Shown: piece by piece, positions 1 to 42,925 of the stretch
Position numbering within the stretch: position 1 is the first letter of the stretch
How the letters are laid out: the number at the start of each line of letters is the position of its first letter
Source: Tepidisphaeraceae bacterium
GTDB lineage: Bacteria; Planctomycetota; Phycisphaerae; Tepidisphaerales; Tepidisphaeraceae
DNA length: 42,925 bases
NCBI GenBank assembly: GCA_035656825.1
Contig: DASRRR010000110.1
Location: 1-42,925 of the forward strand
Direction: 5' to 3'
Made by a program: the position numbers and the translations under genes
The notes under the pieces: model-generated
The model's database searches: none
Told to the model about the DNA's origin: nothing
The model's input: only the letters and a program-made list of their open reading frames with translations

Positions 1-200
1 CGGATCAGCTTTATCGACACGCTGCGTTGGCTGCTGAGCGCTAGTCCGGGGGAGGAACTGGGGGATCTGGTGATCAATCCCCGGCGACCGGGACGTCATG
101 AGCCGCGGAAGATCAAGGACTTGAAGGATACGTATCGCAAGATGACCAGCCCGAGGAGTGAACTACGAAAAGCCCTGAAATATCAGGGGAAAGCTGCTTA
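1..200 (+). mobile_element. C-terminal end of a DDE (IS4/IS5-superfamily-like) transposase; 5' part lies outside the window
   Basis: Frame-1 translation ...GDLVINPRRPGRHEPRKIKDLKDTYRKMTSPRSELRKALKYQGKAA*. The P-R-R-P-G-R-x-E-P-R...K...Y...M-T-x-P-R pattern matches typical IS4-type transposase C-termini. G/T-ending codons unlike the following C-rich block. Family recall from memory, not searched. Confidence 0.45.
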
Positions 201-299
201 AGGCAATGGCATTCGGGACACTGCTGCTTTTCCTATTTACGCTCGTTCACCTTTATATCTTGAAATCAAAACGCAATCTCATTGATTTCATCCCGCACC

Positions 300-630
300 C
301 ATGACCAAAATTCCTCCAATGAAACAACACCTCTTTAACCTCACCACCACCCTCTCCCTCCTGCTCCTCCTCTCCATCTCCCTCCTCTGGCTCGCCCCCT
401 CCGGCTCCTCCCACCGCCTCGCCTACCGCCACCTCACCGGCCGCCAGTGGCTCCTCACTCTCCTCACCGCCATCCTCCCCCTCACCTGGCTTACTCGACG
501 CCATCGCTCCCATTCCTTTCCATTATCCCCCACAACTTCACAACCTTCACCCCCTCCTCCTTCATTAGTCATTACTCATTCGTCATTCCTTCGTCATTCG
601 GATTTAGTCATTCGTCATTTCTTCCTATAA
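300..630 (+). repeat. ~330-bp polypyrimidine (C/T >~90%) low-complexity tract ending in clustered GTCATTC/CTCATTC heptamers
   Basis: Directly visible: 330-540 is nearly purine-free on the + strand; 560-625 contains tcattactcattcgtcattccttcgtcattcggatttagtcattcgtcatttc. Confidence 0.7.
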
Positions 631-639
631 TTCTTCCCC

Positions 640-1107
640 ATGAACCGCCGAAACTTCCTCCGCTCCACCGCCACCCTCGCAGCCGCTGCCTCCAACACCC
701 CCCTCCTCGAAGCCGGCTACTCCTCCACCACCTCCTACCACGCCTTCGCCACCGACGACAATCCCCCCGGCCGCCAATTCTCCTACGCCCAAGGCGCGCA
801 AACCTCCATCTCCCGCTGGAACCAGCACGCCCAGGCCCAGCCCAAGCTCCCCCACTTCCCCGAAGTCCCCGTCGGCTGGGACAACTCCCCCCGCTACGGC
901 AACCGCGCCCACATCTGCGTCAATCGCACCGCCGACCAGTTCGAACGCCTGCTAGTCGCCGCCAAACATTTCATCGCCAACCAAAAATCCACTCCCCCCG
1001 CCATCTACATGGGTGCCTGGAACGAATGGACCGAAGACCACTACCTCCTCCCCGACGAACTCTACGGCTACTCCTACCTCGAAGCCATCCGCCGCCAATT
1101 CGCCTAA
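640..1107 (+). CDS. Tat-signal protein; C-terminal region resembles WbsX-like glycosyl hydrolase/transferase family (AWNEWTE..YLLPDE), probably a truncated or remnant gene
   Basis: N-terminal MNRRNFLRSTATLAAAA twin-arginine motif; C-terminal ...IYMGAWNEWTEDHYLLPDELYGY recalls the Glyco_tran_WbsX motif; only 155 aa, so likely a fragment. Confidence 0.45.
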   Translation: MNRRNFLRSTATLAAAASNTPLLEAGYSSTTSYHAFATDDNPPGRQFSYAQGAQTSISRWNQHAQAQPKLPHFPEVPVGWDNSPRYGNRAHICVNRTADQFERLLVAAKHFIANQKSTPPAIYMGAWNEWTEDHYLLPDELYGYSYLEAIRRQFA

Positions 1108-1498
1108 CCCAACACATACCCAAACAAATACCATATTTTTATCTTGACTACCCCCCCTCATTCCGATACACTTCCCCATTCCAGTAATGGAGACCTCAAC
1201 CAGGTCATTCTTTGAAAATTAAATCATCCATTCCATGAGTCGCTTCGACTCCCTTTTGGGGTTCTTCGCCGTACACAAAGGGGTTGTTTAGACGTCGTTC
1301 AGGTGTCAAAAAGGGGTCGTTCGGGGGGCGCTTTGGGGGCGCTTTTTTCCACCTCCATTCCCACTATCCAATTCATAAATACCTGCTGAATTTGGATTTA
1401 TGGATTTTTCGCCCGATATAAACAACCCCCCCATTCGTAATAGTTCCCTCCACAGCACTCCGATACACTTCCTACTGTACTTTCATTAGGAGTCTTCT

Positions 1499-3682
1499 AT
1501 GTATCTCGCCAACGTGCTCATCACCTCCAACCTCCTCGCTGACATCCCCTGGGCCTGGAGCCTCGCCATTGTCCTCGCGATCATCGTCTTCCTCATCTGG
1601 TGCGGCAAAACCGTCGTCGGTGCCCAGTACATCCCCAACGACCGCGTCGGCGTCGTCGAAAAACTCTGGTCCGGCAAAGGCTCCGTCCCCGAAGGTCATA
1701 TCCTCGCCCTCAACGGCGAAGCCGGCTACCAATCCGAACTCCTCCGCGGCGGTCTCCACTTCTGGCTCTGGCGCTGGCAGTACCGCGTTCACAAAATGCC
1801 TCTCGTCACGATCTCCCAAGGCAAAATTGGTTACATCTACGCCCGCGACGGCACCGCTCTCTCCCCCAGCCAGACCCTCAGCCAGGTCATCGACTGCAAC
1901 TACTTCCAGGACGCCCGCAAATTCCTCACCGCCGGCGGTCAACGCGGCCGCCAACGCGCCATCCTTCGCGAAGGGGCCTACGCCATCAACCTCGCCCTCT
2001 TCGTCGTCATCGCCGAAGACGGCGTCTACCACATGGAACTCCAGGGCAAACAGGAAATCGAACGCGTCGTCTCCTGGCAAAAAGAACTCCGCGCCCAGGC
2101 CGGCTTCAACCCCGTCCTCATCGGCGAACCCCTCACCACCCCCGACCTCATCGACCCCACCAAATCCATCGTCGTCGACTCCATCGGCATCGTCACCGTC
2201 CACGATGGCCCGTCTCTCGCCCCCGGCGAAATCATCGCACCCTCCGTCGGCAATAACGCCTCCGAAGAAAACTACCACAACAACTTCCAGGACACCGAAG
2301 CCTTCCTCCGTGCCGGCGGGCGCCGCGGCCGGCAGTACGTCCCCCTCACCGACGGCACCTACTTCATCAACCGCTGGTTCGCCACCATCGAAATCATCCC
2401 CAAGATGATCGTCCCCATCGGCTACGTCGGCGTCGTCGTCTCCTACTACGGCCCCCCCGGCGTCGACGTCTCCGGCGATGCCTTCCGTCATGGCGAGCGC
2501 GTCGCCCGCGGCGAACGCGGCGTCTGGGAAAAACCCCTCGGCCCCAGCAAATACCCCTTCAATACCTACGCAGGTCACGTCGTCATCGTCCCCACCACCA
2601 ACTTCGTCCTCCACTGGATTACCGGCCGAACCGAAGCCCACCGCTATGACGATTCCCTCCAATCCATCGACCTCGTCACCAAGGACGCCTATGAGCCCCT
2701 CCTCCCTCTTTCCGTCGTCGTCCACATCGACTACATGAAAGCCCCCAGCGTCATCCAGCGCTTCGGCGACGTCAAAAAACTCATCACCCAGACCCTTGAC
2801 CCCATGCTCTCGGCCTACTTCCGCGACGTCGCTCACAAATGCACCATGCTCGAACTCCTCCATGACCGCGACGAGATCCAGACCCAGGCCAAAGTCGCCC
2901 TCAAGGAACGCTTTAAGGAATTCGACATCGAATGCGTCGACGTCCTCATCGGCAAGCCCGACACCGCCGAAGCCGGCGGCAAAATCGAAACCCTCCTCGA
3001 ACAGCTCCGCCTGCGCCAGCTCTCCGTCGAACAGATCGAGACCTACGAACACCAGCGCAAGGCCGCCGACGAGCAGCGCAAACTCAATGACGCCCAGGCC
3101 CTAGCCTCCAAGCAAAAGGAGCTCACCGACTCCCAGGTGCAAATCCGCATCGCCGAAAACGCCGGCGACGCCGACCTCTCCCGCGCCCGCAAGGTGGCGC
3201 AGCAGCAGATCGTCATGGCCGAAGCGCAGCTCGAACAATCGCGCCGTCAGGCCGAGCAGATGGTCGTCACCGCCAAGGCCGAATCCGAACAGCGCACCCT
3301 CGCCGGCCGCGGTGAATCCCAGCGCCAAATGCAGATCGGCCTCTCCGAAGCCGCCGTTCTCACCCGCAAAATCGCCTCCTTCGGCGACCCCCGCCTCTAC
3401 GCCCTCTCCCTCGCCGCCGAATACCTCTCCAAATCCACCCAACCCCTCGTCCCCGAACACGTCTTCATGACCGGCGGCTCAACCGATGGCGCCAGCGCGT
3501 CCCAAGGCATGCTCGGCACCCTCCTCACCATGCTCGTCGCTGAAAAGTCCGGCTTCAACCCCAGCTCCACACCCGAATCCGCCGAAGTCCGCGACCTCAT
3601 CGACCGCATCACCCGCCAAGCTGTGACCTCCATGGGCCAACCCGTCCCCGAAACCCCCGACGGAAAGGAAGTCTCAACCTAA
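1499..3682 (+). CDS. flotillin / SPFH (band-7) family membrane protein with long C-terminal coiled coil
   Basis: AGGAG 7 nt upstream of ATG; N-terminal TM helix, SPFH-like core, then EA-rich coiled coil (QRKAADEQRKLNDAQALASKQKELTDSQ...); uniform C-ending codon usage. Confidence 0.7.
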   Translation: MYLANVLITSNLLADIPWAWSLAIVLAIIVFLIWCGKTVVGAQYIPNDRVGVVEKLWSGKGSVPEGHILALNGEAGYQSELLRGGLHFWLWRWQYRVHKMPLVTISQGKIGYIYARDGTALSPSQTLSQVIDCNYFQDARKFLTAGGQRGRQRAILREGAYAINLALFVVIAEDGVYHMELQGKQEIERVVSWQKELRAQAGFNPVLIGEPLTTPDLIDPTKSIVVDSIGIVTVHDGPSLAPGEIIAPSVGNNASEENYHNNFQDTEAFLRAGGRRGRQYVPLTDGTYFINRWFATIEIIPKMIVPIGYVGVVVSYYGPPGVDVSGDAFRHGERVARGERGVWEKPLGPSKYPFNTYAGHVVIVPTTNFVLHWITGRTEAHRYDDSLQSIDLVTKDAYEPLLPLSVVVHIDYMKAPSVIQRFGDVKKLITQTLDPMLSAYFRDVAHKCTMLELLHDRDEIQTQAKVALKERFKEFDIECVDVLIGKPDTAEAGGKIETLLEQLRLRQLSVEQIETYEHQRKAADEQRKLNDAQALASKQKELTDSQVQIRIAENAGDADLSRARKVAQQQIVMAEAQLEQSRRQAEQMVVTAKAESEQRTLAGRGESQRQMQIGLSEAAVLTRKIASFGDPRLYALSLAAEYLSKSTQPLVPEHVFMTGGSTDGASASQGMLGTLLTMLVAEKSGFNPSSTPESAEVRDLIDRITRQAVTSMGQPVPETPDGKEVST

Positions 3683-3912
3683 CGGCGGCGGCGGCTGATC
3701 CCCCGTCCGCAGCCGGGCATGGGACGAGACATGATCATAAACGCTCGCCAAAAATCCAAGGAACGGAAACTTCGCTTTGGGAAAAGGACTAGGCCCCAGC
3801 CGCTCCAGCGCACTCGGCACATCCGCCGGCGCCGACTGCAACGCATCGATGCCCGCTCCCGCGGAGTAGAAGCTACGAGTATCAGAAATGGGAGTCGTCA
3901 ATTCAGTCATGG

Positions 3913-6900
3913 TTAATATTCTCCAACTGCCTCGGAGGACAACGACAGATAATCCTTCAATTCCGACGTCGACAGATTCGTCAGCCACTCATCGCCGGCC
4001 CGGACAATCTGATCCGCCAGCGCAATCTTGTCAGTGAGGAGCTTATCGATGCGTTCTTCCATCGTGCCGACGCAGATGAACTTGTGGACCTGCACCTTGC
4101 GCGTCTGCCCGATGCGATACGCCCGATCTGTCGCCTGTGCTTCGACGGCGGGATTCCACCAGCGGTCGAAGTGGAAAACATGATTGGCGGCAGTCAGGTT
4201 CAACCCCAGCCCGCCGGCACGGAGCGAGAGGATAAAGAGTTTGACCCCATTGGCACCCTCTTGAAACTGGGTGATCATCTCATCGCGCCGCTTGGCCGGC
4301 GTGCCGCCATGCAGGAAGAGCGTCGGCGCTTTCAGCCGCTCGGCAATCACGCGCTCCAGCAGATGCCCCATCTCCCGATATTGAGTGAAGATCAGCGCAG
4401 CATCTCCCGCCTCGATCACTTCTTCCAACATCTCAATAAGCCGTTCGCATTTCCCCGAACGACCTGACAAAATTTCGGTCAACGGATCGCGCGGCTCCGG
4501 GGCGATCTTGCTCAGCAGCGCCGGATGATCGCAGACCTGTTTGAGCCGAGTGAGCGCCGCCAAAATCAGTCCGCGCCGCCGAATCCCCGTCGCCGCGTCG
4601 ATCTGCGAAAGCATTTCGCTGGTGATCTTCTGATAGACCGACGCCTGTTCGGGAGTGAGATTACAGTAAACTTTCATCTCCATCTTCTCAGGCAGATCGC
4701 CGGCGATGGTCGGGTCGGCCTTGGTGCGGCGGAGGATGAAGGGTTGAATCATCTTCCGCAACTGCTGAGCGCGCGACTGATCCTGCAACTTCTCGATCGG
4801 CACACTGAAGCGTTCGCGGAAGTCGGCGGCGGTTCCGAGCAGGCCGGGGTTGAGCAGTTCCATGATCGACCAGAGCTCGGAGAGGTGGTTTTCGATAGGG
4901 GTTCCGGTCAGTGCGACGCGATGGGGGGCGGCCAGGGAACGGATGGCGATGGAGCTGGCGGCGGCGGGGTTTTTGATTTTCTGGGCTTCGTCCAGAGCCA
5001 ATCGTCGCCAGGGGACGCGCTGGATGTCGTCGAGGTCGCGATGGGCGAGGGCGTAGGAGGTAATAACGATATCGTGTTTGCCGGCGGCGGTGACGAAAGT
5101 GTCGCCGGCCAGGCGTTCGGGACCATGATGGATCAGGACTTTGAGGGAAGGGGCGAAGCGTTCGAGTTCGCGGGTCCAGTTGCCGACGACGCTGGTCGGC
5201 GCAAAGAGGAGGGTGGGTCCGAGCGAGGCGGTGTTTTCGGCTTTGATGTCGCGGCGTTCGTGGAGAAGGAGGGCGATTAATTGAACGGTTTTACCGAGGC
5301 CCATGTCGTCGGCGAGGCAGGCACCGATGCCTAGGCGATGGAGGAAGGAGAGCCATTCGAGACCGCGATGTTGGTAGGGGCGGAGTGTGCCGAGGAAATT
5401 GGGGGGTGGGGGCACTTCCTGTAATTTTGCGTTGGGGGCGTGTTCGAGGAGATCTTGGACCCAGCTTGTGCCGGTCAGGGCCAGAACGGGGAGGCCGGCT
5501 TCTGGGGTTTTTTGCGCGTAGGCCGTGCGGAAGGCTTCGGCGAGGGTCATCTTGCCCTTGGGCTTTTTGGAGAGGAATTCGACGGCGCGTTTGGCGGCTT
5601 CGAGGTCGATGGTCAGCCATTGGCCTTTGTAGCGGGCGAGGGGGGAGTTTTGTTTGACGAGGTATTTGAAGTCTTCCATGGAGAGGCGGAGGTCGCCGAC
5701 GGCGATTTGCCAGTCGAAGTCGAGGAGGGAATCGAGGCCGAATTTACCGGTGGAGACGTCGGGGAATTGGCCGGCGCGGGCTTGCTGGTCGGGGCCGACC
5801 ATGGCGCTTTCGTCGAGGACGTCGTCGTCGCGTTCGGCTTCGTTGGGGGCGAGGGCGAGGACTAAGCCGAGTTCGCGATCGCGGCGGGTGGCCCAATCGG
5901 GGAGGGTTACGCCGAAGGCGTTTTCGCGGAGGACGGTGGCGTATTGGCGGATGAAGAGGTGGGCTTCGATGGTGGAGATTTCGAGTTGGGCGGGTTCGGG
6001 TGTGGTCAGGACGCGCTGGAGGGCGGGGAAGATTTCGGAGGCGCGCTGCAGTTCGGAGAGGAGGTGGGCGCGGCGGTTGGCGAGATTGCGGCCGAGGACG
6101 CCGGGGAGATCGTGGCGCTGTTTCCACAATTCGGCGGCGTCGGTGGTTTCGCCGTCGGGTTCGAGGGATTGGAGTTGGACGCGAATCTGCCAGAGGGGCT
6201 GGTTGGCGGGGGCGGGGGCAATTTCGGCGCTGGGGTCGGTGATCGTTTCGCCATTTGCCGCCGCGTCGGCGGATTCGCTGGCGAGGGCGGCTTCGATGAG
6301 GGTTGCGTCTTCGGGGGAATCGTCTTCGGGTTCTTCGAGCACAAAGCAGATGCGCAGGGGCGCGGCGGCGGTGCTTTCGTCGAGTTTGCCGATCCAGGAG
6401 CGGACTTGATCGACGAGGAAGTTGTTTTCGAGGACGTCGCTGCCGCGGACTTGCGGGTCGGAGCCGAGGAGTGCGGAGAGCCAGCGGAGTTCGCCGGGGG
6501 CTTCGGGTTCGGCGGCTTTTTCGTGGGCACGGCTGAAGAATTCGTCGGTGGAGACGTCACGGCGGATGATGGCGTCGGCGGTGGTGGCGAGGAAGGATTC
6601 GACGATGTGGGCGGGATCGATGTCTTCGCCGGCGATTCCGTGGAAGGCGCGGGCGGCGGGGGGCATCGCCAGGCCGAACTGTTCGAGGCGGTGCAGTTCT
6701 TCTTCGCCGAGCATGAGCAGGCGCCAGTTGGCGCGGGCACCTTCTTCGGTGGCGGCGAGGTCGGGGAAGAATTGTTGTTTGGCCAGGCGCTCGGTGACGA
6801 AGGTCGCCAGCCGGGAGAAGTAGCGGTAGGAATCGCCGCAGCAATCGGCGGTGGGCTGGGTGGGGGAGACCAGCAGGTCGACGGCTTCGGTTGGGGATAG

Positions 6901-7183
6901 GCGGAGGGTTGGAATTGTGAAAGGCGACACTTGGGTGAATGGGCCGGAGCGGATTGGTTCGCCGGCGTCGTTGGTGGGGAGGTCGAGGACCAGGGACGAT
7001 TCTCCAGCGGCTGAGGCGAGCAGCGATTCGGCGGCGAGTTCGCCGATCATGGCGCGCAGGCGTTCGACGGTTAGTGCGCGCGGGTGCGGGCGGGCGCCAG
7101 TGCCGGGCGTGTTGGGGCTGGGATCTCCGTCGTCGGACCAGAGGTGCAGATGAGATTGAAACCAGGCGGCATGGAGTGGCATC
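3913..7183 (-). CDS. SNF2-family helicase (DEAD/DEAH box helicase with N-terminal SNF2-helicase-associated domain), ~1090 aa; alternative upstream start at 7320
   Basis: Motif I LADDMGLGKTVQLIALLL, DEAH-like LALDEAQKIKN, motif VI-type HELICc LRAGGLGLNLTAANHVFHFDRWWNPAVEAQATDRAYRIGQTRKV. The 46 codons between 7320 and 7183 have atypical composition, so Met at 7183 is preferred. Confidence 0.85.
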
Positions 7184-7350
7184 GTTGTGTTTGGTGATCG
7201 CGGGCGGTCAGGGGATTTTTCGCACTTCCGCCCCACGTTGGGCCGAGAGCCGAATGGGGAAGCATAGGGCCGAAAAGCGAAATGGGTAGGGGTGGCAAAC
7301 CCCCTCGTAAATTCCGGCAATTGCGGGTAAACTCATCGTGCCGGGCGCTG

Positions 7351-7356
7351 TATAAT
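7351..7356 (+). promoter_or_regulatory. TATAAT -10-like hexamer upstream of tRNA-Gly
   Basis: ctgTATAATcaatt 32 nt upstream of tRNA 5' end; no convincing -35 at 17-bp spacing. Confidence 0.25.
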
Positions 7357-7388
7357 CAATTAGCAGCAAACCGGCAAAGGCCGAGTAT

Positions 7389-7460
7389 GCGGGTGTAATT
7401 CAGTGGTAGAATGCCAGCCTTCCAAGCTGGACGTCGAGGGTTCGAATCCCTTCGCCCGCT
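7389..7460 (+). tRNA. tRNA-Gly (anticodon TCC)
   Basis: Acceptor stem GCGGGTG/CGCCCGC with G-T wobble, D-loop AGTGGTAGA, anticodon stem CCAGC/GCTGG with loop CTTCCAA (anticodon TCC), T-arm GAGGG-TTCGAAT-CCCTT, discriminator T; near-identical in architecture to E. coli tRNA-Gly(UCC). CCA not encoded. Confidence 0.9.
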
Positions 7461-7474
7461 TTTCCCCTCTTTGA

Positions 7475-10400
7475 TTATTGATCGCGTTTCATTTGCTGCT
7501 GGGCTCGGCGTTTGGCGGCGATGAGGGAGCCGGTGGTGGTTGTGCCGGGGGGGGTGTTAGAGGGGGTGGGTTTGGAGGGGGTGGTTGTGTTGCCGTCGGC
7601 GCCGCCGACGAGTTTGGTGATGTCGCCTTCTACGCCGGTGGGGGCTTCGAAGCGGGCGGTGGGGACGGGGCGCGGGGTGGGGTTGGGTTTGGGGGTGAAG
7701 CGTTCTTCGGTGACTTTTTCGCGGATGCCGCGGAGGGCGGAGAGGGTTGCGCCGGAGCCTTGCGGGGCGGTGAGGACGGTGAAGCTGCGGACGTAGTCGG
7801 CGGCTTTGCGGGTCAGGCGGAGGACGGTCTGCCAGTCCCAGGCGACGCGGCGGTTGGCGATATCGAGAAGGAGCAACGCCAAGAGGAAGGGGATGAGCAG
7901 GTCCCAGATGGGGGTGGAGGCGACGGAGGGGTAGAGGTTTTCGCGGCGGAACCAGTTGGTGTCGTTGGTCAGGTCGAAGGCGGGGAGAACTCGGCCGCCG
8001 GTGCGGTCGGCGACTTGTTGGAGGAGGACGTCGTTGGAATGGAGGTCGCGCATTTCGGGAGAGCCGTTGACGGCGGTGCCGGCGATGACAAAGCCGGGGG
8101 AGGTGTGACCCGGGCCCTGGTAGTGGAGGGCGACGACGTAGGCGCCAGGGAGGGGGGTTTTGAAATCGGTGGAGTAGGTGCCGACGCCGGTTTGGACGGG
8201 GTGGATGTCTTGCGAGGAGCCGTCGGGGCCGATGACGGTGCCGGTGATGTTGAGGAAGGATTGGAAGCCGGCGTCTTTGTTGAGGGCTTCGATGGAAATG
8301 TGGCCTTTCTGGCCGTCGTTGGTGATGGTGGGTTGTAGGTCGGTGCTGAGGGGGGAGCGAGCGGTGCCGCGGACGACCTGGGACCAGAATTTGGAGAACA
8401 TGGGGGAGCCGACCCATCCGGAGGCCCAGAGGTTGTGGGCGTCAGAGGTGAAGACGGCGACGTGACCTTGGCCGGTCTGCCAGTGGGCGAGGAGGGGGTC
8501 ATTGCTCTTGCCGGCGAGGAGGGGGACCTCGATGAAGGGGCTTTGCTTTTTGGAGGTGAGGATCAGGCCGTAGATAGAGGGGAAGCCGGGGATGCCTTTG
8601 ACGAGGTCGCTCATGGAGGGAGGGGTTTTGACCTGGATGCCGTCTTTTTCTTCGTGGATGAGTGATCGGCGGACGACGGTGGCTTCCTTGACGAAGATCT
8701 GGGGGAGCTGGCTGATGTTGGAGTAGATCGGGCCGTAGGTGCGACCTTTGGTGGCCTCGGAGATGTGGGTCATGATGGAATTGGGATCGACGCCGCCGTG
8801 GGGGAAGTCGATGACGGTGGAGACGGTGATTTTGGCTTTACGATAGGCTTCCAGGGTAGCTTCGGTGGGCGCCTGCGGGTCGTCGTCGGAGATGATGATG
8901 ACGTGTTTTTGGCGGGCGTCGTTGGCGAGAATGCCGGGCTGGCCGTTGGCGCCGTTGAGGGCGGCGAGCATCATGTCGTCGAAGCTGGGGAAGTCGCCGG
9001 GGTTCATGGATTTGATGGCGGCGTTGACGTGGGTGCCGTCGCCTTTGGGCTGGATGGGGTAGTCCCAGACGACCTTGCCCGGCCAGGAGATAACGCCGAC
9101 GTCATCGCCGGCGGAGAGGGTTTCGACCGCTTTGAGGGCGCACTGCTGGGCCCAGTAGTTGCCTTCGGGTTGTTCGATGGCGTCGATGATGAGGACGAGG
9201 GCGGCTTTGGGGATTTGGCGCTGGGCGGGGACGTCCATGGAGACGGGGAGGATTTCTTCGAGTTTGGAACCTTGCCAGCCGCCGGCTCCGTAGGCGGAGT
9301 CGCCGCCGATCATGACCAGGCCGCCGCCGAGTTGGCTGACGTAGGAGGTGAGGACGCGTTCTTGAGAATCGTTTAACCCACCTGCTCCTCTCGGGACGTT
9401 GTCGAGGATGACGGCGTCGAAGGCTTCGAGAGAGGCGAGGTTGTTGGGGAACTGGGAGGCGGAGATGCGGTCGTCGGGGCGGACTTCGATGCCTTCTTTG
9501 GCGAGGGCGCCGATGACGTATTGGCTGCCGTTGTCGCGGGATTGGTCGACGTAGAGGAGGCGGCCTTTGCCGCGGATGAAGGTGAAGCCGTCGGCGGAGT
9601 TGTTTTCGAGGATAGAGTCGGCGGCGGGTTGGCTGGGGGAGTGGTCGGGTTCGAAGGTGGCGTGGAAGCGGTAGACGCCGGCGACGTCGGTGCCGGGGAC
9701 CTGGACGGAGACGCGATTGAGGCCGGGCTGGAGGGTGACGCGGCGGCTGGGGGTAGTGCCGCCGGTGCCGGGGTTGAGATCGATGGGGTGGCCTTCTTGC
9801 GTGATCGAGAGCTTGCCAGTGACGGTGACGGGGTTGGTGGAGCGGAGGATGACGTCGACGGAGTAGGGTTCGTTTTCGCGTTTGAAGGTCGGGACGACGA
9901 AGCGGTCGATCATGACTTCGTTGGTGACGTTGTAGCGGAGGGGGACGACATCGATGGGGATGTGGTTGGCGGCGGCCATGTTGAGGACGGGGTCGAGGTC
10001 GCCGGTGGTGGCGTTGCCGTCCCAGAAGAGGACCAGGCGGTGCATGGCGTCCTGGGCACCGGCGGCCATGGCGAGTTGCAACGCGGCGGCGGCGTCGGTC
10101 CCTTCCTGGCGTTCGCGGATAGCGCCGGCACCGAGTTCGAGGGAGGTGCTGGCCATGGCGTCGACGTCGGCGGCGCGGGCGAAGCTGATGACGCCGATGC
10201 GGTCGGCGGGGGGTTTCTGGCGTTTGACGACCTGGCGGATCTGGTCTTCGATGGAGGATTGCAGCGAGCCGCCGGGGTAGTCTTTGACGTTGGTGGTGGA
10301 TTGGGAGACATCGCGGACGACGAAGACTTCGAGGTCTTTGTTGACGCGCTGCCAGCGGACGCCGCCGAGGATGAGGATGATGAAGAGGAGGACGAGCAGG

Positions 10401-10597
10401 CGCAGGCCGATGGCGAGCCATTGGCGGAGGGTGCCGAGGCTGGAGAGGGAGCGCAGGCCGAGGAGGATAATGGGGATGGCGATGACGACGAAGGCGGCGA
10501 TCAGCTTGGGCGCGCCGTAATAGTCGAAATTGAGAGGGGAGGTGAAGGCGAGAAAAGATAGCGGGTTGGGTAGGAGCATGGCTAGGGTGCAAACCAT
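7475..10597 (-). CDS. BatA-like membrane protein: N-terminal double-transmembrane domain, vWA domain, GATase1-like (DUF4159-type) domain, C-terminal TM and Pro/Thr-rich tail
   Basis: N-terminus MLLPNPLSFLAF...IAIPIILLGL (two-TM anchor typical of BatA/TIGR02226), DVSQS vWA-like MIDAS start, ...VILDNVPRGAGGLN...GGGLVMIGG GATase1-like segment. Confidence 0.6.
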   Translation of the reverse strand: MVCTLAMLLPNPLSFLAFTSPLNFDYYGAPKLIAAFVVIAIPIILLGLRSLSSLGTLRQWLAIGLRLLVLLFIILILGGVRWQRVNKDLEVFVVRDVSQSTTNVKDYPGGSLQSSIEDQIRQVVKRQKPPADRIGVISFARAADVDAMASTSLELGAGAIRERQEGTDAAAALQLAMAAGAQDAMHRLVLFWDGNATTGDLDPVLNMAAANHIPIDVVPLRYNVTNEVMIDRFVVPTFKRENEPYSVDVILRSTNPVTVTGKLSITQEGHPIDLNPGTGGTTPSRRVTLQPGLNRVSVQVPGTDVAGVYRFHATFEPDHSPSQPAADSILENNSADGFTFIRGKGRLLYVDQSRDNGSQYVIGALAKEGIEVRPDDRISASQFPNNLASLEAFDAVILDNVPRGAGGLNDSQERVLTSYVSQLGGGLVMIGGDSAYGAGGWQGSKLEEILPVSMDVPAQRQIPKAALVLIIDAIEQPEGNYWAQQCALKAVETLSAGDDVGVISWPGKVVWDYPIQPKGDGTHVNAAIKSMNPGDFPSFDDMMLAALNGANGQPGILANDARQKHVIIISDDDPQAPTEATLEAYRKAKITVSTVIDFPHGGVDPNSIMTHISEATKGRTYGPIYSNISQLPQIFVKEATVVRRSLIHEEKDGIQVKTPPSMSDLVKGIPGFPSIYGLILTSKKQSPFIEVPLLAGKSNDPLLAHWQTGQGHVAVFTSDAHNLWASGWVGSPMFSKFWSQVVRGTARSPLSTDLQPTITNDGQKGHISIEALNKDAGFQSFLNITGTVIGPDGSSQDIHPVQTGVGTYSTDFKTPLPGAYVVALHYQGPGHTSPGFVIAGTAVNGSPEMRDLHSNDVLLQQVADRTGGRVLPAFDLTNDTNWFRRENLYPSVASTPIWDLLIPFLLALLLLDIANRRVAWDWQTVLRLTRKAADYVRSFTVLTAPQGSGATLSALRGIREKVTEERFTPKPNPTPRPVPTARFEAPTGVEGDITKLVGGADGNTTTPSKPTPSNTPPGTTTTGSLIAAKRRAQQQMKRDQ

Positions 10598-10692
10598 TGT
10601 AGTAACCCGGGGTCGTGCGTGCCGGTAAAGATTCTACTACGCTTTGTGCGGCTTGCACGCGAATTGTCGGTACAATCGCCGGAAGGTTTCGC

Positions 10693-11775
10693 ATGGCACA
10701 AAGACGATTGATTCAATCGACATTGAAAGTGTGCGTGTTGGCGGCGGCGATTTTTGGCGTCTGGCGGTTGAGCCATGCGCCGCCGGCACCGATGCAGACC
10801 GAAGAGGACGATCCGGAGGAGAAGACCGAAGAGGCTCAGGTGGCGATCCGGATCAGTCATGTGACCCGGGCTACAGTGCATGAGTATGTGACGGGATATG
10901 GGGCGGTTGAAGCGGCTCCGGCGGGGGGTGGGGCGCGGATTTCGCCGGCAGTCGGGGGAGTGGTGGAAGCGGTTCGATGCAAGGAGGGGCAGTATGTGGA
11001 GAAGGGGGAGGTGTTGTTTACGCTGGATGGGCGGGCAGTAGAGGCGGATATCGAGCGGGCGCAGAAGGTGTTGGCGTCCAATCAGGGGGATTTCGATCGG
11101 GTGACGAAGGGAGCGACGACTGCGCCGGCGTGGCGGGTTTCGACGGCGGAGCAGTTGCGCGATATGGCGAAGGCGGATTTGGATCGGGCAGTGGCGCGGC
11201 AGGCGATGTTAACAGTGGTGTCGCCGTTGGCGGGGCGGGTGGAGACAATAACGGTGCAGGCGGGGGAGTGGGCGGATCCGACGGTGATGGCGGTGGAGGT
11301 GGTGGATCGGTTGGTGGTGGCGGCGGCGATTGTGCCGGAGGAGCTCGCGGGGATTCAGGTGGGGCAGAAGGCGATCATTCAATTGGCGGATGGGAAAGAG
11401 GTGGAGAGCCAGGTGACGCTGGTGGATACGCGGCTGGACGCGCGGACGGGGCAGGGGTCGGTGGATGTGGCGATTCCAAAAGAAGCGGGATTGCGATTGG
11501 GCGGGTTTGCGCGGGTGCGGATTGTGACGAAAGAGGAGACGAGGTTGACCGTGCCGGCGGAGAGCGTTGTGCGTGATGCGGATGGGAAGTCAGCGGTGCA
11601 GGCGGTGGAGATTGACGGGCGGTATGCGGCGCTTTTGCCGGTGATGGTTGGGATTCGTGATGGAGATGTGGTGGAAGTGTCGGGAGAAGGGTTGCACGAA
11701 GGGCAGTCGGTGGCGACAACGGGAGCGTATGCGTTGTTGCAGGGCAAGACGCCGGTGCGCGTGGTAGGGCATTGA
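10693..11775 (+). CDS. efflux RND transporter periplasmic adaptor subunit (membrane fusion protein, HlyD family)
   Basis: Signal/anchor, biotinyl-lipoyl-like hairpin ...VVSPLAGRVETITVQAGEWADP..., beta-barrel and MP domains; first ATG of the long ORF at 10615 gives an implausible leader, so Met at 10693 (MAQRRLIQ) is preferred. Confidence 0.85.
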   Translation: MAQRRLIQSTLKVCVLAAAIFGVWRLSHAPPAPMQTEEDDPEEKTEEAQVAIRISHVTRATVHEYVTGYGAVEAAPAGGGARISPAVGGVVEAVRCKEGQYVEKGEVLFTLDGRAVEADIERAQKVLASNQGDFDRVTKGATTAPAWRVSTAEQLRDMAKADLDRAVARQAMLTVVSPLAGRVETITVQAGEWADPTVMAVEVVDRLVVAAAIVPEELAGIQVGQKAIIQLADGKEVESQVTLVDTRLDARTGQGSVDVAIPKEAGLRLGGFARVRIVTKEETRLTVPAESVVRDADGKSAVQAVEIDGRYAALLPVMVGIRDGDVVEVSGEGLHEGQSVATTGAYALLQGKTPVRVVGH

Positions 11776-11785
11776 GGTGTGAACA

Positions 11786-14700
11786 TTGATGAGATCACAC
11801 GTGGGGCGGTTCGCCGTCCGGCAGGCTGTGCCGATTTTGTTTTTGATCGCCGTGGTGTGCGCCGCGGGGGCGTATGCGGCGCTGCATATGCCGTCGGCGG
11901 TCTTTCCGCAGACGGATTTTCCGCGCGTGGTGGTGATGGTCGAGAACGGGATGATGCCGGCCGATGAGATGATGGCGACGGTGACCCGGCCGGTGGAAGA
12001 GGGGATGAAGGATATTCAGGGGTGCCAGACGATTCGGTCGTCGACGGGGCGCGGGACGGCGGAGATTGATCTGTTTTTCTCGTGGGATGTGGATATGCGC
12101 CAGGCCGAGATGTATGTGCTCGGACGGCTGGGGCAGATACGGGCGGGGTTGCCGGCGACGGTGACGACGGATGTGTATCGGATGACGTTTTCGACGTTTC
12201 CGATCGTGGGGATTAGTCTGACCGGGCAGCCGGGGGCGGGGGATGATGTGAAGCGGTGGGAGACGGCGGAGTATGCGATTAAGCCGAGACTGCTGCGGAT
12301 ACCGGGGGTGGCGCGGGTGGAGATATTGGGGGGGCATCGGCCGGAATTTCAGGTGGAGTATGATCCGCAGAAATTGGCGGCGGCGCGGCTGACGGCGGCG
12401 GATCTGGTGGATGCGCTGACGAAGAATAATCTCGCCGCGGCGGCGGGGATGCATCAGGAAAATCATAGTTTGTATCTGGCGGTGGTGGATGGGCGCGTGC
12501 GGTCGGCGGAGGAGATCGCGAATTTGACGGCGGGTGTGGTGGCCGGGCATCCGGTGCGGATCGGGGATGTGGCGAAGGTGCAGCGCGGGGCGGAGCCGGC
12601 GTTTGATGTGGTGACGGCGAATGGGACGGATGCAGTGCTGCTCAATATTTATTCGCAGCCGGACGGGAGCACGACGGAGATCGCGGATCAGTTGCATGAG
12701 CAGATCCGGCAGATCAAGCATGAACTGGCGGCGGGGCAGAAGCTGACGTTTTTTTATGATCAGTCGCTGCTGGTGAAAGATTCGGTGCGCAGCGTGTGGG
12801 AGGCGATCGCATTTGGCCTGATTTTGACGGTGGTGATCGTTTATCTGTTTCTGCGCAGTTGGGGGATGACGCTGGTGACGGTGCTGGTGATCCCGGTGAC
12901 GGTGCTGTTTACGGTGCTGGTGATGAAGGCGCTCGGGCTGAGTTTTAACCTGATGACTCTGGGGGGAATCGCGGCGGCGATCGGGTTGGTGATCGATGAT
13001 GCGATCGTGGTGGTGGAAGCGATTCATGCCAAGGCGCGGGAGGGATTGGGGAGATTGGCGCTGATGGAGGCGGCGATTGGGGAGATTCTGCCGCCGCTGA
13101 TTGGATCGACGCTGACGCCGGTGGTGGTGTTTATTCCGCTGGCGTATTTGACGGGGGTGGCGGGGATTTTCTTTCGGGCGCTGGCGATCACGATGGTGGT
13201 GGCGCTGCTGACGTCGCTGATGCTCGCGCTGACGTTTACTCCTTCGCTGGCGGCTTGGTTTATCCCGGCGGTCGAGATGGAGGCGGAAGAGGGGGAGGAG
13301 TCGATGGGGTTTGCGATGGTGCTGGTGGTGGCGCTGTATCAATTCACAGTGCGGCTGACGCTGAAGCATCGGTGGTTTACGCTGGGGATTTGTGGTGTGG
13401 TAATGGCGGCGACGGTGGTTTTGTATGGGCGGTTGCAGAGTGATTTTCTGCCGGCGATGGATGAGGGGGGATTCATTATTGATTATGTGCTGCCGCCGGG
13501 GACGAGCCTGGCAGAGTCGGATCGGGAGCTGCGGCAGGCAGAGGATGTTCTGAAGACGATCCCCGAAGTGGAGAGTTTTTCGCGGCGGACGGGGGCGGCG
13601 CTGGGGGTGCATCTGGTTGAGCCGAATACGGGGGATTTTTTGGTGAAGCTGCGCGCGTCGCGTAAGCGGAAGACGGCGGTGGTGATCGATGAGTTGCGGG
13701 ATGATTTGTATGAGGCGCTGCCGCGGGTGAATTGGGAGTTTCCGGGGATTTTGACGGATTTGATCGGGGATTTGACCTGGTCGGATGAGGCGATCGAGGT
13801 GAAGTTTTTTTCGTCGGATACGCAGAAGCTGGAGAAGCTCGGGCCGCGGATTGAGGAGACGCTAAAGAAGATTCCGGGGGTGGTGGATACGACCAGTGGG
13901 CTGATTTATACGGGGCCTTCGATCAGCCTGCGCGTGCGCGATGTGGAGGCGCGGCGGTTTGGTTTGACGACGACGGATATCGCGGCGGCGGTGAATGCGG
14001 CGCTATTGGGGCAGACGGCGTCGACGGTGGCCGAGGCGGATCGGGTGATCAATGTGCGGGTGCGTGCGAATCATGATGAAGTGGATCGGCTGGCGAAGAT
14101 TCGGGCGCTGCCGATCCGAACGCCGACGGGGGCGATTGTGCGGGTGGATGAAGTGACGGAGGTGACAGAGACGCCGGGGCAGTTGGAATTGGAACGGGAT
14201 AATCTGCGGCAGAACATCGCGGCGACGGCGAATTTGCAGGGGCGCGATCTGGGGAGCGCGATGGTGGATGTGAAGAAGGCGCTGGCGGATGATCCGGAGT
14301 TGCCGGCGGACGCGATCGAGTTTGGTGGGCTGTATGAGCAGCAGCGGGAATCGTTTCATAATCTGACGATTGTGCTGGCGGCGGCGCTGGCGCTGGTGTT
14401 TCTGGTGGCGCTGATTGAATTTGGCACGGTGCGCGAGCCGATTGCGATTGTGTCGGGGGCGGCTCTATCCTCCTTTGGAATTGTGGTGGCTCTGCTGATT
14501 ACGCATACGTCGTTGAATATCGTGACGTTTCTCGGGGCGATTATCGGCATGGGGATCGTTCATAAGAATGGGCTGCTGATGCTGGATAGCGTGAAGCATC
14601 TGCGGGCGACCGGAGTGAAGTTGTACGATGCGCTGGTGTGGTCGGGGAGGAGGCGATTGCGGCCGGTGCTGATGACATCGCTGGCGGCGGCGCTGGGGAT

Positions 14701-14860
14701 GTTGCCGCTGGCGTATGGGATCGGGTCGGCGGATATGTTGCGGCCGCTGGCGATTGCGGTGATCGGGGCGGTCTGCGTGTCGGTGCTGTTGTCGCTGGTG
14801 GCGACGCCGACGATTTATTATGTATTGTGTCGCCTGACCCGATCAGGGCGAGAGGATTGA
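11786..14860 (+). CDS. efflux RND transporter permease subunit (AcrB/CzcA family), 1024 aa
   Basis: 12-TM architecture with two large periplasmic loops, characteristic length, conserved TM4-region charged residues; immediately follows adaptor gene with a 10-bp gap. Confidence 0.9.
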   Translation: MMRSHVGRFAVRQAVPILFLIAVVCAAGAYAALHMPSAVFPQTDFPRVVVMVENGMMPADEMMATVTRPVEEGMKDIQGCQTIRSSTGRGTAEIDLFFSWDVDMRQAEMYVLGRLGQIRAGLPATVTTDVYRMTFSTFPIVGISLTGQPGAGDDVKRWETAEYAIKPRLLRIPGVARVEILGGHRPEFQVEYDPQKLAAARLTAADLVDALTKNNLAAAAGMHQENHSLYLAVVDGRVRSAEEIANLTAGVVAGHPVRIGDVAKVQRGAEPAFDVVTANGTDAVLLNIYSQPDGSTTEIADQLHEQIRQIKHELAAGQKLTFFYDQSLLVKDSVRSVWEAIAFGLILTVVIVYLFLRSWGMTLVTVLVIPVTVLFTVLVMKALGLSFNLMTLGGIAAAIGLVIDDAIVVVEAIHAKAREGLGRLALMEAAIGEILPPLIGSTLTPVVVFIPLAYLTGVAGIFFRALAITMVVALLTSLMLALTFTPSLAAWFIPAVEMEAEEGEESMGFAMVLVVALYQFTVRLTLKHRWFTLGICGVVMAATVVLYGRLQSDFLPAMDEGGFIIDYVLPPGTSLAESDRELRQAEDVLKTIPEVESFSRRTGAALGVHLVEPNTGDFLVKLRASRKRKTAVVIDELRDDLYEALPRVNWEFPGILTDLIGDLTWSDEAIEVKFFSSDTQKLEKLGPRIEETLKKIPGVVDTTSGLIYTGPSISLRVRDVEARRFGLTTTDIAAAVNAALLGQTASTVAEADRVINVRVRANHDEVDRLAKIRALPIRTPTGAIVRVDEVTEVTETPGQLELERDNLRQNIAATANLQGRDLGSAMVDVKKALADDPELPADAIEFGGLYEQQRESFHNLTIVLAAALALVFLVALIEFGTVREPIAIVSGAALSSFGIVVALLITHTSLNIVTFLGAIIGMGIVHKNGLLMLDSVKHLRATGVKLYDALVWSGRRRLRPVLMTSLAAALGMLPLAYGIGSADMLRPLAIAVIGAVCVSVLLSLVATPTIYYVLCRLTRSGRED

Positions 14861-14862
14861 CT

Positions 14863-17031
14863 ATGTCGATTTCCAGGATGGCGGCGGTGTTGGTGGCGCT
14901 GGTGGCTTCGCCGTTGTGGGCGGGGCCGCTGGTGGATCTGGTGAATCCGCTACAGGGGACGGATTCGGTATCGTCGTTGTCGCATGGGAATACATTGCCG
15001 CTGGCGGGCGTGCCGTGGGGGATGACGAATTGGACGGTGCAGACGGGGGGCGGAAATTGGTTTTTTCAGTACGGGGCTAAGCAGGTGCAGGGGTTTCGCG
15101 CCACGCGACAGCCCAGTCCTTGGATGGGAGATTATGGGCAATTTACGCTGATGCCGGAGACGGGGGAGTTGCAGACGAATGCGGAGAAGCGGGCGGCGGA
15201 GTATGACGTGAATGCATCGGTGTTTCGGCCGGACTATTTGAAGGTGGAGTTGAAGCGATACGCAGTCACGGCTGAATTGACGGCAACCGAACGCTGCGCG
15301 GCGGCGCGGTTTACGTTTCAGCAGGGAGATACGGGGCGGCTGATTATCGATCCGGCGGGAGAGGGGAAAGTGGAAGTGGTGGGGCGGGAGATTCGCGGGT
15401 ATTCCAAGGCGGCTCATGGCGGCGTGCCGGGGAATTTTGCGGGGTATTTTGTCATTGAGATGGATCGCGATTTGACGAAGACCGGGACGAAATATGTGGA
15501 ATTTTCCGTCGCCGAGGCTCGCCAGGTGAATGTGAAGATCGGGACATCGTATATCAGTCTTGAACAAGCGGAGATGAATTTACGCCGGGAAGTGGGCGGG
15601 AGCTTTGATGACGTTCGCGCGACTGTAGCGGACGTATGGGAGAAGCATCTGGGGCGCATTGAGATTGCAGGGGCGGATGCCGAGCAGCGGAAGACGTTTT
15701 ATACGTGCATGTATCGGGCGATTTTGTTTCCGCACCGGTTTTATGAACTCGATGCGGATGGGAAGGCGATTCATTACAGCGCTTATGACGGCAAAGTGCA
15801 TGATGGGGTTGCGTACACCGACAATGGATTCTGGGATACGTATCGCACGGTCTATCCGTTTTATTCGATTGTGTATCCGGATCAGTTGAAGGAGATTTTG
15901 GAAGGGTATGTGGCGGCGTATCGGGAGAGCGGGTGGCTGCCGGAATGGCCTAGCCCGGGGCATTTGAGCGTCATGATCGGGTCGCATATCGATGCGGTGT
16001 TTGCCGATGCGGCGGCGAAGGGGATTGCGGGGTTTGATTTGGCGGGGGCGTATGAGGGGATGCGGAAGGATGCGTTTGTTGCCGGGCCGAGCGATGCGAT
16101 CGGGAGGCCGGGGCTGAAGGAGTATGAGGAGCTGGGGTATGTGCCGGAGGGGAAGGCGCGGTATTCGGTATCGACGACGCTGGATTATGCGTATGACGAT
16201 TGGTGCGTGGCCCAGGTGGCGAAGAAGCTGGGGAAGGATGAGGATTATCAGAAGCTCATGGCCCGGTCGCAGAACTATCGGAAGTTGTGGGATGAGTCGA
16301 CGGGATTCATGCGGCCTAAGAATGCGCAAGGGAAATGGGCGGAGGCGTTTGATCCTTATTATTGGGGCGGGCCTTATGTCGAGGGTGGGCCCTGGCAATG
16401 TTCGTGGGCGGTGCAGCATGACTTGGGCGGCTTAAGAGAATTGCTGGGCGGGCCCGCGAAAATGGGGGAGAAGCTGGATCGGTTGCTGGGGACGCCGCCT
16501 GTCTTTCATGTGGGGGGGTATGGCAGCGTGATTCATGAAATGCGCGAGATGTGGATTCGGGAGTTCGGGCAGTATGCGCACTCGAATCAGCCGAGCCATC
16601 ATTTGTTGTATCTGTATGCGGTGGCGGGGGAGCCTTGGAAGATGGAGTATTGGACCCGGCGCGTCTGCGCGGAGTTATACAATTCCGGCCCGGATGGGTT
16701 TGCCGGGGATGAGGACAATGGGGAGATGTCCTGCTGGTATTTGCTGAGCACGATGGGGGTCTATCCGCTCTGTCCGGGTCGGCCGGATTATGTATTGACC
16801 AGCCCGGCGTTTGATCGGGCGACGATTCATCTGCGAAATGGGAAAGACTTCGTCGTGGCCGCGAAGAATAACGGCCAGCGGAATGTCTATGTGCAGAAGC
16901 GGGCGCTGGATGGCAAGCCTTATTCGAGTTCGTATATCCCGCAAGCGGCGCTGATTGCCGGCGGGACTTTGGATGTGGAGATGGGCGAGCAGCCGAATCT
17001 CCAGGCCGGGGGGGATGGGGAGTTGCCGTAG
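14863..17031 (+). CDS. GH92-family glycoside hydrolase (putative alpha-1,2-mannosidase), secreted
   Basis: Signal peptide MSISRMAAVLVALVASPLWAG; N-terminal VNPLQGTDS...GNTLP...PWGM and C-terminal GDEDNGEMSCWYLLSTMGVYPLCPG match GH92 signature regions (recalled from memory). Confidence 0.8.
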   Translation: MSISRMAAVLVALVASPLWAGPLVDLVNPLQGTDSVSSLSHGNTLPLAGVPWGMTNWTVQTGGGNWFFQYGAKQVQGFRATRQPSPWMGDYGQFTLMPETGELQTNAEKRAAEYDVNASVFRPDYLKVELKRYAVTAELTATERCAAARFTFQQGDTGRLIIDPAGEGKVEVVGREIRGYSKAAHGGVPGNFAGYFVIEMDRDLTKTGTKYVEFSVAEARQVNVKIGTSYISLEQAEMNLRREVGGSFDDVRATVADVWEKHLGRIEIAGADAEQRKTFYTCMYRAILFPHRFYELDADGKAIHYSAYDGKVHDGVAYTDNGFWDTYRTVYPFYSIVYPDQLKEILEGYVAAYRESGWLPEWPSPGHLSVMIGSHIDAVFADAAAKGIAGFDLAGAYEGMRKDAFVAGPSDAIGRPGLKEYEELGYVPEGKARYSVSTTLDYAYDDWCVAQVAKKLGKDEDYQKLMARSQNYRKLWDESTGFMRPKNAQGKWAEAFDPYYWGGPYVEGGPWQCSWAVQHDLGGLRELLGGPAKMGEKLDRLLGTPPVFHVGGYGSVIHEMREMWIREFGQYAHSNQPSHHLLYLYAVAGEPWKMEYWTRRVCAELYNSGPDGFAGDEDNGEMSCWYLLSTMGVYPLCPGRPDYVLTSPAFDRATIHLRNGKDFVVAAKNNGQRNVYVQKRALDGKPYSSSYIPQAALIAGGTLDVEMGEQPNLQAGGDGELP

Positions 17032-17049
17032 GGGGTGTATGATCGTGGC

Positions 17050-18363
17050 ATGAAAACTTTCCTGCTGGCGCTGGTCGTGCTTGGTATTTTCAGTGCCATA
17101 TCCGATGCCCAGGATGTGACCGTCTTTCAACACGCCCGGCTGATCGATGGCACCGGCGCTCCGCCGCGCGATGACACCACGATCGTCGTTCGCGGACATA
17201 CCATCGAGTCCGTTGGCACGGACATCGCCATTCCCGCCGGCGCGACTCTCATTGACGCGCGCGGAAAGACCATCATGCCGGCCCTGGTCGTAGCGCATGC
17301 GCATCTGGGACTGGTCCAAGGCACCAGTTCCTCGACCAGCCATATCACCGAAGCCAACGTCCTGCATCAGCTTTATCGCTACGCGAACTATGGCATCGGC
17401 ACGATCACGTCGCTGGGACTGGATCACGAGCTCATTTTTGATCTGCGCCAGCAGCGCGATCAGCATGAGTTGGTCTGCCCAAGGATTCTCACCGCCGGGC
17501 ATGGATTCACCGCTCCGCAAGGCGGCCCGGGAGCGTCGATCGGGGATCAGTTGTATCGCCCTGCCACCGTCGAGGAGGCGCGCAAGGATGTCGTGGAGCT
17601 GGCGGGAAAGCATCCGGACATCGTGAAGATCTGGCTGGATGATTTCGGCGGCTCGTCCAAGCGCATTCAGCCGGAGATTTATAAAGCGATCATCGACGAA
17701 GCGCACAAGCATGGCCTGCGCGTCGCAGCGCACATCTACTATCTGGCGGATGCCAAGGCGATCGTGGAGGCGGGCGTGGATATCCTGGCGCACAGCATCC
17801 GCGATCTGCCCGTGGATGATGAACTGATTCACAAAATGCGCGACCGCGGCGTCTTTCTGATTCCGACGCTGGACATGATCGAAGTCTCCTACGTCTATGC
17901 CGACAAGCCGGCGTGGATGAAGGAGCCGTTCTTCACCAATGCCGCCGAGCCGGGGGTGGTGGCGATGCTGGAGAGCCCCAAATATGCCCCGCAGAACCGC
18001 GACCGGCGCGTGCTGAAACTGGCGGAGCAGAACCTGAAGATTCTCTTCGACGCCAACGTCAAGATCGGATTCGGCACCGATACCGGAGCCGCGCCGATTC
18101 GCGTGCAGGGATTTGGCGAACACCGCGAATTGCAGTTGATGGTCGAGGCGGGCCTGACCCCCATGCAGGCAATCCAGTGCGCCACCCAGCACAGCGCCGA
18201 ACTCCTGGGAATCTGGAATACGGTCGGCACGCTCGAGCCGGGCAAGGAGGCGGACCTGATCGTGCTGGACGCCGACCCATCGGTGGACATCCACAACACC
18301 GAGCGGATCAACGCCGTCTGGCTGGACGGAAAGAAAGTGGACGCGGATTCCCAATCGAAATAG
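17050..18363 (+). CDS. amidohydrolase family protein (metal-dependent hydrolase), secreted
   Basis: Signal peptide MKTFLLALVVLGIFSAISDA; HAHLG metal-binding motif, ...AHSIRD..., ...GTDTGAA...; typical imidazolonepropionase-like amidohydrolase layout. Confidence 0.8.
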   Translation: MKTFLLALVVLGIFSAISDAQDVTVFQHARLIDGTGAPPRDDTTIVVRGHTIESVGTDIAIPAGATLIDARGKTIMPALVVAHAHLGLVQGTSSSTSHITEANVLHQLYRYANYGIGTITSLGLDHELIFDLRQQRDQHELVCPRILTAGHGFTAPQGGPGASIGDQLYRPATVEEARKDVVELAGKHPDIVKIWLDDFGGSSKRIQPEIYKAIIDEAHKHGLRVAAHIYYLADAKAIVEAGVDILAHSIRDLPVDDELIHKMRDRGVFLIPTLDMIEVSYVYADKPAWMKEPFFTNAAEPGVVAMLESPKYAPQNRDRRVLKLAEQNLKILFDANVKIGFGTDTGAAPIRVQGFGEHRELQLMVEAGLTPMQAIQCATQHSAELLGIWNTVGTLEPGKEADLIVLDADPSVDIHNTERINAVWLDGKKVDADSQSK

Positions 18364-18609
18364 AAGCGCTTGCATTGGAAAATTTGGGCGGTACAGTCCC
18401 GCTCTCTCGGGCGGCAACGTGCCCCTGGTGCCACGCACCTTGCAGGGAAGTCGGTGACGGAGCGACACGCTCTTATTCCGACGCGGACGCGCCGCTGTGA
18501 TGGACGTTTCAATCTTTCGGTCGGTATGCCACTGTCCTGATGCGAATCGGGATGGGAAGGTGATCGGAAGACAGTCCTAAGCCAGAAGACCGGCCCGGGA
18601 AACAGGTCT

Positions 18610-18624
18610 GACACAACGTGTGTC
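18610..18624. promoter_or_regulatory. perfect 6-3-6 palindrome GACACA-ACG-TGTGTC nested in an outer GGCCCG/CGGGCC inverted repeat (18592..18629)
   Basis: Directly visible in the intergenic region between the amidohydrolase stop (18363) and the PEP-CTERM gene start (18777). Confidence 0.35.
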
Positions 18625-18776
18625 GGGCCAACCGTATTCGTCCTCGCGATTCGGGACGGCCGGGTCTGGCTTCCAATCCAATTGTGGCTGGTTGTGCGCT
18701 CGCTCTGGCGATGGCGCGCAAGATGCACGTTTGCGTTGGCGCTTGCCCATGGCCTTCCCGCAGGAAGGAGCGACCC

Positions 18777-19721
18777 ATGGGTCGTAGCGCTATTCGGAGC
18801 GGCATCGTTGCCGCTGGTCTGATTCTGGTTGGAAATTCTTCAACCCTGCTGGCGGCAGTCTCTGCGACGGTGGTCCCCGGCACGCTGGTGCAGGGATCGG
18901 TGCAAGCCTCACTCGGGGCGGGCACGACGTACAACAATGAAGGGAGCAATCTTCGTGATTGGCCGCTGGACACGGGTGGGACGGCGACCAACAAGTACGC
19001 CATCAGCCTCACCAATGCCAATTTCAATGGCAATTCCTTTGGCGGGAGCCTGAATTCCATTCTGGCGTTTGGAAATGGAGGCGGCGTGACGCTGAAGTTC
19101 GATTCGCCGATCCATCCGGTCGATGGGCAAAAAGAATTCGGGATCTTCACCGCCCAGATGATCATCGCCTCCAGCGGCGCGATCTTCAGCGGCAACATGG
19201 AGGCCGCAATTCTCGTCAGTGATGATGGAAACAGTTGGTATACGCTGGACGGAGCCTCGGTGGCGTCTCCGACGACGTATGTGGCGACGAGTTACAAGCT
19301 CAATGCGCCGACGATGTCGTATGACTATACGACCTTCGCCAAGGGGTGGACCTACGGATCGCCCGGAACGACGCCGGCAAATCTGAGCGCGCTGGCGGTG
19401 GCGAATTACCAGACACCCATGCCGGATGACTCCCTGTTTAATGGTGCCGGGACCAATGCCCAGCGCTTGGCGCTCAAGACCGACACCTCCACGGCGGATT
19501 ATGACGCAGTCATGGGAACCTCCGGCGGAGGAAACTGGTTCGACATCTCCGGCAGCGGACTGGCCGAGGTGAATTACATTCGCCTTAATGGGGTGAACGT
19601 AGGGACCGGATCATTCAATGGCGACCGCCTGGATGCGGTGTTCGCCAACGCGCTGGCTGTGCCGGAACCAAGCGTGCTGGGCGTGATAATGATGGGAGTG
19701 ATGTTGCGACGTCGCCGGTGA
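18777..19721 (+). CDS. PEP-CTERM sorting-domain protein (secreted, exosortase substrate)
   Basis: GGAAGGAG RBS-like stretch before ATG; signal peptide; C-terminal VPEPSVLGVIMMGVMLRRRR (PEP motif + TM helix + Arg-rich tail). Confidence 0.75.
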   Translation: MGRSAIRSGIVAAGLILVGNSSTLLAAVSATVVPGTLVQGSVQASLGAGTTYNNEGSNLRDWPLDTGGTATNKYAISLTNANFNGNSFGGSLNSILAFGNGGGVTLKFDSPIHPVDGQKEFGIFTAQMIIASSGAIFSGNMEAAILVSDDGNSWYTLDGASVASPTTYVATSYKLNAPTMSYDYTTFAKGWTYGSPGTTPANLSALAVANYQTPMPDDSLFNGAGTNAQRLALKTDTSTADYDAVMGTSGGGNWFDISGSGLAEVNYIRLNGVNVGTGSFNGDRLDAVFANALAVPEPSVLGVIMMGVMLRRRR

Positions 19722-19747
19722 ATGCTGGTTCGTTGATGCTCGCAAAA

Positions 19748-19775
19748 GCCCACCGACCGCGGTCGGTGGGCTTTG
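19748..19775 (+). terminator. Rho-independent terminator after the PEP-CTERM gene
   Basis: Perfect 24-nt GC-rich palindrome GCCCACCGACCGCGGTCGGTGGGC followed by TTTGG, 27 nt downstream of the stop codon. Confidence 0.6.
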
Positions 19776-19811
19776 GATGAACATGCACTCTTCCTTAGAG
19801 ACAGGAGCGCC

Positions 19812-20543
19812 ATGCGCGCGTTTACGTTGATTGAATTACTCGTGGTCATGGGGATTGTGGTGGTAGTGATGGCAATCTTGCTACCCGCGCTGGGAATTGC
19901 CCGGCAGTCGGCGCAGCGCGTGCAGTGTTTGAGCAATCTGCGGCAGATGGTGATTGCGGCCAATATTTATGCGGACCGGTTTCATGGGAGTTATCCCATT
20001 GCGTATTATTCAGATAACTCCGGCGGCGTCGTTACAGATTACGCCTGGGATTTGACGACGATTTCAGGAGGAACTGAGCCGACGCGTGTGGTGGCGGGTT
20101 TGCTTTGGGAAGGGAAAGGAGCGGGAGCGATTCAGCAGTGCCCGTCGTTTGATGGAGATGCGAATTGGCTGGTCGATCCGTTTACAGGATACAACTACAA
20201 CACCAGTTATATCGGGCATGGACAGTTTGAGACGGTGGAGGCGCCAGCGAAGATGGTGGCGATCCGCCGGCCGGTCGAGGTGGCGATCTTTGGCGATGGA
20301 CAGTGGGGAGACGGCGCAAATAAGTTTATGCGCGCCCCTTGGCCGAGTGCGGGGGATCTAGGATTCATCGGCCGCTGGGGCGGGACGCAGGGATTTCGCC
20401 ATCGCGGGAAAACCAATGTCGCATTTTGCGACGGCCATGCGGAGTCGTTGGCGGATCGGTTTGTGGAGAATGCCGATGGGGCGGAGAACGTCGCGAAAGG
20501 AACGGGCTTCTTGTCGGCGGATAATCGGGCATATGGGCAGTAG
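19812..20543 (+). CDS. DUF1559 / H-X9-DG domain protein with prepilin-type N-terminal cleavage/methylation leader
   Basis: N-terminus MRAFTLIELLVVMGIVVVVMAILLPAL (type IV pilin-like class III signal); C-terminal RHRGKTNVAFCDGHAESL contains the H-X9-DG motif. This family is abundant in Planctomycetes/Verrucomicrobia. Confidence 0.8.
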   Translation: MRAFTLIELLVVMGIVVVVMAILLPALGIARQSAQRVQCLSNLRQMVIAANIYADRFHGSYPIAYYSDNSGGVVTDYAWDLTTISGGTEPTRVVAGLLWEGKGAGAIQQCPSFDGDANWLVDPFTGYNYNTSYIGHGQFETVEAPAKMVAIRRPVEVAIFGDGQWGDGANKFMRAPWPSAGDLGFIGRWGGTQGFRHRGKTNVAFCDGHAESLADRFVENADGAENVAKGTGFLSADNRAYGQ

Positions 20544-20634
20544 TCGATTTTTATCCGGGCCTCGTTCACTTCGACCAAAACGATTCCGGGCACCCTCGGC
20601 ATTCCTGATCGGTTGGCCGCGTCTTGCCGGCGGG

Positions 20635-20808
20635 TTACATCTCGAGCGCTGGTTGCATCTCGACAGCGGGTTGCCCGGCGGCCAGCGCCCGGGCGGCGGC
20701 GAGAATGCGCTCCTGCTCGAGGCGGATTTGGGCCCGCGTCAGACGCGAGCCGCGATGTCGTCCTTTGCCATTGGCGCGGCACCTGCGCTGCCGTTCGGCG
20801 GCGGTCAT
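20635..20808 (-). CDS. possible small basic protein (MTAAERQRRCRANGKGRHRGSRLTRAQIRLEQERILAAARALAAGQPAVE...), speculative DNA-binding regulator next to the repeat array
   Basis: Only an ORF with Arg-rich N-terminus followed by a helical-looking segment; no recognisable family; transcribed away from the 21-bp array. Confidence 0.15.
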   Translation of the reverse strand: MTAAERQRRCRANGKGRHRGSRLTRAQIRLEQERILAAARALAAGQPAVEMQPALEM

Positions 20809-20964
20809 GGGTCGAAAGGTTCCCTTTGGGAAAAACGGTTGCATGGCCTTGATTCATCGGCCTATCGGCGATTTGGCTTCAGCCGTTTTGACAATGATAA
20901 CCATCGCCGCCTGGGAGCGATAAAACCGCCTTAAACGCCGCTGGCGACCATCGCGCACCCCATG

Positions 20965-21174
20965 TTTCGTGACGCGCAGTCAATCTTTCGTGACGCGCAC
21001 GCACGCTTCCGTGACGCGCAATCGCGTTTTCGTGACGCGCAACCAGGCTTTCGTGACGCGCAACCGAGCTTCCGTGACGCGCACTTGAACTTTCGTGACG
21101 CGCAATCACATCTTCGTGACGCGCCCCCATACTTCCGTGACGCGCAACTGACCTTTCGTGACGCGCCCTCGACG
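20965..21174. repeat. 10 tandem direct repeats with exact 21-bp period: 13-14-nt conserved core TTYCGTGACGCGC(A) + 7-8-nt variable segment (iteron-like array)
   Basis: Units start at 20965, 20986, 21007, 21028, 21049, 21070, 21091, 21112, 21133, 21154 (all +21). Core is invariant except T/C at position 3 and one unit with CTT; the variable part differs in every unit. Confidence 0.95.
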
Positions 21175-21277
21175 GTGAAAGGCCTGAGATGAAAGAGGGC
21201 GAATGGAAGGGGCAGCGATTCGTCTGTCAGACGCGGCAAAATAAATTGTGTCCCCTTATCAGCGCCCTTATCTGGCC

Positions 21278-21850
21278 TCAATCGGGTGCAGGGTTGGACC
21301 CACGTCCTCCAGATGCGTTCGAGACCGGCGTTCCGGATTGACGGAAGAGCACCGAAGCACCCAAAGCCCAAGCCACGATCCCCCCGCACGTTAACACGAA
21401 TAGGCCCAGAACCGTCCATGGCCCCATGGCTGGCAAGTACCCCGGCACTGGGCTCCCCGCCATCATGCAGATGCCGAGTAGGGCAGCGATTATGTTGAGA
21501 AAGGTCGCAAACCAGCCGATCCCCTTGCGACCACTGGCGTGCTTGCCCCGCGGTAATCCCAGCAACGCGGTTACTCCTGCTGCTATCAATAAAGAATCAA
21601 TCACGCGCACGAATAACAGTCGATCCGCGGTGCGATTGATGCCACACCTCACGGCAAGAAATAAAGTGCCCATGCTCAGGAGGCCGGTGGGCGTAAGCTC
21701 CGACATCGTTGGAATGTGTAAGTTAGGGTCAAACCCGCTGGCGCCGATCAGGATTAGCAGTATGGCGGCAATCCGACCGATTTTGAGGACCAAACCCGGC
21801 GCGCTCCTCGCCTCTTTCCGCCGCTTGCCCGGTGGTGATATTCCCAGCAT
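21278..21850 (-). CDS. hypothetical polytopic membrane protein (4-5 TM) in lower-GC islet
   Basis: Hydrophobic segments IAAILLILIGASGF, LLSMGTLFLAV, LLIAAGVTALLGL, FATFLNIIAALLGICMMA, VLGLFVLTCGGIVAWALGA; start chosen at Met avoiding overlap with the upstream ORF; no family recognised. Confidence 0.4.
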   Translation of the reverse strand: MLGISPPGKRRKEARSAPGLVLKIGRIAAILLILIGASGFDPNLHIPTMSELTPTGLLSMGTLFLAVRCGINRTADRLLFVRVIDSLLIAAGVTALLGLPRGKHASGRKGIGWFATFLNIIAALLGICMMAGSPVPGYLPAMGPWTVLGLFVLTCGGIVAWALGASVLFRQSGTPVSNASGGRGSNPAPD

Positions 21851-21863
21851 CTGATCGGGATCC

Positions 21864-22106
21864 TCACTCACGTCTGGCTCCCTGCCGCAACAAGAGGGTG
21901 ATGAAAAAGACCAGTAGTCCCCCATTCTCGAAAATTCGCGCAATCACCCCGTAGGTACTGCTGATGTGCGTCAATGTCTTGATGGACCATCCAGCGGATT
22001 CTCGCTGACCACCAAGCCAATCAAAAACAAAAGGCGCGGCAATTGATAAAACGAGGCTTATTGCCACGCCGAGAATCGCAATCACAGTTGCAGTCCTGAT
22101 CGTCAT
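21864..22106 (-). CDS. hypothetical small membrane protein (2 TM, 80 aa)
   Basis: MTIRTATVIAILGVAISLVLSIAAPFVF...GGLLVFFITLLL; lower local GC (~50%) than the surrounding ~62%. Confidence 0.35.
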   Translation of the reverse strand: MTIRTATVIAILGVAISLVLSIAAPFVFDWLGGQRESAGWSIKTLTHISSTYGVIARIFENGGLLVFFITLLLRQGARRE

Positions 22107-22230
22107 CGAACCTCACAAAGATCTTGTTTGATTTGATGCCCTGCCAGCACAACTGGCGCACATCATATCGCCACCGTCAGTTCATGACAAATTCGTGCCG
22201 ATGACGCTCCGGAGAAGGCGAGAGGGTAAG

Positions 22231-22390
22231 GAATTGGTTCAATTGCAGTTGCATTGGTTCCAGTTTGGTCCTGCGGCGGCGGGGTTATGCGGGCTGGATG
22301 TCTCCGCTTCGGAGTAAATCGCGGAGCAGGATGGTTTCGGAGAGGTTATCGCAGGGGCTGCATTCTTCCCAGTCGATCCAGACGTGGGCG
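22231..22390. repeat. left copy of a ~155-bp direct repeat (duplicate of the 3' end + downstream flank of the isomerase gene at 23946..24785)
   Basis: Aligns with 23891..24047 at ~80-85% identity including ccagtttgRtc, gcggcggg, gcgggcYggatgtctc, aaatcgcgRag.aggatggtttcggagag, tcttcccagtcgatccagacgt; one 6-bp in-frame indel (cgcttc). Confidence 0.8.
22285..22390 (-). pseudogene. 3'-terminal gene fragment (~35 codons) paralogous to the C-terminus of the xylose-isomerase-like TIM-barrel gene; fused in-frame to unrelated upstream sequence in ORF 22285..22731
   Basis: Encoded HVWIDWEECSPCDNLSETILLRDLLRSGDIQPA* vs intact gene's YVWIDWEECNTCDNLSETILLRDLLRDIRPA*; similarity ends abruptly at ~22390. 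Confidence 0.55.
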
Positions 22391-22872
22391 GGCGTTTGAC
22401 GATTGAGCGATGCGATCTTATCCGGCCCGCATTCGCTCCGACAAGAACGATCCTGGCCCCTTCGGTCGCAACCAGCGCCGCAACACCCGCTCGCCGTCGA
22501 TCCCTCCAGCATTCGCTTGATACTGTGTACTTCGCTCTCGTTCTTATTCGCTTCGCTTGGCGCGATGGGCGATCGCTCATTGATTGGTGTCTTATCGACT
22601 GATCTGCCGGAATCCGTCGATGCGACTGCCCATCGCGCCAGGGAGGGCACAAGGTTAACCTGGGGAACCTGGAACTCCTGCGAATACCCCGAATCGCCCG
22701 CTCCCCGCCATCCCGCGAGATCTTTCTTCAAAACCCTGCCAAAATGGCCGTAATCGTCGAAATGAGATAGTAGATTATCGGCGAATCGGCGGTATCTTCA
22801 TCTGTAGTCAATCATGGCATATTTGCTGGTTGGCCGTTGCTTCGAACAGGCTTATTGCTGGAAGGCTGAAAA

Positions 22873-23853
22873 ATGAAGATTGCACACACTCGCGCGAAGC
22901 GCGGTTTCGTCCTCGCTGTGTTCGTAACCACGCCTCTGTTCATCACCGCGGCCGCCCGGGCTTCTTACTACGTCTCTGATTCCGGCTCCTCCACCGCCGC
23001 GGCGGGGAGTACCTATCCCAACGATCCCGGCAACAGCGCGGGTCGCGACGGGGTCGCCGGCTCGGACAGCCACTCATTTTTCAGCGGAAGCGTCGCACAA
23101 CCGATCGTCACTGGCACCATCTCTTCCTCCACCGACGGCACCGCGTATCAGCCGATCCATCAAACCTATCTCGCCCAGGACGCCGGCGGCAATCTCGAAG
23201 ACACCGCCACCGTCGGCGCGCTCCATTCCACCATCTCCGCCTACAGCAACACCGGTTTGCCCATGGAAAACGTCAACAACGGCAACGCCAGCGCCCATAC
23301 CTCCGACTACCTGACCTGGGGCGATACCGTCCACTTCGTCAGCGCCAATCCCGCAGGCTCCTATTACACGGTTGCTCTTGGACTCGATGCCGCCATCGAT
23401 GCGACCGGGACCTTCAGCCCCTACGAGACGGGCTCTTTCGTCGGCAAAGCGCAGGCTACCGTCACCATCTCCGGCAATCTCGATTTCTCGCAGTACTACC
23501 AACCCATCTTCAATATTCAGGCCCTCCAAGGCATTCAGTCCGACGGCACCATCGTCAACACCAGCTACATCAGTCCCCAAACCTCGCTCACGTTTTTTGT
23601 CCCCTATCAGGAGTTTATCAATCTCACGTTTGCCGCCACTCTTCAAACCGACGCCTATGCCACCCTCGGCGACGGTCAGGCGCTGGTCAACGCCGGCAAC
23701 ACCGCTCTCTTCGCCATCTCCTCACCCGACCCGCTGGCTTCCTATACATCCGACTCGGGCACCGTGTATGCGACAAGCCTGCCGGAACCCGCCGCGCTCG
23801 GCCTCCTCGCCGCCCCCGCGCTGGCGCTGGCCCATCGCCGCAATCGCAAATGA
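22873..23853 (+). CDS. PEP-CTERM sorting-domain protein (second paralog), secreted
   Basis: Signal peptide MKIAHTRAKRGFVLAVFVTTPLFITAAARA; C-terminus SLPEPAALGLLAAPALALAHRRNRK; C-ending codon usage, opposite to flanking genes. Confidence 0.75.
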   Translation: MKIAHTRAKRGFVLAVFVTTPLFITAAARASYYVSDSGSSTAAAGSTYPNDPGNSAGRDGVAGSDSHSFFSGSVAQPIVTGTISSSTDGTAYQPIHQTYLAQDAGGNLEDTATVGALHSTISAYSNTGLPMENVNNGNASAHTSDYLTWGDTVHFVSANPAGSYYTVALGLDAAIDATGTFSPYETGSFVGKAQATVTISGNLDFSQYYQPIFNIQALQGIQSDGTIVNTSYISPQTSLTFFVPYQEFINLTFAATLQTDAYATLGDGQALVNAGNTALFAISSPDPLASYTSDSGTVYATSLPEPAALGLLAAPALALAHRRNRK

Positions 23854-23890
23854 CCCGTTGTGCGTCGGGACAAAGAACTCGAGACGATCA

Positions 23891-24047
23891 GGAATCATTT
23901 CCTATATAGTTCGATTGTTTCCAGTTTGATCGTTCAGCGGCGGGATTAGGCGGGCCGGATGTCTCGGAGCAAATCGCGAAGGAGGATGGTTTCGGAGAGA
24001 TTGTCGCAGGTGTTGCACTCTTCCCAGTCGATCCAGACGTATTCGAT
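23891..24047. repeat. right copy of the ~155-bp direct repeat (authentic 3' end of the isomerase gene)
   Basis: See left copy 22231..22390. Confidence 0.8.
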
Positions 24048-24785
24048 GCCGATCCAGCCGGGGTAGTTTTGGGCGCGCAGGCGGGAGAGGATGTCGTTGT
24101 AATTAATGATGTTGTCCTTGACGGGGCATTGCAGGCGGCCTTTTTTGGCGCCGCGGGCGTGGAAGTGGGAGGCGTAGGGCAAGAGCGGGTGGGCGGCGGA
24201 GTCGGGGAGGCCGGAGCGGGTGAAGTGGGTGTAATCGAGCGTGAGCGTGAGTCCGGGGACGGAGGTGACGAGTTGGAGGGCGCTGGCGGGGTCGGGGGCG
24301 AGGGAGCCGACGTGGGCTTCTACGCCCAGGGTGATTTGGTGAGAGGCGGACTGGGCGACACGCCAGGCGAGTTCATCAGCGGCGCGAGAGAAGGAGGTGG
24401 CCGCGTCTTCGTTGGGATTGAGAATTCCCGGGAGGGTGGTGACGTGGTGGCAGCTCGCGGCGGAGGCGTAGTCGAGGGTTTTGAGGAACGCATCGCGGGC
24501 GTGGGCGCGGCGGGAAGCGTCGGGGTGGTTGATGGCGTAGGGGGTGAAGTCGGGGTCGAGCTGAAGGAAGACGTCGGCGCATTGGAGGTTGAGGTCGGAG
24601 AGTTTGCTGGCGAGGGCGCGGCCGGAGCGTTCGGGGCCGGCGGCGAATTCGCGGCTGGGCCAGAGGTGAGAGCGCTCTTCGAAGAGGCCGATGTCGACGC
24701 CGTCGAGGTTGAGCATGAAGATGAGTTTGAGGACGCTGTCGTGGGGGAGGAGGGGGAAGGTGAAGTCGGCACAGGCTAGTTTCAT
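23946..24785 (-). CDS. sugar phosphate isomerase/epimerase (xylose isomerase-like TIM-barrel protein)
   Basis: MKLACADFTFPLLPHD... typical AP-endonuclease-2/xylose-isomerase-like TIM barrel N-terminus and length (279 aa). Confidence 0.7.
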   Translation of the reverse strand: MKLACADFTFPLLPHDSVLKLIFMLNLDGVDIGLFEERSHLWPSREFAAGPERSGRALASKLSDLNLQCADVFLQLDPDFTPYAINHPDASRRAHARDAFLKTLDYASAASCHHVTTLPGILNPNEDAATSFSRAADELAWRVAQSASHQITLGVEAHVGSLAPDPASALQLVTSVPGLTLTLDYTHFTRSGLPDSAAHPLLPYASHFHARGAKKGRLQCPVKDNIINYNDILSRLRAQNYPGWIGIEYVWIDWEECNTCDNLSETILLRDLLRDIRPA

Positions 24786-24807
24786 AATTGAATCCTCGGA
24801 GGACAGA

Positions 24808-26229
24808 TTACTTGGTCAATTCGATCTTGGTGATCTGGTTGGCTTTGACTTCGATGCGTTTGGCGGCGGGGTCGGGGGCATCGTGAGGGAGGCCGGCGGT
24901 GGAGAGGAGGTAGGGGCCGGGGGGGACTTTGGTGAATTCGAAGGTGCCGTCGGGGTGGACGGCGGTGTCGCCGCTCCAGTTGATGGGGTGGTCGCCGGTG
25001 GAGGTGATGCTGACGTTGCGCGGGTTGGCTCCATCGGCGGGGGTGAGGAGAGCGCCTTTGACGGTGCCGGTGGCGGTCATGTGGAGGGTGAGGTGGGTGT
25101 AGTCGGGGCGGGTGCCATTGGAGGGTGGGCCGAAGATGTGAATGGAGTCGAGTTGTTCGTGAGAGTCGTCGCTGGCGAAGAGTTGGAAGGAGCCTTCGGG
25201 GAGGTTGGGGAGTTGGAAGGCGCCGTGGGCGTCGGTGACGGCTTTGACGGGGTCAGGGAGAAGGTAGCCGCGACCGTCGAGGGCGATGGTGCAGGTGGCT
25301 TGGACGGTGACGCCGGGGAGGGACGTGCCGTCGGTGTTCAGGACGGTGCCGGAGGCGGTGATGGAGGTGGTGAGCTGGACGGTGTGGTGTTTGAGGGTGT
25401 TTGGGCCGAAGGTCTCGGAACCGAGGGTGCGGGAGGCGTGGCCGGGGGCGGCGACGGAGATGCGGTACTTGCCGGCGGGGACGTGTTTGAGTTCGAAATG
25501 GCCGGCGGGATCGGATTGGGTCTGGGCGATGGTCACGTAGCTTTTAGAGTTGTAATTGGCGACGGTGATCTGGGCGGCGGGAATGGGTTTGGAGGAGAGG
25601 AGGTCGTAGACATCGCCGCGGAGGACGGAGGCGTCGGCGCGGTCGTAGCCGGCAGAGGTGGCGCGTTCATCGACGAGGGTGATGCCGGGGGGTAGTTTGA
25701 TTTGGGTCCAGTCGATGCCTTTGCCGTCGGGGCCGGCGATGTTGACGGCGAGCGATGGGGGCGGAACGGAATTGCGGATGCCGCCTCTGGGATCGTCATT
25801 GGTCAGGGCATTGAAGGGATTGTTGAACATTTGATGCCAGGAGCGCGGGGTCCAGACGATGAAGGTCCAATCGACGTGGGTATCCTTTGAGGAGGGATCC
25901 ATGTCCTGGAGCCAGAAGCTTTCTTCAAGGCCTTCGCGGATGATGAGGCGGCGTTCGGGGGCGTTGATTTTGGCGAAGGTGTCGAGGGCATGTTGGAAGG
26001 AGGCGGTGTCGCCGCGATAGAGGAAGTGGAATTCGCCGCCGCCGTGTGGGGGGCCTTCCCAGTACGCGATGCGGGAGTGGAGGTTGACGAGGTCGACGCT
26101 GCCGGCTGGCCAATTGCCATCGCCCGCGGGAGCGTAGCCGGTATTGCCGGTGATGAGGGCGCGGGCAGGGAAAGAGGTGAGGAGAAGCATGGCGGAAAGG
26201 ATGCCGATGCGGAGTTTGGTGGGGGACAT
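24808..26229 (-). CDS. secreted protein with repeated carboxypeptidase-regulatory-like (Ig/transthyretin-like) domains
   Basis: Signal peptide MSPTKLRIGILSAMLLLTSFPARA; three segments of the GxV.D..G.P...A.V.....S..T.T...G.F.L..VP.G.Y type. Confidence 0.5.
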   Translation of the reverse strand: MSPTKLRIGILSAMLLLTSFPARALITGNTGYAPAGDGNWPAGSVDLVNLHSRIAYWEGPPHGGGEFHFLYRGDTASFQHALDTFAKINAPERRLIIREGLEESFWLQDMDPSSKDTHVDWTFIVWTPRSWHQMFNNPFNALTNDDPRGGIRNSVPPPSLAVNIAGPDGKGIDWTQIKLPPGITLVDERATSAGYDRADASVLRGDVYDLLSSKPIPAAQITVANYNSKSYVTIAQTQSDPAGHFELKHVPAGKYRISVAAPGHASRTLGSETFGPNTLKHHTVQLTTSITASGTVLNTDGTSLPGVTVQATCTIALDGRGYLLPDPVKAVTDAHGAFQLPNLPEGSFQLFASDDSHEQLDSIHIFGPPSNGTRPDYTHLTLHMTATGTVKGALLTPADGANPRNVSITSTGDHPINWSGDTAVHPDGTFEFTKVPPGPYLLSTAGLPHDAPDPAAKRIEVKANQITKIELTK

Positions 26230-26250
26230 GGGTTCCCTTTCCGTTGGAGT

Positions 26251-27060
26251 TCAGGTCTCGTCGGCGGGTGTCATGAAGCGTGTGGCGCCGCCGTTGTCCC
26301 ATTCGGCGGCGGCGAGGTAACCGCCGTCGATGATGAGGCTGGTGCCGGTGACGCCGGCGGAGTCTTCGGTGCAGAGGTGGAGGATGTTGCGGGCGATGTC
26401 CATCGGCGTGAGGGGAATCCCCATCGGCACTCGGCGGAGGCGCTGGGCGAGGGCGGCGTCGGGATCGGGGAGCGTGCGCATGTGGTAGCGGAGCATGGGG
26501 GTGTCGGTGATGCCGGGGCAGACGCAGTTGCAGCGCAATCCGATGGAGGCGTAGTCGAGGGCGATGGAACGGGTGAGCTGGAGGACGGCCCCTTTGGAGG
26601 CGGTGTAGGCGGGGGTGTCGGGCTGAGCCACGAAGGTGCCGACGGAGCCGATGTTGACCATGTAGGAGCGGGGTTGTTTGAGGAGGTGCGGGTAGGCGTG
26701 CTTGATGGAGAAGAAGATGCTTTTGAGGTTGACGGCCATGAGCTGGTCCCATTCCGGCTCGGAATATTCATGGAGCGGTTTGACGTGAACGATTCCCGCA
26801 CAGTTAACGAGGATGTGGAGGGAGCCGAAGTGGGAAACGGTTTGATCAAGGGATTGCCGGACCTGGGATTCGATGGAGACGTCGGCAGGGATGGCCAGGG
26901 CACAGGGAAGTTCTTTGGCGAGCTGGTCGAGCGGAGCGGAATTGATGTCGACGAGCGCGACGTTGGCCCCTTCGGCGGCGAAAAGCTTAGCGACCGCTTG
27001 GCCCATGCCAGAGGCGGCGCCAGTGATCCAGGCAGTTTTGTTTTGCAAGCGGTTTGACAT
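26251..27060 (-). CDS. SDR-family oxidoreductase (3-oxoacyl-ACP reductase-like)
   Basis: TGAASGMGQA NAD(P)-binding motif, NCAG, catalytic YTASKGAV (YxxxK). Confidence 0.85.
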   Translation of the reverse strand: MSNRLQNKTAWITGAASGMGQAVAKLFAAEGANVALVDINSAPLDQLAKELPCALAIPADVSIESQVRQSLDQTVSHFGSLHILVNCAGIVHVKPLHEYSEPEWDQLMAVNLKSIFFSIKHAYPHLLKQPRSYMVNIGSVGTFVAQPDTPAYTASKGAVLQLTRSIALDYASIGLRCNCVCPGITDTPMLRYHMRTLPDPDAALAQRLRRVPMGIPLTPMDIARNILHLCTEDSAGVTGTSLIIDGGYLAAAEWDNGGATRFMTPADET

Positions 27061-27182
27061 GGAGTTGAGGGAGTATAGTCGGTGGAAGAGGTTTTGATGA
27101 GAAGGGGTTTGGGGAAAGGCAAAAATTCCTGCGCGAAGCGATTTTTGGACTGGGGTTTGTCGATTCTATATCCTCTTCTCCA

Positions 27183-27857
27183 ATGCCTGAACCATTGATA
27201 TTTTCTCCGGGTCCGACAGCCGGCACGCTCCGTTCGGCGGCGGGTCAGATTTTGACTCCGCCGGCCGATTGGGTGCTGGTCCCTCCGGGAGATCCGGCGC
27301 TGACCCGCCGGCTCAAGCTGGCCGGTCCGACCTGGCTGGTGCAGGAAAAGGTGGGTCGCAAACTCTTCTCCAAGGGCCTCTATGCACCCGAGGCCATTGT
27401 CGCGCAAATCCGCGTGGATTTAGCCACGGAGCGATCTGATCCGGCGTATGCCCGTAAGCAAGCGAACGCTGCGCAGCGGCGCGACCGCGACCAGGCCGAA
27501 TATGTCCATTCATTCGAGGCCGCTGTCTTTTCGTACCTGGCGTTCCATCCGGCTCATACGGACCTCGCCAGGCATCTGGCCGCCGCCATCGCAGTCCACG
27601 CCACTCCCGTCGGCTCCGGAACCGTTGCCCGGACCGAGCGCATCCCAATTCAAGACCGCGCCGAAGCCGCCACGATCGCGTGGTTGCGCCACCAGACAAC
27701 CACATATGATCAAATGAGCGTCCCGCGTATCAAAGGCAAGCGCCGCGAAATTCGCCGGGCGCTTGCCGAACAATCCAAACGCTTACTCGCCATTTATCGC
27801 AGCGACCGCGCCATCGACCCGGCACAATGCCCGTTGCACCGCGCCTTGCAACCCTGA
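27183..27857 (+). CDS. conserved hypothetical protein (no family assigned)
   Basis: 224-aa ORF with coherent codon usage, divergent from SDR gene; composition shifts from G/T-ending to C-ending codons in its second half. Confidence 0.5.
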   Translation: MPEPLIFSPGPTAGTLRSAAGQILTPPADWVLVPPGDPALTRRLKLAGPTWLVQEKVGRKLFSKGLYAPEAIVAQIRVDLATERSDPAYARKQANAAQRRDRDQAEYVHSFEAAVFSYLAFHPAHTDLARHLAAAIAVHATPVGSGTVARTERIPIQDRAEAATIAWLRHQTTTYDQMSVPRIKGKRREIRRALAEQSKRLLAIYRSDRAIDPAQCPLHRALQP

Positions 27858-27927
27858 GGCAATTCGCCACAGCGCCCTGCACAACACAGGCGCGAACCCT
27901 ACAGTATATAGAACGCATTACTCTCCC

Positions 27928-29211
27928 ATGACGCCGCTGCGAACCATCCTCGCCATCCTGACATGCACGGCTTCTCTAACGCTGGCCGACACGGCCCCTT
28001 ACGACGACGCCCCGATCCATTATTCCACCACCCGCCCGGTCGACCCCGCCACCCGCCTCCAATCCCGCCTCGACGACGGCAGCGCCACCCTGGACTCCAC
28101 TTCCCCGGCCAATCTGCTGCGCTCGGTCCTGACCGCACTCAATGTCCCGGTCAGCTCCCAAACGCTGGTCTTCTCGCGCACCAGCCTCCAGCGGACCCTA
28201 ATTTCTCCGTCGAACCCCCGCGCCCTCTACTTCAACGACGACACTTACGTCGGCTACGTCCCTGGCGGACGCGTCGTTGAAATCGCCACCACCGATCCGC
28301 ACCTCGGCTCAACCTTCTACACCATCGACCAACACCCCCGATCCGCAGCCCACGTCATCCGCCAAACCGACAACTGCCTCGAGTGTCACGCCACCAACAT
28401 GACTCACGACCTCCCCGGCCTGATCATCCGTTCCGTCTTCCCCGACTCCACCGGCGAGCCGATCCTCCCCGCGGGCACCTTCCTGACCACCCACGAATCC
28501 CCGATCAGTCAGCGCTGGGGTGGATGGTACATCACCGGCTCGCTCCCCGGCGCGTCCATGGCCAACACACTCTTCGACGACACCGACCCGTCCAATCCCA
28601 AGCCGCTGCCGGCGCTGGACCCGACCAGGGAGTTCAACACATCCCTGTTTCCGACTCCTTACAGCGACCCGGTCGCGCTGCTGGTTCTTGAACACCAGGT
28701 CGAAGCCCATAACCGCCTCTCCCGCGCCCTCTACGCAAGCGAGCAGGCACTGCATGATGAAGAAGCGATTAACCGCGAGCTTGACCGCCACATCCCAGCC
28801 GGCACACACTCTGACTCGACGATCTCCCGCATCCATCACGCCTGCGACCCGCTCGTCGAATACCTGCTCTTTTCCAACGAAGCCCCTCTGCACGGCCCGA
28901 TCAGCGGTCCGACCTCCTTCGCGTCCGACTTCTCCAAACGAGGCCCGCGCGACCCGCTCGGCCGCTCCCTCCGCGACCTGGACCTGCGCACCCGTCTTTT
29001 CAAATATCCCTGCAGCTACCTGATCTACTCTCCGTCATTTGACTCCCTCCCCACTCCCGCGCTCGAATACGTCTACCAACGCCTATACGACGTCCTTACC
29101 GACGCCGACGATTCAAAATCTTTCGACAACCTCTCCGCCAACGACCGTCAGGCGATTCTTGAGATTCTTCGCGCGACTAAGCCGAACCTGCCGGCGTATT
29201 GGGCGCACTGA
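27928..29211 (+). CDS. secreted protein with a single CXXCH (c-type haem-binding) motif
   Basis: Signal peptide MTPLRTILAILTCTASLTLA; DNCLECHATNMTHDLPGL contains C-L-E-C-H; start at internal Met 27928 because the upstream part of ORF 27763 overlaps the previous gene and lacks signal-peptide logic. Confidence 0.55.
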   Translation: MTPLRTILAILTCTASLTLADTAPYDDAPIHYSTTRPVDPATRLQSRLDDGSATLDSTSPANLLRSVLTALNVPVSSQTLVFSRTSLQRTLISPSNPRALYFNDDTYVGYVPGGRVVEIATTDPHLGSTFYTIDQHPRSAAHVIRQTDNCLECHATNMTHDLPGLIIRSVFPDSTGEPILPAGTFLTTHESPISQRWGGWYITGSLPGASMANTLFDDTDPSNPKPLPALDPTREFNTSLFPTPYSDPVALLVLEHQVEAHNRLSRALYASEQALHDEEAINRELDRHIPAGTHSDSTISRIHHACDPLVEYLLFSNEAPLHGPISGPTSFASDFSKRGPRDPLGRSLRDLDLRTRLFKYPCSYLIYSPSFDSLPTPALEYVYQRLYDVLTDADDSKSFDNLSANDRQAILEILRATKPNLPAYWAH

Positions 29212-29240
29212 TCCCGCTCCTCTGCTATAACCCGCAGACT

Positions 29241-30494
29241 ATGTCCGAACCGACCATCGCTCCCGAGCCTGATCTGAACCAGCCCCCCAAGGGGGCGCTT
29301 GGCATCATCTTCCTCATTGCCTTAATCGACCTCTTGGGCTTTGGGATCATCATCCCGCTCATGCCCTTTTACGCCAAGATGTATGAGGCGTCCGCGTTGC
29401 AGGTCACCCTCCTCTTTTCCATTTACTCCATCTGCCAATTCATCGCCTCTCCGCTGCTGGGTGTGATCAGCGATCGGTATGGTCGGCGTCCCGTGCTGAT
29501 CCTCTCTCAGATCGGCTCAGCCATTGGCTATGTTCTGCTCGGCGCTGTCACACAGTTCCATTGGACCAGCGCAACGGTCGCACTTCTACTTATCTACACG
29601 TCCCGCATAATCGACGGCATCTCCGGCGGCAATATCTCCACCGCCCAGGCCTATATCTCCGACGTCACCACCGCCGCCAATCGCAGCAAAGGCCTCGGCG
29701 TGATCGGTGCCGCCTTCGGCATCGGATTCACCCTCGGACCCGCCTTCGGAGGCATCCTCGGCGGCATCCACCCCTCTTTCCCCGGCTACGCCGCCGCCTG
29801 CTTCAGCCTCCTCGCCGCCTTCCTGACCTACCTCAAACTCCCCGAATCCCGCCAGCATAAACCCGTCGAAGCCGAAGCCTGGCTGCACCCGCGCGTCTTC
29901 GTACCCATCCTCCGCAAGCGCATCCTCCTCCACCTCCTGCTCATCGGCACCGTCTCCATGGGCGCGTTCGTCATGATGGAATCCACCATTGCCATCTACC
30001 TCGCCCGCGACGACACCTTCCATTGGAACATGACTAAAGTCGGCCTCTACCTCTCCCTCGTCGGCCTGGTCATCGCCGGCGTGCAGGGCGGCTTGATCGG
30101 CCGCCTGACCAAGCTCTTCGGCGAATGGCCCCTCACCCAGACCGGCCCCCTTCTCGTCGCCGCCGGCATGGCGCTCTTCGTCGGCGTCGATTATCACCCG
30201 GTCCTCTACATCCTCATCCCCGCCGGCATCATCAACGCCACCGGCCGCAGCATCACCACCCCCACACTCTACGCCCTCATCTCCAAATCCTGCGCCCCGG
30301 ACGAACAAGGCACCGTCTTCGGGCTCCTCCAAGGCCTCTCCGGCATCGCCCGCGTCATCGGCCCCATCGTCGCCGGCATCGCCTACGAACATCACCCCAC
30401 CAGTCCCTACTGGCTCTCCGGCTCCATCATGCTCGCCGTCATGCTCTGGACAATTTCCGTCCACTCCATGTCCAAACGCACCGTGGCGATCTAA
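29241..30494 (+). CDS. MFS transporter (12-TM, Tet/TCR-like)
   Basis: LGFGIIIPLMPFY, GRRPVLILSQIGSAIGY, motif-A-like loop, 12 hydrophobic segments. Confidence 0.8.
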   Translation: MSEPTIAPEPDLNQPPKGALGIIFLIALIDLLGFGIIIPLMPFYAKMYEASALQVTLLFSIYSICQFIASPLLGVISDRYGRRPVLILSQIGSAIGYVLLGAVTQFHWTSATVALLLIYTSRIIDGISGGNISTAQAYISDVTTAANRSKGLGVIGAAFGIGFTLGPAFGGILGGIHPSFPGYAAACFSLLAAFLTYLKLPESRQHKPVEAEAWLHPRVFVPILRKRILLHLLLIGTVSMGAFVMMESTIAIYLARDDTFHWNMTKVGLYLSLVGLVIAGVQGGLIGRLTKLFGEWPLTQTGPLLVAAGMALFVGVDYHPVLYILIPAGIINATGRSITTPTLYALISKSCAPDEQGTVFGLLQGLSGIARVIGPIVAGIAYEHHPTSPYWLSGSIMLAVMLWTISVHSMSKRTVAI

Positions 30495-31057
30495 ACCGGA
30501 TCGGTAGAATTCCCCGCCGGCAACGACGGCTGATTACCGCCATCCGACATCATTTCGCTTACCACCTCTTTCGTCCGCTTATCATTCAAAAGCTGGCTGA
30601 TCAGCACCCGCCGATACCCCGTGCTGCGAAGCTGCTCCTTAATGGCATCCGTCCGCTCCTGCCGCAGCTTCTCATTCTGCGTGTATAACGCCTCTTCCAG
30701 CGCCTCGTTCTCCAGCAGCAGCGCGTACATCGCCTCCGCCTTTTTCCCGCCCGATGAAAACAACCCGCCAAACCCTGCGGCTTTCTTACGGTATTCCTCC
30801 ACGCGCTGGTTCAGCACCCGCACCTGCTCGGCCAGCGCCTCATTCTGCGCTTTCAGATTCGCCAGCTCCGTCTCATACAGAGTGCGAAATCCCTTCTGCG
30901 TCGTAAACAACTCCTGTTCCTTGGTCGCCAGATTCCGGCGATGCCCCACGCCGGCGAAGAATCGGCCCATCTGGTAGCCAAGGAAGAGAAGCACAATTAC
31001 CACCACCCCCGCGATGACGTAGAAGAGAATTTGGATGAGTTGGCTGTCGAAATGCAT
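30491..31057 (-). CDS. membrane-anchored coiled-coil protein (hypothetical; YhcB/DUF1043-like topology)
   Basis: N-terminal TM ILFYVIAGVVVIVLLFLGY followed by heptad-rich ELANLKAQNEALAEQVRVLNQRVEEYRKK. Confidence 0.45.
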   Translation of the reverse strand: MHFDSQLIQILFYVIAGVVVIVLLFLGYQMGRFFAGVGHRRNLATKEQELFTTQKGFRTLYETELANLKAQNEALAEQVRVLNQRVEEYRKKAAGFGGLFSSGGKKAEAMYALLLENEALEEALYTQNEKLRQERTDAIKEQLRSTGYRRVLISQLLNDKRTKEVVSEMMSDGGNQPSLPAGNSTDPV

Positions 31058-31151
31058 GCAATCATAGTAGCGTCAATCGCCGGATCGGGCAGCGCGGGAT
31101 AGAAGACTTATTTGGGACGTTCTGGCCGCTGGGGTAAAGTCATTGGCTGCG

Positions 31152-31952
31152 ATGAACCAGCCGCTTCCCTCTATCTCGATCGTCACGCCGTCCTACAACC
31201 ACGGGCGATTCATTGATCGAACCATCCAAACTGTCCTGAATCAATCGCTGCCTCCTGTCGAATATCGGGTCATGGACGGCGGATCGACGGATGAAACCAT
31301 CGCCATCCTGAAAAAGTATAGCGACCGCCTGCAATGGGTATCCGAAAAAGACAAAGGACAAGCCGACGCCATCGACCGCGGATTTCGCCAATGCACCGGC
31401 GATATCATTTCCTGGCTCAATTCTGATGATCGTTTCGCCAATGAAAACGTTCTCAAAAGAGTCGCGGAGGCGTTCGCGGCCGATGCAACCGTCGACATCG
31501 TCTACGGCGATGGCGAATTGATCGATCTGGATGGGCACTCTTTCCGGCAATCGCGCGGAGCCGCTGTCAAACAGGCGAAAGAGCTGCTCATCCTCCCGGC
31601 CGGCTTTGCGCTTCAGCCAGCGATCTTCTTTCGCCGGCAACTCTATCTCGATGCCGGCGGAATCGACGGCCGATTCTTTGGCGCATTCGACTATGACCTC
31701 TGGCTCAGAATGTTCGCAAAGGCCCGCCGAGTGACTTATCTCCCCGAAGTCCTCGCCCAGGCGACCTGCCACCCGGACGCTAAATCCGTCAAAGGAATGT
31801 GGCGGCTGATCGGCGAACTCGTCGAAATCAAACGCAAGAACGAACGCCCCTTCGCATTAACCTGGCTTGAGCGCATCCGCATGCGGATCAATGTGCTCGG
31901 TCTCTACGCCTACTACGTCGCCGTGCGCACCGGATTGCGGCGGGCGGTCTAA
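31152..31952 (+). CDS. glycosyltransferase family 2
   Basis: ISIVTPSYNHGRFIDRTIQTVLNQ...YRVMDGGSTDET...DKGQADAIDRG...WLNSDD (DxD). The ORF as listed begins at a TTG (31143); first ATG at 31152. Confidence 0.85.
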   Translation: MNQPLPSISIVTPSYNHGRFIDRTIQTVLNQSLPPVEYRVMDGGSTDETIAILKKYSDRLQWVSEKDKGQADAIDRGFRQCTGDIISWLNSDDRFANENVLKRVAEAFAADATVDIVYGDGELIDLDGHSFRQSRGAAVKQAKELLILPAGFALQPAIFFRRQLYLDAGGIDGRFFGAFDYDLWLRMFAKARRVTYLPEVLAQATCHPDAKSVKGMWRLIGELVEIKRKNERPFALTWLERIRMRINVLGLYAYYVAVRTGLRRAV

Positions 31953-33017
31953 ATGGGAAAACGACTCGGCATCAACCTCGTCTTCCTCAACCCTGACCGC
32001 GCCGGCGGCGCCGAAACCTACGCACGGTCCCTGCTGCGCGAATACCAGCAATTGGACCTCGACCTTGACGGCCGGATAAAACTCTTCGTCGGACGCAGGC
32101 ATGGATTGAATGTCGACCCCGAGCGTTTTGAGCTGGTCGAATGCAACATCAACCCCCGCCATCAATATCGCCGAATCATCTGGGAACAGACGCATCTGCC
32201 CGGCATTCTCAACCGCCATCGGTTGGACGTTGTGCATTTTCCTTATTCGGCCTATCCAATTCGCTATCGCGGGAAATGCGTCGTCTCTCTTCACGACACG
32301 ACGCGCTTCGTCGCACCGCGCGGCGTGCCGCGGGCGCAAATCTGGTATCGCCGCGTGATGGAAGAACGCCTGCGCGACCGCGGCCATCACGTTATCGCCG
32401 TCTCCCATGCCGATGCGGCAATCCTACAGCAGCATTTAGGTCTGCCGGATCAACAGATGTCCGTCGTGTATCACGGCGTGTCTGATCAGTTCCGCGTCGA
32501 ACGCCCTTTTGAAGGAACACGCGACTATCTCCTTTGGGTGGGCCGACCCTACGAACACAAGCGATTGGACACGCTTATCGAAGCCTATGAAATGATGACC
32601 AGCAACGCGCCGAAATTGAGGTTAATCGGCATAAACGATGCTTCACGTTTCAGCGTTGGAGCAAATGTATCCGTTGAAAAAGGCGTCAATCACACGGACC
32701 TGGCTGGTATCTATCAACGAGCACTAGCGCTTGTATTTCCAAGCTCATACGAAAGTTTTGGCTTGCCCGCGCTGGAAGCGATGGCGTCCGGCACAGCGGT
32801 GATCTGTTCCGACATCCCCGCTTTCCGCGAACTGTTCTCCGGAGCAGCGGAATTCACCAAAGTTGCGGATGCCGGCACTCTGGCACAAGGGATCGAAAAG
32901 ATTATTAAAAATCCCGCGCTCAGATGCGAAATGGAATTGAAAGGGATCGAACTCGCCCGGGAATTCACCTGGCGGCGGTGCGCAGAGGAGACGATGCGAA
33001 TCCTCAGGCGCGTTTGA
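31953..33017 (+). CDS. glycosyltransferase family 4 (GT-B, retaining)
   Basis: C-terminal GRPYEHKRLDTLIEAY...FPSSYESFGLPALEAMASGTAVICSDIPAFRELF (EX7E motif). Confidence 0.85.
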   Translation: MGKRLGINLVFLNPDRAGGAETYARSLLREYQQLDLDLDGRIKLFVGRRHGLNVDPERFELVECNINPRHQYRRIIWEQTHLPGILNRHRLDVVHFPYSAYPIRYRGKCVVSLHDTTRFVAPRGVPRAQIWYRRVMEERLRDRGHHVIAVSHADAAILQQHLGLPDQQMSVVYHGVSDQFRVERPFEGTRDYLLWVGRPYEHKRLDTLIEAYEMMTSNAPKLRLIGINDASRFSVGANVSVEKGVNHTDLAGIYQRALALVFPSSYESFGLPALEAMASGTAVICSDIPAFRELFSGAAEFTKVADAGTLAQGIEKIIKNPALRCEMELKGIELAREFTWRRCAEETMRILRRV

Positions 33018-33999
33018 ACTCGGGACGATGAGAAAGAGCCGTCAGCTTGGACCAGGCGCGTATCGTGCGCACACTGAGATACGCCAGCGGGAGGAGCATG
33101 GCGATGCAGAACCCTGACAGGTAGAAAGAGTAGGCGAAGCAGAACGAGGCGTCGTAGACGATAAGCCAGAGGAGGCCGACGAGCATCAGTTGCTGGCCGG
33201 CTTCGCGTGGGGTCGGAAAGCTGCGGCGAATGTAGAACGCGACGCCAAGGAAAACCGCCGCCGCCAGACACGGAATTAAAAGGCCCGGGGTGAGGAGCAT
33301 CACCTGTGAAAACGATCCTTCCGCCGAGCGATGCGCATAGATCGCGAGGATCACGATTGCGTTAATGCTGACCAGCGAAGTCACCACAAACGCCCAGTGA
33401 GCCCGTGTCAGTGGCGGACGCTTTTGCTCCCAGCGATACGCGACCGTCGAAAGGAGCGTAACGTGGTTGAGCAGCAGCAATGGCTGCCATAACACCGGCA
33501 GATGCGGGGCGGGGATGGCGGCGTGGAAAAATCGGATCAGGCCGAGCGTGAGAAGTCCGGGAGCGACCAGATATTTGCCGGCAAAGTCATAAAATGTGAT
33601 GAGCACGATTGCGAAGCAGACGATGATCACCGGGCGCTGGCCGAGCGCCGGAGAGAGCTGCGAATAAAACTCTGCCGAGCCGATCGCCAGTAGTGCCAGT
33701 GCCGCGGCAATGATATGGGCGGTGTTGACGCCAATCCGCCCCGAGGGGAGGGGGCGATGCGCCGCCGTCAAGGCATCGCGGCGGCGGTCGATGATGTCAT
33801 TGAGCGACATACCAAACCCGTATAAGCCAACAGAAAGCAGGACGACAAAGAGCAGCGCCAGCGGCGAAATGGGAAGGCCGGAAAAATGGCGGTGTAGTAC
33901 ATACGCACAGGAGGAATCCGCAATCGCTGTAAAGACCAGCGCCATGCGCGTCAGTTGCAACAGCGGAAGTAAGCGATTGGGAAGACGCATAGTCGGCAC
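33004..33999 (-). CDS. UbiA-family prenyltransferase (integral membrane)
   Basis: NDIIDRRRD (NDxxDxxxD) in first cytoplasmic loop, 8-9 TM segments; alternative start at MALVFT (33945). Confidence 0.75.
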   Translation of the reverse strand: MPTMRLPNRLLPLLQLTRMALVFTAIADSSCAYVLHRHFSGLPISPLALLFVVLLSVGLYGFGMSLNDIIDRRRDALTAAHRPLPSGRIGVNTAHIIAAALALLAIGSAEFYSQLSPALGQRPVIIVCFAIVLITFYDFAGKYLVAPGLLTLGLIRFFHAAIPAPHLPVLWQPLLLLNHVTLLSTVAYRWEQKRPPLTRAHWAFVVTSLVSINAIVILAIYAHRSAEGSFSQVMLLTPGLLIPCLAAAVFLGVAFYIRRSFPTPREAGQQLMLVGLLWLIVYDASFCFAYSFYLSGFCIAMLLPLAYLSVRTIRAWSKLTALSHRPEFKRA

Positions 34000-34058
34000 C
34001 AGACTCCTGATTCAGCCCGGCTTGGCAGGGTGGGGTGTCATGCCTATTGTAGCGAGCT

Positions 34059-34556
34059 ATGAGCATGAAAGCCCCAGCGGCCATTGCAACCCGGATTCCC
34101 TCATCCGCCCGCGTCGGTGTCGTAGCCGCTCGGTTTAATGCCGAGCTGGTCGACGAGCTATTAAAAGGCTGCTTGCAACGACTGAAAGAATTGGGCATTC
34201 CGGCGGCGCGGGTGACGGTGGAGCGCGTGCCGGGGGCGTTTGAACTGCCGGTGGCGGCGCAGGCGTTGTGCCGGACGAAGCGCTATGGGGCGGTGATTTG
34301 TCTGGGAGCGGTGGTGCGCGGGGAGACGCCTCATTTTGATTTCGTGGCGGGCGAATGCGCGCGGGGGATCGCGCGAGTGGGACTGGATGAGAATATGCCG
34401 GTGATTTTTGGCGTGCTGACAACCAACGACGACGACCAGGCCTGGGCCCGCGCCGGCGGCAAACACGGACACGTCGGCAAGCAATCCGCCGAGGCGGCGG
34501 TAGAGATGATCGGCGTGCTGAACCGATTGCGCCCCAAACGGCGGGTGCGGGCATGA
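34059..34556 (+). CDS. ribH: 6,7-dimethyl-8-ribityllumazine synthase
   Basis: VGVVAARFNAELVDELLKGC...VERVPGAFELP...GAVVRGETPHFDFVAGECARG... Confidence 0.9.
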   Translation: MSMKAPAAIATRIPSSARVGVVAARFNAELVDELLKGCLQRLKELGIPAARVTVERVPGAFELPVAAQALCRTKRYGAVICLGAVVRGETPHFDFVAGECARGIARVGLDENMPVIFGVLTTNDDDQAWARAGGKHGHVGKQSAEAAVEMIGVLNRLRPKRRVRA

Positions 34557-35506
34557 AACGCGTGGTGCGGCCTTTGATTTATCGTCTGCAACAATCGTTG
34601 CAACGCCGACGCCAGCAGCGAAAAGTCCAGCAGGCCTTGCGCCGCCGCCAACCCGCGGATCCGATTTTCATCTTCGGCTTATCCCGCAGCGGGTCCACCT
34701 GGCTGCAGGACACCATCGGCGCCTGGCACGGGACGGTTTCACTATTCGAGCCGATTCATAAAAAAAATCCCGAGACCATTGGCGCGTTCACGCTCGAAGA
34801 CTGGCGGCCGGGCCAGCAGATGAGCGCCGACGAGCGCCGCGTGCTCGACTCCATTCTGCGCGGAGAGATTTTAACCAAGCGCATTTTGCCCGCCGGACCG
34901 ATGCCAGATGAAATCAACCGTTTCTGCATCAAGTTAATCCACTGCAACAACGGCATGCCGCGCATGGTGCATGACCTGCGCCCACGCTACCGGCCGCTGA
35001 TCATTCTGCGGCATCCGTGCGCCCATGTTGCATCATGGAAACGGCTGAAATGGACCGAAAATTTCGGCGGCCTCGCCGGTCGATATAACGGCCTGCTGGC
35101 GGCGCACCCGCATTTGCGCGAACCCGTCAGCGGGCTATCAACGCCGCTGGATTGGATGGTCGGAAGCTGGTGCCTGGGAAATTATGTCCCGTTGGCGATC
35201 AAGCCTGCAAACCGGTGGACGGTTGTCCGATATGAATCGTTGTTAGCCGAACCGGAGCGAATTCTCGGAGAGATTTTTGCGACCTGGGGAGAGGCAGCCA
35301 TTCCCGCCGAAGTGCTGGGCGCGGTCGGGCGCGTAAGCCGGACCACCTGGCGAAAGGGGCAACCCGCCGGCGCGGTGGCGACAGCCAATTCCTGGCAGGA
35401 AGAGATCAGCCTCGAGGAGAGCCGACAGGTATTTGAAATCTGCCGACGTTTTGGGGTCGAGGTGGACGCTGGTGGATACATGATGAAATCGGGCGGGATC
35501 GGATGA
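34553..35506 (+). CDS. sulfotransferase-family protein
   Basis: IFIFGLSRSGSTWL (5'-PSB PAPS-binding loop), ...ILRHP... (3'-PB-like); start overlaps ribH stop (ATGA). Confidence 0.7.
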   Translation: MKRVVRPLIYRLQQSLQRRRQQRKVQQALRRRQPADPIFIFGLSRSGSTWLQDTIGAWHGTVSLFEPIHKKNPETIGAFTLEDWRPGQQMSADERRVLDSILRGEILTKRILPAGPMPDEINRFCIKLIHCNNGMPRMVHDLRPRYRPLIILRHPCAHVASWKRLKWTENFGGLAGRYNGLLAAHPHLREPVSGLSTPLDWMVGSWCLGNYVPLAIKPANRWTVVRYESLLAEPERILGEIFATWGEAAIPAEVLGAVGRVSRTTWRKGQPAGAVATANSWQEEISLEESRQVFEICRRFGVEVDAGGYMMKSGGIG

Positions 35507-36894
35507 GCCAGCGACGATCTCCGCCGGGACCTTGGAATCCGCCGCTGACGAGTTTGTGGCGGCAACGTGATCTATTGCGATTCCTTCTGCGAATCGGCTC
35601 GCAATACGGCGACCTCTGGCGCTTCCGCGTCGGCAGGCGAAATTATTATGTCCTCAACCATCCGGATCACATCCGCCAAGTCCTGATCGCCGACGCCTCC
35701 AAGTTCATCAAAGGCCCAGCGATTCGCAATGCGCGCATCACGCTCGGCGATGGACTACTCTCCAGTGAAGGCGACCTGCATAAGCAGCAGCGCCGGCTGA
35801 TTACCCCCGTATTTCATCCCACCCGCGTCGCAACCTACGCGGAGCGAATGGTGCAATGTGCTGAAACCATGTGCGCCCATTGGACTGACGGCCAGGTGAT
35901 CGATCTGCACCAGCGAATGACCGCCCTGACCCTCGACGTCGTCACTCAGGTCCTCTTCGGCGGAGAAATCGGCACCGATGTCGGACGCATCGGTGCTGCG
36001 ATGCACGTCCTGGTGAACATGTTTGACCGCGCAAGAAATCCACTGGCGCCACTGCTGAATAAATTGCCGCTGCCAAGTAATTTCCGGTTTCTGCGTGCGC
36101 TGCGCGAAGTGGAGGCAACGCTTCAGGGATTTATCGAAAACAAAAAACGCGGCAATCGCGATCCGAAAAATCCTCCGGATTTATTAGAACTGCTCCTGGC
36201 GACCGGCGGAATGTCGGATAAGCAATTGCGCGACGAAGCGGTGACGCTCTTCACCGCCGGCCACGAAACAACCGCCAACGCGCTGGTCTGGACGTGGTAT
36301 TTGCTCGCGCAGCATCCCGAGGCAGAGCAAAAGTTCCACGAGGAACTCGACCGTGTGCTTGGAGATCGCCTGGCGCGATCAGAAGACCTGGATCATCTGC
36401 CCTATACGCGCATGGTGCTATCCGAATCGATGCGGCTCTACCCGCCCGCGTGGATCGTGGCGCGCCAGGCGGTGGAGAATTACGAAATCGCCGGCTACCC
36501 CATCGCTGCCGGTTCAGTGCTGCTGATGAGTCAATATCTGATCCACCGCGACCCAAGGTTCTGGGGAGATGACCCGACCCGATTTGATCCAGGCCGATTC
36601 ACCGAAGACGCCAAATCCCAGCGCCCGCGCTGGGCCTACTTTCCCTTCGGTGCCGGCCCACGCTCCTGCATCGGCGAAGGTTTCGCCTGGGTCGAGGCGA
36701 TGCTGCTGCTGGCAACCATCGGCCGGCGCTGGCGCTTGCAACTCGTCGACCCACACCAAACGGTGCATTTGCACGCAACCATCACGTTGCGCCCCGAAAA
36801 TGCCATCCCAATGCGGCTGATCAGACGCAATCCCCCGCCGGGCGTTGCCAGCGTGACCCGCGTCTCTATACTGCCACGCGATGCTGACGGTTAA
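35503..36894 (+). CDS. cytochrome P450
   Basis: I-helix FTAGHETTANAL, ExxR ESMRLYPP, haem-binding FPFGAGPRSCIGEGFA; start overlaps the sulfotransferase stop (ATGA). Confidence 0.9.
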   Translation: MSQRRSPPGPWNPPLTSLWRQRDLLRFLLRIGSQYGDLWRFRVGRRNYYVLNHPDHIRQVLIADASKFIKGPAIRNARITLGDGLLSSEGDLHKQQRRLITPVFHPTRVATYAERMVQCAETMCAHWTDGQVIDLHQRMTALTLDVVTQVLFGGEIGTDVGRIGAAMHVLVNMFDRARNPLAPLLNKLPLPSNFRFLRALREVEATLQGFIENKKRGNRDPKNPPDLLELLLATGGMSDKQLRDEAVTLFTAGHETTANALVWTWYLLAQHPEAEQKFHEELDRVLGDRLARSEDLDHLPYTRMVLSESMRLYPPAWIVARQAVENYEIAGYPIAAGSVLLMSQYLIHRDPRFWGDDPTRFDPGRFTEDAKSQRPRWAYFPFGAGPRSCIGEGFAWVEAMLLLATIGRRWRLQLVDPHQTVHLHATITLRPENAIPMRLIRRNPPPGVASVTRVSILPRDADG

Positions 36895-37381
36895 GGAACG
36901 ACAACGCGTGCGCGAACTGGCGATGCAGGTCCTTTTTGCCTGGGACGCCGCCGGTACGGGCACCGCGGACGAAGCCGCCGCCCGCCAGATCATGCACGAC
37001 GGCAGCGACAACCCCGTCGTGCGCCAGCAAGCGGGCGAACTGGCACTAAAAACCTGGGACCAGCGCGAGATGATCGATCAGCGCCTGGAGCGCTTTGCCC
37101 CGAATTGGCCCCCACGCCGCCAGCCGGCAGTCGATCGCAATCTGTTGCGATTGGCGGTCTATGAACTCACCAACACAACTCTCCCGCCACAGATTTTGAT
37201 CGACGCGGTGATTGAGATCGCCCGCCAATTTTCCACCTCCAACAGCTCCGCGTTCGTCAACGGCGTGCTCGACGCGATCCTCAAAGAACACAACGCCCTG
37301 ATCGCGGGCCTCCCCCCGGCGGTGGTCGAACCCATCCCCGCCCCGACCGAAGGGACCGGCCCCGGAGAAGTCATCGAGTAA
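36881..37381 (+). CDS. nusB: transcription antitermination factor NusB
   Basis: RQRVRELAMQVLFAWDAAG...AVDRNLLRLAVYEL...IDAVIEIARQF...FVNGVLDAI; overlaps P450 3' end by 14 nt. Confidence 0.85.
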   Translation: MLTVKERQRVRELAMQVLFAWDAAGTGTADEAAARQIMHDGSDNPVVRQQAGELALKTWDQREMIDQRLERFAPNWPPRRQPAVDRNLLRLAVYELTNTTLPPQILIDAVIEIARQFSTSNSSAFVNGVLDAILKEHNALIAGLPPAVVEPIPAPTEGTGPGEVIE

Positions 37382-37392
37382 CGCAACACATC

Positions 37393-38346
37393 ATGGGCTT
37401 CTTCTCCAAAACCATCGATAAACTCAAAGGGGCGCTGCGAAAAACCGCCGCCGTCCTGAATACGGACGTGCGCACCCTCTTCGTCCCCGGCCGCCAGATC
37501 AACGACGAGTTCCTCCAGGAAGTCGAAGAAAAACTCCTCCTCGGCGATTTCGGCGTGCAAAACACAATGCGCATCGTCGACGAAATCCGCGACAAATGGC
37601 GCCTCGGCAAAATCCGCAACGCCGGCGAAGCCGAAACCATCGTCCGCGAACAACTCCTCACCGGCTGGGGCGATCCAACATTACGCGAACTCAAATTCGC
37701 CCCCGCGGGCACGCCCACCGTCATCATGGTCTGCGGCGTCAACGGCGCCGGCAAAACCACTAGCATCTCCAAGCTCACCTGGCTCCTCACCCAGCAGATG
37801 CACAAGAAAGTCATGCTCTGTGCCAGCGATACATTCCGCGCCGCCGCCGTCGAGCAGCTTTCCATCTGGGCCGGCCGCCTCGGCGTCGAAATCGTCAAGC
37901 ACAAGATGGGTGCCGACCCCGCCGCCGTCGCCTACGACGCCTGCGAAGCCGCCAAGTCCCGCGGCATGGACGTCCTGATCGTCGACACCGCCGGCCGGCT
38001 GCACACTCAGGACAACCTCATGCGCGAGCTCGCCAAAATCCGCGACGTCATCGCCAAACGCATCCCCGGCGCGCCCCACGAAGTCATCCAAGTCATGGAC
38101 GCCACCGCCGGCCAGAACGCCATCCGCCAGGCGGAAATGTTCCATAAAGCCGTCACGCTCACCGGCCTCTTCGTCGCCAAACTCGACGGCACCGCCAAAG
38201 GCGGCTTCGTCTTCTCCATCCGCGACCAGCTCAAAGTCCCCGTCAAATTCATCGGCCTCGGCGAGACCCCCCAGGACATCGAAACCTTCGACCCCGCTCG
38301 CTTCATTAACGCCCTCTTCGGCGACCCCGGAGCGGCCGAGTCGTGA
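37393..38346 (+). CDS. ftsY: signal recognition particle receptor FtsY (short form without acidic A-domain)
   Basis: MVCGVNGAGKTTSISKL (G1), DTAGR (G3), ...KLDGTAKGG (G4-region). Confidence 0.9.
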   Translation: MGFFSKTIDKLKGALRKTAAVLNTDVRTLFVPGRQINDEFLQEVEEKLLLGDFGVQNTMRIVDEIRDKWRLGKIRNAGEAETIVREQLLTGWGDPTLRELKFAPAGTPTVIMVCGVNGAGKTTSISKLTWLLTQQMHKKVMLCASDTFRAAAVEQLSIWAGRLGVEIVKHKMGADPAAVAYDACEAAKSRGMDVLIVDTAGRLHTQDNLMRELAKIRDVIAKRIPGAPHEVIQVMDATAGQNAIRQAEMFHKAVTLTGLFVAKLDGTAKGGFVFSIRDQLKVPVKFIGLGETPQDIETFDPARFINALFGDPGAAES

Positions 38347-39554
38347 GCGCCCCCGCCACCCAGCGCGACGTCCGCATCGCTTATATCGTCGAAGGAATCG
38401 CCTGCCTCGGCACCAATCTCCTCCTCATCGGCGTCTACTTCTACACCCACTCCCGCCTCGGCTGGACCCTCAAACAAAATTTCCTCCTCGCCACCGGCCA
38501 AGGCCTCGTCGGCGGCGTCGGCTCCCTGCTCGCCCACCCGATCTCCTCCCGCCTCTCCCGCCGCGGCGCCCTCATCGGCATCTACATCGCCATGGCGCTC
38601 CTCCCCGCCATCCTGCTGATGGTCGATTCCGCCGCCGCCATCGCCACGTTGCTCCTGATCTACACGATGGTCGTCAGCCTCAGTTGGCCCATGCTCGAAA
38701 GCTTCGTCGCCACCGGCGTACAACACGAAGAACTCTCCCGCCGCATCGGCATCTACAACCTCGTCTGGTCCGGTGCCGCCGTCCTCATCATCGCCGCCAG
38801 CGGCTGGCTGATTAAGCACATCCCCTCCGCGGTCTTCATCGTCCCACTGGTCGTTCATGCCGTCTCCGCGATCCTGATCATGCTCGTCCGCGAACCGGCC
38901 GACCCGGATGTCGCCCACGAAGCCGTCCACGCCGAACCCGGACTCTTACAACTTCGCCGCCTGGCGCTTGCGCTCTCCCGCGTCTCTCTCCCCGCCACGT
39001 ACGTCGTCATCTACAGCATGATGGCGATGCTTCCCTCATTACCCGCTATCCGCACACTCTCCCCCACCATGGCGACCCTCATCGGCAGCACCTGGATGGC
39101 CGCCCGCTGGCTGACCTTTCTCATCCTCGGCTCGACCGTCTGGTGGCACACCCGCCCGCGCATCCTCGTCGCCGCCGCCATCGCGATGGTCCTCGCTTTC
39201 CTCGGCATCATCCTCCCCGGCTCGCGCGTCTGGATCTGGGCCGGCTCCTCCGACTCTGCCCTGCTCTCCTGGATGATCGCCTCGCAAATCCTCCTCGGCC
39301 TCTGCGTCGGTGCCATCTACGCCGCCAGCCTCTACTTCGGCATGGTCCTCTCCGGCGGCTCGGCTGAACACGCCGGCTACCACGAATCCCTCATCAACTT
39401 CGGCTCCGCCATCGGCCCCATCGCCGGCGTCGTCGCCGAAGTCTGGTACCCCGGCAACATCTACGTCGTCGTCTCCGCCGTCACCGGCGTTGTCGGCCTC
39501 TCGGTCGCCGCCACAGTCTTCACCTCCCTCCTCGCCGGCAAGCGCCAAGCTTAA
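38343..39554 (+). CDS. polytopic membrane protein, probably an MFS-type transporter
   Basis: ~12 hydrophobic segments in 6+6 arrangement; no sharp motif; start overlaps ftsY stop. Confidence 0.45.
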   Translation: MSAPATQRDVRIAYIVEGIACLGTNLLLIGVYFYTHSRLGWTLKQNFLLATGQGLVGGVGSLLAHPISSRLSRRGALIGIYIAMALLPAILLMVDSAAAIATLLLIYTMVVSLSWPMLESFVATGVQHEELSRRIGIYNLVWSGAAVLIIAASGWLIKHIPSAVFIVPLVVHAVSAILIMLVREPADPDVAHEAVHAEPGLLQLRRLALALSRVSLPATYVVIYSMMAMLPSLPAIRTLSPTMATLIGSTWMAARWLTFLILGSTVWWHTRPRILVAAAIAMVLAFLGIILPGSRVWIWAGSSDSALLSWMIASQILLGLCVGAIYAASLYFGMVLSGGSAEHAGYHESLINFGSAIGPIAGVVAEVWYPGNIYVVVSAVTGVVGLSVAATVFTSLLAGKRQA

Positions 39555-39584
39555 TCTCGCATATCGCCAATTCATCGTGATTCC

Positions 39585-39596
39585 TTTCACGTGAAA
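39585..39596. promoter_or_regulatory. perfect 12-bp palindrome TTTCACGTGAAA, followed (39667..39722) by a 15-bp imperfect inverted repeat TTCGGCGGCGGCCGG...CCGGCTCGCCGCCGAA
   Basis: Directly visible in the 200-bp gap upstream of the 39758 membrane-protein gene. Confidence 0.3.
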
Positions 39597-39757
39597 ACGA
39601 CAAGATTTTTCTTCCGCTTTCTATGGGGTGTTTGTCATACTGACAACCACAGGCTTCGTACACCCGTTCGGCGGCGGCCGGCACGTGGTTTTGCGAAAGC
39701 TACTCGCCGGCTCGCCGCCGAACTACAGGAACTTCTCACCCTTCGTGGAGGTCTCGT

Positions 39758-40999
39758 ATGTCGGCAGTATCACCACTCCCACGCGGCTCTCTCACGCCCG
39801 TACGTTCTCTTCTGCGGCTCGTCGTCGATCACAATCCGTTCTACCTTCTCAGCGCCGTCTTCATGATGTCCGGCTGTCTGACCCTCACCAACTCCTTATC
39901 CTACAGCCCCCTCCGAGCCAGCCAACTCCTCGCCCTTGTTCTGACCCTCAACGCTTACGAACTACTGCTCGTCGGCCTGGGTCTCTACCTCATCGTCCGC
40001 CGCGGCGTCCGGCGCGATGGCATGTTCCTCCTCCTCATCGAAGCCGCCTTCCTGGTCGACATGGCCTTCCTTAACGCCGAGGTCTACTCCATCCGTCCCG
40101 CCCTCGGCCTGCTCGTTAACCTCCTCGTCTTCTCCCTCGCGGTCGTCAAACTCACCGCCATCTTCCGCGTCCTGCACTTCTCCACCCGCGACGGCCTGCT
40201 CCCCTTCATTCTCGCCGAACTCTTCATCCTCTTCTCCATCCCCGGCATTTTTGCTCAAGCCGCCCTGGGTCATGACGGCCGCCTCTCCCCCTGGCTCATG
40301 TACGCCGCCTGGTCCCTTCTCGGCATGCTTCCCGCCGCATACATATTCGTCGTCCGCCAACGCCCGCTACTAACGATCCGCTCCGGAAATCTCGTCCGCG
40401 ACGTCCTGACCCGCGTCCTCGTCATCGTCCCGATCATCTCCATCATCGTCCACCTCAGCACCGCCAACTGGGTCTACAAACTCCACTTCAACCTCGCCAA
40501 TATCGCCCCCTTCCTCATCGGCCTCGGTTTCGCCATCGGCCACTACGACAACCACCTTTACACCTACGCCCGCCGCGTCCGCGCCCAGCTCCTCCTCCCC
40601 GCGCTCGCTGTCGCTTTATCCCTCAGCTACCCCGACACCCTCGTCTACGTCATGACCGGCCCGGACTGGTCCCCGCTGCGCCTCGCCCTCGTCGCCGCCG
40701 GCATCGTCTATCTCGAAGGCCTGCGCTTCCATCGCCACATGATCTTCGCCTACGCCGCCGCGTTCTGCGCCATCGCCTTCGGCATGGGCCCCTCCGTCGA
40801 TGACATGCAGCAGAACATCACCGTCACCGCCGAACACACTCAAACCTGGCTCGAACGCCTCACCCCCCGCACCGGCCAGCAATGGGGCGTCCTCTCCGTC
40901 ATCACTAGCTTTCTCCTGCTGGGCATTGGCTTTATCGTCAGCCTCCTCAAGCCCGCAACCGTGCAAATATCCCCCGATGACACGATCCGATCCGATTGA
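39758..40999 (+). CDS. hypothetical integral membrane protein (~10 TM)
   Basis: Long hydrophobic ORF with uniform C-ending codon usage; no family recognised. Confidence 0.45.
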   Translation: MSAVSPLPRGSLTPVRSLLRLVVDHNPFYLLSAVFMMSGCLTLTNSLSYSPLRASQLLALVLTLNAYELLLVGLGLYLIVRRGVRRDGMFLLLIEAAFLVDMAFLNAEVYSIRPALGLLVNLLVFSLAVVKLTAIFRVLHFSTRDGLLPFILAELFILFSIPGIFAQAALGHDGRLSPWLMYAAWSLLGMLPAAYIFVVRQRPLLTIRSGNLVRDVLTRVLVIVPIISIIVHLSTANWVYKLHFNLANIAPFLIGLGFAIGHYDNHLYTYARRVRAQLLLPALAVALSLSYPDTLVYVMTGPDWSPLRLALVAAGIVYLEGLRFHRHMIFAYAAAFCAIAFGMGPSVDDMQQNITVTAEHTQTWLERLTPRTGQQWGVLSVITSFLLLGIGFIVSLLKPATVQISPDDTIRSD

Positions 41000-41121
41000 T
41001 ACAATGTCATGATATTGAGAAGGTCATGCAACAGACGCCAACAACTACTGTGACACGCACCCAATGATCCCCGGCGGCTGAACGCACTTATTATCCATCA
41101 TCACGACCTTCTCAAACAATA

Positions 41122-41150
41122 GACCCCCGGACACACTCCGGGGGTCTTTG
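41122..41150 (+). terminator. Rho-independent terminator
   Basis: GACCCCCGG-acacact-CCGGGGGTC followed by TTTG, ~120 nt after the 39758..40999 gene. Confidence 0.55.
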
Positions 41151-41191
41151 CTTGCATGTACTTTTCTCCTCCTGCACGCCTACGATTCAAC

Positions 41192-42205
41192 ATGGCAACT
41201 GAAACAATCAATGATTCCCAGGACAACGCAGTCGTCATGGACGCCTACTCCAAGGCCGTCATCGGCGCCGTCGACACCGTCGCCCCCGCCGTCGTCAATA
41301 TCGAAGTCGAACGCGAACTCCCCGCCAACCACCCCGCCCGCCGTTCCGGCCAGGAACGCGGCCCCGCCGGCGCCGGCAGCGGTTTCATCATCACCCCCGA
41401 TGGCTTCATCCTCACCAACAGCCACGTCGTCCATGGTGCCGACGGCATCACCATCACGCTCTCCGATGGTTCCAAATACCCCGCCACCCTTGTCGGCGAT
41501 GACCCCGACACTGACCTTGCCGTCATCCACACCACCGCCCCCGGCCTGCACGCCGTCACGCTCGGCGACTCCGCCGCGCTGCGCCCCGGTCAGCTCGTTA
41601 TCGCCATCGGAAACCCCCTCGGCTTCCAGGCGACCGTCACCGCCGGCGTCGTCAGCGCCATGGGCCGCACCTTCCGCTCCAAAAACGGCCGCCTCATCGA
41701 CAACGTCATCCAAACCGACGCCGCCCTCAACCCCGGCAACTCCGGCGGACCCCTCGTTAACTCCCATGGCCAGGTCGTCGGCGTCAACACCGCCATCATC
41801 CCCTCCGCCCAGGGCATCTGCTTTGCCGTCCCAGGAAACACCGCCAAGTGGGTCGCCGCCCGACTCATCCGCGACGGCCACATCCGCCGCGCCTACCTCG
41901 GCGTCGCCGGCCAGGACGTCCCGCTCCAACGCAAAGTCGTCCGCTTTTTCGGCCTGGAAAACCAGTCCGGCGTCCTCATCGTCGGCGTCGAAAATGACTC
42001 CCCCGCCTCCCGCGCCGGGCTCCGCGAAGGCGACATCCTCCTCTCCGTCGACGGCTACGAAGTCGAAACCATCGACGCGCTCCACAAACTCATGAACGAA
42101 GACCGCGTCGGCCAGGTCGTCGGCATCCGACTCCTCCGCGGCACAGAAGTCATCCGCATCGAAGTCACCCCGATTTCGGGACAGCAAAATCCGTCCCCGA
42201 ATTAA
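41192..42205 (+). CDS. HtrA/DegP-family (S1C) serine protease with C-terminal PDZ domain
   Basis: GSGFIITPDGFILTNSHVV (His), DLAVIH (Asp), GNSGGPLVNSHGQVVGVNTAI (Ser), PDZ ...GVLIVGVENDSPASRAGLREGDILLSVDG... Confidence 0.9.
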   Translation: MATETINDSQDNAVVMDAYSKAVIGAVDTVAPAVVNIEVERELPANHPARRSGQERGPAGAGSGFIITPDGFILTNSHVVHGADGITITLSDGSKYPATLVGDDPDTDLAVIHTTAPGLHAVTLGDSAALRPGQLVIAIGNPLGFQATVTAGVVSAMGRTFRSKNGRLIDNVIQTDAALNPGNSGGPLVNSHGQVVGVNTAIIPSAQGICFAVPGNTAKWVAARLIRDGHIRRAYLGVAGQDVPLQRKVVRFFGLENQSGVLIVGVENDSPASRAGLREGDILLSVDGYEVETIDALHKLMNEDRVGQVVGIRLLRGTEVIRIEVTPISGQQNPSPN

Positions 42206-42540
42206 AACGGCAGCGCAATCCGCCGCGTCGTCTCATCCAACGGCACGATCTCCACCCGCAGCGTACTCGCCGGCAGCAGCGACTCCACTCGCGAAGGCCA
42301 TTCCACCACCACCACCCCCCCCTGCTCCAATAACTCCAAAAAACCAATCCCCTCCAGATCATCTGCCCCCGCCGTCCGGTACGCATCCAGATGAAACACC
42401 GTGAGCGAAGCCGTCGGATAAATATTCAGCAGCGTAAACGTCGGCGAAGACACCATCCGCCTATTCCCCCCCAATCCCAGCACCATCCCCCGCACAAACT
42501 GCGTCTTCCCCGCCCCCATCTCCCCCGCCAGCGCCACCAC
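42202..42540 (-). CDS. tsaE: tRNA threonylcarbamoyladenosine biosynthesis protein TsaE; true N-terminus probably extends ~27 codons upstream (to ~42650) but no canonical start codon is found there
   Basis: VVALAGEMGAGKTQFVRGM (P-loop), SSPTFTLLNIY. In-frame upstream codons encode ...FERVSNSVEETEGIAGEFARGLPGGS typical of the TsaE N-terminus, bounded by a stop at 42655..42657 with no ATG/GTG/TTG between. Confidence 0.7.
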   Translation of the reverse strand: MVALAGEMGAGKTQFVRGMVLGLGGNRRMVSSPTFTLLNIYPTASLTVFHLDAYRTAGADDLEGIGFLELLEQGGVVVVEWPSRVESLLPASTLRVEIVPLDETTRRIALPF

Positions 42541-42613
42541 CGACCCGCCCGGCAGTCCGCGCGCAAACTCCCCCGCAATCCCCTCCGTCTCCTCAACCGA
42601 ATTTGAAACACGC

Positions 42614-42925
42614 TCAAAGCGAATGTTCCCACCCCTTACGCGCCAGTGGCCCGACTATCCCATTCTGCCGAATCAACACCTCCCGCCCCTCCGTAATCAC
42701 CCCAATGCGATAAGCATTCGCCGTACTCAAATCCGCGCTCGCACAAGTAAACAAAAGCTCATGATCTTCCCCATCATGCAGCGCATGTTCCAGCGGCGAA
42801 ACCCGATCCCGCCGAAATAGCTCAATCGCATCATCATGAATCGGTATCGCATCCGCCTCAATGATCGCCCCCACTCCCGACTGCTCGCAGATATGCCCCA
42901 GATCGCGCGAAAGCCCATCCGAAAT
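42614..42925 (-). CDS. thiL: thiamine-monophosphate kinase, C-terminal part (gene start beyond window end)
   Basis: ...ISDGLSRDLGHICEQSGVGAIIEADAIPIHDD...GEDHELLFTCASAD... (PurM-like C-domain with the GxDYELLFT hallmark). Confidence 0.6.
   Translation of the reverse strand: MSDGLSRDLGHICEQSGVGAIIEADAIPIHDDAIELFRRDRVSPLEHALHDGEDHELLFTCASADLSTANAYRIGVITEGREVLIRQNGIVGPLARKGWEHSL

Follow-up and report, generated by a model that had tools for sequence, protein, structure and literature searches.

Extreme strand asymmetry of base composition that repeatedly changes polarity within 43 kb of a Tepidisphaeraceae chromosome

Introduction

Strand-specific ("separate") codon usage, distinguishing leading-strand from lagging-strand genes, has been described in Borrelia burgdorferi, Treponema pallidum, Chlamydia trachomatis/muridarum, and Lawsonia intracellularis (PMC2089121, PMC2671203). 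In these genomes, as in the DNA studied here, the genes form two complementary third-position classes (G+T excess versus C+A), the class is decided by the DNA strand and not by expression, and the cause has been attributed to mutation pressure. The present DNA is the 42,925-nt contig DASRRR010000110.1 of assembly GCA_035656825.1, from an uncultured member of the Tepidisphaeraceae (Phycisphaerae, Planctomycetota), and its whole length is called the window. Polarity in the Borrelia-type genomes changes only at the origin and terminus, whereas the window has four sign switches in 43 kb as well as unskewed stretches. Unlike theirs, its four-fold asymmetry is almost purely G versus C, at 61% GC. 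To our knowledge, the strength of the bias in the window (~85% one base at four-fold sites, skew to ±0.97) is well above that of the Borrelia-type cases. In animal mitochondria, strand asymmetry is reversed after inversion of the control region or origin (PMC4182315; 10.1101/2020.05.09.085712; PMC2939890). There too, four-fold sites are the most asymmetric, the bias of the same gene is reversed between related lineages, and amino-acid composition is affected. However, these organelle genomes are small, replicate in one asymmetric mode, and have a single polarity each, whereas the window holds several adjacent domains of a bacterial chromosome.

Reading a change in the sign of GC skew as the mark of an inverted gene or segment in a bacterial chromosome is an approach cited in PMC9836097. 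A local skew reversal that coincides with a change of orientation marks an inverted segment keeping its old composition, and block E of the window, possibly also block B (Table 1), fits this description. Merrikh & Merrikh 2018 and SkewIT reportedly use such sign changes as an inversion signature or as a flag of misassembly. The window departs from this signature in that one switch falls within a gene that is intact and whose surrounding gene order is conserved, block edges are without inverted repeats or mobile elements, and the skew has full strength both ways, so that "recent" and "resident" sets are indistinguishable. In mammalian genomes, the skew of replication domains jumps abruptly upward at origins, and strand-coordinated mutation clusters arise near resected DNA breaks. 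Both resemble the window in having several polarity domains per chromosome and sharp switches regardless of genes. However, mammalian domains are hundreds of kilobases long and only slightly skewed, break-associated clusters are one-off C-to-T/G changes, and neither yields near-saturated synonymous sites under purifying selection, as in this bacterium.

Results

Strand-skew blocks of the window

The window is chromosomal DNA; its source is a soil-type planctomycete with a 61% GC genome. The gene map was checked by Pfam, and blocks were called by binary segmentation of G versus C on the plus strand, with split statistics of up to ~650-700 (Table 1). Plus-strand GC skew was ±0.30-0.38 across blocks of 3-12 kb, silent codon positions were ~85% C on one strand versus ~85% G on the opposite strand, and per-gene skew at four-fold sites reached ±0.97. 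The strand asymmetry was confirmed as genuine and extreme, and the segmentation together with per-gene four-fold composition bore out the block-wise pattern with mirror-image gene classes that a first-pass annotation had described. That annotation counted at least five flips. Flips were indeed repeated, but the true sign switches numbered four (at 4804, within 17.0-22.9 kb, at ~23.9 kb, and at ~27.35 kb), to which two transitions to or from balanced DNA are added; two stretches (blocks C and G) had ordinary composition. Its G-rich region of ~4700-20550 held up to ~16760 (skew +0.35), but 16760-20550 was weakly G-rich, and PEP-CTERM #1 and DUF1559, which it had taken for full G-class genes, had four-fold skews of just +0.17 and +0.32. 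Its balanced region of 31150-37390 corresponded to segment 30953-37912 (skew -0.01), and the transitions it placed inside SNF2 and the 27183..27857 gene were located as change points 4804 and ~27353 (DUF2293).

Table 1. Coordinates and contents of the skew blocks, segments and codon classes in the window
Feature	Position	Plus-strand composition	Contents or basis
Block A	1..3682	strongly C-rich	WbsX fragment, Band7/flotillin gene; both plus strand, both C-class
Weakly skewed 1.1 kb patch	3683..4803		convergent intergenic region, last ~297 codons of SNF2
Abrupt polarity switch	4792..4813		inside SNF2 helicase gene (3913-7320, minus strand)
Block B	4804..17031	strongly G-rich	minus: SNF2 5' part, VWA/BatA-like (C-class); plus: HlyD, RND, GH92 (G-class)
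Block C	17035..22385	near-balanced, ordinary	amidohydrolase, cobalamin riboswitch with hyp367, DUF1559, 1.8 kb without supported gene
Block D	22386..23873	isolated C-rich module, four-fold skew -0.53	hyp326, plus strand
Block E	23874..27353	strongly G-rich	minus: xylose-isomerase-like, CarbopepD_reg, SDR, all C-class
Block F	27354..31057	C-rich, moderate	plus: DUF2293 3' part, hyp427, MFS; minus: hyp188 (G-class)
Block G	31058..37381	balanced, ordinary	GT2, GT4, UbiA, ribH, sulfotransferase, P450, nusB
Block H	37393..42925	strongly C-rich	plus: ftsY, MFS2, hyp378, HtrA (C-class); minus: tsaE, thiL (G-class)
Segment	1-3658	skew -0.33	binary segmentation
Segment	3659-4689	skew -0.09	binary segmentation
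Segment	4690-16759	skew +0.35	binary segmentation
Segment	16760-20876	skew +0.09	binary segmentation
Segment	20877-24059	skew -0.12	binary segmentation
Segment	24060-27358	skew +0.38	binary segmentation
Segment	27359-30952	skew -0.30	binary segmentation
Segment	30953-37912	skew -0.01	binary segmentation
Segment	37913-42925	skew -0.32	binary segmentation
C-class			WbsX fragment, Band7, VWA, isomerase-like, CarbopepD_reg, SDR, MFS, ftsY, MFS2, hyp378, HtrA; four-fold composition
G-class			HlyD, RND, GH92, hyp188, tsaE, thiL; four-fold composition
Balanced class (0-class)	17035-20543 and 31152-37381		four-fold composition

The genes of block A (skew -0.33) had four-fold C of 0.88-0.91, and its intergenic DNA had skews of -0.36 (1-639) and -0.28 (1108-1498). 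In block B (skew +0.35), four-fold C was 0.88 in VWA and four-fold G 0.85 in RND, and the plus-strand sign ran unbroken across the divergent junction 10597/10615. A tRNA-Gly is located between SNF2 and the VWA/BatA-like gene of this block. Skew fell sharply, from +0.68 to -0.15, between the GH92 stop and the amidohydrolase start, and four-fold skews in block C were -0.03, +0.17, and +0.32. Block D was flanked by a 173-nt direct repeat (22213-22385 and 23874-24040), the copies of which were 78.6% identical overall and 90% identical in a 77-nt core. In block E (skew +0.38), four-fold C was 0.75-0.88, intergenic DNA at 27061-27182 had a skew of +0.45, and gene orientation changed at both end switches; its right edge at ~27353 (change-point statistic 20) lay inside the annotated DUF2293 ORF. 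Block F (skew -0.30) had plus-strand four-fold skews of -0.21, -0.32, -0.68, and -0.49, with the sign unbroken across the convergent overlap 30491-30494. Four-fold skews in block G (skew -0.01) ranged from -0.32 to +0.23. Here a sulfotransferase and a P450 gene separate ribH from nusB, two genes that are neighbours in relatives L006/L007; the internal "alternation" noted earlier in ribH was based on ~100 sites. In block H (skew -0.32), four-fold C was 0.75-0.84, and four-fold G was 0.89 in tsaE and 0.75 in thiL.

Mirror symmetry of the two codon classes

Four-fold sites were 75-91% C in C-class genes and 63-89% G in G-class genes. In the pooled C-class, four-fold C was 0.835, C at Y-ending two-fold sites 0.87, and G at R-ending two-fold sites 0.29; the pooled G-class had four-fold G of 0.785, with 0.22 and 0.83 at the respective two-fold sites. 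The codon table bore this out: one class used TTC/GAC/ATC/GAA/AAA where the other used TTT/GAT/ATT/GAG/AAG. The keto versus amino bias proposed earlier was correct as to the T/A component at two-fold sites only; the asymmetry at four-fold sites was in essence one of G against C. Each class is the reverse complement of the other, also in how it depends on neighbouring bases. The C fraction by (5',3') neighbour in the C-class correlated with the G fraction in the reverse-complement context in the G-class (r = 0.74, p = 0.024, nine contexts), whereas comparing the two classes in the same codon context gave no matching correlation (r = -0.57). Adjacent gene pairs were then scored at five loci where both genes had an absolute four-fold skew of at least 0.4. 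The plus-strand sign was kept in 8/10 opposite-strand pairs, and none of 21 co-oriented pairs flipped sign. The bias tracks the DNA strand, not the gene.

Intergenic DNA inside blocks had the same sign as the genes but was more weakly skewed (0 to ±0.46, at an intergenic GC of 46-66%, both far under those of four-fold sites); the gap reflects either constraint on intergenic DNA or a greater pressure in coding DNA. Non-synonymous positions shifted likewise: A in the window faced G in relative L005 at a ratio of 122:40, and C in the window faced G in L005 at 88:46. The bias therefore acts at the DNA level, independent of gene orientation, and reaches amino-acid-changing positions.

A polarity switch inside an intact gene

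The change point at 4804 in SNF2 (support 4792-4813) had a statistic of 153 versus a permutation 99.9th percentile of 18, and third-position plus-strand skew in the preceding patch was -0.42 to +0.05. The gene was intact across the switch, with Pfam domains DUF3670, SNF2-rel_dom, and Helicase_C all whole. Relative L008 has the identical convergent Band7/SNF2 arrangement, yet its polarity is uniform. SNF2 was C-class in the window and in L008, and G-class (+0.63) in L015. The L008 orthologue was the nearest relative of the 3' part (90% amino-acid identity) and of the 5' part as well, and synonymous identity of the 3' part to L008 was not raised. A simple inversion does not account for this switch, as gene order was that of L008 and the nearest relative unchanged, and a distant donor of the 3' part was unsupported, since its nearest relative matches that of the 5' part. 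What lies at 4804 is a junction of allelic recombination or else a genuine boundary formed in place, e.g. a site of converging replication forks.

Assembly continuity

The source was a short-read metagenome contig (JGI assembly), and Logan contigs served as a second assembler. Two Logan contigs were 100% identical to the window at 7433-19773 (L001) and 19748-36229, and the 18,016-bp length of the second implies reach to ~37763, beyond the 37.39 kb transition. They covered the inflections at 17.0, 22.9, 23.9, 27.35, and 31 kb, and by implied length that at 37.39 kb. Genes at or beside every switch were intact with coherent Pfam architecture. Since a second assembler repeated the inflections of 7.4-37.7 kb and the junction genes were intact, the chimeric assembly offered earlier as one explanation is unlikely.

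Orthologues in related bacteria

The sign and strength of the bias at one locus vary among related lineages. The nusB-ftsY-MFS-HtrA genes were C-class in the window (-0.79), G-class in one relative (+0.78), and near zero in two others; for ftsY, the coding-strand four-fold skew was -0.79 in the window, -0.07 in L014, +0.19 in L009, and +0.78 in L005. The L005 block orthologous to block H had opposite polarity, with its minus-strand genes C-class. Unskewed relatives had skews within about ±0.45, mostly ±0.3, and the pooled 0-class composition of the window matched one of them, L007. The distance of nusB (block G) to L005 and to L009 equalled that between L005 and L009. The majority class also differed by locus (75% C-class in the window, 71% G-class in L005), allowing no consistent leading-strand assignment. 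Strong skew was likewise found in the independent samples L005, L008, L010, and L015. Because relatives carry the same genes in opposite classes, neither selection on codons nor transcription of the genes themselves can be the cause, and the switching direction together with these orthologue differences indicates unusually strong strand-specific mutation pressure, not codon choice or assembly error.

Discussion

Selection for two preferred codon sets, tied to expression level or tRNA supply, is scarcely credible as the cause. Taken by itself, the C-class pattern (C-ending codons plus GAA/AAA) looks like the codon preference of highly expressed genes in many bacteria, but the G-class is its exact complement and uses T-ending two-fold codons despite a 61% GC genome. 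Selection is further contradicted in that context dependence is mirrored at the DNA level and not the codon level, class goes with strand and changes among orthologues, and intergenic and non-synonymous sites shift in the same direction. The earlier preference for strand bias over expression-linked codon choice was thus upheld by reverse-complement classes and contexts, by continuity across oppositely oriented neighbours, and by opposite-class orthologues. Equally hard to sustain is an assembly or amplification artefact that would have joined different genomes, or inverted pieces of a single genome, into a chimera. The contig comes from short metagenomic reads, the Logan run may share reads with the JGI assembly, and inflection 4804 lies outside second-assembly coverage, but the identical Logan contigs, the whole switch-adjacent genes (including SNF2), and the same phenomenon in four independent samples argue against it. 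Asymmetry coupled to the dominant transcription direction of each domain, read-through and antisense included, is very unlikely. Domains are of transcription-unit size, many boundaries are gene borders, coding DNA is more skewed than intergenic DNA, and read-through is conceivable into the G-class genes tsaE/thiL and hyp188, each situated downstream of C-class genes convergent with it. However, co-oriented orthologous strings have opposite coding-strand sign (ten G-class genes in L005 versus C-class in the window), antisense transcription would have to dominate throughout HlyD-RND-GH92 (6.4 kb) with 17031-17035 too short for a promoter, RecQ of L010 is strongly skewed while its upstream convergent gene is not, and strength is uniform across genes that must differ widely in expression.

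More weight, while still on the unlikely side, belongs to kilobase-scale mutational polarity fixed in place without rearrangement, its boundaries not arising from one origin and one terminus. Suggested boundary setters are several fork-direction domains, fork barriers, a termination zone at 3683-4804, or polar recombination or repair. Such domains would suit the abrupt SNF2 switch with conserved gene order and unchanged affinity, the strong minus, weak 1.1 kb, strong plus succession that resembles a two-barrier zone, the nusB|ftsY and FumA|FumB boundaries between tightly linked, co-oriented genes, the mosaics of L010 and L015, and the full, equal strength of both polarities. However, with domains of 1-12 kb a genome would have to contain hundreds of origins or termini, which is not known in bacteria, and no DnaA-box cluster or AT-rich unwinding region was found at the switches. 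The balanced block G between same-sign blocks is not given by a simple origin/terminus model, most boundaries lie at gene borders, as for selection-filtered rearrangement or transfer and not for fork direction, and both scored strong flips in the window fall at orientation changes. It is rather improbable that the lineages are each uniform in long-range polarity and the window collects recombinant alleles or islands from relatives that are unskewed or of other polarity; allelic replacement with a crossover in SNF2 would be included. The existence of relatives with opposite, weak, or no skew at these loci, the likeness of 0-class composition to unskewed relatives, the sharp 4804 junction in the most conserved part of SNF2, the sulfotransferase and P450 insertion, and the repeat flanking block D favour gene flow. 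However, opposite-polarity alleles share only ~75% identity, their longest unbroken matches being 20-38 nt, and are a poor substrate for homologous recombination; the SNF2 3' part lacks phylogenetic incongruence or raised synonymous identity to L008, and nusB of the balanced block is as near to L005 and L009 as those two are mutually.

We consider it an even call that exceptionally strong strand-asymmetric mutation or repair pressure, with polarity set by replication direction, produced a mosaic of segments that remember an earlier orientation or origin. On one strand of a domain, such pressure at weakly constrained sites would let G gain at the expense of C, with two-fold sites favouring T over C and G over A, and the complementary strand would reach ~85% C at four-fold sites; a gene would be C-class or G-class solely by which domain strand carries it. 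Replication direction of the segment is the presumed source of polarity because it is the sole established process with these properties. The pressure may be amplified by altered damage handling. Among the candidates, mismatch repair or the repair of uracil, hypoxanthine, or oxidised guanine may have been lost or altered, or a translesion polymerase may introduce G:C to C:G changes. Against this combined reading stand the abrupt SNF2 switch, the majority class that differs by locus, and the far weaker skew of intergenic DNA; in addition, no inverted repeats were found at block edges, the nusB|ftsY (window) and FumA|FumB (L015) boundaries likewise show no rearrangement, and with both polarities at equal full strength neither block set looks decaying.

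Under mutation pressure with retained compositional memory, block E would have been inverted, block D inserted as a module, and blocks C and G either acquired recently or unskewed in some other way. The patchwork of inversions and acquired segments suggested by the first-pass annotation is not supported at the SNF2 switch; elsewhere it agrees with the flips at orientation changes, the block D repeat, and the balanced blocks that resemble unskewed relatives, and inversions or insertions fit some switches. The direct repeat around block D fits an inserted module. Both strong-to-strong flips scored between adjacent genes in the window (2/2) fell at orientation changes with both neighbours C-class, the pattern an inversion would leave.

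Source and gene content of the window

Contig Ga0376653_0001275 (43,442 bp) of JGI metagenome 3300036781 contained the window as nearly its whole length. At NCBI, the proteins of the window were found in a third-party-annotated MAG, 'Tepidisphaeraceae bacterium' (FtsY, HZZ43941.1; SNF2, HZZ43916.1). Pfam scans of long ORFs bore out the gene list of the first-pass annotation, which comprised a WbsX-type glycosyltransferase fragment, Band7/flotillin, an SNF2 helicase, a VWA/BatA-like protein, HlyD, an AcrB-type RND pump, GH92, an amidohydrolase, a DUF1559 protein, a xylose-isomerase-like protein, a CarbopepD_reg protein, SDR, DUF2293, two MFS transporters, GT2, GT4, UbiA, ribH, a sulfotransferase, P450, nusB, ftsY, HtrA, tsaE, and a thiL fragment. 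The proposed transposase stub found no confirmation, and the 2.3 kb at 20544-22872 held no gene with Pfam support.

Two codon classes that are reverse complements

The skew, (G-C)/(G+C), of the + strand reached extremes of -0.43 and +0.46 in 1-kb windows, and segmentation divided the window into nine blocks with mean skews of -0.33 to +0.38. At four-fold degenerate codon sites, the coding-strand skew of individual genes ran from -0.95 to +0.97. The strong blockwise strand asymmetry reported at first pass was upheld by all three measures. C made up 75-91% of four-fold sites in eleven clear genes (C-class), and G made up 63-89% in six genes (G-class). The pooled four-fold A/C/G/T composition was 0.036/0.835/0.075/0.053 in the C-class and 0.060/0.101/0.785/0.055 in the G-class, the C share of Y-ending two-fold codons was 0.87 versus 0.22, and the G share of R-ending two-fold codons was 0.29 versus 0.83; each class is thus the reverse complement of the other. 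The codon tables paired TTC (0.92), GAC (0.81), and GAA (0.91) in the C-class with TTT (0.87), GAT (0.88), and GAG (0.76) in the G-class. In relatives without the phenomenon, per-gene skew stayed within about ±0.45, and mostly within ±0.3.

Saturation at four-fold and two-fold sites was the same in blocks of either sign, and neither polarity set resembled a decaying remnant. G and C were about equal at the four-fold sites of two multi-gene stretches, and the balanced blocks matched the unskewed relative L007 in four-fold and two-fold composition. A half-way state fitted these blocks poorly, in that four-fold A/T was 2-3 times that of either extreme and there was no T excess. When hysteresis of a 'transitions first' kind was checked by reasoning from the per-gene four-fold values, deviations were within sampling error.

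The asymmetry belongs to the DNA strand and reverses between relatives

The most decisive evidence for strand bias was the change of class of orthologues among relatives. In L005, a contig of one relative (JGI 3300045996; FtsY 87-88% identical), the syntenic nusB, ftsY, MFS, hyp (a protein without a named family), and HtrA genes carried 84-90% G at four-fold sites and the minus-strand genes were C-class, so one polarity extended over all 12.5 kb. The skew of the ftsY locus was -0.79 in the window, -0.07 in the relative L014 (FtsY 92% identical), and +0.19 in the relative L009 (90%). SNF2 was C-class in the window and in L008, and G-class (+0.63) in L015. The majority class also varied by locus, with 75% C-class in the window and 71% G-class in L005. 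The lineages were about equidistant (NusB about 71% identical, MFS 58-67%), and a foreign origin of the window nusB was rejected because this gene was equidistant from L005 and L009.

The + strand kept its sign across three junctions of orientation change (VWA|HlyD, MFS|hyp188, and HtrA|tsaE). Of 10 neighbour pairs at five clade loci that were strongly skewed and lay in opposite orientations, 8 had the same + strand sign, and the sign flipped in none of the 21 strongly skewed pairs that were co-oriented. Intergenic DNA within blocks agreed in sign with its surroundings, at -0.20 to -0.46 where blocks were C-rich and +0.45 at 27061-27182, with a skew much weaker than that of four-fold sites. 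The C fraction by (5',3') context in the C-class correlated with the G fraction in the reverse-complement context in the G-class (r = 0.74, p = 0.024), and comparison of the two classes in identical codon context gave r = -0.57, i.e. no correlation; the neighbour-base dependence was mirrored at the DNA level. Amino-acid-changing positions shifted likewise (window A versus L005 G, 122:40; window C versus L005 G, 88:46).

Translational selection requires one preferred codon set, and here two complementary sets occurred on one contig; it should also leave orthologues with the same bias, and ftsY, HtrA, MFS, and SNF2 switched class among relatives. A role for each gene's own transcription was rejected because co-oriented orthologous gene strings carried opposite signs, and also on account of RecQ in L010, a strongly skewed gene whose upstream convergent neighbour was not. 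The constant coding-strand sign of transcription-associated asymmetry was absent, given that both extremes were present within the window and co-oriented orthologues were reversed. Together, strand continuity, the intergenic sign, the mirrored context, orthologue reversal, and the nonsynonymous shift excluded codon selection and own-gene transcription coupling. The earlier reading of the two codon classes as a DNA-strand bias, not expression-linked codon choice, thus held on grounds of mirror symmetry, strand continuity, and orthologue reversal.

Base composition differed among these lineages in further respects. Overall GC was 0.68-0.70 in L005, L009, and L014 versus 0.61 in the window, about 8 points apart at FtsY identities of 87-92%, and four-fold GC was 0.96-0.98 versus 0.78-0.92. 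This clade is undergoing rapid change in base composition as a whole, beyond skew. VWA-protein scans of GTDB and JGI returned only 49-50% relatives, none of them skewed. The CarbopepD_reg relative L010 differed in gene order from block E, the G-rich segment with the CarbopepD_reg gene, and no relative with a matching order was found for this block.

Continuity of the assembly

Two Logan contigs from another assembler (SRR11833507) were 100% identical to window positions 7433-19773 and 19748-36229; the second was 18,016 bp long, a length that would carry it to about 37763. Since these contigs span 7433-36229, all inflections between 10.6 and 31 kb lay within reproduced contig, and the length of the second contig implies the same for the inflection at 37.4 kb. 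The Logan run may share reads with the JGI assembly, so this agreement is independent in method, not in data. Cover by the second assembly started at 7433, with the 4804 switch outside it. Genes at all switches were intact, and the same kind of mosaic was present in unrelated samples (L005, L008, L010, and L015). The chimeric assembly considered at first pass was rejected for 7.4-37.7 kb on the strength of the identical Logan contigs and the intact genes. An assembly artefact was contradicted as far as testable and is unlikely, the SNF2 gene that contains the 4804 switch being intact. Near window positions 7433 and 19748-19773, the Logan contigs ended inside tRNA-Gly or at the prepilin-like N-terminal motif encoded by the DUF1559 gene; the end points are genome-wide repeats and do not coincide with skew inflections.

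Polarity switches and block edges

Within 43 kb, the sign switched four times and two stretches were unskewed.

Coordinates of skew boundaries and associated features in the window (+ strand)
Position	Feature	Observation
3683-4803	Weakly skewed patch	1.1 kb; precedes the 4804 switch
4804	Switch within intact SNF2 gene	Abrupt; support 4792-4813; statistic 153 versus null 99.9th percentile 18
7389-7460	tRNA-Gly	
17031/17035	Exactly GH92 stop / amidohydrolase start	Skew from +0.68 to about 0
17035-20543	Balanced multi-gene stretch	
18392-18612 (+)	Cobalamin riboswitch	RF00174; 74 bits
18618-19721	Gene of 367-aa protein	
20931-21182	21-nt tandem repeat	At least 8 overlapping copies
22213-22385 and 23874-24040	173-nt direct repeat flanking block D (hyp326)	78.6% identical; 77-nt core at 90%
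about 22386-22873	Edge of block D	Balanced to C-rich
about 23900	Switch in 92-bp convergent intergenic region	
about 27353	Switch just within annotated DUF2293 ORF	Adjoins divergent intergenic region
about 31060	Amplitude change	Entering balanced block
31152-37381	Balanced multi-gene stretch	
34553-36894	Sulfotransferase and P450 genes	
about 37390	Amplitude change	Leaving balanced block

The two scored strong-to-strong flips (Band7|SNF2 and hyp326|isomerase-like) both coincided with a change of gene orientation, so both neighbours were C-class, and the SDR|DUF2293 switch followed the same pattern, though DUF2293 was weakly skewed. A flip at an orientation change is expected of inversion, because inversion keeps the coding-strand composition of a gene. 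The second copy of the direct repeat around block D consisted of the intergenic region and the 3' end of the isomerase-like gene, i.e. the D|E boundary. This arrangement suggests that block D may be an inserted module, the repeat resembling an insertion or duplication scar. ribH, nusB, and ftsY were adjacent in the unskewed relatives L006 and L007, and in the window the sulfotransferase and P450 genes lay between ribH and nusB.

In L008 (SNF2 78% identical), the same convergent Band7/SNF2 arrangement had a single polarity over both genes. The 4804 switch therefore came without a break in gene order, and on the conserved Band7/SNF2 order an inversion with its breakpoint in SNF2 was rejected. 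The 3' part of SNF2 shared its nearest relative with the 5' part, with a distance ratio of 0.42, close to the family range of 0.45-0.57. It showed no incongruence and no raised synonymous identity to L008, and import of this part from a distant donor thus gained no support. Boundaries also fell between tightly linked co-oriented genes, namely nusB|ftsY in the window and FumA|FumB in L015. The latter, adjacent fumarase genes at 18887-20388 of L015 with four-fold skews of +0.17 and -0.54, are a polarity boundary within what should be one operon. No inverted repeats linking block edges were found in the window, and no DnaA-box cluster or AT-rich unwinding region was present at any window switch. 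The patchwork of rearranged or acquired segments put forward at first pass thus stood in part: the orientation-change flips, the direct repeat of block D, and the sulfotransferase/P450 insertion speak for it, and the unbroken order at 4804 and the lack of inverted repeats speak against it.

Proposed mechanism and competing explanations

The pattern points to a strand-asymmetric pressure under which C is lost and G gained on one strand of a domain. At two-fold sites, C to T and A to G changes were asymmetric by a factor of roughly 3-8, and at four-fold sites a net pyrimidine to purine flux through G:C to C:G changes or two-step paths is needed. The pressure also lifts GC at four-fold sites, from about 0.78 to about 0.92. 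To our knowledge, no established process other than replication-associated asymmetry is at once strand-wide, orientation-independent, and reverse-complement symmetric; as it alone fits these properties, it was ranked first, in an unusually strong form. Our leading account combines this strong replication-type asymmetry with inverted, inserted, and acquired segments that retain a compositional memory, and we judge the case for it to be evenly poised. What we infer here is the tie to fork direction, the underlying biochemistry, and how each block came about.

The main rival holds that kilobase-scale polarity domains were set in place, for instance by polar repair tracts, by barriers to forks, or by a zone of termination at 3.7-4.8 kb. 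The switch inside an intact SNF2 gene with conserved neighbours is compatible with this rival, the flips at orientation changes are those expected of inversion, and we consider the rival doubtful. In a broader form, this Tepidisphaeraceae group would have an undescribed polar mutational process driving free sites to about 90% C or about 90% G in kilobase-scale domains, with boundaries that lie within intact genes and shift among relatives without rearrangement, the polarity being set in place through many fork-direction domains or barriers or through polar recombination or repair tracts; this is a tentative proposal that we do not expect to hold. Recombination among relatives differing in polarity would draw on the opposite-polarity alleles seen in this clade, but these alleles were about 75% identical, which makes homologous exchange difficult, and this option appears quite improbable. 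We regard transcription coupling, codon selection, and misassembly as unlikely, each on its own account.

Comparison with known systems and implications

Separate, strand-specific codon usage is known in Borrelia, Treponema, Chlamydia, and Lawsonia, where it is replication-associated (PMC2089121, PMC2671203). As in spirochaetes and chlamydiae, genes on opposite strands of the window were reverse-complementary at synonymous sites, and as in the Borrelia/Chlamydia type the bias followed the DNA strand and reached non-coding DNA, more weakly. Unlike that type, which switches only at origin and terminus (two per replicon), the window had four switches in 43 kb. In the Borrelia/Chlamydia type, the leading strand is the one rich in G/T; in the window, polarity was read from composition, and the majority class was inconsistent across loci. 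The reversals resemble those of mitochondrial skew after origin inversion (PMC4182315; 10.1101/2020.05.09.085712). Literature searches returned no account of comparable skew for Planctomycetes or Tepidisphaeraceae. The phenomenon is noteworthy for its strength, its kilobase mosaic, and the reversal of polarity between orthologues of related lineages.

If mutational, this would be the strongest strand asymmetry known to us in a free-living bacterium, comparable to that of animal mitochondria. In such a lineage one could ask, in a natural setting, what asymmetry of damage, repair, or polymerase action nearly fixes one base per strand at neutral sites, with G:C to C:G changes prominent. Because skew would record segment orientation and transfer history, composition could serve as a direct readout of rearrangement and gene flow. 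Codon-usage gene finding, expression prediction, horizontal-transfer detection, composition-based binning, and skew-based misassembly flags would misbehave on such genomes, and orthologues of opposite polarity would mislead nucleotide phylogenies and, in part, protein ones.

Other features of the window

The window and its JGI contig differed by six mismatches clustered in 31 bp of the thiL fragment (42646-42676) and were otherwise identical; the mismatches probably reflect strain variation or another assembly version. The cobalamin riboswitch lay immediately 5' of the gene of the 367-aa protein, which the first-pass annotation had called PEP-CTERM #1 and for which Pfam gave no match. Judging by this position, the gene is probably under B12 regulation.

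Follow-up and report, generated by a model that had tools for sequence, protein, structure and literature searches.

The locus

The span described here (positions 20550-22400) lies in a Tepidisphaeraceae (Planctomycetota) genome, within a stretch of 42,925 nucleotides that we call the window and that is otherwise housekeeping chromosome. To its left is a DUF1559 gene, the last of a cobalamin-riboswitch-led operon (riboswitch 18392-18612); to its right are a PEP-CTERM-type gene and an intact sugar-phosphate isomerase/epimerase with a xylose isomerase-like TIM barrel, whose identical protein in NCBI is a Tepidisphaeraceae MAG protein. The span itself holds two membrane-protein genes and a small basic ORF, all three of which a first-pass annotation had proposed, together with a repeat array, a short AT-rich box and a relic of the isomerase 3' end (Table 1). 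None of the three small genes gives a significant match in Pfam, NCBIfam, PHROGs, PADLOC or PDB sequences. The annotation's statement that they belong to no family is thus correct for curated libraries and incorrect beyond them: the basic ORF falls in a conserved, uncharacterised family and the 190-aa membrane protein has one homologue, 47% identical.

Table 1. Features of the span and its flanks (positions in the window)
Feature	Coordinates	Strand	Details
DUF1559/prepilin-type N-terminal methylation protein (left flank)	19773..20543	+	HX9DG C terminus; Pfam SBP_bac_10 and N_methyl; TIGR04294
Basic-protein gene	20635..20844	-	69 aa; 57 aa if the start is the internal Met at 20808
TTTTATCG box	20918..20925	-	AT-rich island between array and gene; + strand reads CGATAAAA
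Repeat array	20952..21166	-	Ten 21-bp direct repeats; Tandem Repeats Finder period 21, 10.2 copies
Membrane-protein gene, 190 aa	21278..21850	-	4-5 predicted helices; rare family
Membrane-protein gene, 80 aa	21864..22106	-	Two predicted membrane helices (hydropathy); called by JGI
Sigma-70-like promoter match (candidate)	22162..22190	-	TTGTCA-17-TATGAT, 10/12; upstream of the 80-aa gene
Isomerase 3'-end relic	22213..22385	-	Last 31 codons and 72 bp of downstream spacer; direct repeat of 23874-24040
PEP-CTERM-type protein (right flank)	22873..23853	+	326 aa; ORF; weak NF038120 match
Intact sugar-phosphate isomerase/epimerase	23946..24785	-	Pfam AP_endonuc_2, E 3e-22

The composition of the span is uneven. 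The window as a whole averages 0.611 GC. The span 20550-22400 has 0.582, which ranks at the 11.5th percentile among windows of 1850 bp, yet its GC-rich left end (20500-20900) reaches 0.64-0.65. The span had been described as an islet of 50-55% GC between flanks of ~62%, which fits ~500 bp (the 80-aa gene and the spacer upstream of it) and does not fit the whole. A composition drop placed at ~21200-22300 is likewise present (GC 0.559, 2nd percentile); values fall to 0.49-0.55 over ~21800-22300, and only 21850-22250 lies near 0.51. The lowest 300 bp of the islet (21901-22200, 0.493) rank third in the window, behind 1201-1500 and 51-350. Tetranucleotide deviation, suggested as a check, does not single the islet out: with a z of 0.0-0.3, its distance from the window is average. 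The dip in GC is genuine, if narrow and shallow, and most of it is explained by 1.2 kb of non-coding sequence together with the two small membrane-protein genes, whose codon usage is atypical.

A conserved cassette of repeats and a small basic protein

The array, previously noted as iteron-like, is real: it consists of ten exact GCGCGTCACG cores at a spacing of exactly 21 bp (0.37 expected by chance), and the core is absent from the rest of the window. Read in the sense of the gene, a unit consists of (T/G)GCGCGTCACG(A/G)AA and about 7 variable nucleotides after it. Since 21 bp corresponds to two helical turns, all ten sites lie on one face of the DNA. Core and orientation are constant across family members. 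Aligning 61 unique units from six lineages gives 1.5-2.0 bits at each of positions 2-11, leaves the remaining positions nearly free and reveals no 3-nt periodicity; the constraint on the core is site-like and acts on the nucleotides themselves.

This constraint bears on whether the array could instead encode a heptad-repeat protein, (F/L)RDA(Q/H)xx, on the + strand. A 76-aa ORF (20962-21192, +) does begin with an ATG exactly at the first repeat, and in its frame the change between T and C in TTY is silent. CGT GAC GCG is, however, invariant at all three codon positions throughout the 61 units, the start, stop and length of the ORF vary among the other loci, five of six frames are open because of the core sequence alone, and the codon score is poor (-0.30). 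We regard a coding array as effectively refuted.

Between array and gene, the TTTTATCG box is invariant in 6/6 aligned lineages, 38-125 bp beyond the last repeat core and 93-143 bp ahead of the MTAAE codons. A pattern search located seven loci, two of which belong to one lineage. We infer that it is a candidate -10/promoter element of the small gene.

The 69-aa product carries the invariant motif MTAAERQRRCRANGKGRHRG and has homologues in 10 protein clusters, with lengths of 57-121 aa and 19 invariant columns. Nucleotide variation within the motif is distributed 3/2/17 over codon positions 1/2/3 (third position 17/22); it is mostly third-position and synonymous, which indicates purifying selection on the peptide. 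On this sequence evidence the small ORF is a real protein with an invariant 20-aa motif. JGI calls a 133-aa ORF on the + strand over the same stretch (20533-20934), probably a miscall on the wrong strand. Most family members end in a C-terminal ...(W/L)N(L/I)SAMAA tail, placed after a low-complexity linker; the window copy belongs to a tail-less subtype. AlphaFold2 models the 69-aa protein as a hairpin of two helices (residues 15-24 and 37-55) at moderate confidence (mean pLDDT 72). Foldseek comparison of this model with the PDB returned only noise (E >7), matching no known DNA-binding fold, and neither a ribbon-helix-helix nor a helix-turn-helix (HTH) fold was detected; the model has no N-terminal strand. 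A bZIP-like reading of the basic motif was dropped, as the signature positions do not fit. TTAAERQRRCRANKKG occurs in a RepA/DnaT-like replication-initiator protein from a phage contig (hhalign probability 96%; phrog_1408 match, E 8e-15), and the likeness between it and the family motif spans only ~20 residues.

Array, box and gene make up a self-contained, conserved and previously undescribed cassette of 0.5 kb (20635-21166). Its order on the gene-sense strand is the same at all loci: ~9-10 21-bp units, then TTTTATCG, then the ORF. Besides the window, we found it in six other lineages, one being a Tepidisphaeraceae MAG (L004/L008); further loci with the full order are L022, L135-L139/L065, L140 and L141. 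The array was sought in those family members that have enough upstream DNA, and all of these carry it. Apart from the cassette the loci have no content in common, and the neighbouring genes differ each time. At seven loci the ORF is intact within the same compact architecture; being intact and under purifying selection, the cassette is not decayed. Its gene has host-like composition.

The cassette has no entry in Pfam, NCBIfam, PHROGs, PADLOC, the PDB or the searched literature, where a string search with motif and repeat core matched only a coincidental primer. Comparison with phage and plasmid records by tblastn gave no match, and a protein-pattern scan of metagenomes for the small protein gave zero confirmed loci. 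A DNA-pattern scan recovered the loci amid numerous single hits and 21-bp tandem repeats that are unrelated.

Proposed action of the cassette

The cassette is best read as a small, putatively DNA-binding protein and the iterated operator, or iteron-like site, that belongs to it. In the likeliest mechanism, the invariant arginine-rich helix-loop segment of the protein would recognise the invariant repeat core, and the protein would coat the array cooperatively. Once bound, it could control its own promoter and/or build a higher-order nucleoprotein complex, predicted to resemble those of iterons with initiators or of centromeres with ParR, Omega or StbA. In the members that have it, the ...(W/L)N(L/I)SAMAA tail may dock a partner or a protease. 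An invariant 20-residue peptide paired with an invariant 10-bp DNA core is a clean candidate for a protein-DNA recognition pair, and one that is conserved across several Tepidisphaeraceae-like lineages, in a phylum (Planctomycetota) with almost no characterised regulators or replication/partition elements.

Recognition might instead take place on RNA, with the repeats transcribed and the arginine-rich N terminus binding a repeated RNA motif, in the way of a lambda N-type peptide or of a protein-sponge RNA. By analogy with N-type antiterminators, the layout of the protein (an arginine-rich motif at the N terminus, then a disordered linker, then a short conserved peptide at the C terminus) could be taken to point this way, as could the constant orientation of the array relative to the gene. 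The array RNA, however, folds no better than shuffled sequence (z 0.10), and the free spacers leave its individual units without a conserved hairpin. There is no Rfam match, the islet as a whole containing no Rfam family; the promoter-like box, itself conserved, comes downstream of the array; and the gene next upstream is divergent in L022 and L135, which leaves no obvious sense transcript across the array. We consider an RNA-level cassette very improbable. Separately, folding of the 766-nt spacer RNA gave a z of -2.0 on 20 shuffles.

Among DNA-level systems, the nearest parallels are of two kinds. Plasmid centromere-binding proteins with iterated sites include ParR/parC (R1, pSK41), Omega with its heptad arrays (pSM19035), ParG/parH and StbA/stbDR (R388), and autoregulation and the assembly of higher-order complexes are their expected behaviour. 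As in these, the cassette places a very small putative DNA-binding protein directly downstream of ~8-10 phased direct repeats; the repeats overlap or abut what may be its own promoter; and from a predicted N-terminal DNA-contacting part the protein runs through a flexible linker to a short conserved peptide at the C terminus. It differs in its chromosomal setting, in repeats that recur every 21 bp and combine a 10-12-bp core with free spacers, and in a protein without detectable ribbon-helix-helix/HTH fold or sequence similarity to these families. Nor is there a ParA/ParM/StbB-type NTPase nearby (0/7 cassette loci), or a ParA/ParM/TubZ-type NTPase gene in the window, L004, L022, L135, L140 or L141; a ParA, ParM or Rep partner gene adjoins the cassette at no locus.

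The second parallel is with iteron-type origins and their Rep initiators (pPS10, RK2, F, P1) and with the RepA/DnaT-like initiators of phages (phrog_1408). Like iterons (~17-22 bp), the ~20-bp direct repeats are phased on one helical face beside the gene of the presumed binder, and the family motif recurs in a phage replication-initiator-like protein. Unlike these initiators, the cassette protein has neither winged-helix Rep domains (Rep_3/RepA-type, about 250-350 aa) nor a DnaT domain. The DNA differs as well: no AT-rich unwinding element or DnaA boxes are seen, only the 8-bp TTTTATCG box, and the surroundings are chromosome with housekeeping genes.

A bolder reading, which we hold to be distinctly improbable, makes the cassette a new class of autonomous Planctomycetota chromosomal element, a minimal 'iteron plus initiator-motif' module without adjacent Rep or ParA. 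Such a module might mimic an origin or act as a handcuffing decoy, and so titrate or block the initiators of phages and plasmids that invade the cell; or it might serve for anchoring or partition, as a site that a host factor reads via the ...SAMAA tail. Fast-diversifying spacers would then reflect recombination or an arms race. Should the cassette turn out to be an initiator-derived or centromere-like module that works with neither motor nor Rep beside it, it would add to the known range of nucleoprotein systems built on iterated sites.

Two codon-atypical membrane-protein genes

Both membrane ORFs are hydrophobic, and for the 190-aa protein hydropathy and AlphaFold2 helices concur. Structure prediction had been suggested as a check on these proteins; run on the single sequence, AlphaFold2 reached a pLDDT of 52 for the 190-aa protein, so the fold is unusable and too poor for structure search. 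Among 5.8e9 proteins a search with this protein returned only itself, and among 1.8e9 representatives it returned one partial match, which extends to 47% identity over 135 aa (L147, 829-1335). A toxin-antitoxin pair adjoins the homologue there. A holin match (E 0.4) in the library searches with the three small genes was rejected as noise.

The 80-aa gene, which has no homologue and no library match, is preceded by GAGG 5 nt ahead of its ATG. An open frame, this ribosome-binding site and hydrophobicity are the evidence that it codes, and it could be a non-gene. The 190-aa gene starts 13 nt downstream of it, and the two are probably co-transcribed. Only one promoter match was found against 1.1 expected by chance, which makes the sigma-70-like site upstream a candidate only.

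Codon usage sets the pair apart. A+T at fourfold sites is 0.47 in the 80-aa gene (z 4.9), where the composition is flat, and 0.33 in the 190-aa gene (z 2.8), both above all of the 28 other genes (0.15 +/- 0.06, maximum 0.29); GC3 z-scores are -3.1 and -1.6, respectively. The flat fourfold-site composition of the 80-aa gene indicates that it is either foreign or young, and it is plausible that the operon (22106->21278) was horizontally acquired or is very young.

These values weigh against the view that nothing was acquired and that the span is an ordinary, ancestral, lineage-specific intergenic zone, where non-coding DNA and short, weakly expressed genes always have lower GC. That view fits much of the composition: intergenic GC elsewhere in the window is 0.48-0.61, similar troughs occur at 1-1500, 15400-15900 and 31000-32950, tetranucleotide usage is average, and the genes to the left (17035-20543) are also in the window's 'balanced' codon class. 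A second sample, moreover, shows the identical arrangement. It does not fit the fourfold-site excess of the membrane genes, the near absence of their homologues from very large databases or the unrelated contexts of the cassette in other lineages, and we rate a wholly ancestral zone as rather unlikely.

The isomerase relic and the history of the span

The right end of the span had been assigned to a duplicated isomerase fragment at 22231..22390. The duplication is real, with boundaries shifted to those in Table 1: blastn aligns it to the intact copy at 78.6% over 173 bp, including a 77-bp coding core that is 90% identical. In tblastn the alignment of the relic is confined to isomerase residues 249-279; it contains an in-frame insertion of 2 codons and does not continue upstream. 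A tblastn search of 22386-22872 for the decayed remainder of an isomerase pseudogene, upstream of the relic, found none. The two 173-bp direct repeats bracket 1.5 kb (22386-23873) that holds the PEP-CTERM gene, not the islet, and the codon usage of this gene is host-like (C3 0.59). The relic is best explained as a scar, left when a local duplication or insertion brought the PEP-CTERM gene to its place between two copies of the isomerase 3' end.

Such a 3'-end duplication is also a classic signature of site-specific integration, and codon-atypical orphan genes beside the duplicated 3' end of a host gene recall genomic islands and integrative elements. Departures from that pattern are several. 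Neither an integrase nor an excisionase is present; what lies between the direct repeats is the segment with the host-like PEP-CTERM gene rather than the low-GC genes; and there is no att site at a tRNA, the sole tRNA in the window (7389-7460) being about 13 kb away. No repeats flank the span. Compared with an island, the composition is mixed, in that the membrane genes are atypical (fourfold-site A+T, GC3) while tetranucleotides are average and the cassette gene is host-like.

The span had been interpreted at first as a horizontally acquired or decayed mobile segment. In its fullest form this would be a decayed integrated plasmid or prophage, with the array as its iteron origin, the small protein as a truncated initiator, the membrane proteins as holin-like or cargo leftovers and the isomerase fragment as an attachment-site scar. 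Several features lend themselves to such an account: the phased, iteron-like 21-bp repeats, the motif common to the cassette protein and the phage initiator-like protein, the foreign codon usage of the membrane genes, and the toxin-antitoxin pairs beside the cassette in L141 and beside the 190-aa homologue in L147. Independent decay would hardly leave the same architecture and an intact, selected ORF at seven loci, however, and genes for an integrase, Rep, relaxase, structural or lysis protein are missing from the window and from the other cassette loci alike; the 43-kb window also holds no transposase or recombinase. With the holin match discounted as noise, only a host-like gene between the direct repeats and no counterpart in phage or plasmid records, a decayed element is an unlikely origin.

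On balance we favour a composite: a patch of accessory chromosomal DNA assembled from three independent parts. The earlier interpretation is borne out in the accessory-looking content, the foreign codon usage and the rearrangement scar. A decayed mobile element is not borne out, given a cassette intact under purifying selection, and neither is a single element, given three independent pieces. Look-ups by identity with the isomerase, 80-aa, DUF1559 and PEP-CTERM proteins found only the source contig and one 100%-identical Logan contig. The nearest isomerase orthologues are <=75% identical, and what their loci share (in examples at 68-71%) is the SDR-isomerase pair only.

A conserved repeat array and small-protein cassette

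The span between the DUF1559 gene and the duplicated isomerase 3' end (20550–22400) is a composite, formed by a conserved, previously undescribed cassette of repeat array and small-protein gene, a pair of membrane genes with foreign codon usage and the scar of a duplication. The first-pass annotation noted an iteron-like array, which our analysis confirms: 10.2 copies of a 21-bp unit include ten exact GCGCGTCACG cores on the minus strand at exact 21-bp spacing (chance expectation 0.37), and this core occurs nowhere else in the window. Across 61 unique units, positions 2–11 (GCGCGTCACG) carry 1.5–2.0 bits each and positions 12–13 (AA) about 1 bit, with the other eight nearly free and no three-base periodicity. 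This conservation pattern argues for a putative nucleic-acid recognition site and, together with the missing periodicity and unconserved reading-frame limits, counters a role for the array as a plus-strand FRDAQxx heptad ORF. Because the array RNA shows no more folding than shuffled sequence does (z 0.10) and the array sits upstream of a conserved promoter-like box, the repeats are better read as a DNA site than as an RNA element. Two loci encoding an identical protein (L135 and L138) share 98.7% identity over 557 bp including promoter and gene; their arrays are 80% identical, all differences fall outside the core, and the distal L138 units resemble those of L004, a Tepidisphaeraceae MAG locus. 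Array spacers turn over fast, probably through recombination between arrays. Metagenome contigs (L008, L010, L064, L065 and L137–L139) often start within the array or stop 60–220 bp past it, which suggests that assemblies break at arrays that differ between strains, or at multiple copies of the cassette.

The minus-strand ORF downstream of the array has homologues in ten protein clusters, which hold the stretch MTAAERQRRCRANGKGRHRG invariant and vary elsewhere. Within the codons of this motif, six lineages differ at 3 first, 2 second and 17 third positions, a pattern that points to selection on the peptide and not on the DNA encoding it. Given such selection, the public (JGI) call of a 133-aa protein antisense to this ORF is probably wrong; for the identical contig, Logan annotates a 57-aa minus-strand ORF instead. 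Searches of Pfam, NCBIfam, PHROGs, PADLOC and PDB sequences returned no match to the small protein. AlphaFold2, run on the family alignment, predicts a helix (AAERQRRCRA), a loop (NGKGRHRG...) and a second helix (pLDDT 72), and Foldseek found no match to this model. Most family members continue into an Ala/Glu/Pro-rich linker and a terminal (W/L)N(L/I)SAMAA; the window copy lacks this tail, as do three further clusters.

A genome scan identified one relative, at L004, where a 21-bp array of 9.7 copies, alike in core and orientation, sits just upstream of the gene. Matching upstream arrays occur at L022, L140, L141 and in the P0009 group (L135–L139/L065). The order at each locus is about 9–10 units, 38–125 bp, an invariant TTTTATCG box, 93–143 bp and the MTAAE codons. 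Beyond the cassette the lineages have nothing in common, and the neighbours are ordinary and locus-specific (histidine kinase, beta-helix protein, adhesin-like protein, HigB/HigA-type pair, zinc-ribbon protein). At L141, a Gp49 (HigB-like) toxin and HTH antitoxin pair directly adjoins the cassette (L141 855–1536).

A phage contig (L148; IMG/VR IMGVR_UViG_3300020036_004862) encodes a 216-aa protein (649–1299) in which TTAAERQRRCRANKKG precedes a DnaT-like domain; the protein matches PHROG 'replication initiation protein' families (phrog_1408) and mycobacteriophage RepA-like initiators. It carries AERQRRCRAN, as does the cassette protein, and this shared motif links the latter, over a likeness of only about 20 residues, to proteins that bind origin repeats. 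The invariant peptide and the invariant DNA core always co-occur. From this motif link and co-occurrence, we infer that the small protein would bind ten same-face sites cooperatively, beside its own promoter. By analogy, such a cassette would work most like the iterated-site plasmid systems iteron–Rep, ParR–parC, Omega and StbA; unlike these it is chromosomal, lacks a Rep, NTPase or RHH fold, and belongs to none of them. The L148 DNA directly after the motif codons is CGTGACGTCACGCGTGAC, a GTCAC/GTGAC half-site cluster resembling the array core, which may be coincidence.

Further 21-bp tandem arrays with a GCG(C/T)GTCACG core have uniform units (L018 1432–1700, L047 and L081; L064 108–339; L092; L071; L105), such as TGCGCGTCACGCAAATAAGTA in an AT-rich host or GGCGCGTCACGTTTCCAGAGT, which opens a 68-kb contig. 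None has a visible small-protein gene alongside. At L010 (oriented, 1762–1971), GCGTCACG units are followed directly by units of opposite polarity (AAACGTGAC...), a two-armed inverted layout unlike the cassette.

Membrane genes and composition

The 190-aa ORF has 4–5 hydrophobic helices and the 80-aa ORF two; a single-sequence structure prediction for the former was too poor for use. Among 5.8 billion proteins the 190-aa protein matched only itself, and among 1.8 billion representatives it had one partial match, extending on contig L147 to 47% identity over 135 residues. This homologue marks the ORF as a genuine gene belonging to a rare family. Contig L147 lacks an array; a Gp49/HI1420 toxin–antitoxin pair (1461–2086) adjoins the homologue, and the pairs at L141 and L147 hint that cassette and 190-aa homologue both sit in accessory gene neighbourhoods. 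The 80-aa ORF has no support beyond its hydrophobicity, a ribosome-binding site and a promoter match no better than chance. The first-pass view that no ORF here is assignable to a family therefore holds for Pfam, NCBIfam, PHROGs and PADLOC, but not for the basic ORF's ten clusters or the 190-aa protein's single homologue.

Mean GC is 0.611 for the window, 0.582 for 20550–22400 (11.5th percentile) and 0.559 for 21200–22300 (2nd percentile). It nears 0.51 only at about 21850–22250, and the left end (20500–20900) is above average at 0.64–0.65, so that the proposed lower-GC islet is borne out only in part, as a narrow, modest dip with two genuinely codon-atypical genes. Troughs of equal depth (300–500 bp) occur at 1–1500, 15400–15900 and 32450–32950. 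Non-coding DNA inside the islet (433 bp, GC 0.58; 766 bp, GC 0.55) compares with 0.48 to 0.61 elsewhere in the window. Tetranucleotide usage, suggested as a check, lies at an average distance from that of the window (z 0.0–0.3). At the codon level the islet is distinctive: A+T at fourfold-degenerate sites is 0.47 in the 80-aa and 0.33 in the 190-aa gene, against 0.15 ± 0.06 (maximum 0.29) in 28 other window genes, with GC3 z-scores of −3.1 and −1.6.

Duplication scar and chromosomal setting

The isomerase relic is 78.6% identical to its source over 173 bp. It spans the gene's final 31 codons, with two codons inserted in frame, and 72 bp of downstream spacer, and holds no upstream isomerase sequence. 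The duplicated fragment proposed as the islet's right boundary thus exists, but the two copies are direct repeats around 22386–23873, which holds the host-like PEP-CTERM gene, so the scar belongs to that gene's history and not to that of the low-GC genes.

The window (NusB, FtsY, HtrA, P450, SNF2 helicase, RND pump, GH92, glycosyltransferases and similar) is ordinary chromosome; none of its genes encodes an integrase, transposase, Rep or relaxase, and its sole tRNA is far from the islet. The features that had been joined into one horizontally acquired or decayed mobile segment are real, but that single story is unsupported: the span is no recognisable mobile element, and the cassette is intact and conserved. 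The window makes up nearly all of JGI metagenome contig Ga0376653_0001275, and NCBI lists an identical isomerase protein from a Tepidisphaeraceae (Planctomycetota) MAG. A Logan contig from a different run is 100% identical to the window across 15 kb, and exact look-ups for window genes returned the same two identical contigs each time. The nearest isomerase orthologues are at most 75% identical and conserve only the upstream SDR partner.

Features in and around the span
Feature	Position	Strand	Remark
tRNA	7389–7460		
Cobalamin riboswitch	18392–18612	+	74 bits, E 2e-17
314-aa PEP-CTERM-like protein gene	18777–19721	+	directly downstream of riboswitch
DUF1559/prepilin-type gene	19773–20543	+	also downstream of riboswitch
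JGI 133-aa ORF	20533–20934	+	probable miscall
Small basic protein gene	20635–20844	−	69 aa
Repeat array	20952–21166	−	
190-aa membrane ORF	21278–21850	−	
80-aa membrane ORF	21864–22106	−	
Isomerase 3'-end relic	22213–22385		
PEP-CTERM gene	22873–23853	+	
Relic source	23874–24040		
Isomerase	23946–24785	−	intact

The riboswitch and the two genes after it form a B12-controlled operon. Fourfold-degenerate sites are extremely polarised across window genes (1499–42205), with extremes at 7475–10597, 11786–14860 and 24808–26229. Many genes have C at 75–88% of these sites, the block 10615–17031(+) and the gene 30491–31057(−) have G at 63–85%, and genes at 17035–22106 and 31152–36894 are balanced. Viewed on the plus strand, same-sign skew blocks cross changes of gene orientation, with 300-bp GC skew of up to +0.5.

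What the first reader, a model, noticed from the sequence alone, without database searches (positions are those of the whole stretch)
20965..21174. Perfectly phased 10 x 21-bp iteron-like tandem array (conserved 13-14-nt core + hypervariable 7-8 nt) in a convergent intergenic region
Ten consecutive units start exactly 21 bp apart (two helical turns). Each unit has an almost invariant core TTYCGTGACGCGC(A) followed by a 7-8-nt segment that is different in every unit. This is not CRISPR geometry (units far too short). It is the geometry of plasmid/phage iterons (R6K, RK2, F, pSC101: 17-22-bp direct repeats at ~22-bp spacing) or of partition centromeres bound by ribbon-helix-helix proteins. It sits between two convergently oriented genes rather than in a promoter. 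It sits in a lower-GC islet with unannotatable small membrane-protein genes and a small Arg-rich ORF (20635..20808, minus), which looks like the remnant of an integrated replicon or mobile element. Alternatively, the array is open in all forward frames and ORF 20962..21192 begins with ATG exactly at unit 1, giving a 10 x heptad peptide (FRDAQxx)10. The only variation inside the conserved core (T/C at unit position 3) is synonymous in that frame, so a repeat-peptide gene cannot be excluded.
Basis: seen in the sequence. Interest (0 to 1): 0.75.

Follow-up and report, generated by a model that had tools for sequence, protein, structure and literature searches.

The report
Repeat array paired with small protein
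The ten 21-bp repeats are real and form one half of a previously undescribed two-part unit, found only in Tepidisphaerales-type Planctomycetota, whose other half is the small arginine-rich protein gene just downstream that most likely binds them; it is neither a plasmid origin nor a repeat-peptide gene.

Summary
In detail: 10 units at exactly 21 bp, window 20965-21174. Read on the minus strand, each unit is GCGCGTCACG(AAA) plus about 8 variable bases.

The array is not an orphan between convergent genes. It lies 120-330 bp upstream of a real 69-aa gene (20844->20635, minus). In every related locus with enough upstream sequence (13 besides the window), a 4-12-unit, 21-bp-phased array with the same core precedes a homologue of this gene.

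The protein family is tiny: 33 cluster representatives among 1.84 billion. It has no Pfam, PHROG, NCBIfam, PADLOC or PDB relative. Its N-terminal motif MTAAERQRRCRANGKGRHRG is near-invariant.

One divergent paralogue, in a genome that also carries a canonical copy, has a core changed at its central base in all units.

No rep, par or NTPase gene accompanies the unit, and there are no plasmid or phage matches. There is no AT-rich unwinding region and no RNA structure.

The peptide reading fails:
- The core never varies at synonymous sites.
- 20- and 43-bp units break the frame.

Best reading: a self-contained pair of a DNA-binding protein and its site array, which works like iterons or ParR/parC but belongs to none of those families. 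Function is inferred. Spacers are 15-25 times more variable than flanks between near-identical strains, and this is unexplained.

The parts
20965..21174 (-). Array of 10 x 21-bp units. On the minus strand (the sense strand of the small gene) each unit reads t-GCGCGTCACG-AAA-c-nn-CG-ny.
   Evidence: Family logo from 94 unique units in 12 loci: positions 0-9 are near-invariant, AAA is about 75% conserved, and the rest is variable.
20944..20964 (-). Degenerate eleventh (promoter-proximal) unit, in the 21-bp register.
   Evidence: TRF and the repeat finder extend the array to 20952 and 20931. Decayed proximal units are also seen in L057 and L121.
20917..20925 (-). Conserved TTTTATCGC motif between array and gene.
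   Evidence: Present in the window and all 13 related loci aligned or scanned; L121 has the variant TTTTTTCG. Its distance from the last core falls on a 10.5-bp ladder (Rayleigh p about 7e-4).
20854..20861 (-). Conserved GCCGATGA motif, an inverted partial copy of TTTTATCG, 10-20 nt before the start codon.
   Evidence: Function unknown; it could be promoter, leader or a second site.
20635..20844 (-). Small gene, 69 aa. The invariant MTAAERQRRCRANGKGRHRG is encoded at 20808->20749.
   Evidence: Third-codon-position variation with invariant amino acids across loci. The in-frame upstream segment ..F.K..F(R)P-M is conserved at protein level. Homologues P0001-P0037. AF2 pLDDT 78: helix 15-24, loop, helix 37-55.
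20630..20674 (-). 18-bp tandem duplication (2.5 copies) at the 3' end of the small gene. The window copy ends ..PAVEMQPALEM and lacks the family's C-terminal [WL]x[LIV]S[AS][ML]AA tail.

Best explanation
The array and the small gene downstream of it on the minus strand form one self-contained unit.

Shown:
- A 4-12-unit, strictly 21-bp-phased array of GCGCGTCACG(AAA) cores always lies 120-460 bp upstream of a gene.
- That gene encodes a 57-135-aa protein with a near-invariant basic N-terminal motif.
- No other gene is constantly associated with the pair.

Inferred:
- The protein binds the cores, probably through the short basic helix AAERQRRCRA plus the GKGRHRG loop. The core is a pseudo-palindrome that contains CGTCACG.
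- Spacing of 21.0 bp (two helical turns) puts all sites on one face, and a phased AAA step adds bending, so 10 or so copies assemble cooperatively into one nucleoprotein complex.
- That complex sits in helical register (10.5-bp ladder) with a conserved TTTTATCG element next to the gene's start, so it probably feeds back on the gene's own transcription.
- The many sites would act as a high-capacity sink that buffers or thresholds the free protein.
- In most members a disordered Ala/Pro linker ends in a conserved hydrophobic-x-LSAMAA-COOH tail. This could be a ClpX-type degron or a docking peptide that recruits a partner to the array.
- The window copy keeps ten perfect cores and the DNA-binding motif but has lost that tail.
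For: 1. Co-occurrence. The window and 13 other loci with enough upstream sequence all have the array upstream of the gene, in the same orientation and at 21-bp spacing. These loci are L057, L051, L074, L120, L121, L124-L131, L142, L143 and L144.
2. The gene is truly coding. Synonymous third-position changes accompany invariant residues. 28 of the 33 profile hits have E<=1e-10.
3. Constraint is at nucleotide level. Ten core positions are near-invariant in 94 unique units, while neighbouring bases are free.
4. Co-variation. The divergent paralogue P0037 (MSGAERQQRYRDSGKGRRRR) has 11 units with core GCRCGTGACG, in which the centre base is C->G (one search also lists a degenerate twelfth unit, GCGCGTGCCA). 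The same MAG (JBBRTW01) also holds a canonical pair, L051.
5. The core is absent elsewhere in the 43-kb window.
6. The array is in helical register with the TTTTATCG motif.
7. No RNA structure was found on either strand: z = -0.42 and +0.86.
8. The logic of specificity pairs matches ParR/parC families that coexist in one cell (PMC9426499).
Against: - There are no binding data.
- The protein matches no known DNA-binding fold.
- Co-variation rests on one lineage.
- The array lies 40-140 bp upstream of the nearest promoter-proximal motif rather than over a recognisable promoter.
- Ten sites is far more than simple autoregulation needs.
- Spacers diverge 15-25 times faster than flanks between near-identical strains, which a passive operator array does not predict.
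- No output other than the gene itself is known.
- All loci come from metagenome assemblies, and many are broken at the array.
Confidence: 0.55

Rival explanations
1. The array is a centromere or iteron remnant of an integrated plasmid or phage. It would serve replication control or partition, with the small protein as adaptor and the initiator or motor either lost or supplied in trans by a host ParA-type ATPase.
For: The geometry (21-bp phasing, conserved 13 plus variable 8, about 10 units) and a small protein with a disordered linker and conserved C-terminal peptide resemble ParR/parC, omega and ParG/parH (own knowledge; PMC2241845, PMC3130281). The unit sits among orphan genes and toxin-antitoxin genes in several loci. 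It is absent from a related genome that keeps the neighbouring operon.
Against: No Rep, ParA, ParM or TubZ gene is present within 2-20 kb in any locus. There is no hit in 72,556 plasmids or 50,697 phages, by DNA or protein. No array of this family occurs in IMG/VR. There is no AT-rich unwinding element; the lowest GC in 80-bp windows is 0.50. No RHH or winged-helix fold is predicted.
Confidence: 0.12
2. The cores are sites for a different host regulator, and the small gene is merely the regulated target. The small protein would then do something other than bind the array.
For: The protein has no recognisable DNA-binding domain. Two other conserved motifs, TTTTATCG and CGATGAA, show that further factors act here.
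Against: The core is absent elsewhere in 43 kb, so there is no regulon signal. Two specificity variants exist in one genome, each next to a correspondingly divergent protein, which would require two host regulators. The extreme conservation of a basic 20-mer fits nucleic-acid contact.
Confidence: 0.13
3. The array is transcribed and acts as RNA. It could be a repeat RNA bound or processed together with the Arg-rich peptide (like type III toxin-antitoxin ToxI, or a protein sponge), or it could be cut into 21-nt units with variable seeds.
For: A tandem array directly upstream of a small gene in fixed orientation. An arginine-rich motif reminiscent of lambda N or Rev peptides (own knowledge). Variable segments between constant handles.
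Against: Folding energy is no better than shuffles on either strand. There is no Rfam hit and no conserved terminator between array and gene. Exact 21.0-bp phasing and the 10.5-bp register with a downstream DNA motif point to the double helix. The protein is far smaller than ToxN-type toxins and has no PADLOC hit.
Confidence: 0.08
4. The array encodes a heptad-repeat peptide: (FRDAQxx)n on the plus strand, or CASRKxx / ARHExxx on the minus strand.
For: The FRDAQ and CASRK frames are open across the window array, and an ATG sits at unit 1.
Against: CGT-GAC-GCG never changes at synonymous positions in 94 units from 12 loci. A 20-bp unit (L124/L125) and a 43-bp double unit (L051) shift every frame. 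The FRDAQ frame has a stop in L130. Flank variants turn F into K or P. There are no Pfam or homology hits beyond the repeat itself. Five of the six frames are open in the core by composition alone.
Confidence: 0.02

Closest known systems
ParR/parC and related small centromere-binding proteins with repeat centromeres (R1, pSK41, C. perfringens ParMRC; omega/heptads of pSM19035; ParG/parH of TP228)
   Same: About 10 phased direct repeats lie next to the gene of a small protein that binds them cooperatively. An N-terminal DNA-binding part is followed by a flexible region and a C-terminal or terminal peptide for a partner. Autoregulation works through the same sites. Orthogonal protein/site specificity variants coexist in one cell (PMC2241845, PMC9426499, PMC3130281; the rest is own knowledge).
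   Different: No motor NTPase gene is present. The unit is chromosomal and not found on any plasmid. The unit is 21 bp rather than 7-11 or 20 bp. No ribbon-helix-helix is predicted and there is no sequence relationship. The array is separated from the promoter-proximal motifs.
Iterons of theta-replicating plasmids (R6K gamma ori, RK2 oriV, F ori2/incC, pSC101, P1 incC/incA)
   Same: Direct repeats with a conserved core of 13-17 bp and a variable remainder, at 21-22-bp (two-turn) spacing. Arrays of 3-9 that also titrate their binding protein, as in P1 incA (own knowledge).
   Different: No Rep initiator is present (such proteins are 30-40 kDa winged-helix proteins; here the protein is 6-12 kDa). 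There is no AT-rich unwinding region, no DnaA boxes and no plasmid context.
Type III toxin-antitoxin loci (toxIN, cptIN, tenpIN)
   Same: A tandem repeat array sits immediately upstream of a protein gene, in fixed orientation.
   Different: In those loci the repeats are 34-40 nt, near-identical over their whole length and fold into pseudoknots; a terminator separates array and gene; the toxin is a 170-200-aa endoribonuclease. None of this is seen here.
bHLH basic region / E-box recognition (Max, Myc, USF)
   Same: An E-R-x-R-R motif lies in a short basic helix followed by loop and helix. The DNA core contains the E-box half-site CACG, and half the units of the variant array in L142 contain a full CACGTG. 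That Glu and the fourth-following Arg read CAC-G in Max is own knowledge.
   Different: No detectable homology: Pfam HLH gives no hit in 34 members at E<=10, and hhalign against Max gives probability 0.15%. The helix is only about 10 residues with no hydrophobic helix-1 extension. The sites are direct repeats, not single palindromes.

Membership tests
Theta-plasmid iteron origin | Direct repeats of 17-22 bp at about 22-bp phasing | tested here: met
   10 units at exactly 21 bp. The same spacing holds in 13 related loci.
Theta-plasmid iteron origin | Adjacent rep gene encoding an iteron-binding initiator | tested here: not met
   No Rep-family Pfam hit in the neighbours of any locus. The only constant neighbour is a 57-135-aa protein with no family.
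Theta-plasmid iteron origin | A+T-rich unwinding element and DnaA boxes beside the repeats | tested here: not met
   Lowest GC in 80-bp windows within +/-600 bp is 0.50. The conserved TTTTATCGC shares only TTATC with a DnaA box.
Theta-plasmid iteron origin | Residence on a plasmid or phage replicon | tested here: not met
   No DNA or protein match in PLSDB or INPHARED. No family array in IMG/VR.
Partition centromere plus small centromere-binding protein (types Ib, II, III) | Repeat array next to the gene of a small DNA-binding adaptor | tested here: met
   Array and small gene co-occur in all informative loci.
Partition centromere plus small centromere-binding protein (types Ib, II, III) | Adjacent motor NTPase (ParA, ParM or TubZ) | tested here: not met
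   None among the called genes or ORFs of 12 loci.
Partition centromere plus small centromere-binding protein (types Ib, II, III) | Ribbon-helix-helix or winged-helix fold in the adaptor | tested here: not met
   The AF2 model has two helices and no strand (pLDDT 78). No RHH or HTH Pfam hit. No Foldseek PDB match.
Partition centromere plus small centromere-binding protein (types Ib, II, III) | Sequence-specific binding of the adaptor to the repeats | not testable with these tools
   Only indirect evidence: co-occurrence and one co-variation event.
Type III toxin-antitoxin | Structured repeat RNA (34-40 nt) and a terminator before a ToxN-like toxin | tested here: not met
   The unit is 21 nt. 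Folding z-scores are -0.42 and +0.86. No conserved terminator. No PADLOC hit.
CRISPR array | Repeats of 23-50 nt separated by spacers of 26-72 nt | tested here: not met
   The whole unit is 21 bp. There are no cas genes in the window.
bHLH transcription factors | Match to the HLH profile (basic region continuous with amphipathic helix 1, loop, helix 2) | tested here: not met
   No PF00010 hit in 34 members at E<=10. hhalign against Max gives probability 0.15%. Only the ERxRR motif and the CACG site resemble it.
Protein-coding heptad repeat | Variation concentrated at synonymous sites, with the frame preserved across homologues | tested here: not met
   Core codons are invariant at the third position in 94 units. 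20-bp and 43-bp units break the frame, and stops occur in candidate frames in some loci.

The most novel reading that the evidence does not exclude
The array may not be a passive set of operators. It could be an actively diversifying element: transcribed and cut into 21-nt units in which the invariant 10-13-nt handle is held by the Arg-rich peptide and the hypervariable 8-11 nt act as guide or seed sequences, giving a minimal ribonucleoprotein targeting system. Alternatively, the tightly bound array could provoke local mutagenesis or recombination that keeps the spacers turning over. The 15-25-fold excess of spacer divergence between near-identical strains is the observation that keeps this open.
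Probability: 0.05. Interest if true: 0.9.

Novelty: new variant of a known kind. Interest (0 to 1): 0.55.

Why it matters
The finding defines an undescribed protein family and its probable DNA target in Phycisphaerae, a poorly studied class of Planctomycetota. The recognition pair is unusually clean and short: a 20-residue invariant basic motif and a 10-bp invariant core. One natural specificity switch is available for testing.

If binding is confirmed, the unit would be a compact, orthogonal protein/site module. It would also be a stand-alone chromosomal example of iteron- or centromere-like architecture without a replication initiator or motor. That raises the question of what such arrays are for outside plasmids.

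The local hypervariability of the spacers and the 10.5-bp register with the promoter-proximal motif are testable oddities.

Tried and rejected
- **Pan-phylum family.** The genome-contig scan for two cores 21 bp apart returned 119 loci from many phyla. Reading them showed ordinary whole-unit 21-bp tandem repeats that contain the searched word by ascertainment (L022, L028, L032, L037, L045, L075 and others). Only the Tepidisphaerales/Phycisphaerales loci L051, L057 and L074 share the core-plus-variable-spacer design and the gene. L063 has a variant core, but its gene side is cut off.
- **Conserved partner gene.** All-against-all ORF comparison of 12 loci found nothing shared beyond the array and the small gene, except in near-identical strains. 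Three 151-aa neighbours are unrelated.
- **Prophage packaging site.** L120 has a weak small-terminase-like HTH protein, but the adjacent 436-aa protein is not a terminase, and this context is unique.
- **Viral link.** The only IMG/VR protein hit (L123) is a phage replication-initiation protein (phrog_1408) that shares just a 16-aa motif and has no array.
- **Transposon ends.** There is no second, inverted array within 20 kb in the window.
- **Fold and structure searches.** They found nothing.
- **Presence/absence at the orthologous site.** The neighbouring membrane protein is an orphan. A related MAG keeps the riboswitch, PEP-CTERM and DUF1559 genes but not the unit. The flanks differ as well, so no clean empty site was obtained.
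- **Literature.** Nothing was found for the core or the peptide motif.

Full report
**1. The observation**

The sequence at 20965-21174 holds ten head-to-tail units that start exactly 21 bp apart. TRF reports the array with periods 21, 42 and 63 and scores of 165-250. The 13-mer TTYCGTGACGCGC is exact in nine units and has one mismatch in the eighth. With up to two mismatches the window has 13 matches against 4.8 +/- 2.2 in shuffles, and no shuffle reaches 13. The 10-mer core is exact in all ten units and occurs nowhere else in 43 kb. The remaining 8 bases differ in every unit. A decayed eleventh unit continues the register at 20944-20964.

**2. The array has a constant partner**

- A genome-collection scan for two cores 21 bp apart gave 119 loci.
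  - Most are unrelated whole-unit tandem repeats that contain the searched word by ascertainment.
  - Loci from Tepidisphaerales/Phycisphaerales MAGs (L051, L057, L074) show the same design: invariant core plus variable spacer.
- tblastx showed that these loci also share the small Arg-rich ORF next to the array.
- Searching that ORF against 5.8 billion proteins gave 14 relatives. A profile search of 1.84 billion cluster representatives gave 33, all small.
- Fetching their contigs showed the same arrangement wherever enough upstream DNA is present.
  - A 4-12-unit array at 21-bp spacing lies upstream; one unit is 20 bp and one double unit is 43 bp.
  - The core reads GCGCGTCACG on the gene's sense strand.
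  - The array lies 150-460 bp upstream of the conserved Met of MTAAERQ.
  - Many contigs break inside the array, as expected for assemblers.

In the window the gene is on the minus strand. The array therefore sits in its upstream region, downstream of an orphan membrane-protein gene on the same strand, and not simply between convergent genes.

**3. The gene is real**

- Across loci the first 20 codons change only at third positions while the residues stay MTAAERQRRCRANGKGRHRG.
- An in-frame upstream segment (..F.K..F-R/K-P-M) is conserved at protein level through synonymous changes. The true start in the window is therefore the ATG at 20844, giving 69 aa.
- The family (alignment A2) has three parts:
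  - a near-invariant basic motif;
  - an Ala/Pro-rich variable linker;
  - in about 60% of members, a conserved extreme C-terminus [WL]x[LIV]S[AS][ML]AA.
- The window copy lacks this tail. Its 3' end carries an 18-bp tandem duplication.
- AlphaFold2 with the family alignment gives helix 15-24 (AAERQRRCRA), a loop (NGKGRHRGSRLT) and helix 37-55, with mean pLDDT 78.
- Nothing matches in Pfam, PHROGs, NCBIfam, PADLOC, PDB sequences or PDB folds.

**4. Constraint on the array is on nucleotides, not on a peptide**

- In 94 unique units from 12 loci the ten core positions are 97-100% conserved. The next three are about 75% A, and the rest is variable apart from a weak CG one helical turn from the core centre.
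- Unit lengths of 20 and 43 bp shift every frame.
- Stops occur in candidate frames in some loci.
- Five of the six frames are open in the core by composition alone.

The repeat-peptide reading is rejected.

**5. Evidence that the protein and the core recognise each other**

Direct binding cannot be tested here. The indirect evidence is as follows.

- Array and gene co-occur strictly, and no third constant gene exists.
- Both the 20-residue motif and the 10-bp core are extremely conserved.
- There is one natural specificity switch.
  - The most divergent family member, P0037 (MSGAERQQRYRDSGKGRRRR), has 11 units with core GCRCGTGACG (plus a degenerate twelfth), in which the central base is C->G.
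  - The flanking GC(G/A) and AAA, and the downstream TTTTATCGC and GCCGATGA motifs, are unchanged.
  - This paralogue is in the same MAG (JBBRTW01) as the canonical pair L051, so two orthogonal pairs coexist in one genome.
  - The same logic is documented for ParR/parC families (PMC9426499).
- Two moderately divergent members (P0036, P0027) keep the canonical core.

**6. Further anatomy**

- Between array and start codon lie two conserved motifs that are partial inverted copies of each other: TTTTATCG(C) and GCCGATGA.
- The distance from the last core to TTTTATCG takes the values 42, 52, 52, 62, 73, 84, 84, 84, 94 and 104 bp, with outliers at 87 and 140.
  - This is a 10.5-bp ladder: Rayleigh p is about 7e-4 for period 10.5, and not significant for periods 7, 9, 12 or 21.
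  - The loci are not all independent.
  - Together with the exact two-turn unit, this points to a requirement for a shared face of the double helix.
- Folding of the array as RNA on either strand is no better than shuffles, and Rfam finds nothing there.

**7. What it is not**

- No Rep, ParA, ParM, TubZ, integrase or transposase gene accompanies the unit.
- The array and the protein find nothing in 72,556 plasmids or 50,697 phage genomes.
- IMG/VR has only two-copy chance matches.
- GC never falls below 0.50 near the array.
- Neighbours vary: housekeeping genes, orphan small genes, and toxin-antitoxin pairs in three loci.
- A related Tepidisphaeraceae MAG keeps the adjacent riboswitch, PEP-CTERM and DUF1559 genes but lacks the unit.

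The unit therefore behaves as an accessory, non-syntenic chromosomal element. It is not a recognisable replicon remnant.

**8. An unexplained feature: hypervariable spacers**

- Two independent pairs of near-identical strain contigs were compared.
  - L128/L129 differ at 20% of spacer positions (13/65) against 0.9% of flanking positions (18/1988).
  - L124/L127 differ at 32% of spacer positions (25/77) against 1.3% of flanking positions (7/545).
  - Cores show 0-1 change. Fisher p is 1e-12 and 8e-19.
- Units remain in register and most differences look like point substitutions.
- Some spacers resemble others in the same array, so short-patch conversion seeded by the identical cores is a plausible ordinary cause.
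- Assembly artefacts at contig ends are not excluded.

**9. Mechanism proposed**

Shown: the anatomy, the co-occurrence, the coding status and the nucleotide-level constraint.

Inferred:
- The small protein binds each core.
- Two-turn phasing and phased A-steps allow a cooperative one-face complex.
- That complex communicates with the promoter-proximal element and so feeds back on the gene.
- The multi-site array buffers or thresholds free protein.
- The C-terminal tail is a degron or a docking peptide.

A speculative detail: E-R-x-R-R in the basic helix and CACG in the core (CACGTG in half the variant units) mirror the Glu/Arg-CAC-G contacts of bHLH proteins (own knowledge). Profile tests show no homology.

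**10. Comparison and verdict**

The unit works like iterons or small-adaptor centromeres in its geometry, cooperative binding, titration and orthogonal specificities. It fails the defining tests of each family: no initiator, no unwinding element, no motor, no RHH fold and no plasmid context. It is best filed as a new variant of the known kind 'phased direct-repeat array plus cognate small binding protein'. It is built on a new protein family confined, so far, to Phycisphaerae. Interest is moderate: a clean, testable recognition pair with two odd properties, but no demonstrated function.

Noticed in passing
window 1-42925 (blocks at 1-4 kb, 5-17 kb, 24-27 kb, 28-31 kb, 37-42 kb): There are kb-scale blocks of very strong GC skew (+/-0.3 to 0.43) that switch sign several times. 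They are interrupted by zero-skew blocks at 17-24 kb (where the unit sits) and 31-37 kb. Coding strand does not explain this: SNF2 helicase and VWA genes (minus) and HlyD, AcrB and GH92 genes (plus) all lie in the same +0.33 block. Related loci show weak skew, except L057.
   Followed up: partly
window 18392-18612 (+), with ORFs 18618-19721 and 19773-20543: A cobalamin riboswitch (74 bits) lies directly upstream of a PEP-CTERM protein and a DUF1559/H-X9-DG pseudopilin-like protein, which is unusual cargo for this riboswitch. The riboswitch and both genes are conserved in a related Tepidisphaeraceae MAG (L146), there next to a phage-type integrase.
   Followed up: partly
L123 649-1299 (+) (IMG/VR contig): A phage replication-initiation protein (phrog_1408, DnaT-like C-terminal domain) contains TTAAERQRRCRANKKG, nearly the family's invariant motif, with no 21-bp array nearby. 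This could be a shared short motif or chance.
   Followed up: partly
L063 2299-2454: A Tepidisphaerales contig carries 9 x 21-bp units with a third core variant, GCGCGCCACGTAAA on the presumed gene strand, and almost identical spacers. The side where the small gene would lie is cut off by the end of the stored locus.
   Followed up: no
L121 6102-6362; L130 855-1536; L143 3155-3642: Toxin-antitoxin-type genes sit immediately next to the unit in three loci: a DUF2281 antitoxin-like gene, an HTH_37 plus Gp49/HigB-like pair, and a ParE-like gene with a small partner.
   Followed up: no
L045 (Prosthecobacter), L032, L037, L075, L022, L028: Long, whole-unit 21-bp tandem arrays (up to 22 units) in Verrucomicrobiota, Deltaproteobacteria, Thermoanaerobaculia and Actinomycetota contain the same 10-mer by ascertainment. 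They are unrelated to the family and their nature was not examined.
   Followed up: no
L132, L135, L136, L138, L141 (IMG/VR): A recurrent phage region contains two GCGCGTCACG words 21 bp apart amid several GTCACG/GTGAC repeats, which is iteron-like. No homologue of the small protein is present.
   Followed up: no
window 21278-22106 (-): Two small predicted membrane proteins upstream of the array are orphans. The 221-aa product has no relative other than itself among 5.8 billion proteins.
   Followed up: yes

Follow-up and report, generated by a model that had tools for sequence, protein, structure and literature searches.

A duplicated isomerase gene end brackets a PEP-CTERM gene in a Tepidisphaeraceae contig: a possible scar of Campbell-type insertion

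The window analyzed here, a stretch of 42,925 nucleotides from a bacterium of the family Tepidisphaeraceae, contains the 3′ end of a sugar phosphate isomerase/epimerase gene twice, in direct orientation, and between the two copies lie 1.49 kb of DNA with a single gene, PEP2, whose product ends in a PEP-CTERM-type sorting signal. This duplicated gene end around PEP2 is real; it is an ordinary scar, of a familiar kind and of modest interest. For its origin we favor, tentatively and at somewhat less than an even chance, a Campbell-type insertion, in which incoming DNA entered the isomerase gene at its 3′ end and brought an isomerase 3′ end of its own. From left to right, the locus comprises the following features.

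22213..22284, minus strand: left copy, non-coding part; 51 of 72 positions identical to 23874-23945 without a gap; homologous to the 72 nt 3′ of the isomerase stop codon.
22285..22385, minus strand: left copy, coding remnant; 32 codons and a TAA stop, encoding VWIDWEECSPCDNLSETILLRDLLRSGDIQPA up to the stop; a stranded pseudo-3′ end of the isomerase gene.
22364..22385, no strand (second copy at 24019-24040): 22-nt block TCTTCCCAGTCGATCCAGACGT, identical in both copies; candidate crossover core.
22386..22872, no strand: spacer X, 487 nt long; neither a gene nor an RNA family nor the remnant of a recombinase was detected in it.
22873..23853, plus strand: PEP2, a 326-aa all-beta protein with the C-terminal PEP-CTERM-type sorting signal LPEPAALGLLAAPALALAHRRNRK; convergent with the isomerase gene.
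23874..23945, minus strand: right copy, non-coding part; the 72 nt 3′ of the isomerase stop codon, starting 20 nt past the PEP2 stop codon.
23946..24040, minus strand: right copy, coding part; the working isomerase 3′ end, made up of 2 nt of a Tyr codon, the last 30 codons and the stop.
23946..24785, minus strand: xylose-isomerase-like TIM-barrel gene (sugar phosphate isomerase/epimerase, PF01261), intact, 279 aa.

Local alignment pairs 22213-22385 with 23874-24040 in direct orientation, with 136 of the 167 columns identical (81%) and one 6-nt gap. The score of 164 is far above chance (20.7 ± 2.4 in 300 shuffles, with a maximum of 34), and a separate repeat search of the window recovered the same pair. 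The copies are 167-173 nt long and 19% diverged. Proper pairwise alignment thus bears out the significant direct repeat of ~80-85% identity that the initial annotation had described; the annotation had the right pair of segments, placed ~18 nt short at the left and 5-7 nt long at the right. It had also taken the right copy for the genuine 3′ end of the isomerase gene, which it is, although we measure 30 codons plus 72 nt where ~35 codons plus ~55 nt had been given. A third copy was sought within the window and none was found, so tandem accretion is unsupported.

The 22-nt block is the longest identical run of the repeat (the second such block has 17 nt) and forms the gene-proximal edge of the left copy. 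Directly to the right of 22364..22385 the similarity between the copies falls to random, which makes the gene-proximal boundary a sharp one. Within the window the block occurs only twice, with up to 3 mismatches permitted. The chance probability of an identical 22-nt run at the edge is ~0.1 at 90% identity, and the block encodes the most conserved motif, VWIDWEE. A 20-mer of the core had 5 matches in metagenomes, all of them due to chance and none accompanied by an isomerase homolog. Neither a hairpin conserved in the downstream, non-coding part of both copies nor a terminator-like fold in 23874..23945 was found.

Membership of the isomerase in PF01261 is supported by a score of 79.9 bits over residues 46-251, well beyond the cut-off of 31.1. 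The right copy continues the reading frame of this gene and keeps the conserved YVWIDWEECNTCDNLSETILLRD motif found in homologs, 4597 of which were recovered at E ≤ 1e-20, the closest being 75% identical. In relatives, the isomerase gene comes directly after an SDR gene. In this contig only, a CarboxypepD_reg gene separates the two, and to judge from this gene order the locus has been remodelled before. Across 19 genome loci and several metagenome contigs, identity does not exceed 75%, and the SDR-isomerase pair alone is held in common, never the downstream genes.

The left copy is a fragment, as had been proposed: its reading frame runs on into the open reading frame 22285-22731(-), whose upstream 115 residues match neither the isomerase nor any Pfam family and are in that sense unrelated sequence. 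At the site where the isomerase of the window and the 8 homologs compared have N-T or N-E, the left copy has S-P, having lost an otherwise invariant Asn; the C terminus of the isomerase itself is intact and conserved. Besides two extra codons in the left copy, 10 of the 90 aligned coding positions differ between the copies (1, 2 and 7 at codon positions 1, 2 and 3, respectively), 7 of the differences being synonymous and 3 non-synonymous. Divergence thus amounts to 5% at codon positions 1+2 and 23% at position 3, and it reaches 29% in the non-coding part. Had the left copy evolved neutrally from the split onward, ~8.7 changes would be expected at codon positions 1+2 from the non-coding divergence, against the 3 of 60 that are found [P(≤3 of 60) = 0.018]. 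This scarcity suggests that the two ends diverged mostly while they were parts of working genes, a weak signal that is drawn from 10 coding differences and whose p-value spans 0.02-0.11 according to the estimate of the neutral rate.

The same figures bear on whether anything was imported at all. The left copy may have arisen by duplication in situ, either through a tandem copy of the unit formed by spacer X, PEP2, the downstream DNA and the last 95 nt of the isomerase gene, the first X-PEP2 being deleted afterwards, or through an ectopic, templated copy of 173 nt inserted 1.5 kb away. PEP2 would then already have been the convergent neighbor of the isomerase gene, nothing would have been imported, and the left copy would never have had a function. 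It counts for such an origin that bacterial genomes rearrange spontaneously most often by tandem duplication and by deletion. The initial annotation had named, as its second option, a tandem duplication with later replacement of the interior; if one interior copy was deleted instead, no replacement step is needed. Nor is a mobile-element gene required, in agreement with the absence of any. Moreover, PEP2 has the codon usage of the lineage, and both spacer X and the DNA to the left of the left copy are neutral in composition, as if formerly contiguous. In an internal ratio test, third positions account for 7 of the 10 differences, against a fraction of 0.46 expected under in-situ duplication, which speaks against such duplication only at p ~0.11. 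However, changes at codon positions 1+2 are too few for a neutral copy, as detailed above, and a fragment without function would have had to come through 15-29% divergence with no frameshift and with no indel in its 72 non-coding nt. The tandem route also needs two events, and the polarity flip between PEP2 and the isomerase gene a further, separate one. We consider duplication in situ unlikely, though by no means far-fetched; the persistence of a useless fragment at this level of divergence is more readily accounted for if the copies diverged before an insertion.

The substitution pattern, which indicates two once-functional gene ends, would also suit an origin of the left copy as the remnant of a second, once-complete isomerase gene, be it a paralog or an older allele already resident. 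X-PEP2, or a larger block that included today's isomerase operon, would have arrived through rearrangement or homology-facilitated illegitimate recombination, and the 5′ 740 nt of this second gene would thereby have been deleted or replaced. Tandem or nearby paralogs of the family are known elsewhere (locus L021 has two adjacent copies, and locus L026 has a second PF01261 gene 4 kb off), and the earlier remodelling of the locus by the CarboxypepD_reg gene points the same way. Nevertheless, the other 88% of such a second gene is not traceable in the spacer or the window, and among the 4597 homologs there is no truncated close paralog, the next best being 75% identical. The endpoint of the replacement would also have had to fall precisely on that of the downstream homology, 20 nt from the PEP2 stop codon; a single Campbell event explains this coincidence unaided. 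We therefore find this origin distinctly unlikely.

As for the DNA between the copies, the coordinates of the PEP-CTERM gene, 22873-23853 on the plus strand, had been annotated correctly. The C terminus of PEP2 scores just under the cut-offs of the sorting-signal profiles (15.4 versus 16 for TIGR02595 and 15.1 versus 20.7 for PF07589). Its homolog P0122 passes both, with 22.2 and 24.7, respectively, and TIGR02595 is passed by 4 of 10 other relatives of PEP2. The consensus of the family ends VPEP...RRRR, P304-E305-P306 are nearly invariant in the family alignment, and an AF2 model (pLDDT, 85; pTM, 0.80) places a C-terminal helix at residues 308-323. A word-indexed search for relatives returned only P0122, at 44% identity and on a contig that stops 38 nt past the gene, and a full HMMER scan yielded 35 representatives. 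No exosortase gene was seen in the window. Spacer X gave no Pfam match at E ≤ 1 in its six-frame, stop-to-stop pieces of at least 55 aa, and Rfam had no match over 20500-24200. The spacer contains a solitary hairpin (22558-22576 with 22622-22640, the 19-nt arms being 89% complementary); the folding of the spacer as a whole is ordinary (z-scores of -0.3 and -0.9), and promoter and terminator scans stayed at chance level.

The composition of the DNA had been put forward as a mark of the cassette, PEP2 having C-ending codons between flanks that were both said to be G-rich on the same strand. The opposite polarity of PEP2, its C-ending codons and the G-rich right flank are all confirmed, but the left flank is G-rich only inside the 173-nt copy: on the plus strand, the GC skew is +0.43 in the right flank and +0.30 in the left copy, as against +0.05 in the DNA beyond the left copy and -0.07 in spacer X. 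Codon usage does not set PEP2 apart as foreign, an idea that we rejected since its RSCU values correlate with those of the isomerase gene (r = 0.91) and, like that gene and most others of the contig, it favors C-ending codons; by this measure PEP2 is not foreign to the lineage, nor obviously imported. We likewise rejected the notion that the opposite skew merely reflects the opposite strand of the gene, given that within blocks the skew follows the DNA strand and not the gene; the mirror-image third positions of P0122 also count against that notion. The lineage shows an extreme strand-specific skew with several sign flips in the window, and the polarity of PEP2 is one of them. Polarity is thus not specific to the cassette, and the compositional argument for a cassette is weaker than first stated. 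One insertion would explain both strand-polarity changes around PEP2.

We also weighed whether the copies could derive from two strains that were wrongly joined during metagenome assembly. The contig is indeed a metagenomic one, and all three known copies of it are probably from one sample. Exact look-ups of the protein memb80 and of the CarboxypepD_reg protein return only these same three contigs, and the contig of a second assembler (Logan, SRR11833507), which is 100% identical over positions 19748-33853 of the window, was probably built from the reads of the same sample. Yet the sequences from the two assemblers are identical across the whole region, which gives no sign of an artefact; wrongly joining two strains at a shared 22-mer would collapse the copies into one and not keep both with 1.5 kb of unique DNA between them, and the junction between the left copy and X must exist in some real molecule. 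We find an assembly artefact scarcely credible.

By Pfam and NCBIfam, no integrase, recombinase, transposase or other mobile-element gene was detected in PEP2, in the six-frame translation of spacer X (pieces of at least 55 aa) or in the main open reading frames of the window (43 kb), and there are no terminal inverted repeats at 22386/23873. No similarity to viral contigs, phage records or plasmid records was found, nor were close relatives for comparison found in the databases or a homolog of the left-flank protein memb190. The pattern of an empty site, with the left flank joined to the isomerase body across one repeat length (exact anchors), had 0 matches in metagenome contigs, in a scan that was low-powered since the collection missed the source contig for its own 20-mer.

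Three known kinds of insertion resemble the locus to different degrees. With transposons and insertion sequences it shares an inserted segment bracketed by direct repeats of target sequence, but the repeats here are 167-173 nt long and 19% diverged instead of 2-14 nt and identical. The earlier judgment that they are too long for a transposon target-site duplication is reasonable at this length and 81% identity, and we rejected a transposon or insertion sequence on these grounds together with the lack of a transposase and of terminal inverted repeats. The best parallel is the cryptic prophage e14 (and phage 21), inserted in the 3′ end of icd in Escherichia coli K-12, where the pseudo-end icdC is stranded (PMC13626634). 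In our measurement, icd and icdC align over 216 nt at 87% identity in direct orientation, with the pseudo-end placed beyond the insert; the homology reaches ~50 nt past the stop codon with lower non-coding identity, and the changes are mostly synonymous. On our reading of the present locus, both cases would have an intact metabolic gene that uses an insert-borne 3′ end and an original end that lies beyond the insert as a pseudo-fragment in direct orientation. Both have copies of ~170-216 nt that are 81-87% identical, synonymous-biased differences, homology past the stop and an identical block at the gene-proximal edge (11 nt in e14, 22 nt here). The isomerase locus thus has the direct repeats of the target-gene 3′ end, the intact gene at one end and the stranded pseudo-end downstream that are typical of e14 and phage 21, and it has no recombinase gene inside the element. 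Unlike e14, which has 15.2 kb, an integrase, an excisionase, phage genes and demonstrated excision, the insert here has 1.49 kb, one PEP-CTERM gene and no recombinase. Finally, a segment between att-like direct repeats that include a target-gene end (candidate att sites), without integration and transfer genes, recalls the CIMEs (cis-mobilizable elements). These are defined, however, by descent from an ICE or IME and by mobilization when a related element integrates next to them, whereas here there is none such and no third att copy in the window.

In the Campbell-type insertion that we favor, the isomerase gene would originally have ended with the present left copy and been followed directly by the small membrane-protein genes that now lie to the left of it. 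A circular DNA of ~1.66 kb, probably from a related organism, would have carried spacer X, PEP2 and a diverged isomerase end of its own, comprising the last 30 codons with ~72 nt downstream. Its crossover with the gene would have taken place in or close to the 22-nt block identical in both copies. The incoming copy would now complete the gene, so that the isomerase stays intact, and the original end would have been pushed 1.66 kb downstream, where it may be decaying, with S-P in place of the conserved N-T. The repeat with its boundaries, the intact gene, the stranded fragment and the substitution pattern are observed; we infer which way the event ran, that it passed through a circle and that a site-specific recombinase, which may now be lost or act in trans, took part. 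The anatomy fits such an event: the stranded copy is found downstream of the intact gene and in the same orientation, the repeat breaks off sharply at its gene-proximal boundary, the homology continues past the stop, and the divergence is mostly synonymous. In this respect the Campbell-type integration proposed in the initial annotation is reasonable and in part supported, with icd/icdC of e14 as its counterpart; it is unaccompanied by a recombinase gene in the window or spacer and by an empty site in the low-powered scan. Also to be counted against it are the lack of any mobile-element gene, the small size of a 1.49-kb, one-gene insert, the weak selection signal, the ~0.1 chance of the edge block and the lineage codon style of PEP2.

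Plain homology is an alternative to a site-specific recombinase. A circularized fragment of a related genome could have integrated by RecA-dependent homologous recombination over ~170 nt of isomerase homology, with the 22- and 17-nt identical blocks as possible crossover points; the final anatomy would be the same, and the missing integrase would no longer be needed. Recombination over 170 nt at 81% identity is, however, very inefficient, owing to minimal processing segments and mismatch-repair barriers. The circularization of a 1.66-kb fragment would also go unexplained, and plain homology gives no reason for the identical block at the gene-proximal edge, so that we regard this route as very unlikely. 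At the other extreme, the 1.66-kb unit might be a living miniature cassette, a PEP-CTERM gene with a replacement gene end that is moved into the 22-nt isomerase site by a recombinase encoded elsewhere. This is highly improbable; if true, it would amount to recombinase-less shuffling of exosortase substrates in Planctomycetota.

Taken alone, the locus is a minor footnote in evolutionary terms, and the base composition of the lineage, with its extreme strand specificity, may deserve more attention than the repeat itself. If the Campbell-type insertion is true, the locus would provide, in an uncultured soil planctomycete of the Tepidisphaeraceae, an example of a strategy known in E. coli prophages and streptococcal islands, in which the 3′ end of a housekeeping-type gene is the target of incoming DNA and the host gene survives because this DNA brings a spare end along. 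The cargo would in this case be cut down to a single surface-protein gene, and the locus would then bear on the turnover of the PEP-CTERM repertoire.

The direct repeats that the initial annotation saw bracketing a PEP-CTERM cassette were borne out by precise pairwise alignment, which places the two copies of the isomerase 3' end at 22213-22385 and 23874-24040, with 136 of 167 aligned columns identical and a local alignment score of 164 (300 shuffles, 20.7 +/- 2.4, maximum 34). A repeat search within the window recovered this pair in two parts, one of 92 nt (75% identity) and one of 77 nt (90% identity), with a 6-nt gap between them. We do not suspect an assembly artefact, since Logan contig SRR11833507, produced by a second assembler, matches the window over 19748-33853 with 100% identity. 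The locus is composed as follows.

18618-22212: block left of the repeat, with a second PEP-CTERM-like gene, an H-X9-DG/DUF1559 pseudopilin-like gene and two membrane-protein ORFs without homologues
22213-22385, minus strand: left copy, with an in-register stop as in the right copy; reads VWIDWEECSPCDNLSETILLRDLLRSGDIQPA and then stop
22364-22385 and 24019-24040: 22-nt identical block TCTTCCCAGTCGATCCAGACGT, ending both copies on the gene-proximal side
22386-22872: spacer X, 487 nt between the copies, in which searches found no gene, RNA family or recombinase remnant
22873-23853, plus strand: PEP2, the PEP-CTERM-type gene, between the copies and beside spacer X
23874-24040, minus strand: right copy, the isomerase's working end (last 30 codons, stop and 72 nt downstream)
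23946-24785, minus strand: isomerase gene (PF01261, 79.9 bits, cut-off 31.1)

The 22-nt block is the longest identical stretch between the copies and has no further occurrence in the window. The gene-proximal boundary is sharp: directly past this block the copies are unrelated, and upstream of its Val the reading frame of the left copy enters sequence related neither to the isomerase nor to any family. On the right side, the distal boundary falls 20 nt past the PEP2 stop codon; on the left, it falls ∼25 nt from a promoter-like site of the 80-aa membrane-protein gene. Spacer X contains a solitary hairpin (arms 22558-22576 and 22622-22640, 19 nt, 89% complementary, 13 nt perfect; 45-nt loop) that lacks a U-run on both strands and whose motif occurs just once in the window.

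Three readings of this scar remain, because polarising an A-R-B-R'-C repeat requires an outgroup. The Campbell-type interpretation put forward in the initial annotation, in which circular DNA integrated and inserted B+R', is the best available but unproven, and we rate it just short of an even chance. One such event would account for both boundaries and for which way round and on which side the stranded copy lies, and the same insertion would also yield the selection-like substitution pattern and the polarity flips described below. Against it, the insert is tiny and a recombinase is missing, no recombinase or transposase gene being encoded in the window. A purely homologous variant of this insertion seems improbable.

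The 30 shared codons contain 10 differences (one, two and seven at the first, second and third positions), of which 7 are synonymous and 3 nonsynonymous, and 21 of 72 positions differ in the noncoding part. Third positions have thus diverged by 23%, close to the 29% of the noncoding part, and positions 1 and 2 by only 5%, with 3 changes seen versus ∼8.7 expected had the left copy been junk since the split (P = 0.018); P rises to ∼0.06 to 0.11 when the neutral rate is estimated more conservatively or an internal ratio test is used. The selection-like signal is no more than suggestive. The left copy has S-P where homologues have an invariant Asn followed by Thr/Glu, which marks it as the decaying copy. 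The working copy has probably lost the 6 nt by which the two differ in length, as the closest isomerase homologue ends in RSYD. Were the left copy the remnant of a second isomerase gene, the substitution pattern would fit, but the boundaries would have to coincide by chance and the rest of that gene has left no trace, which makes this origin rather unlikely. On the Campbell-type reading the copies would have diverged before the event, which would explain why a useless fragment has survived.

As for composition, PEP2 and the isomerase block do have opposite polarities, that of PEP2 being equal to that of the 27.2- to 31-kb block; the DNA to the left of PEP2 is skew neutral except for the 173-nt left copy, which has the isomerase polarity. 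Skew is extreme in this lineage and within blocks tracks the DNA strand, not the gene. GC skew reaches +/-0.3 to 0.43 (1-kb bins, whole window) and GC3 skew +/-0.8. In the 3.9- to 17-kb block, minus-strand genes have C3 of 0.55 to 0.75 and the plus-strand HlyD, ACR and GH92 genes G3 of 0.55 to 0.67, and third positions of opposed neighbours are mirror images (C3 of ∼0.75 versus G3 of ∼0.67). Sign changes are abrupt, at gene boundaries (∼3.9, 17, 22.9, 23.87, 27.1, 31 and 37 kb), and two blocks are neutral (17 to 22.9 and 31 to 37 kb). Strand-specific skew is also present in the relatives' contigs L029 and L024 and is absent from planctomycete loci L005, L006, L009 and L023. P0122, the closest PEP2 homologue, on L029, has a GC3 skew of +0.73 versus -0.55 for PEP2, and its oppositely oriented neighbours have -0.65 to -0.84. 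L029 ends right after P0122 in a short TAAATGG tandem repeat (9135-9172), probably the cause of the assembly stop.

PEP2 codons are C-ending like those of the isomerase (RSCU r = 0.91) and of most contig genes on either strand, ftsY and htrA-like genes included; PEP2 therefore shares the lineage's codon usage and by this measure is not foreign to it. The flip at PEP2 is real and compatible with insertion, yet flips recur in the window and are not specific to insertion; the compositional case made in the initial annotation holds only in part. Duplication in situ with a later deletion, or ectopic copying of R, requires no imported DNA and matches both the native codon usage and the lack of mobile genes, but fits the substitution pattern and the fragment's long survival less well; we give it perhaps one chance in four. 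The 18618-22212 block, which has neutral skew and a codon usage that sets it apart from the remainder of the contig (RSCU r of -0.02 to 0.28 with the isomerase), may be the more foreign DNA at the locus. At 20931-21182 lies a tandem array of ∼12 units of 21 nt, readable as heptads (FRDAQxx on the plus strand, CASRKxx on the minus strand), with no family match and no gene called in the source annotation.

The source is an uncultured Tepidisphaeraceae bacterium, as NCBI labels the identical protein. Among 5.8 billion proteins, the nearest isomerase (75% identity) sits on a 1-kb contig. Relatives' loci have in common just the SDR-isomerase pair, adjacent or overlapping in several phyla (L005, L006, L009, L010, L023, L024, L025 and L027). 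Only in this contig are the two separated, by a CarboxypepD_reg gene (473 aa, 24808-26229, minus strand) of fully native codon usage, which would make it another insertion at the isomerase locus, the second. The suggested search for an empty site gave no match to the pattern, in a collection that also fails to return the source contig. Exact look-ups of the flanking proteins returned the same three contigs only, no homologue of the left-flank membrane protein was found, and phage, plasmid and viral collections held nothing similar.

The repeat has the same design as that left by prophage e14 in E. coli K-12 (PMC13626634), where, in our alignment, the end of icd and icdC, the fragment stranded at the far end of e14, form a direct repeat of 216 nt with 87% identity. 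There, too, the gene-proximal edge carries an identical block (11 nt), most changes are silent, and homology extends ∼50 nt beyond the stop at lower identity. The term CIME denotes elements that retain such att-type repeats but no longer have recombination genes (PMC5704250). The duplicated gene end is a known kind of scar in a new host.

What the first reader, a model, noticed from the sequence alone, without database searches (positions are those of the whole stretch)
31152..36894. Candidate glyco/prenyl-lipid tailoring locus: GT2 - GT4 - UbiA prenyltransferase - (ribH) - sulfotransferase - P450
Six enzymes of the kinds that together build decorated isoprenoid or glycolipid molecules are packed in <6 kb: polyprenyl(-phosphate) synthesis/transfer by a UbiA enzyme, two sugar transfers, sulfation and oxidation. 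The locus also has balanced codon third-position composition, unlike the strongly skewed blocks on either side, so it may have a distinct evolutionary origin. The product is not predictable from sequence. Sulfated glycolipids or polyprenyl-linked glycans would be consistent.
Basis: inference. Interest (0 to 1): 0.5.

Follow-up and report, generated by a model that had tools for sequence, protein, structure and literature searches.

The report
Mosaic envelope-enzyme locus, not one pathway
The six enzyme genes are real, but they sit in three separate transcription units around a conserved housekeeping backbone of a soil planctomycete, and only its closest relatives share the arrangement, so this is more likely accessory lipid and glycan genes dropped into variable slots than one dedicated pathway.

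Summary
GT2, GT4, a UbiA-fold protein (on the minus strand), ribH, a PAPS-type sulfotransferase and a P450 lie at 31143-36894. Their third-codon-position composition is balanced, unlike the flanks.

The contig comes from a Tepidisphaeraceae MAG. There are three transcription units: GT2>GT4, <UbiA-like, and ribH>sulfoT>P450>nusB>ftsY>MFS, the last mostly with overlapping stop/start codons.

I compared about 83 loci from the order, including the window's own contig.
- The UbiA-like gene was the search query, so it is in every locus. Its recurrent partners are ribH (37), nusB (22) and ftsY (20).
- The P450 sits after ribH in 11 loci.
- A GT2 orthologue flanks UbiA in about 10.
- GT4 orthologues occur in one relative, and the sulfotransferase in one relative.
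- The gene immediately downstream of UbiA is highly variable: the commonest Pfam family occurs in only 7 of 77 loci.

The UbiA-like protein belongs to an orphan clade. It keeps the first Asp-rich motif, but the second is replaced by Y-x-W-E-x-K-R-P. It scores below threshold for every NCBIfam UbiA-superfamily model that reported a hit; EboC was the best at 76 bits against a cut-off of 250.

Most likely, P450 and sulfotransferase form a hydroxylate-then-sulfate pair acting on a lipophilic substrate. That step is inferred, not shown. Interest is low to moderate.

The parts
30491..31057 (-). hyp188: 188-aa protein with a hydrophobic N-terminal segment and no family match, transcribed divergently from GT2. 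Travels with GT2 in the two closest relatives.
   Evidence: ORF. No Pfam or NCBIfam hit. 76% identical orthologues beside GT2 in L003 and L005.
31143..31952 (+). GT2 (GT-A) glycosyltransferase, 269 aa (JGI start 31152, 266 aa). Contains an SDD (DxD-like) motif. Its stop abuts the GT4 start.
   Evidence: PF00535 at 82 bits. Best NCBIfam hits TuaG, EpsD and WcaE, all far below cut-off. Orthologues at 38-42% identity flank the UbiA-like gene in about 10 loci, often in an operon with transaldolase and GmhA/GmhB-like genes.
31953..33017 (+). GT4 (GT-B) glycosyltransferase, 354 aa, with an E-x7-E motif. Its 3' end overlaps the 3' end of the UbiA-like gene by 14 nt, tail to tail.
   Evidence: PF00534 and PF13439. 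An orthologue only in L005 (62%). L003 carries a different GT4 at the same position (27% identity).
33004..33999 (-). Orphan UbiA-superfamily membrane transferase, 331 aa (JGI start gives 328 aa), with about 9-10 TM helices. N67-D-x-x-D71-x-R-R-D75 is intact. The second Asp-rich motif is replaced by Y188-R-W-E191-Q-K193-R194-P195.
   Evidence: PF01040 covers only the N-terminal half. AF2 pLDDT 90.7. Foldseek best hits are DGGGPS 7bpu/6m31, ApUbiA, AfUbiA and Rv3806c. hhalign to E. coli UbiA stops at Y188/Y183, exactly before UbiA's DTQYAMVDRDDD. Conservation. EboC 76 bits against a cut-off of 250.
34000..34058 (.). 59-bp divergent intergenic region between the UbiA-like gene and ribH, containing one promoter-like site for ribH.
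   Evidence: Sequence. TTGGCA-17-TATTGT at 34022-34050 on the + strand. This is a consensus match only.
34059..34556 (+). ribH, 6,7-dimethyl-8-ribityllumazine synthase (housekeeping riboflavin synthesis). First gene of the operon.
   Evidence: TIGR00114 at 153.7 bits against a cut-off of 84.6. Adjacent to the UbiA-like gene in 37 of 83 loci.
34553..35506 (+). PAPS-type sulfotransferase, 317 aa. Carries the 5'-PSB loop (R-S-G-S-T-W) and the 3'-PB motif (R153-x-P...S161). Overlaps the ribH stop by 4 nt. A rare lineage-specific gene.
   Evidence: PF13469 at 31.6 bits. Only 6 homologues among 5.8 billion proteins. Motifs. AF2 model and Foldseek hits almost all sulfotransferase-fold enzymes. Distant homologues lie in polysaccharide clusters. 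A 49% homologue lies in an unrelated context.
35503..36894 (+). Cytochrome P450, 463 aa, with intact AGHETT, ExxR and FxxGxRxCxG motifs. Overlaps the sulfotransferase stop by 4 nt and the nusB start by 14 nt.
   Evidence: PF00067 at 296 bits. Nearest solved relatives are 7wzl, CYP97A3/C1 carotene hydroxylases, CYP170A1 and CYP46A1. Orthologues at about 50% identity follow ribH in 11 loci, counting the window's own.
36881..37381 (+). nusB, a housekeeping gene and the ancestral direct neighbour of ribH.
   Evidence: TIGR01951 at 104.7 bits against a cut-off of 88.35. ribH and nusB are directly adjacent in 7 of 19 loci and in E. coli.
37393..38346 (+). ftsY, the SRP receptor. Same operon.
   Evidence: TIGR00064 at 322 bits against a cut-off of 260.7. 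Follows nusB in 20 loci.
38343..39554 (+). MFS-type membrane protein. Overlaps the ftsY stop by 4 nt and is the last gene of the packed run.
   Evidence: ORF. PF07690 in the JGI call. Orthologues in L032, L061 and L085.

Best explanation
The locus is a composite rather than one pathway.

The ancestral backbone of the order Tepidisphaerales here is a monocistronic orphan UbiA-fold membrane transferase, transcribed divergently from the housekeeping operon ribH-nusB-ftsY. Two positions on this backbone are variable slots that hold different cell-envelope genes in different species: the ribH|nusB junction and the region 3' of the UbiA-like gene.

In this species, the ribH|nusB slot holds an older insertion (the P450, shared by about a quarter to a third of ribH-bearing loci) and a recent one (the sulfotransferase, shared only with the nearest relative). 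The 3' slot holds a GT2-GT4 pair.

Proposed mechanism (inferred):
1. The P450, whose nearest characterised relatives hydroxylate carotenoids, sesquiterpenes and sterols, hydroxylates a lipophilic isoprenoid-type molecule.
2. The translationally coupled PAPS-type sulfotransferase O-sulfates that hydroxyl. This is the logic proposed for Cyp128/Stf3 in making sulfomenaquinone.
3. Because both genes are embedded in ribH-nusB-ftsY, they would be expressed constitutively.
4. The UbiA-like enzyme may supply the prenylated substrate, but this is unproven.
5. GT2/GT4 most likely serve a separate glycan.

Shown: gene identities, folds, motifs, operon packing and the synteny statistics.
Inferred: substrates, the P450-to-sulfotransferase order, and any link to the UbiA-like enzyme.
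For: Organism and gene calls.
Families.
Operon packing, from coordinates: ribH/sulfoT overlap 4 nt, sulfoT/P450 overlap 4 nt, P450/nusB overlap 14 nt, ftsY/MFS overlap 4 nt. GT2 and GT4 abut. GT4 and UbiA converge.
Synteny over about 83 loci: the UbiA-like gene is in all by construction, ribH is adjacent in 37, nusB in 22, ftsY in 20.
ribH|nusB junction in 19 loci: 7 directly adjacent, 6 with the P450, 3 with a roughly 500-aa GT-C-like membrane protein (including the isolate Fontivita pretiosa), 1 with a 324-aa protein bearing a weak sub-threshold galactosyltransferase hit.
Two further loci found through the P450 also show UbiA|ribH-P450 without nusB.
The immediate downstream neighbour of UbiA is highly variable; the most frequent Pfam family occurs in 7 of 77 loci.
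The sulfotransferase is rare (6 homologues). At this site it is present only in the window and L003.
P450 relatives act on isoprenoids and sterols.
Sulfotransferase fold and motifs.
The Cyp128/Stf3 precedent is described in PMC6469627.
Against: - No biochemical data exist.
- The sulfotransferase's only homologues with informative context (23-29% identity) lie in polysaccharide clusters next to GT4/GT2 genes. That favours a glycan acceptor and hence a link to GT2/GT4 rather than to the P450.
- A 49%-identical sulfotransferase occurs without any P450 nearby.
- All six genes do stay together in L003, which a single-pathway model explains more simply.
- Glycan-assembly genes are over-represented in the three genes downstream of UbiA. 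Bac_transf, Wzz, GT2 and GT4 make up roughly 15% of those genes. This hints that UbiA-like and glycan genes may be linked after all.
- The window contains no ferredoxin or reductase partner and no PAPS-synthesis genes.
Confidence: 0.5

Rival explanations
1. One dedicated cluster makes a decorated prenyl lipid or polyprenyl-linked glycan. The UbiA-like enzyme makes the lipid anchor, GT2 and GT4 add sugars, the P450 oxidises the product and the sulfotransferase sulfates it. ribH is a passenger.
For: All genes lie within 6 kb. The whole set, plus hyp188, is retained in L003 at 59-76% identity. GT2-UbiA-ribH-P450 are together in L007, L009 and L090. GT-C-like or other glycosyltransferase genes occupy the same slots in other species.
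Against: There are three transcription units on two strands. L003's GT4 is not an orthologue (27% identity). L005 lacks the P450 and sulfotransferase. Most of the roughly 83 loci carry none of GT2, GT4, P450 or sulfoT beside UbiA. The GT2 orthologues in distant relatives belong to a transaldolase/GmhA/GmhB-type sugar operon. The P450 and sulfotransferase are embedded in a housekeeping operon.
Confidence: 0.15
2. A sulfated-glycan model. The sulfotransferase works with GT2/GT4 on an envelope or extracellular polysaccharide. The P450 and the UbiA-like enzyme are functionally unrelated to it and to each other.
For: Remote sulfotransferase homologues lie directly beside GT4/GT2, Wzx or Wzm/Wzt genes. 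A 49% homologue lacks a P450 neighbour. The best-scoring Foldseek hits are protein tyrosine sulfotransferases, though small-molecule sulfotransferases also rank high, so fold does not indicate the acceptor.
Against: The sulfotransferase is translationally coupled to the P450, not to the glycosyltransferases. It is separated from them by the opposite-strand UbiA-like gene and by ribH. The homologues with glycan context are only 23-29% identical.
Confidence: 0.2
3. Pure juxtaposition. None of the five non-housekeeping genes shares a pathway. The slots simply tolerate insertions.
For: Both slots are highly variable. Distant members of the UbiA-like family have unrelated neighbours. An acidobacterial P450 orthologue (51% identity) sits by GT9 and PfkB genes instead.
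Against: The 4-nt overlaps between sulfoT and P450 and the joint retention in L003 suggest at least that pair is coupled. UbiA|ribH-P450 persists even where nusB has been lost.
Confidence: 0.15

Closest known systems
Cyp128 / Stf3 sulfomenaquinone (S881) operon of Mycobacterium tuberculosis
   Same: A P450 and a PAPS-type sulfotransferase are encoded side by side in one operon. The proposed logic is hydroxylation of an isoprenoid lipid tail followed by O-sulfation (PMC6469627). The lipid there is made by a UbiA-superfamily prenyltransferase (MenA), by established knowledge.
   Different: No sequence orthology could be tested. The P450 here is closest to CYP97, CYP170 and CYP46 types. The sulfotransferase has no sequence relative in the PDB or NCBIfam. 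The pair here is inserted in ribH-nusB. The UbiA-like enzyme is not MenA.
EboC (UbiA-like aromatic farnesyltransferase of the ebo/thallusin cluster)
   Same: EboC is the only NCBIfam model that aligns over the full length of the UbiA-like protein (residues 14-308, E 2.9e-21). The same holds for distant members of its family.
   Different: The score is 76 bits against a cut-off of 250. No match to an NCBIfam Ebo model among the window proteins scanned and no Pfam hit to the TatD or dehydroquinate-synthase families expected of eboB and eboD; the one PF01261 xylose-isomerase-like protein (23946-24785) scored only on other NCBIfam models, far below cut-off. EboC farnesylates hydroxylated quinolines (bioRxiv 10.64898/2026.05.21.724671).
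Canonical UbiA-superfamily prenyltransferases (UbiA, MenA, CyoE/CtaB, ChlG, DGGGPS) and DPPR synthase Rv3806c
   Same: A 9-10 TM UbiA fold. The first motif N-D-x-x-D-x-x-x-D followed by R-P-L-P-S-G.
   Different: The second Asp-rich motif is absent and replaced by Y-x-W-E-x-K-R-P. Sequence similarity is confined to residues about 45-190. All equivalog scores are far below cut-off.
ribE(ribH)-nusB housekeeping gene pair
   Same: ribH and nusB are in the same order and on the same strand. They are directly adjacent in E. coli and in 7 of 19 Tepidisphaerales loci.
   Different: Here two accessory enzyme genes are wedged between them, with overlapping stop/start codons.

Membership tests
UbiA superfamily (PF01040) | Multi-TM all-helical UbiA fold | tested here: met
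   AF2 model pLDDT 90.7 with about 10 helices. Foldseek top hits are 7bpu/6m31 DGGGPS, 4od4/4od5, 4tq3-6 and 8j8k, with TM-scores of 0.45-0.63.
UbiA superfamily (PF01040) | First Asp-rich motif N-D-x-x-D-x-x-x-D at the end of TM2 | tested here: met
   N67, D68, D71 and D75 are invariant in 30 close homologues and 17 distant ones.
UbiA superfamily (PF01040) | Second Asp-rich motif (D-x-x-x-D) after TM6 | tested here: not met
   hhalign pairs Y188 with E. coli UbiA Y183. UbiA continues DTQYAMVDRDDD, while this protein continues RWEQKRPPLT. K193 and P195 are invariant and R194 nearly invariant across the family.
UbiA/MqnP (quinone), CyoE, ChlG/BchG, DGGGPS and DPPR synthase equivalogs | Score at or above the NCBIfam curated cut-off | tested here: not met
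   All score 16-40 bits against cut-offs of 180-494, and they align only with residues about 9-147. No dedicated MenA model appeared among the hits, so MenA membership was not directly scored.
EboC | NF035940 score of at least 250 bits, plus eboA/B/D/E/F neighbours | tested here: not met
   76.1 bits. No ebo-like genes among the window proteins scanned.
PAPS-dependent sulfotransferase | Sulfotransferase fold with a 5'-PSB loop and a 3'-PB motif | tested here: met
   PF13469 at 31.6 bits against a cut-off of 27. R-S-G-S-T-W is conserved in five of the six aligned homologues (the sixth is N-terminally truncated), and R153, P155 and S161 are invariant in all six. The 50 listed Foldseek PDB hits are almost all sulfotransferases or sulfotransferase-fold enzymes. 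The model is of moderate quality (pLDDT 77.8, alignment of 6 sequences).
Cytochrome P450 | Heme-thiolate loop F-x-x-G-x-R-x-C-x-G, ExxR, and I-helix AGxxT | tested here: met
   FPFGAGPRSCIG, ESMR and AGHETT are present in the translation. PF00067 at 296 bits.
Cyp128/Stf3-type hydroxylate-then-sulfate module | Adjacent, co-transcribed P450 and sulfotransferase | tested here: met
   4-nt overlap. The same order is seen in L003.
Cyp128/Stf3-type hydroxylate-then-sulfate module | Orthology to CYP128A1 and Stf3, with a menaquinone substrate | not testable with these tools
No solved structures exist, and no NCBIfam hit was found for the sulfotransferase.
Dedicated biosynthetic gene cluster | Co-conservation of the member genes across genomes that carry the core enzyme | tested here: not met
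   Out of about 83 loci including the window's own: full set in 1 relative; P450 in 11 loci; GT2 orthologue in about 10; GT4 orthologue in 1 relative; sulfotransferase in 1 relative.
Lumazine synthase RibH (housekeeping) | TIGR00114 above cut-off and synteny with nusB | tested here: met
   153.7 bits against a cut-off of 84.6. ribH-nusB-ftsY recurs in the order and ribE-nusB in E. coli.

The most novel reading that the evidence does not exclude
The orphan 'KRP-motif' UbiA clade has at least 109 clusters at 50% identity with E<1e-30. On this reading it makes a lineage-specific prenylated or polyprenyl-phosphate-linked envelope lipid in Tepidisphaerales. The P450 that follows ribH in 11 loci hydroxylates that lipid, and in this species the rare sulfotransferase sulfates it. 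That would be a new sulfated isoprenoid lipid class in Planctomycetota, and the first function for a UbiA subfamily that lacks the second Mg2+-binding Asp motif.
Probability: 0.15. Interest if true: 0.55.

Novelty: new member of a known kind. Interest (0 to 1): 0.3.

Why it matters
Nothing here overturns current understanding. Three points are useful.

1. It stops a tidy-looking 'cluster' from being over-read. Two of its genes are insertions in a housekeeping operon, and most of the order lacks the combination.
2. It defines an uncharacterised UbiA subfamily with a changed catalytic signature (Asp motif 2 replaced by E-x-K-R-P). The subfamily is present in every Tepidisphaerales locus recovered, including in a cultured isolate, Fontivita pretiosa, where it can be tested.
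3. A P450 and sulfotransferase hard-wired into ribH-nusB-ftsY would be a rare case of constitutive lipid or glycan sulfation in a free-living soil bacterium.

The by-product may matter more. Some genomes of this order carry an unusually strong strand-linked silent-site GC skew, up to about 0.9, arranged in blocks.

Tried and rejected
- Exact look-up of the 331-aa UbiA ORF found nothing, because JGI starts the gene 3 codons later. The 328-aa form worked.
- The metagenome scan with the P450 returned only 5 loci at 40% identity, none with ribH or UbiA. It was uninformative.
- Contexts of two distant UbiA-family members showed a type ISP restriction enzyme and ThiE-like genes. No clue emerged. Cluster look-up gave no taxon names.
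- A PDB sequence search for the sulfotransferase found nothing. The PDB profile search for the UbiA-like protein matched only residues 45-133.
- The ebo-cluster hypothesis was rejected. The score is below cut-off and there are no ebo neighbours.
- No Rfam family, FMN riboswitch included, reached its gathering score at ribH; the only hits in the window are a cobalamin riboswitch and a tRNA elsewhere.
- Recent horizontal transfer as the cause of the balanced composition is not supported. ribH and UbiA share it, and L003 has the same island.
- A coding-strand (codon-usage) explanation of the skew was rejected for the order. Neighbours on opposite strands have anticorrelated skew.
- Literature searches for PDB 7WZL and for GC skew in Tepidisphaerales found nothing relevant.

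Full report
**Source and gene content.** The window is nearly all of a 43.4-kb contig of a Tepidisphaeraceae MAG (Planctomycetota, Phycisphaerae). It corresponds to JGI 3300036781 Ga0376653_0001275, and identical genes were assembled independently from SRR11833507.
- GT2, 31143-31952 +
- GT4, 31953-33017 +
- UbiA-family protein, 33004-33999 on the minus strand
- ribH, 34059-34556 +
- a sulfotransferase-like protein, 34553-35506 +
- a P450, 35503-36894 +

The run does not stop there. nusB (36881-37381), ftsY (37393-38346) and an MFS gene (38343-39554) follow on the same strand.

**Transcription units.** The coordinates show three units.
- GT2 and GT4 abut (31952/31953).
- GT4 and the UbiA-like gene converge and overlap by 14 nt.
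- The UbiA-like gene and ribH diverge across 59 bp, which contains one promoter-like match for ribH.
- ribH, sulfotransferase, P450 and nusB overlap by 4, 4 and 14 nt. ftsY follows after 11 nt, and the MFS gene overlaps ftsY by 4 nt.

The sulfotransferase and the P450 are therefore physically embedded in a housekeeping operon. ribE(ribH)-nusB is the adjacent pair in E. coli as well.

**Are the weak calls real?**
- The sulfotransferase has only a 31.6-bit Pfam hit, over its N-terminal P-loop. It has no NCBIfam or PDB sequence match.
- Its few homologues conserve R-S-G-S-T-W (5'-phosphosulfate loop) and R153-x-P...S161 (3'-phosphate motif).
- An AF2 model (pLDDT 77.8) retrieves almost only PAPS-dependent sulfotransferases or sulfotransferase-fold enzymes among its 50 listed Foldseek PDB hits.
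- The P450 has the AGHETT, ExxR and FxxGxRxCxG signatures. Its nearest solved relatives are 7wzl, the plant carotene hydroxylases CYP97A3/C1, CYP170A1 and CYP46A1, all of them isoprenoid or sterol oxidisers.

**The UbiA-like protein.**
- Pfam matches only residues 42-154. A PDB profile search matches only residues 45-133.
- The AF2 model is confident (pLDDT 90.7) and has the UbiA fold. Its best hits are DGGGPS 7bpu/6m31, then ApUbiA, AfUbiA and Rv3806c.
- The first Asp-rich motif (N67-D-x-x-D71-x-R-R-D75) and the following R-P-L-P-S-G are invariant.
- The second Asp-rich motif is missing. hhalign pairs Y188 with Y183 of E. coli UbiA and stops there. UbiA continues DTQYAMVDRDDD, whereas this protein continues RWEQKRPPLT. 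K193 and P195 are invariant and R194 nearly invariant, down to 24% identity.
- Every NCBIfam equivalog that reported a hit (UbiA, MqnP, CyoE, ChlG/BchG, DGGGPS, DPPR synthase) scores far below its cut-off, and no dedicated MenA model appeared among the hits. Only EboC aligns over the full length, at 76 bits against a cut-off of 250. No ebo genes are nearby.
- An exhaustive profile search finds 109 clusters (50% identity) at E<1e-30 and 573 at E<1e-10. Ten distant full-length members are equally orphan.

**Comparative genomics.** A genome scan with the UbiA profile gave 80 species-level loci. All are Tepidisphaerales/Phycisphaerae-type MAGs except the isolate Fontivita pretiosa. Together with the encoding-contig look-ups, about 83 loci were tabulated by tblastn and ORF clustering.
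- ribH is adjacent to the UbiA-like gene in 37 loci, nusB in 22 and ftsY in 20.
- The nearest relative (L003, UbiA 65% identical) keeps nusB-P450-sulfoT-ribH | UbiA | GT4-GT2-hyp188. Its GT4 is only 27% identical, a non-orthologous replacement.
- L005 (UbiA 64%) keeps ribH | UbiA | Mem_trans-GT4-GT2-hyp188 but has no P450, sulfotransferase or nusB there.
- Beyond these, the sulfotransferase and the GT4 orthologue are absent.
- The immediate downstream neighbour of UbiA is highly variable. Across 77 loci the commonest Pfam families are Mem_trans (7), pyrophosphatase (6), GT2 (6) and GT4 (3).
- The second and third downstream genes include an EPS-type set (Bac_transf 8, Wzz 6) and GT2 (6).
- GT2 orthologues in distant relatives sit with transaldolase and GmhA/GmhB-like genes.

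**The ribH|nusB junction.** In 19 loci containing both genes:
- 7 have them directly adjacent,
- 6 hold the P450,
- 3 hold a roughly 500-aa GT-C-like membrane protein with a weak PMT_2 hit (including Fontivita),
- 1 holds a 324-aa protein with a weak sub-threshold galactosyltransferase hit.

Two loci found through the P450 itself again show UbiA | ribH-P450, one of them with GT2, but without nusB downstream. A 51%-identical acidobacterial P450 lies by GT9 and PfkB genes instead. The P450 is thus an old, patchily retained occupant of this slot. The sulfotransferase is a recent addition.

**The sulfotransferase elsewhere.** Only six homologues were found in 5.8 billion proteins. A 49%-identical copy lies between SRAP-like and PabB-like genes. 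The 23-29% homologues lie inside polysaccharide clusters next to GT4/GT2, Wzx or Wzm/Wzt genes. This is the main evidence against a lipid acceptor.

**Composition.**
Locus genes have GC3 of 0.63-0.73 and GC3 skew of -0.33 to +0.21. The strongly skewed flanking genes have GC3 of 0.77-0.88 and skew of -0.46 to -0.83.
- The cause is not obviously foreign origin. Housekeeping ribH and the order-wide UbiA-like gene share the balanced composition.
- L003 shows the same low-GC3, low-skew island.
- Each gene's closest relative is L003 or L005, apart from GT4.
- In this order, silent-site skew is a property of DNA-strand blocks. Adjacent genes on opposite strands have anticorrelated coding skew (r = -0.64, n = 279; 35 of 36 strong pairs opposite in sign). 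Same-strand neighbours correlate (r = +0.68).
- Amplitude ranges from about 0 in Fontivita to -0.6 to -0.93 at 4-fold sites across 21 kb of L020. Bulk GC skew is -0.26 to -0.36 in L020 and about 0 in Fontivita (L061).
- The window itself flips sign several times. This remains unexplained.

**Conclusion.** The single-pathway interpretation is weakly supported.
- The best reading (about 0.5) is a mosaic: an ancestral backbone (orphan UbiA-like gene | ribH-nusB-ftsY) with two variable slots.
- In this species those slots hold a P450 plus sulfotransferase pair and a GT2-GT4 pair.
- I commit to P450 hydroxylation followed by PAPS-dependent O-sulfation of a lipophilic, probably isoprenoid, substrate. 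This follows the Cyp128/Stf3 sulfomenaquinone precedent (PMC6469627).
- A link to the UbiA-like product is possible but unproven. GT2/GT4 most likely serve a separate glycan.
- The rivals, with their tests, are the full six-gene pathway (0.15), a sulfated-glycan model pairing the sulfotransferase with GT2/GT4 (0.20), and pure juxtaposition (0.15).

Noticed in passing
whole window; L020, L033, L053, L078, L005, L021, L061: Extreme block-wise GC skew at silent sites that is linked to the DNA strand, not to the coding strand. On the + strand of the window, GC3 skew runs -0.70 (1.5-3.7 kb), +0.46 to +0.77 (3.9-17 kb, genes on both strands), about 0 (17-20.5 kb), -0.55 (22.9-23.9 kb), +0.6 to +0.8 (23.9-27.1 kb), -0.26 to -0.59 (27.8-33 kb), about 0 (33-36.9 kb), then -0.2 to -0.78 (36.9-42.2 kb). 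In relatives the 4-fold-site skew reaches -0.93 over 21 kb (L020) yet is about 0 in the isolate Fontivita pretiosa. Across 279 adjacent opposite-strand gene pairs, r = -0.64. No literature was found and the cause is unknown.
   Followed up: partly
window 10615-17031 (+): An HlyD-type adaptor, an AcrB-type RND pump and a GH92 glycosidase have mirror-image codon endings compared with most genes of the window (G3 skew +0.5 to +0.76, T3 >> A3). They are nevertheless genuine genes (ACR_tran 740 bits, GH92 550 bits). They share the DNA-strand skew of the adjacent minus-strand SNF2 helicase and VWA genes.
   Followed up: partly
L061 7764-9314, L049 7818-9302, L085 7956-9452: In three species, including the cultured Fontivita pretiosa, the ribH|nusB slot holds a roughly 500-aa membrane protein with weak GT-C similarity (PMT_2 / DolP-mannose mannosyltransferase) instead of a P450. 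A UbiA-like gene next to a GT-C gene recalls the mycobacterial DPPR-synthase and arabinosyltransferase logic.
   Followed up: partly
L007, L012, L046, L057, L058 (genes just beyond the UbiA-like gene): GT2 orthologues (38-42% identity) in more distant relatives sit in a run with a transaldolase/FSA gene and SIS (GmhA-like) or HAD (GmhB-like) genes. This suggests a heptose-type sugar pathway rather than a prenyl-lipid one.
   Followed up: partly
L006 6996-7541 and about 5-7 other loci: An inorganic pyrophosphatase gene lies immediately downstream of the UbiA-like gene in 6-8 species. Canonical UbiA enzymes release pyrophosphate, so this may or may not be a coincidence.
   Followed up: no
L003 5338-6468: The GT4 at the position equivalent to the window's GT4 is only 27% identical, while the flanking GT2 is 65% and hyp188 is 76%. 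This is a non-orthologous glycosyltransferase replacement within an otherwise conserved arrangement.
   Followed up: partly
window 18392-18612 (+): A cobalamin riboswitch (RF00174, 74 bits) lies directly upstream of a 367-aa ORF with no Pfam match (18618-19721). That ORF is followed by a DUF1559/SBP_bac_10 protein (19773-20543).
   Followed up: no
window 7389-7460 (+): A tRNA-Gly(TCC) gene lies between the SNF2-family helicase gene (3913-7320, minus strand) and the VWA-domain gene (7475-10597, minus strand).
   Followed up: no
L088 6001-8796: A 51%-identical P450 in a Pyrinomonadaceae (Acidobacteriota) MAG lies beside Trm112p-like, GT9 (heptosyltransferase) and PfkB-kinase genes. This P450 family is therefore not confined to Planctomycetota or to the ribH context.
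   Followed up: no

Follow-up and report, generated by a model that had tools for sequence, protein, structure and literature searches.

A sulfotransferase gene and a cytochrome P450 gene between ribH and nusB in a Tepidisphaeraceae genome

We observed that, in the 42,925-nt stretch of DNA analysed here (the window), two genes that are usually contiguous, ribH and nusB, are separated by a gene for a sulfotransferase-fold protein (ST) and a gene for a cytochrome P450. The ribH-ST-P450-nusB order is real and unusual, and the enzymes themselves are ordinary in kind; the locus is a synteny variant of the ribH-nusB pair, not a new kind of system, and it is probably not a recent island. Our best explanation, to which we give a probability of about 0.6, is that an old variant of ribH-nusB-ftsY carrying the P450 later acquired ST, closed its spacers and is now read as two transcription units, with the two inserted enzymes performing hydroxylation and sulfate transfer.

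The four genes overlap by 4, 4 and 14 nt, as the first-pass annotation had proposed and as both the list of open reading frames (ORFs) and the sequence confirm (Table 1). The ribH/ST and ST/P450 junctions are both ATGA (34553-34556 and 35503-35506), and at the third junction the nusB ATG at 36881 lies ahead of the P450 stop codon TAA (36892-36894). The tight packing on the plus strand extends beyond nusB, with a gap of 11 nt before ftsY and an overlap of 4 nt (GTGA) between ftsY and the MFS gene, which is the final member of the run. On the other side of ribH, Pfam matches agree with the earlier placement of UbiA, GT2 and GT4 genes upstream: the GT4 start abuts the GT2 stop, and GT4 and UbiA are convergent, with overlapping 3' ends; UbiA is divergent to ribH on the opposite strand. 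UbiA finds its best NCBIfam match in EboC (NF035940), but its score of 76.1 bits is well below the cut-off (250), and we regard it as a member of the UbiA superfamily only and not as an EboC-type prenyltransferase; in the PDB it resembles DGGGP synthase and chlorophyll synthase, but weakly. The window holds no gene for a redox partner, PAPS synthesis, a terpene synthase or carotenoid formation.

Table 1. Genes and predicted promoter-like sites in and around the ribH-nusB interval of the window.
Feature	Position	Strand	Description or evidence
GT2 glycosyltransferase	31143-31952	+	Pfam Glycos_transf_2, 82 bits
GT4 glycosyltransferase	31953-33017	+	Pfam Glycos_transf_1, 85 bits; Glyco_transf_4, 61 bits
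UbiA-superfamily membrane prenyltransferase	33004-33999	−	Pfam UbiA, 50.8 bits (cut-off 34.2)
Predicted ribH promoter-like site, TTGGCA-N17-TATTGT	34022-34050	+	Consensus scan; ends 8 nt before ATG
ribH	34059-34556	+	6,7-dimethyl-8-ribityllumazine synthase
ST	34553-35506	+	PAPS-type sulfotransferase-fold protein, 317 aa
P450	35503-36894	+	Soluble cytochrome P450, 463 aa
Predicted nusB promoter-like element, TTGCCA-N16-TATACT	36845-36872	+	Scan, 10/12 positions; in P450 3' end
nusB	36881-37381	+	Transcription antitermination factor
ftsY	37393-38346	+	SRP receptor; SRP54, 249.5 bits, and SRP54_N
MFS transporter gene	38343-39554	+	ORF list; MFS_1 for the gene called in L001

How unusual is an interrupted ribH-nusB pair? 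Both housekeeping genes of the window are true equivalogs and keep their usual order and orientation: ribH matches DMRL_synthase (PF00885) at 178 bits and TIGR00114 at 153.7 bits (cut-off 84.6), and nusB matches NusB (PF01029) at 98 bits and TIGR01951 at 104.7 bits (cut-off 88.35). The window ribH is 62-72% identical to the ribH of relatives, and its start codon fits the homologues, which share the conserved N-terminus MS[TM][KQ]AP; in the nusB product the NusB domain runs from residue 9 onwards, in line with the called start. The earlier premise that the two genes are normally contiguous is borne out, since nusB lies directly 3' of ribH in ~55 of the 80 diverse bacterial ribH loci listed, and two other Planctomycetota (L019 and L077) have a contiguous ribH-nusB-ftsY. 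None of those ~55 loci has a P450 between the two genes, and no such insertion occurs in the 80 other ribH loci listed. The window likewise has ftsY after nusB. It differs from the canonical pair in that it interposes both ST and P450, where most of its relatives interpose the P450 alone, and in that its nusB appears to own a conserved predicted promoter.

The P450 insertion extends well beyond this genome. At least nine distinct Tepidisphaeraceae-type contigs, the window included, carry an orthologous P450 adjoining ribH and/or nusB (the P450s being 50-71% identical), a lower bound given the patchy sampling of the family. The sister lineage (L003, L004 and L005, from three separate runs) has UbiA beside ribH-ST-P450-nusB-ftsY. 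The order is ribH-P450-nusB-ftsY in L008/L009 and, preceded by GT2 and UbiA, in L174; it is UbiA beside ribH-P450 and then unrelated genes in L010/L011, L012 and L173, the same in L093 (read as far as the P450), and P450-nusB-ftsY without ribH in L006. Thus, among the nine linked lineages listed, ribH adjoins the P450 in eight (three of them without nusB in the neighbourhood) and a divergent UbiA-like gene is found in seven, with at least two breaks in linkage after the P450 and one before it. The question raised at first reading, whether the insertion is lineage-specific, has therefore a different answer for each gene: the P450 recurs in all of these lineages, and ST occurs at the locus only in the window and the sister lineage. 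At two related Phycisphaerae/Tepidisphaeraceae loci, L013 and L014, neither P450 nor UbiA nor nusB lies near ribH, so the P450 insertion does not span the whole family. The window comes from a MAG of a soil planctomycete of the family Tepidisphaeraceae. The statement that P450s are rare in this lineage found no support for Tepidisphaeraceae, as many of the top P450 matches bear that family name.

In a neighbour-joining tree of 87 homologues, the nine linked P450s group together as a single clade with moderate bootstrap support (74/100), and the window and L003 P450s are sisters (98/100). Linkage to ribH, nusB or UbiA was found in none of 78 other soil P450 homologues; 79 of the 80 metagenome homologues listed are unlinked, and so is one from Pyrinomonadaceae. 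In GC3 the P450 follows its host genome in each case, over a range of 0.70-0.95. As part of the best explanation, the P450 insertion is probably an old, vertically inherited trait of one Tepidisphaeraceae clade.

Could the arrangement instead be an artefact, either of a chimeric MAG contig or of frameshift errors that create false overlaps? The codon bias of the block at 30.5-37.4 kb does differ from that of its flanks. On the other hand, the identical locus is present on a JGI contig and a Logan contig, the gene order is shared by the sister lineage, in three separate runs, and by seven other lineages, and the ORFs of ribH, ST, P450 and nusB are full length with intact motifs; an artefact is extremely improbable. 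The gene arrangement is not due to chance, because independent assemblies show it again and eight more related lineages repeat the order. The codon-bias block could nevertheless reflect an import by recombination in the window genome instead of simple vertical descent.

The comparison of spacers suggests how the locus was probably built up. The two spacers of the sister lineage measure 22 nt and 64 nt and those of the ST-less relatives 70-200 nt, and the −4/−4/−14 nt overlaps are specific to the window genome. The last 21 residues of the window P450 form a C-terminal extension through the former P450-nusB spacer that is found in the window sequence only (alignment A2). We propose that a single P450 insertion between ribH and nusB took place in the ancestor of the clade, with vertical inheritance since, next to a UbiA-like prenyltransferase gene facing ribH from the opposite strand. 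ST, which appears from its distribution to be a rare, lineage-restricted later addition, would then have been inserted between ribH and the P450 in the ancestor of the window and the sister lineage, its start overlapping the ribH stop. Finally, in the window alone, the ST-P450 and P450-nusB spacers would have been closed because the upstream ORFs read further, by 5 aa for ST and by 21 aa for the P450.

Does nusB depend on the transcription of the inserted genes? Promoters were called here from conservation and consensus alone. TAnnnT elements 5-12 nt before start codons are enriched in the sequence (15 of 59 genes vs 4.3 ± 2.0 in shuffles), while complete promoter-like matches in the region do not exceed shuffles (3 vs 1.8 ± 1.3). 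The ribH of L003, like that of the window, is preceded by TATTGT, 8 nt and then ATG. The element upstream of nusB stops 8 nt short of the ATG; in the window it falls inside the 21-aa extension of the P450. Its CTATACT is invariant 8-10 nt ahead of the nusB ATG in the window, L003, L006, L008 and L174, and TTGCCA-N16 is common to the window, L003 and L006. Because of the invariance in these five lineages, nusB probably keeps its own promoter, whereas ribH-ST-P450 looks like a single coupled unit. Consequently, the earlier proposal that the inserted genes share a transcript with their housekeeping neighbours can apply, at most, to ribH-ST-P450 and is opposed, for nusB, by this predicted element. 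Separate promoters or terminators between the four genes had been named as evidence against that proposal; the former has a candidate in the conserved element before nusB, and a sequence scan between ribH and ftsY yielded no terminator-like site on the plus strand. In several relatives, −10-like elements also lie ahead of the P450, which suggests separate transcription of the P450 there.

Domain matches confirm that two tailoring-type enzymes are embedded in the ribH-nusB pair. The P450 belongs to its superfamily, with a PF00067 match of 296.1 bits (cut-off 22.8) over residues 18-431, and its start codon lies 6 residues ahead of the conserved PPGP. In an alignment of 17 sequences (A2), C389 of the heme-thiolate motif FxxGxRxCxG (FPFGAGPRSCIG), E308 and R311 of the K-helix ExxR (ESMR) and residues A252-T257 of the I-helix (AGHETT) are all invariant; the oxygen-activation motif of the I-helix has the form (A/G)Gx(D/E)T(T/S). 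Its PDB neighbours are 7wzl, CYP97A3/C1, CYP170A1, CYP46A1 and CYP102. A phmmer comparison with solved or characterised proteins returned CYP97A3 (E 2.9e-62), 3dbg/3el3 (2.4e-59) and CYP97C1 (1.3e-49); 3dbg/3el3 is labelled a putative cytochrome P450 in the PDB table, and we take it to be CYP170A1. By convention, CYP families are drawn at ≥40% identity; the plant enzymes CYP97A3 and CYP97C1 are hydroxylases of carotenoid rings. As an albaflavenone monooxygenase (CYP170A1, NF051859) the window P450 scored 270.6 bits against a cut-off of 700, and as a pentalenene oxygenase (NF045812) 260.7 bits against 800, which makes it, as judged from these profiles, a relative rather than a member of either family. 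With its best matches (CYP170A1, pentalenene oxygenase, CYP97A3/C1 and CYP46A1) it shares the AGHETT, ExxR and Cys-ligand motifs; it differs from the terpenoid and carotenoid P450s in coming from a large, mostly solitary clade of soil bacteria with no recurrent neighbours. The phylogenetic check suggested at first reading thus returned one clade of linked P450s; by sequence matches, the nearest characterised relatives of the window P450 are terpenoid and carotenoid oxygenases. The enzyme appears intact and would work as a monooxygenase, adding a hydroxyl group to a hydrophobic compound, most likely an isoprenoid.

The ST matches Sulfotransfer_3 at 31.6 bits (cut-off 27), over residues 37-73 only, that is, the N-terminal PAPS loop; among 63 aligned relatives, 61 match this family and 47 match Sulfotransfer_1. 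Sulfotransferases are generally recognised by a PAPS loop and a 3'-phosphate R...S motif. Across the 63 sequences, R45, G47, T49 and W50 of the 5'-phosphosulfate (PSB) loop GLSRSGSTW (42-50) are nearly invariant and R153, P155 and S161 of the 3'-phosphate motif RHPCAHVAS (153-161) are invariant, as is K127, with E66 nearly so; E66 and K127 may match the catalytic Glu and Lys of the CurM ST and TPST. The AF2 model (pLDDT 92.2, pTM 0.90) has the sulfotransferase fold, all 50 Foldseek PDB matches listed being of this fold with probability 1.00 and one of them being retinol dehydratase. The fold is common to the CurM/OLS ST domains, tyrosylprotein sulfotransferases, cytosolic SULTs and Stf1, and the two motifs (SRSGSTW and RHP...S) are conserved, but the acceptor site of the window ST matches none of the characterised sulfotransferases, and, unlike the CurM/OLS domains, it is a stand-alone protein and not part of a PKS. 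Close relatives are few, with only 4 representatives at E<1e-30. The enzyme would move sulfate from PAPS onto a hydroxyl group.

Which hydroxyl group might this be? One tentative answer, along the lines of the first reading, is that the two enzymes share a pathway, in which the P450 would hydroxylate an isoprenoid or lipid that UbiA may have prenylated, and ST would sulfate the same hydroxyl, leaving a sulfated pigment or membrane lipid as a stable product, for instance a hydroxy-carotenoid sulfate. In both lineages that carry ST, the gene adjoins the P450 gene and is coupled to it, the nearest characterised relatives of the P450 act on carotenoids, sesquiterpenes and sterols, and UbiA is kept beside ribH-P450, as counted above. 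Sorghum LGS1, of strigolactone biosynthesis, works after a P450; in the window the two genes are adjacent and would be co-expressed, which makes hydroxylation followed by sulfation chemically plausible, although a shared substrate is conjectural. Carotenoid sulfates are also known in bacteria, although the study that describes them identified no sulfotransferase gene (PMC6627997). Against a shared pathway, the P450 occurs without ST in most lineages, so its product can do without sulfation; an ST homologue of 49% identity is located away from any P450, distant relatives of ST are found in glycan clusters, and the window has no carotenoid or terpene synthase gene. These distant relatives lead to another reading that we consider possible though doubtful, namely that ST would sulfate a glycan or glycolipid made with the upstream GT2/GT4, perhaps on a UbiA-made polyprenyl carrier, and would stand next to the P450 by chance and independently in function. 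The two closest ST relatives with readable genomic context (P0124 and P0126) resemble the window ST in Pfam families and length, and both lie directly after GT4 genes, in exopolysaccharide/O-antigen-type clusters that also encode a flippase or ABC exporter, an epimerase and an aminotransferase, whereas the window ST lies after ribH and before the P450. The window has a GT2-GT4 pair 1.5 kb upstream, and GT2 adjoins UbiA upstream in L174. However, P0124 and P0126 are only 22-25% identical to the window ST across the alignment (23-29% locally), GT2 is otherwise not conserved with the P450, neither GT2 nor GT4 is kept with the locus in most relatives, and ST and GT2/GT4 are in different transcription units with the opposite-strand UbiA between them.

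It is improbable that ST acts by activation, turning a P450-made hydroxyl into a leaving group so that elimination or cyclisation can follow, with a final product free of sulfate. Sulfation of this kind has precedents in the CurM/OLS sulfotransferases, in retinol dehydratase and in LGS1, and the OLS (E 4e-13) and CurM (E 5e-12) domains are the best profile matches of ST among solved structures. The fold matches include LGS1 ("sulfation-assisted BC-ring formation") and retinol dehydratase, but at the level of the general fold only (query-normalised TM 0.33-0.53, target-normalised ≤0.58, identity 10-18%), and no thioesterase, PKS or cyclase is found nearby. A functional reason for the ribH-P450 adjacency, with the P450 taking a derivative of lumazine or flavin as its substrate or needing a local flavin supply, is very unlikely. 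The adjacency does persist in nearly all linked lineages, including the three without a neighbouring nusB, but L006 keeps P450-nusB without ribH, the few breaks are too few to demonstrate selection, ribH is a canonical equivalog, none of the 79 P450 homologues listed from other taxa is near ribH, and the −10-like elements ahead of the P450 in relatives point the same way.

Within the preferred explanation, an old ribH-nusB-ftsY variant with a later ST, ribH-ST-P450 would be transcribed into a leaderless mRNA under the −10 element that lies 8 nt upstream of the ribH ATG, with ST and P450 translated through termination-reinitiation at the ATGA junctions. On the other hand, nusB-ftsY-MFS would be under its own conserved promoter, now buried in the 3' end of the P450 gene, and we propose that the essential genes would therefore be independent of read-through from the inserted genes.

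All four genes at the interrupted ribH–nusB junction were found as open reading frames on the forward strand, at exactly the coordinates of the first-pass annotation (see the table), and the overlaps it described are present in the sequence. An ATGA joins ribH to the sulfotransferase (ST) gene, a second ATGA joins ST to the P450 gene, and the nusB ATG precedes the P450 stop codon (TAA) by 14 nt. The domain match of ST is marginal and restricted to an N-terminal loop. The run goes past the end first given for it: ftsY starts 11 nt past nusB, and its stop codon is overlapped by an MFS transporter gene, making positions 34059–39554 a row of six packed genes in which those 11 nt are the largest gap. 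Upstream of ribH, the domain search placed UbiA (reverse strand), GT4 and GT2 genes, as had also been annotated.

Features of the window discussed in the text
Feature	Positions	Strand	Match or setting
SNF2-helicase gene, large	3913–7320	−	
tRNA-Gly(TCC)	7389–7460	+	between the SNF2-helicase and VWA-domain genes
VWA-domain gene	7475–10597		
Cobalamin riboswitch	18392–18612	+	74.2 bits, full length
DUF1559/SBP_bac_10 protein	19773–20543		past a 367-aa ORF
ribH	34059–34556	+	DMRL_synthase 178 bits; TIGR00114 153.7 bits (cut-off 84.6)
ST, 317-aa ORF	34553–35506	+	Sulfotransfer_3 31.6 bits (cut-off 27)
P450, 463-aa ORF	35503–36894	+	Pfam domain search 296 bits
nusB promoter-like element	36845–36872		consensus at 10/12 positions; inside the P450 C-terminal extension
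nusB	36881–37381	+	NusB 98 bits; TIGR01951 104.7 bits (cut-off 88.35)

The ribH–nusB pair is a textbook case of conserved gene order. We scanned species genomes around ribH with generic ribH motifs; the loci listed were mostly non-planctomycete, with two to four from Planctomycetota. Among these 80 loci from diverse bacteria, nusB followed ribH directly in about 55 and a P450 gene followed it in none. Furthermore, contiguous ribH-nusB-ftsY was found in two other Planctomycetota (loci L019 and L077). These results identify ribH-nusB(-ftsY) as the ancestral arrangement, and they bear out the initial premise that the two genes are normally neighbors.

Is the insertion peculiar to a single genome? 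The window P450 is identical to a protein of a Tepidisphaeraceae metagenome-assembled genome (Planctomycetota, Phycisphaerae), and the identical P450 was also found on a 43.4-kb JGI contig and on a Logan contig. Gene order was read for eight further distinct P450 orthologues, with 50–71% identity to the window P450. The sister lineage (L003/L004/L005) has UbiA on the reverse strand followed by ribH-ST-P450-nusB-ftsY; L174 has GT2 and reverse-strand UbiA followed by ribH-P450-nusB-ftsY; and L008/L009 have ribH-P450-nusB-ftsY. In L010/L011, L012 and L173, reverse-strand UbiA is followed by ribH-P450 and then by unrelated genes; L093 has the same UbiA and ribH-P450 arrangement as far as the P450, where the order read ends; and in L006 a beta-lactamase-like gene precedes P450-nusB-ftsY. 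The insertion is thus lineage-specific in the sense of a clade trait, present in nine lineages and not in the window genome alone. At two Phycisphaerae/Tepidisphaeraceae loci (L013 and L014; ribH ~60% identical), P450, UbiA and nusB are all absent near ribH, and therefore the P450 insertion marks a clade, not the entire Tepidisphaeraceae.

Homologues of the P450 number in the thousands. Each of the top 120 shares ~50% identity with it, and many bear the name Tepidisphaeraceae, which contradicts, for this family, the earlier statement that P450s are rare in the lineage. A P450-centered metagenome scan gave 80 loci among the matches listed (38–50% identity), and in 79 of them, unlinked homologues from other taxa, ribH, nusB and UbiA were absent nearby; one acidobacterial homologue likewise had none of the three nearby. 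Clustering of the neighbors of the 79 unlinked loci gave no recurrent partner gene (largest cluster, four loci), so the wider P450 family provides no function through guilt by association. In L175 (7422–9797), the one acidobacterial locus that has gene calls, the genes downstream of the unlinked P450 homologue are Trm112p, a GT9 heptosyltransferase-like gene and a PfkB/RfaE-like kinase. Downstream ORF clusters shared by three and two loci (L097, 5263–6408; L101, 8183–9172) appear GT9-like and kinase-like by eye only.

In a neighbor-joining tree of 87 P450s, the nine P450s adjoining ribH and/or nusB formed a single clade (bootstrap 74/100), in which the two ST-bearing lineages paired as sisters (98/100) and L006 branched beside the pair. 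The P450 GC3 tracks that of each host genome (0.70 in L010, 0.85 in L174 and 0.94–0.95 in L008 and L012), which argues for a long residence of the gene in its hosts. In view of this tracking and of the monophyly of the linked P450s, we rejected recent horizontal acquisition of the gene. In the simplest reading, one ancient P450 insertion would have been followed by one later ST insertion and, in the window, by collapse of the spacers, while some lineages would have undergone independent breaks on either side. At least two breaks occurred on the downstream side of the P450 and one on its upstream side, too few to make a case for selection tying the P450 to ribH over nusB.

For the collapse of the spacers, the sister lineage offers a comparison. 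On re-reading the L003 sequence, we found that ST starts with a GTG overlapping the ribH stop codon (GTGA), that 22 nt separate the ST stop from the P450 start, with TATGAT placed 8 nt ahead of the latter, and that 64 nt separate the P450 stop from the nusB start, with TTGCCA-N16-TATACT likewise placed 8 nt ahead. The window P450 carries a 21-aa C-terminal extension that is in no homologue, and the window ST carries a 5-aa extension; the window overlaps thus came about as the upstream ORFs were prolonged across former spacers, with the predicted nusB promoter kept. Automatic gene calls in the short Logan/JGI contigs misplace several start codons (L003 831, 1672 and 2929). In L003 they cut 86 aa from ST and 41 aa from the P450 and add ~12 aa to nusB, masking both the GTGA overlap and the promoter geometry; a 302-nt ribH-P450 gap in L012 (8001) may stem from a misplaced start as well. 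In L174 (7385–7560), a long inverted repeat lies within the 204-nt P450-nusB spacer, with (TGCAAAA)n facing (TTTTGCA)n tandem heptamers; situated between the stop codon of the P450 and the promoter of nusB, it resembles a large hairpin or an REP-like element.

The window, L003, L006, L008 and L174 all have an invariant CTATACT heptamer 8–10 nt ahead of the nusB ATG, with diverged flanks, and TTGCCA-N16 is common to the window, L003 and L006. In the window, this predicted nusB promoter is swallowed by the P450 coding region. TATTGT stands 8 nt before the ribH ATG in the window and L003. Across seven loci (L001, another record of the window locus, and L008, L009, L010, L012, L173 and L174), TAnnnT ended 5–12 nt before the start in 15 of the 59 genes whose upstream spacer measured 50 nt or more, compared with 4.3 ± 2.0 in shuffled sequences (maximum 11 in 500), and no obvious Shine-Dalgarno sequence accompanied the hexamers in these Tepidisphaeraceae loci. 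This enrichment suggests that leaderless or very short-leader mRNAs are common in the group; a literature search on leaderless mRNAs in Planctomycetes yielded nothing usable. No riboswitch, FMN riboswitch included, was found near ribH. The first-pass annotation had all four genes co-transcribed, to be contradicted by separate promoters or terminators between them; a promoter-like element is predicted before nusB, and terminator-like sites are absent from the forward strand between ribH and ftsY. We infer that ribH-ST-P450 form one unit with termination–reinitiation coupling, as proposed, and that nusB-ftsY-MFS are under their own predicted promoter, which would take nusB out of the original claim.

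The P450 is intact, with AGHETT, ExxR and FPFGAGPRSCIG present, and lacks an N-terminal membrane anchor, starting just ahead of the PPGP hinge. Among solved structures, the nearest to it are 7wzl (a putative P450; best), the plant carotenoid hydroxylases CYP97A3/CYP97C1, 3dbg (a putative P450, which we take to be CYP170A1), CYP46A1 and CYP102, and its best NCBIfam models are albaflavenone and pentalenene oxygenases. It scores far below the cut-offs of both models. These relatives and models point to a hydrophobic substrate, probably isoprenoid, but to nothing more specific. Literature searches on 7WZL/7WZM and on Tepidisphaeraceae P450s returned nothing usable.

The ST is nearly an orphan, with six matches in a search of 5.8 billion proteins and four relatives at E < 1e-30 among 1389 in an exhaustive representative search. 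A homologue with 49% identity lies in an unrelated gene context. Confidence in the AF2 model is high (pLDDT 92.2), and all 50 listed Foldseek PDB matches are sulfotransferase-fold proteins (best TM ~0.5). A single-sequence PDB search with ST gave no match; in a profile search, the ST domains of OLS and CurM came out as its closest counterparts. The PAPS-binding motifs are kept across an alignment of 63 ST relatives.

What might the ST sulfate? It is plausible that one substrate is first hydroxylated and then sulfated, and precedents exist in P450 plus ST chemistry and in bacterial carotenoid sulfates (PMC6627997). On the other hand, the acceptor could be a glycan or glycolipid, perhaps tied to the GT2/GT4 genes of the window, an explanation kept alive by the only two distant ST relatives with readable context, both of which follow GT4 genes in polysaccharide clusters. 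Successive action on one substrate is no better supported than such an independent glycan role. The two distant genes (L176, 5965–7894, and the contig of relative P0124) overlap the 3′ end of the GT4 gene, and their clusters are of polysaccharide or O-antigen type, with an ABC exporter or flippase, an epimerase and an aminotransferase.

The UbiA protein is a generic superfamily member with weak PDB matches; its identification as EboC was rejected (76 bits versus a cut-off of 250). Genes for a redox partner, PAPS synthesis or a terpene synthase were sought among the annotated window genes and not found. It is an unlikely proposal that the divergent UbiA and the ribH-linked P450 constitute a conserved, clade-defining pathway to a core membrane isoprenoid of Tepidisphaeraceae, such as a lipid or pigment that is prenylated first and hydroxylated afterwards, housed in a housekeeping neighborhood because it is needed constitutively, with the window sub-lineage adding ST to make a sulfated isoprenoid lipid undescribed in Planctomycetota.

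Most window genes are extremely biased toward C-ending codons (GC3 ~0.83; third-position (G−C)/(G+C) of −0.6 to −0.8), and therefore whole-sequence GC skews of ±0.3–0.4 flip with gene orientation; the relatives are without this extreme bias. A contrasting block at 30491–37381 (hyp188-GT2-GT4-UbiA-ribH-ST-P450-nusB; GC3 0.63–0.77, third-position skew −0.35 to +0.43) may owe its difference to expression level or to import of the segment. Two reverse-strand genes, TsaE (42202–42456; skew +0.90) and a hypothetical 188-aa gene (30491–31057; +0.43), run opposite to the genome norm, their bias tracking the C-richness of the surrounding forward strand and not their own coding strand. Elsewhere in the window, the cobalamin riboswitch lies directly upstream of a 367-aa ORF (18618–19721) with no Pfam match.

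All parts of the locus come from well-known superfamilies, and it reveals no new enzyme type or mechanism. What is unusual is their place and history: an insertion into ribH–nusB that is stable and clade-wide, with a rare ST added later and a predicted promoter now enclosed in coding sequence. The pair can evidently accommodate a stable insertion for long evolutionary periods, seemingly because the essential genes downstream retain a promoter of their own, and the three-step history is useful for thinking about operon growth. For Tepidisphaeraceae, a largely uncultured soil planctomycete family, the conserved P450, together with UbiA, is a candidate marker of the clade and a possible point of entry into lipid or pigment chemistry.
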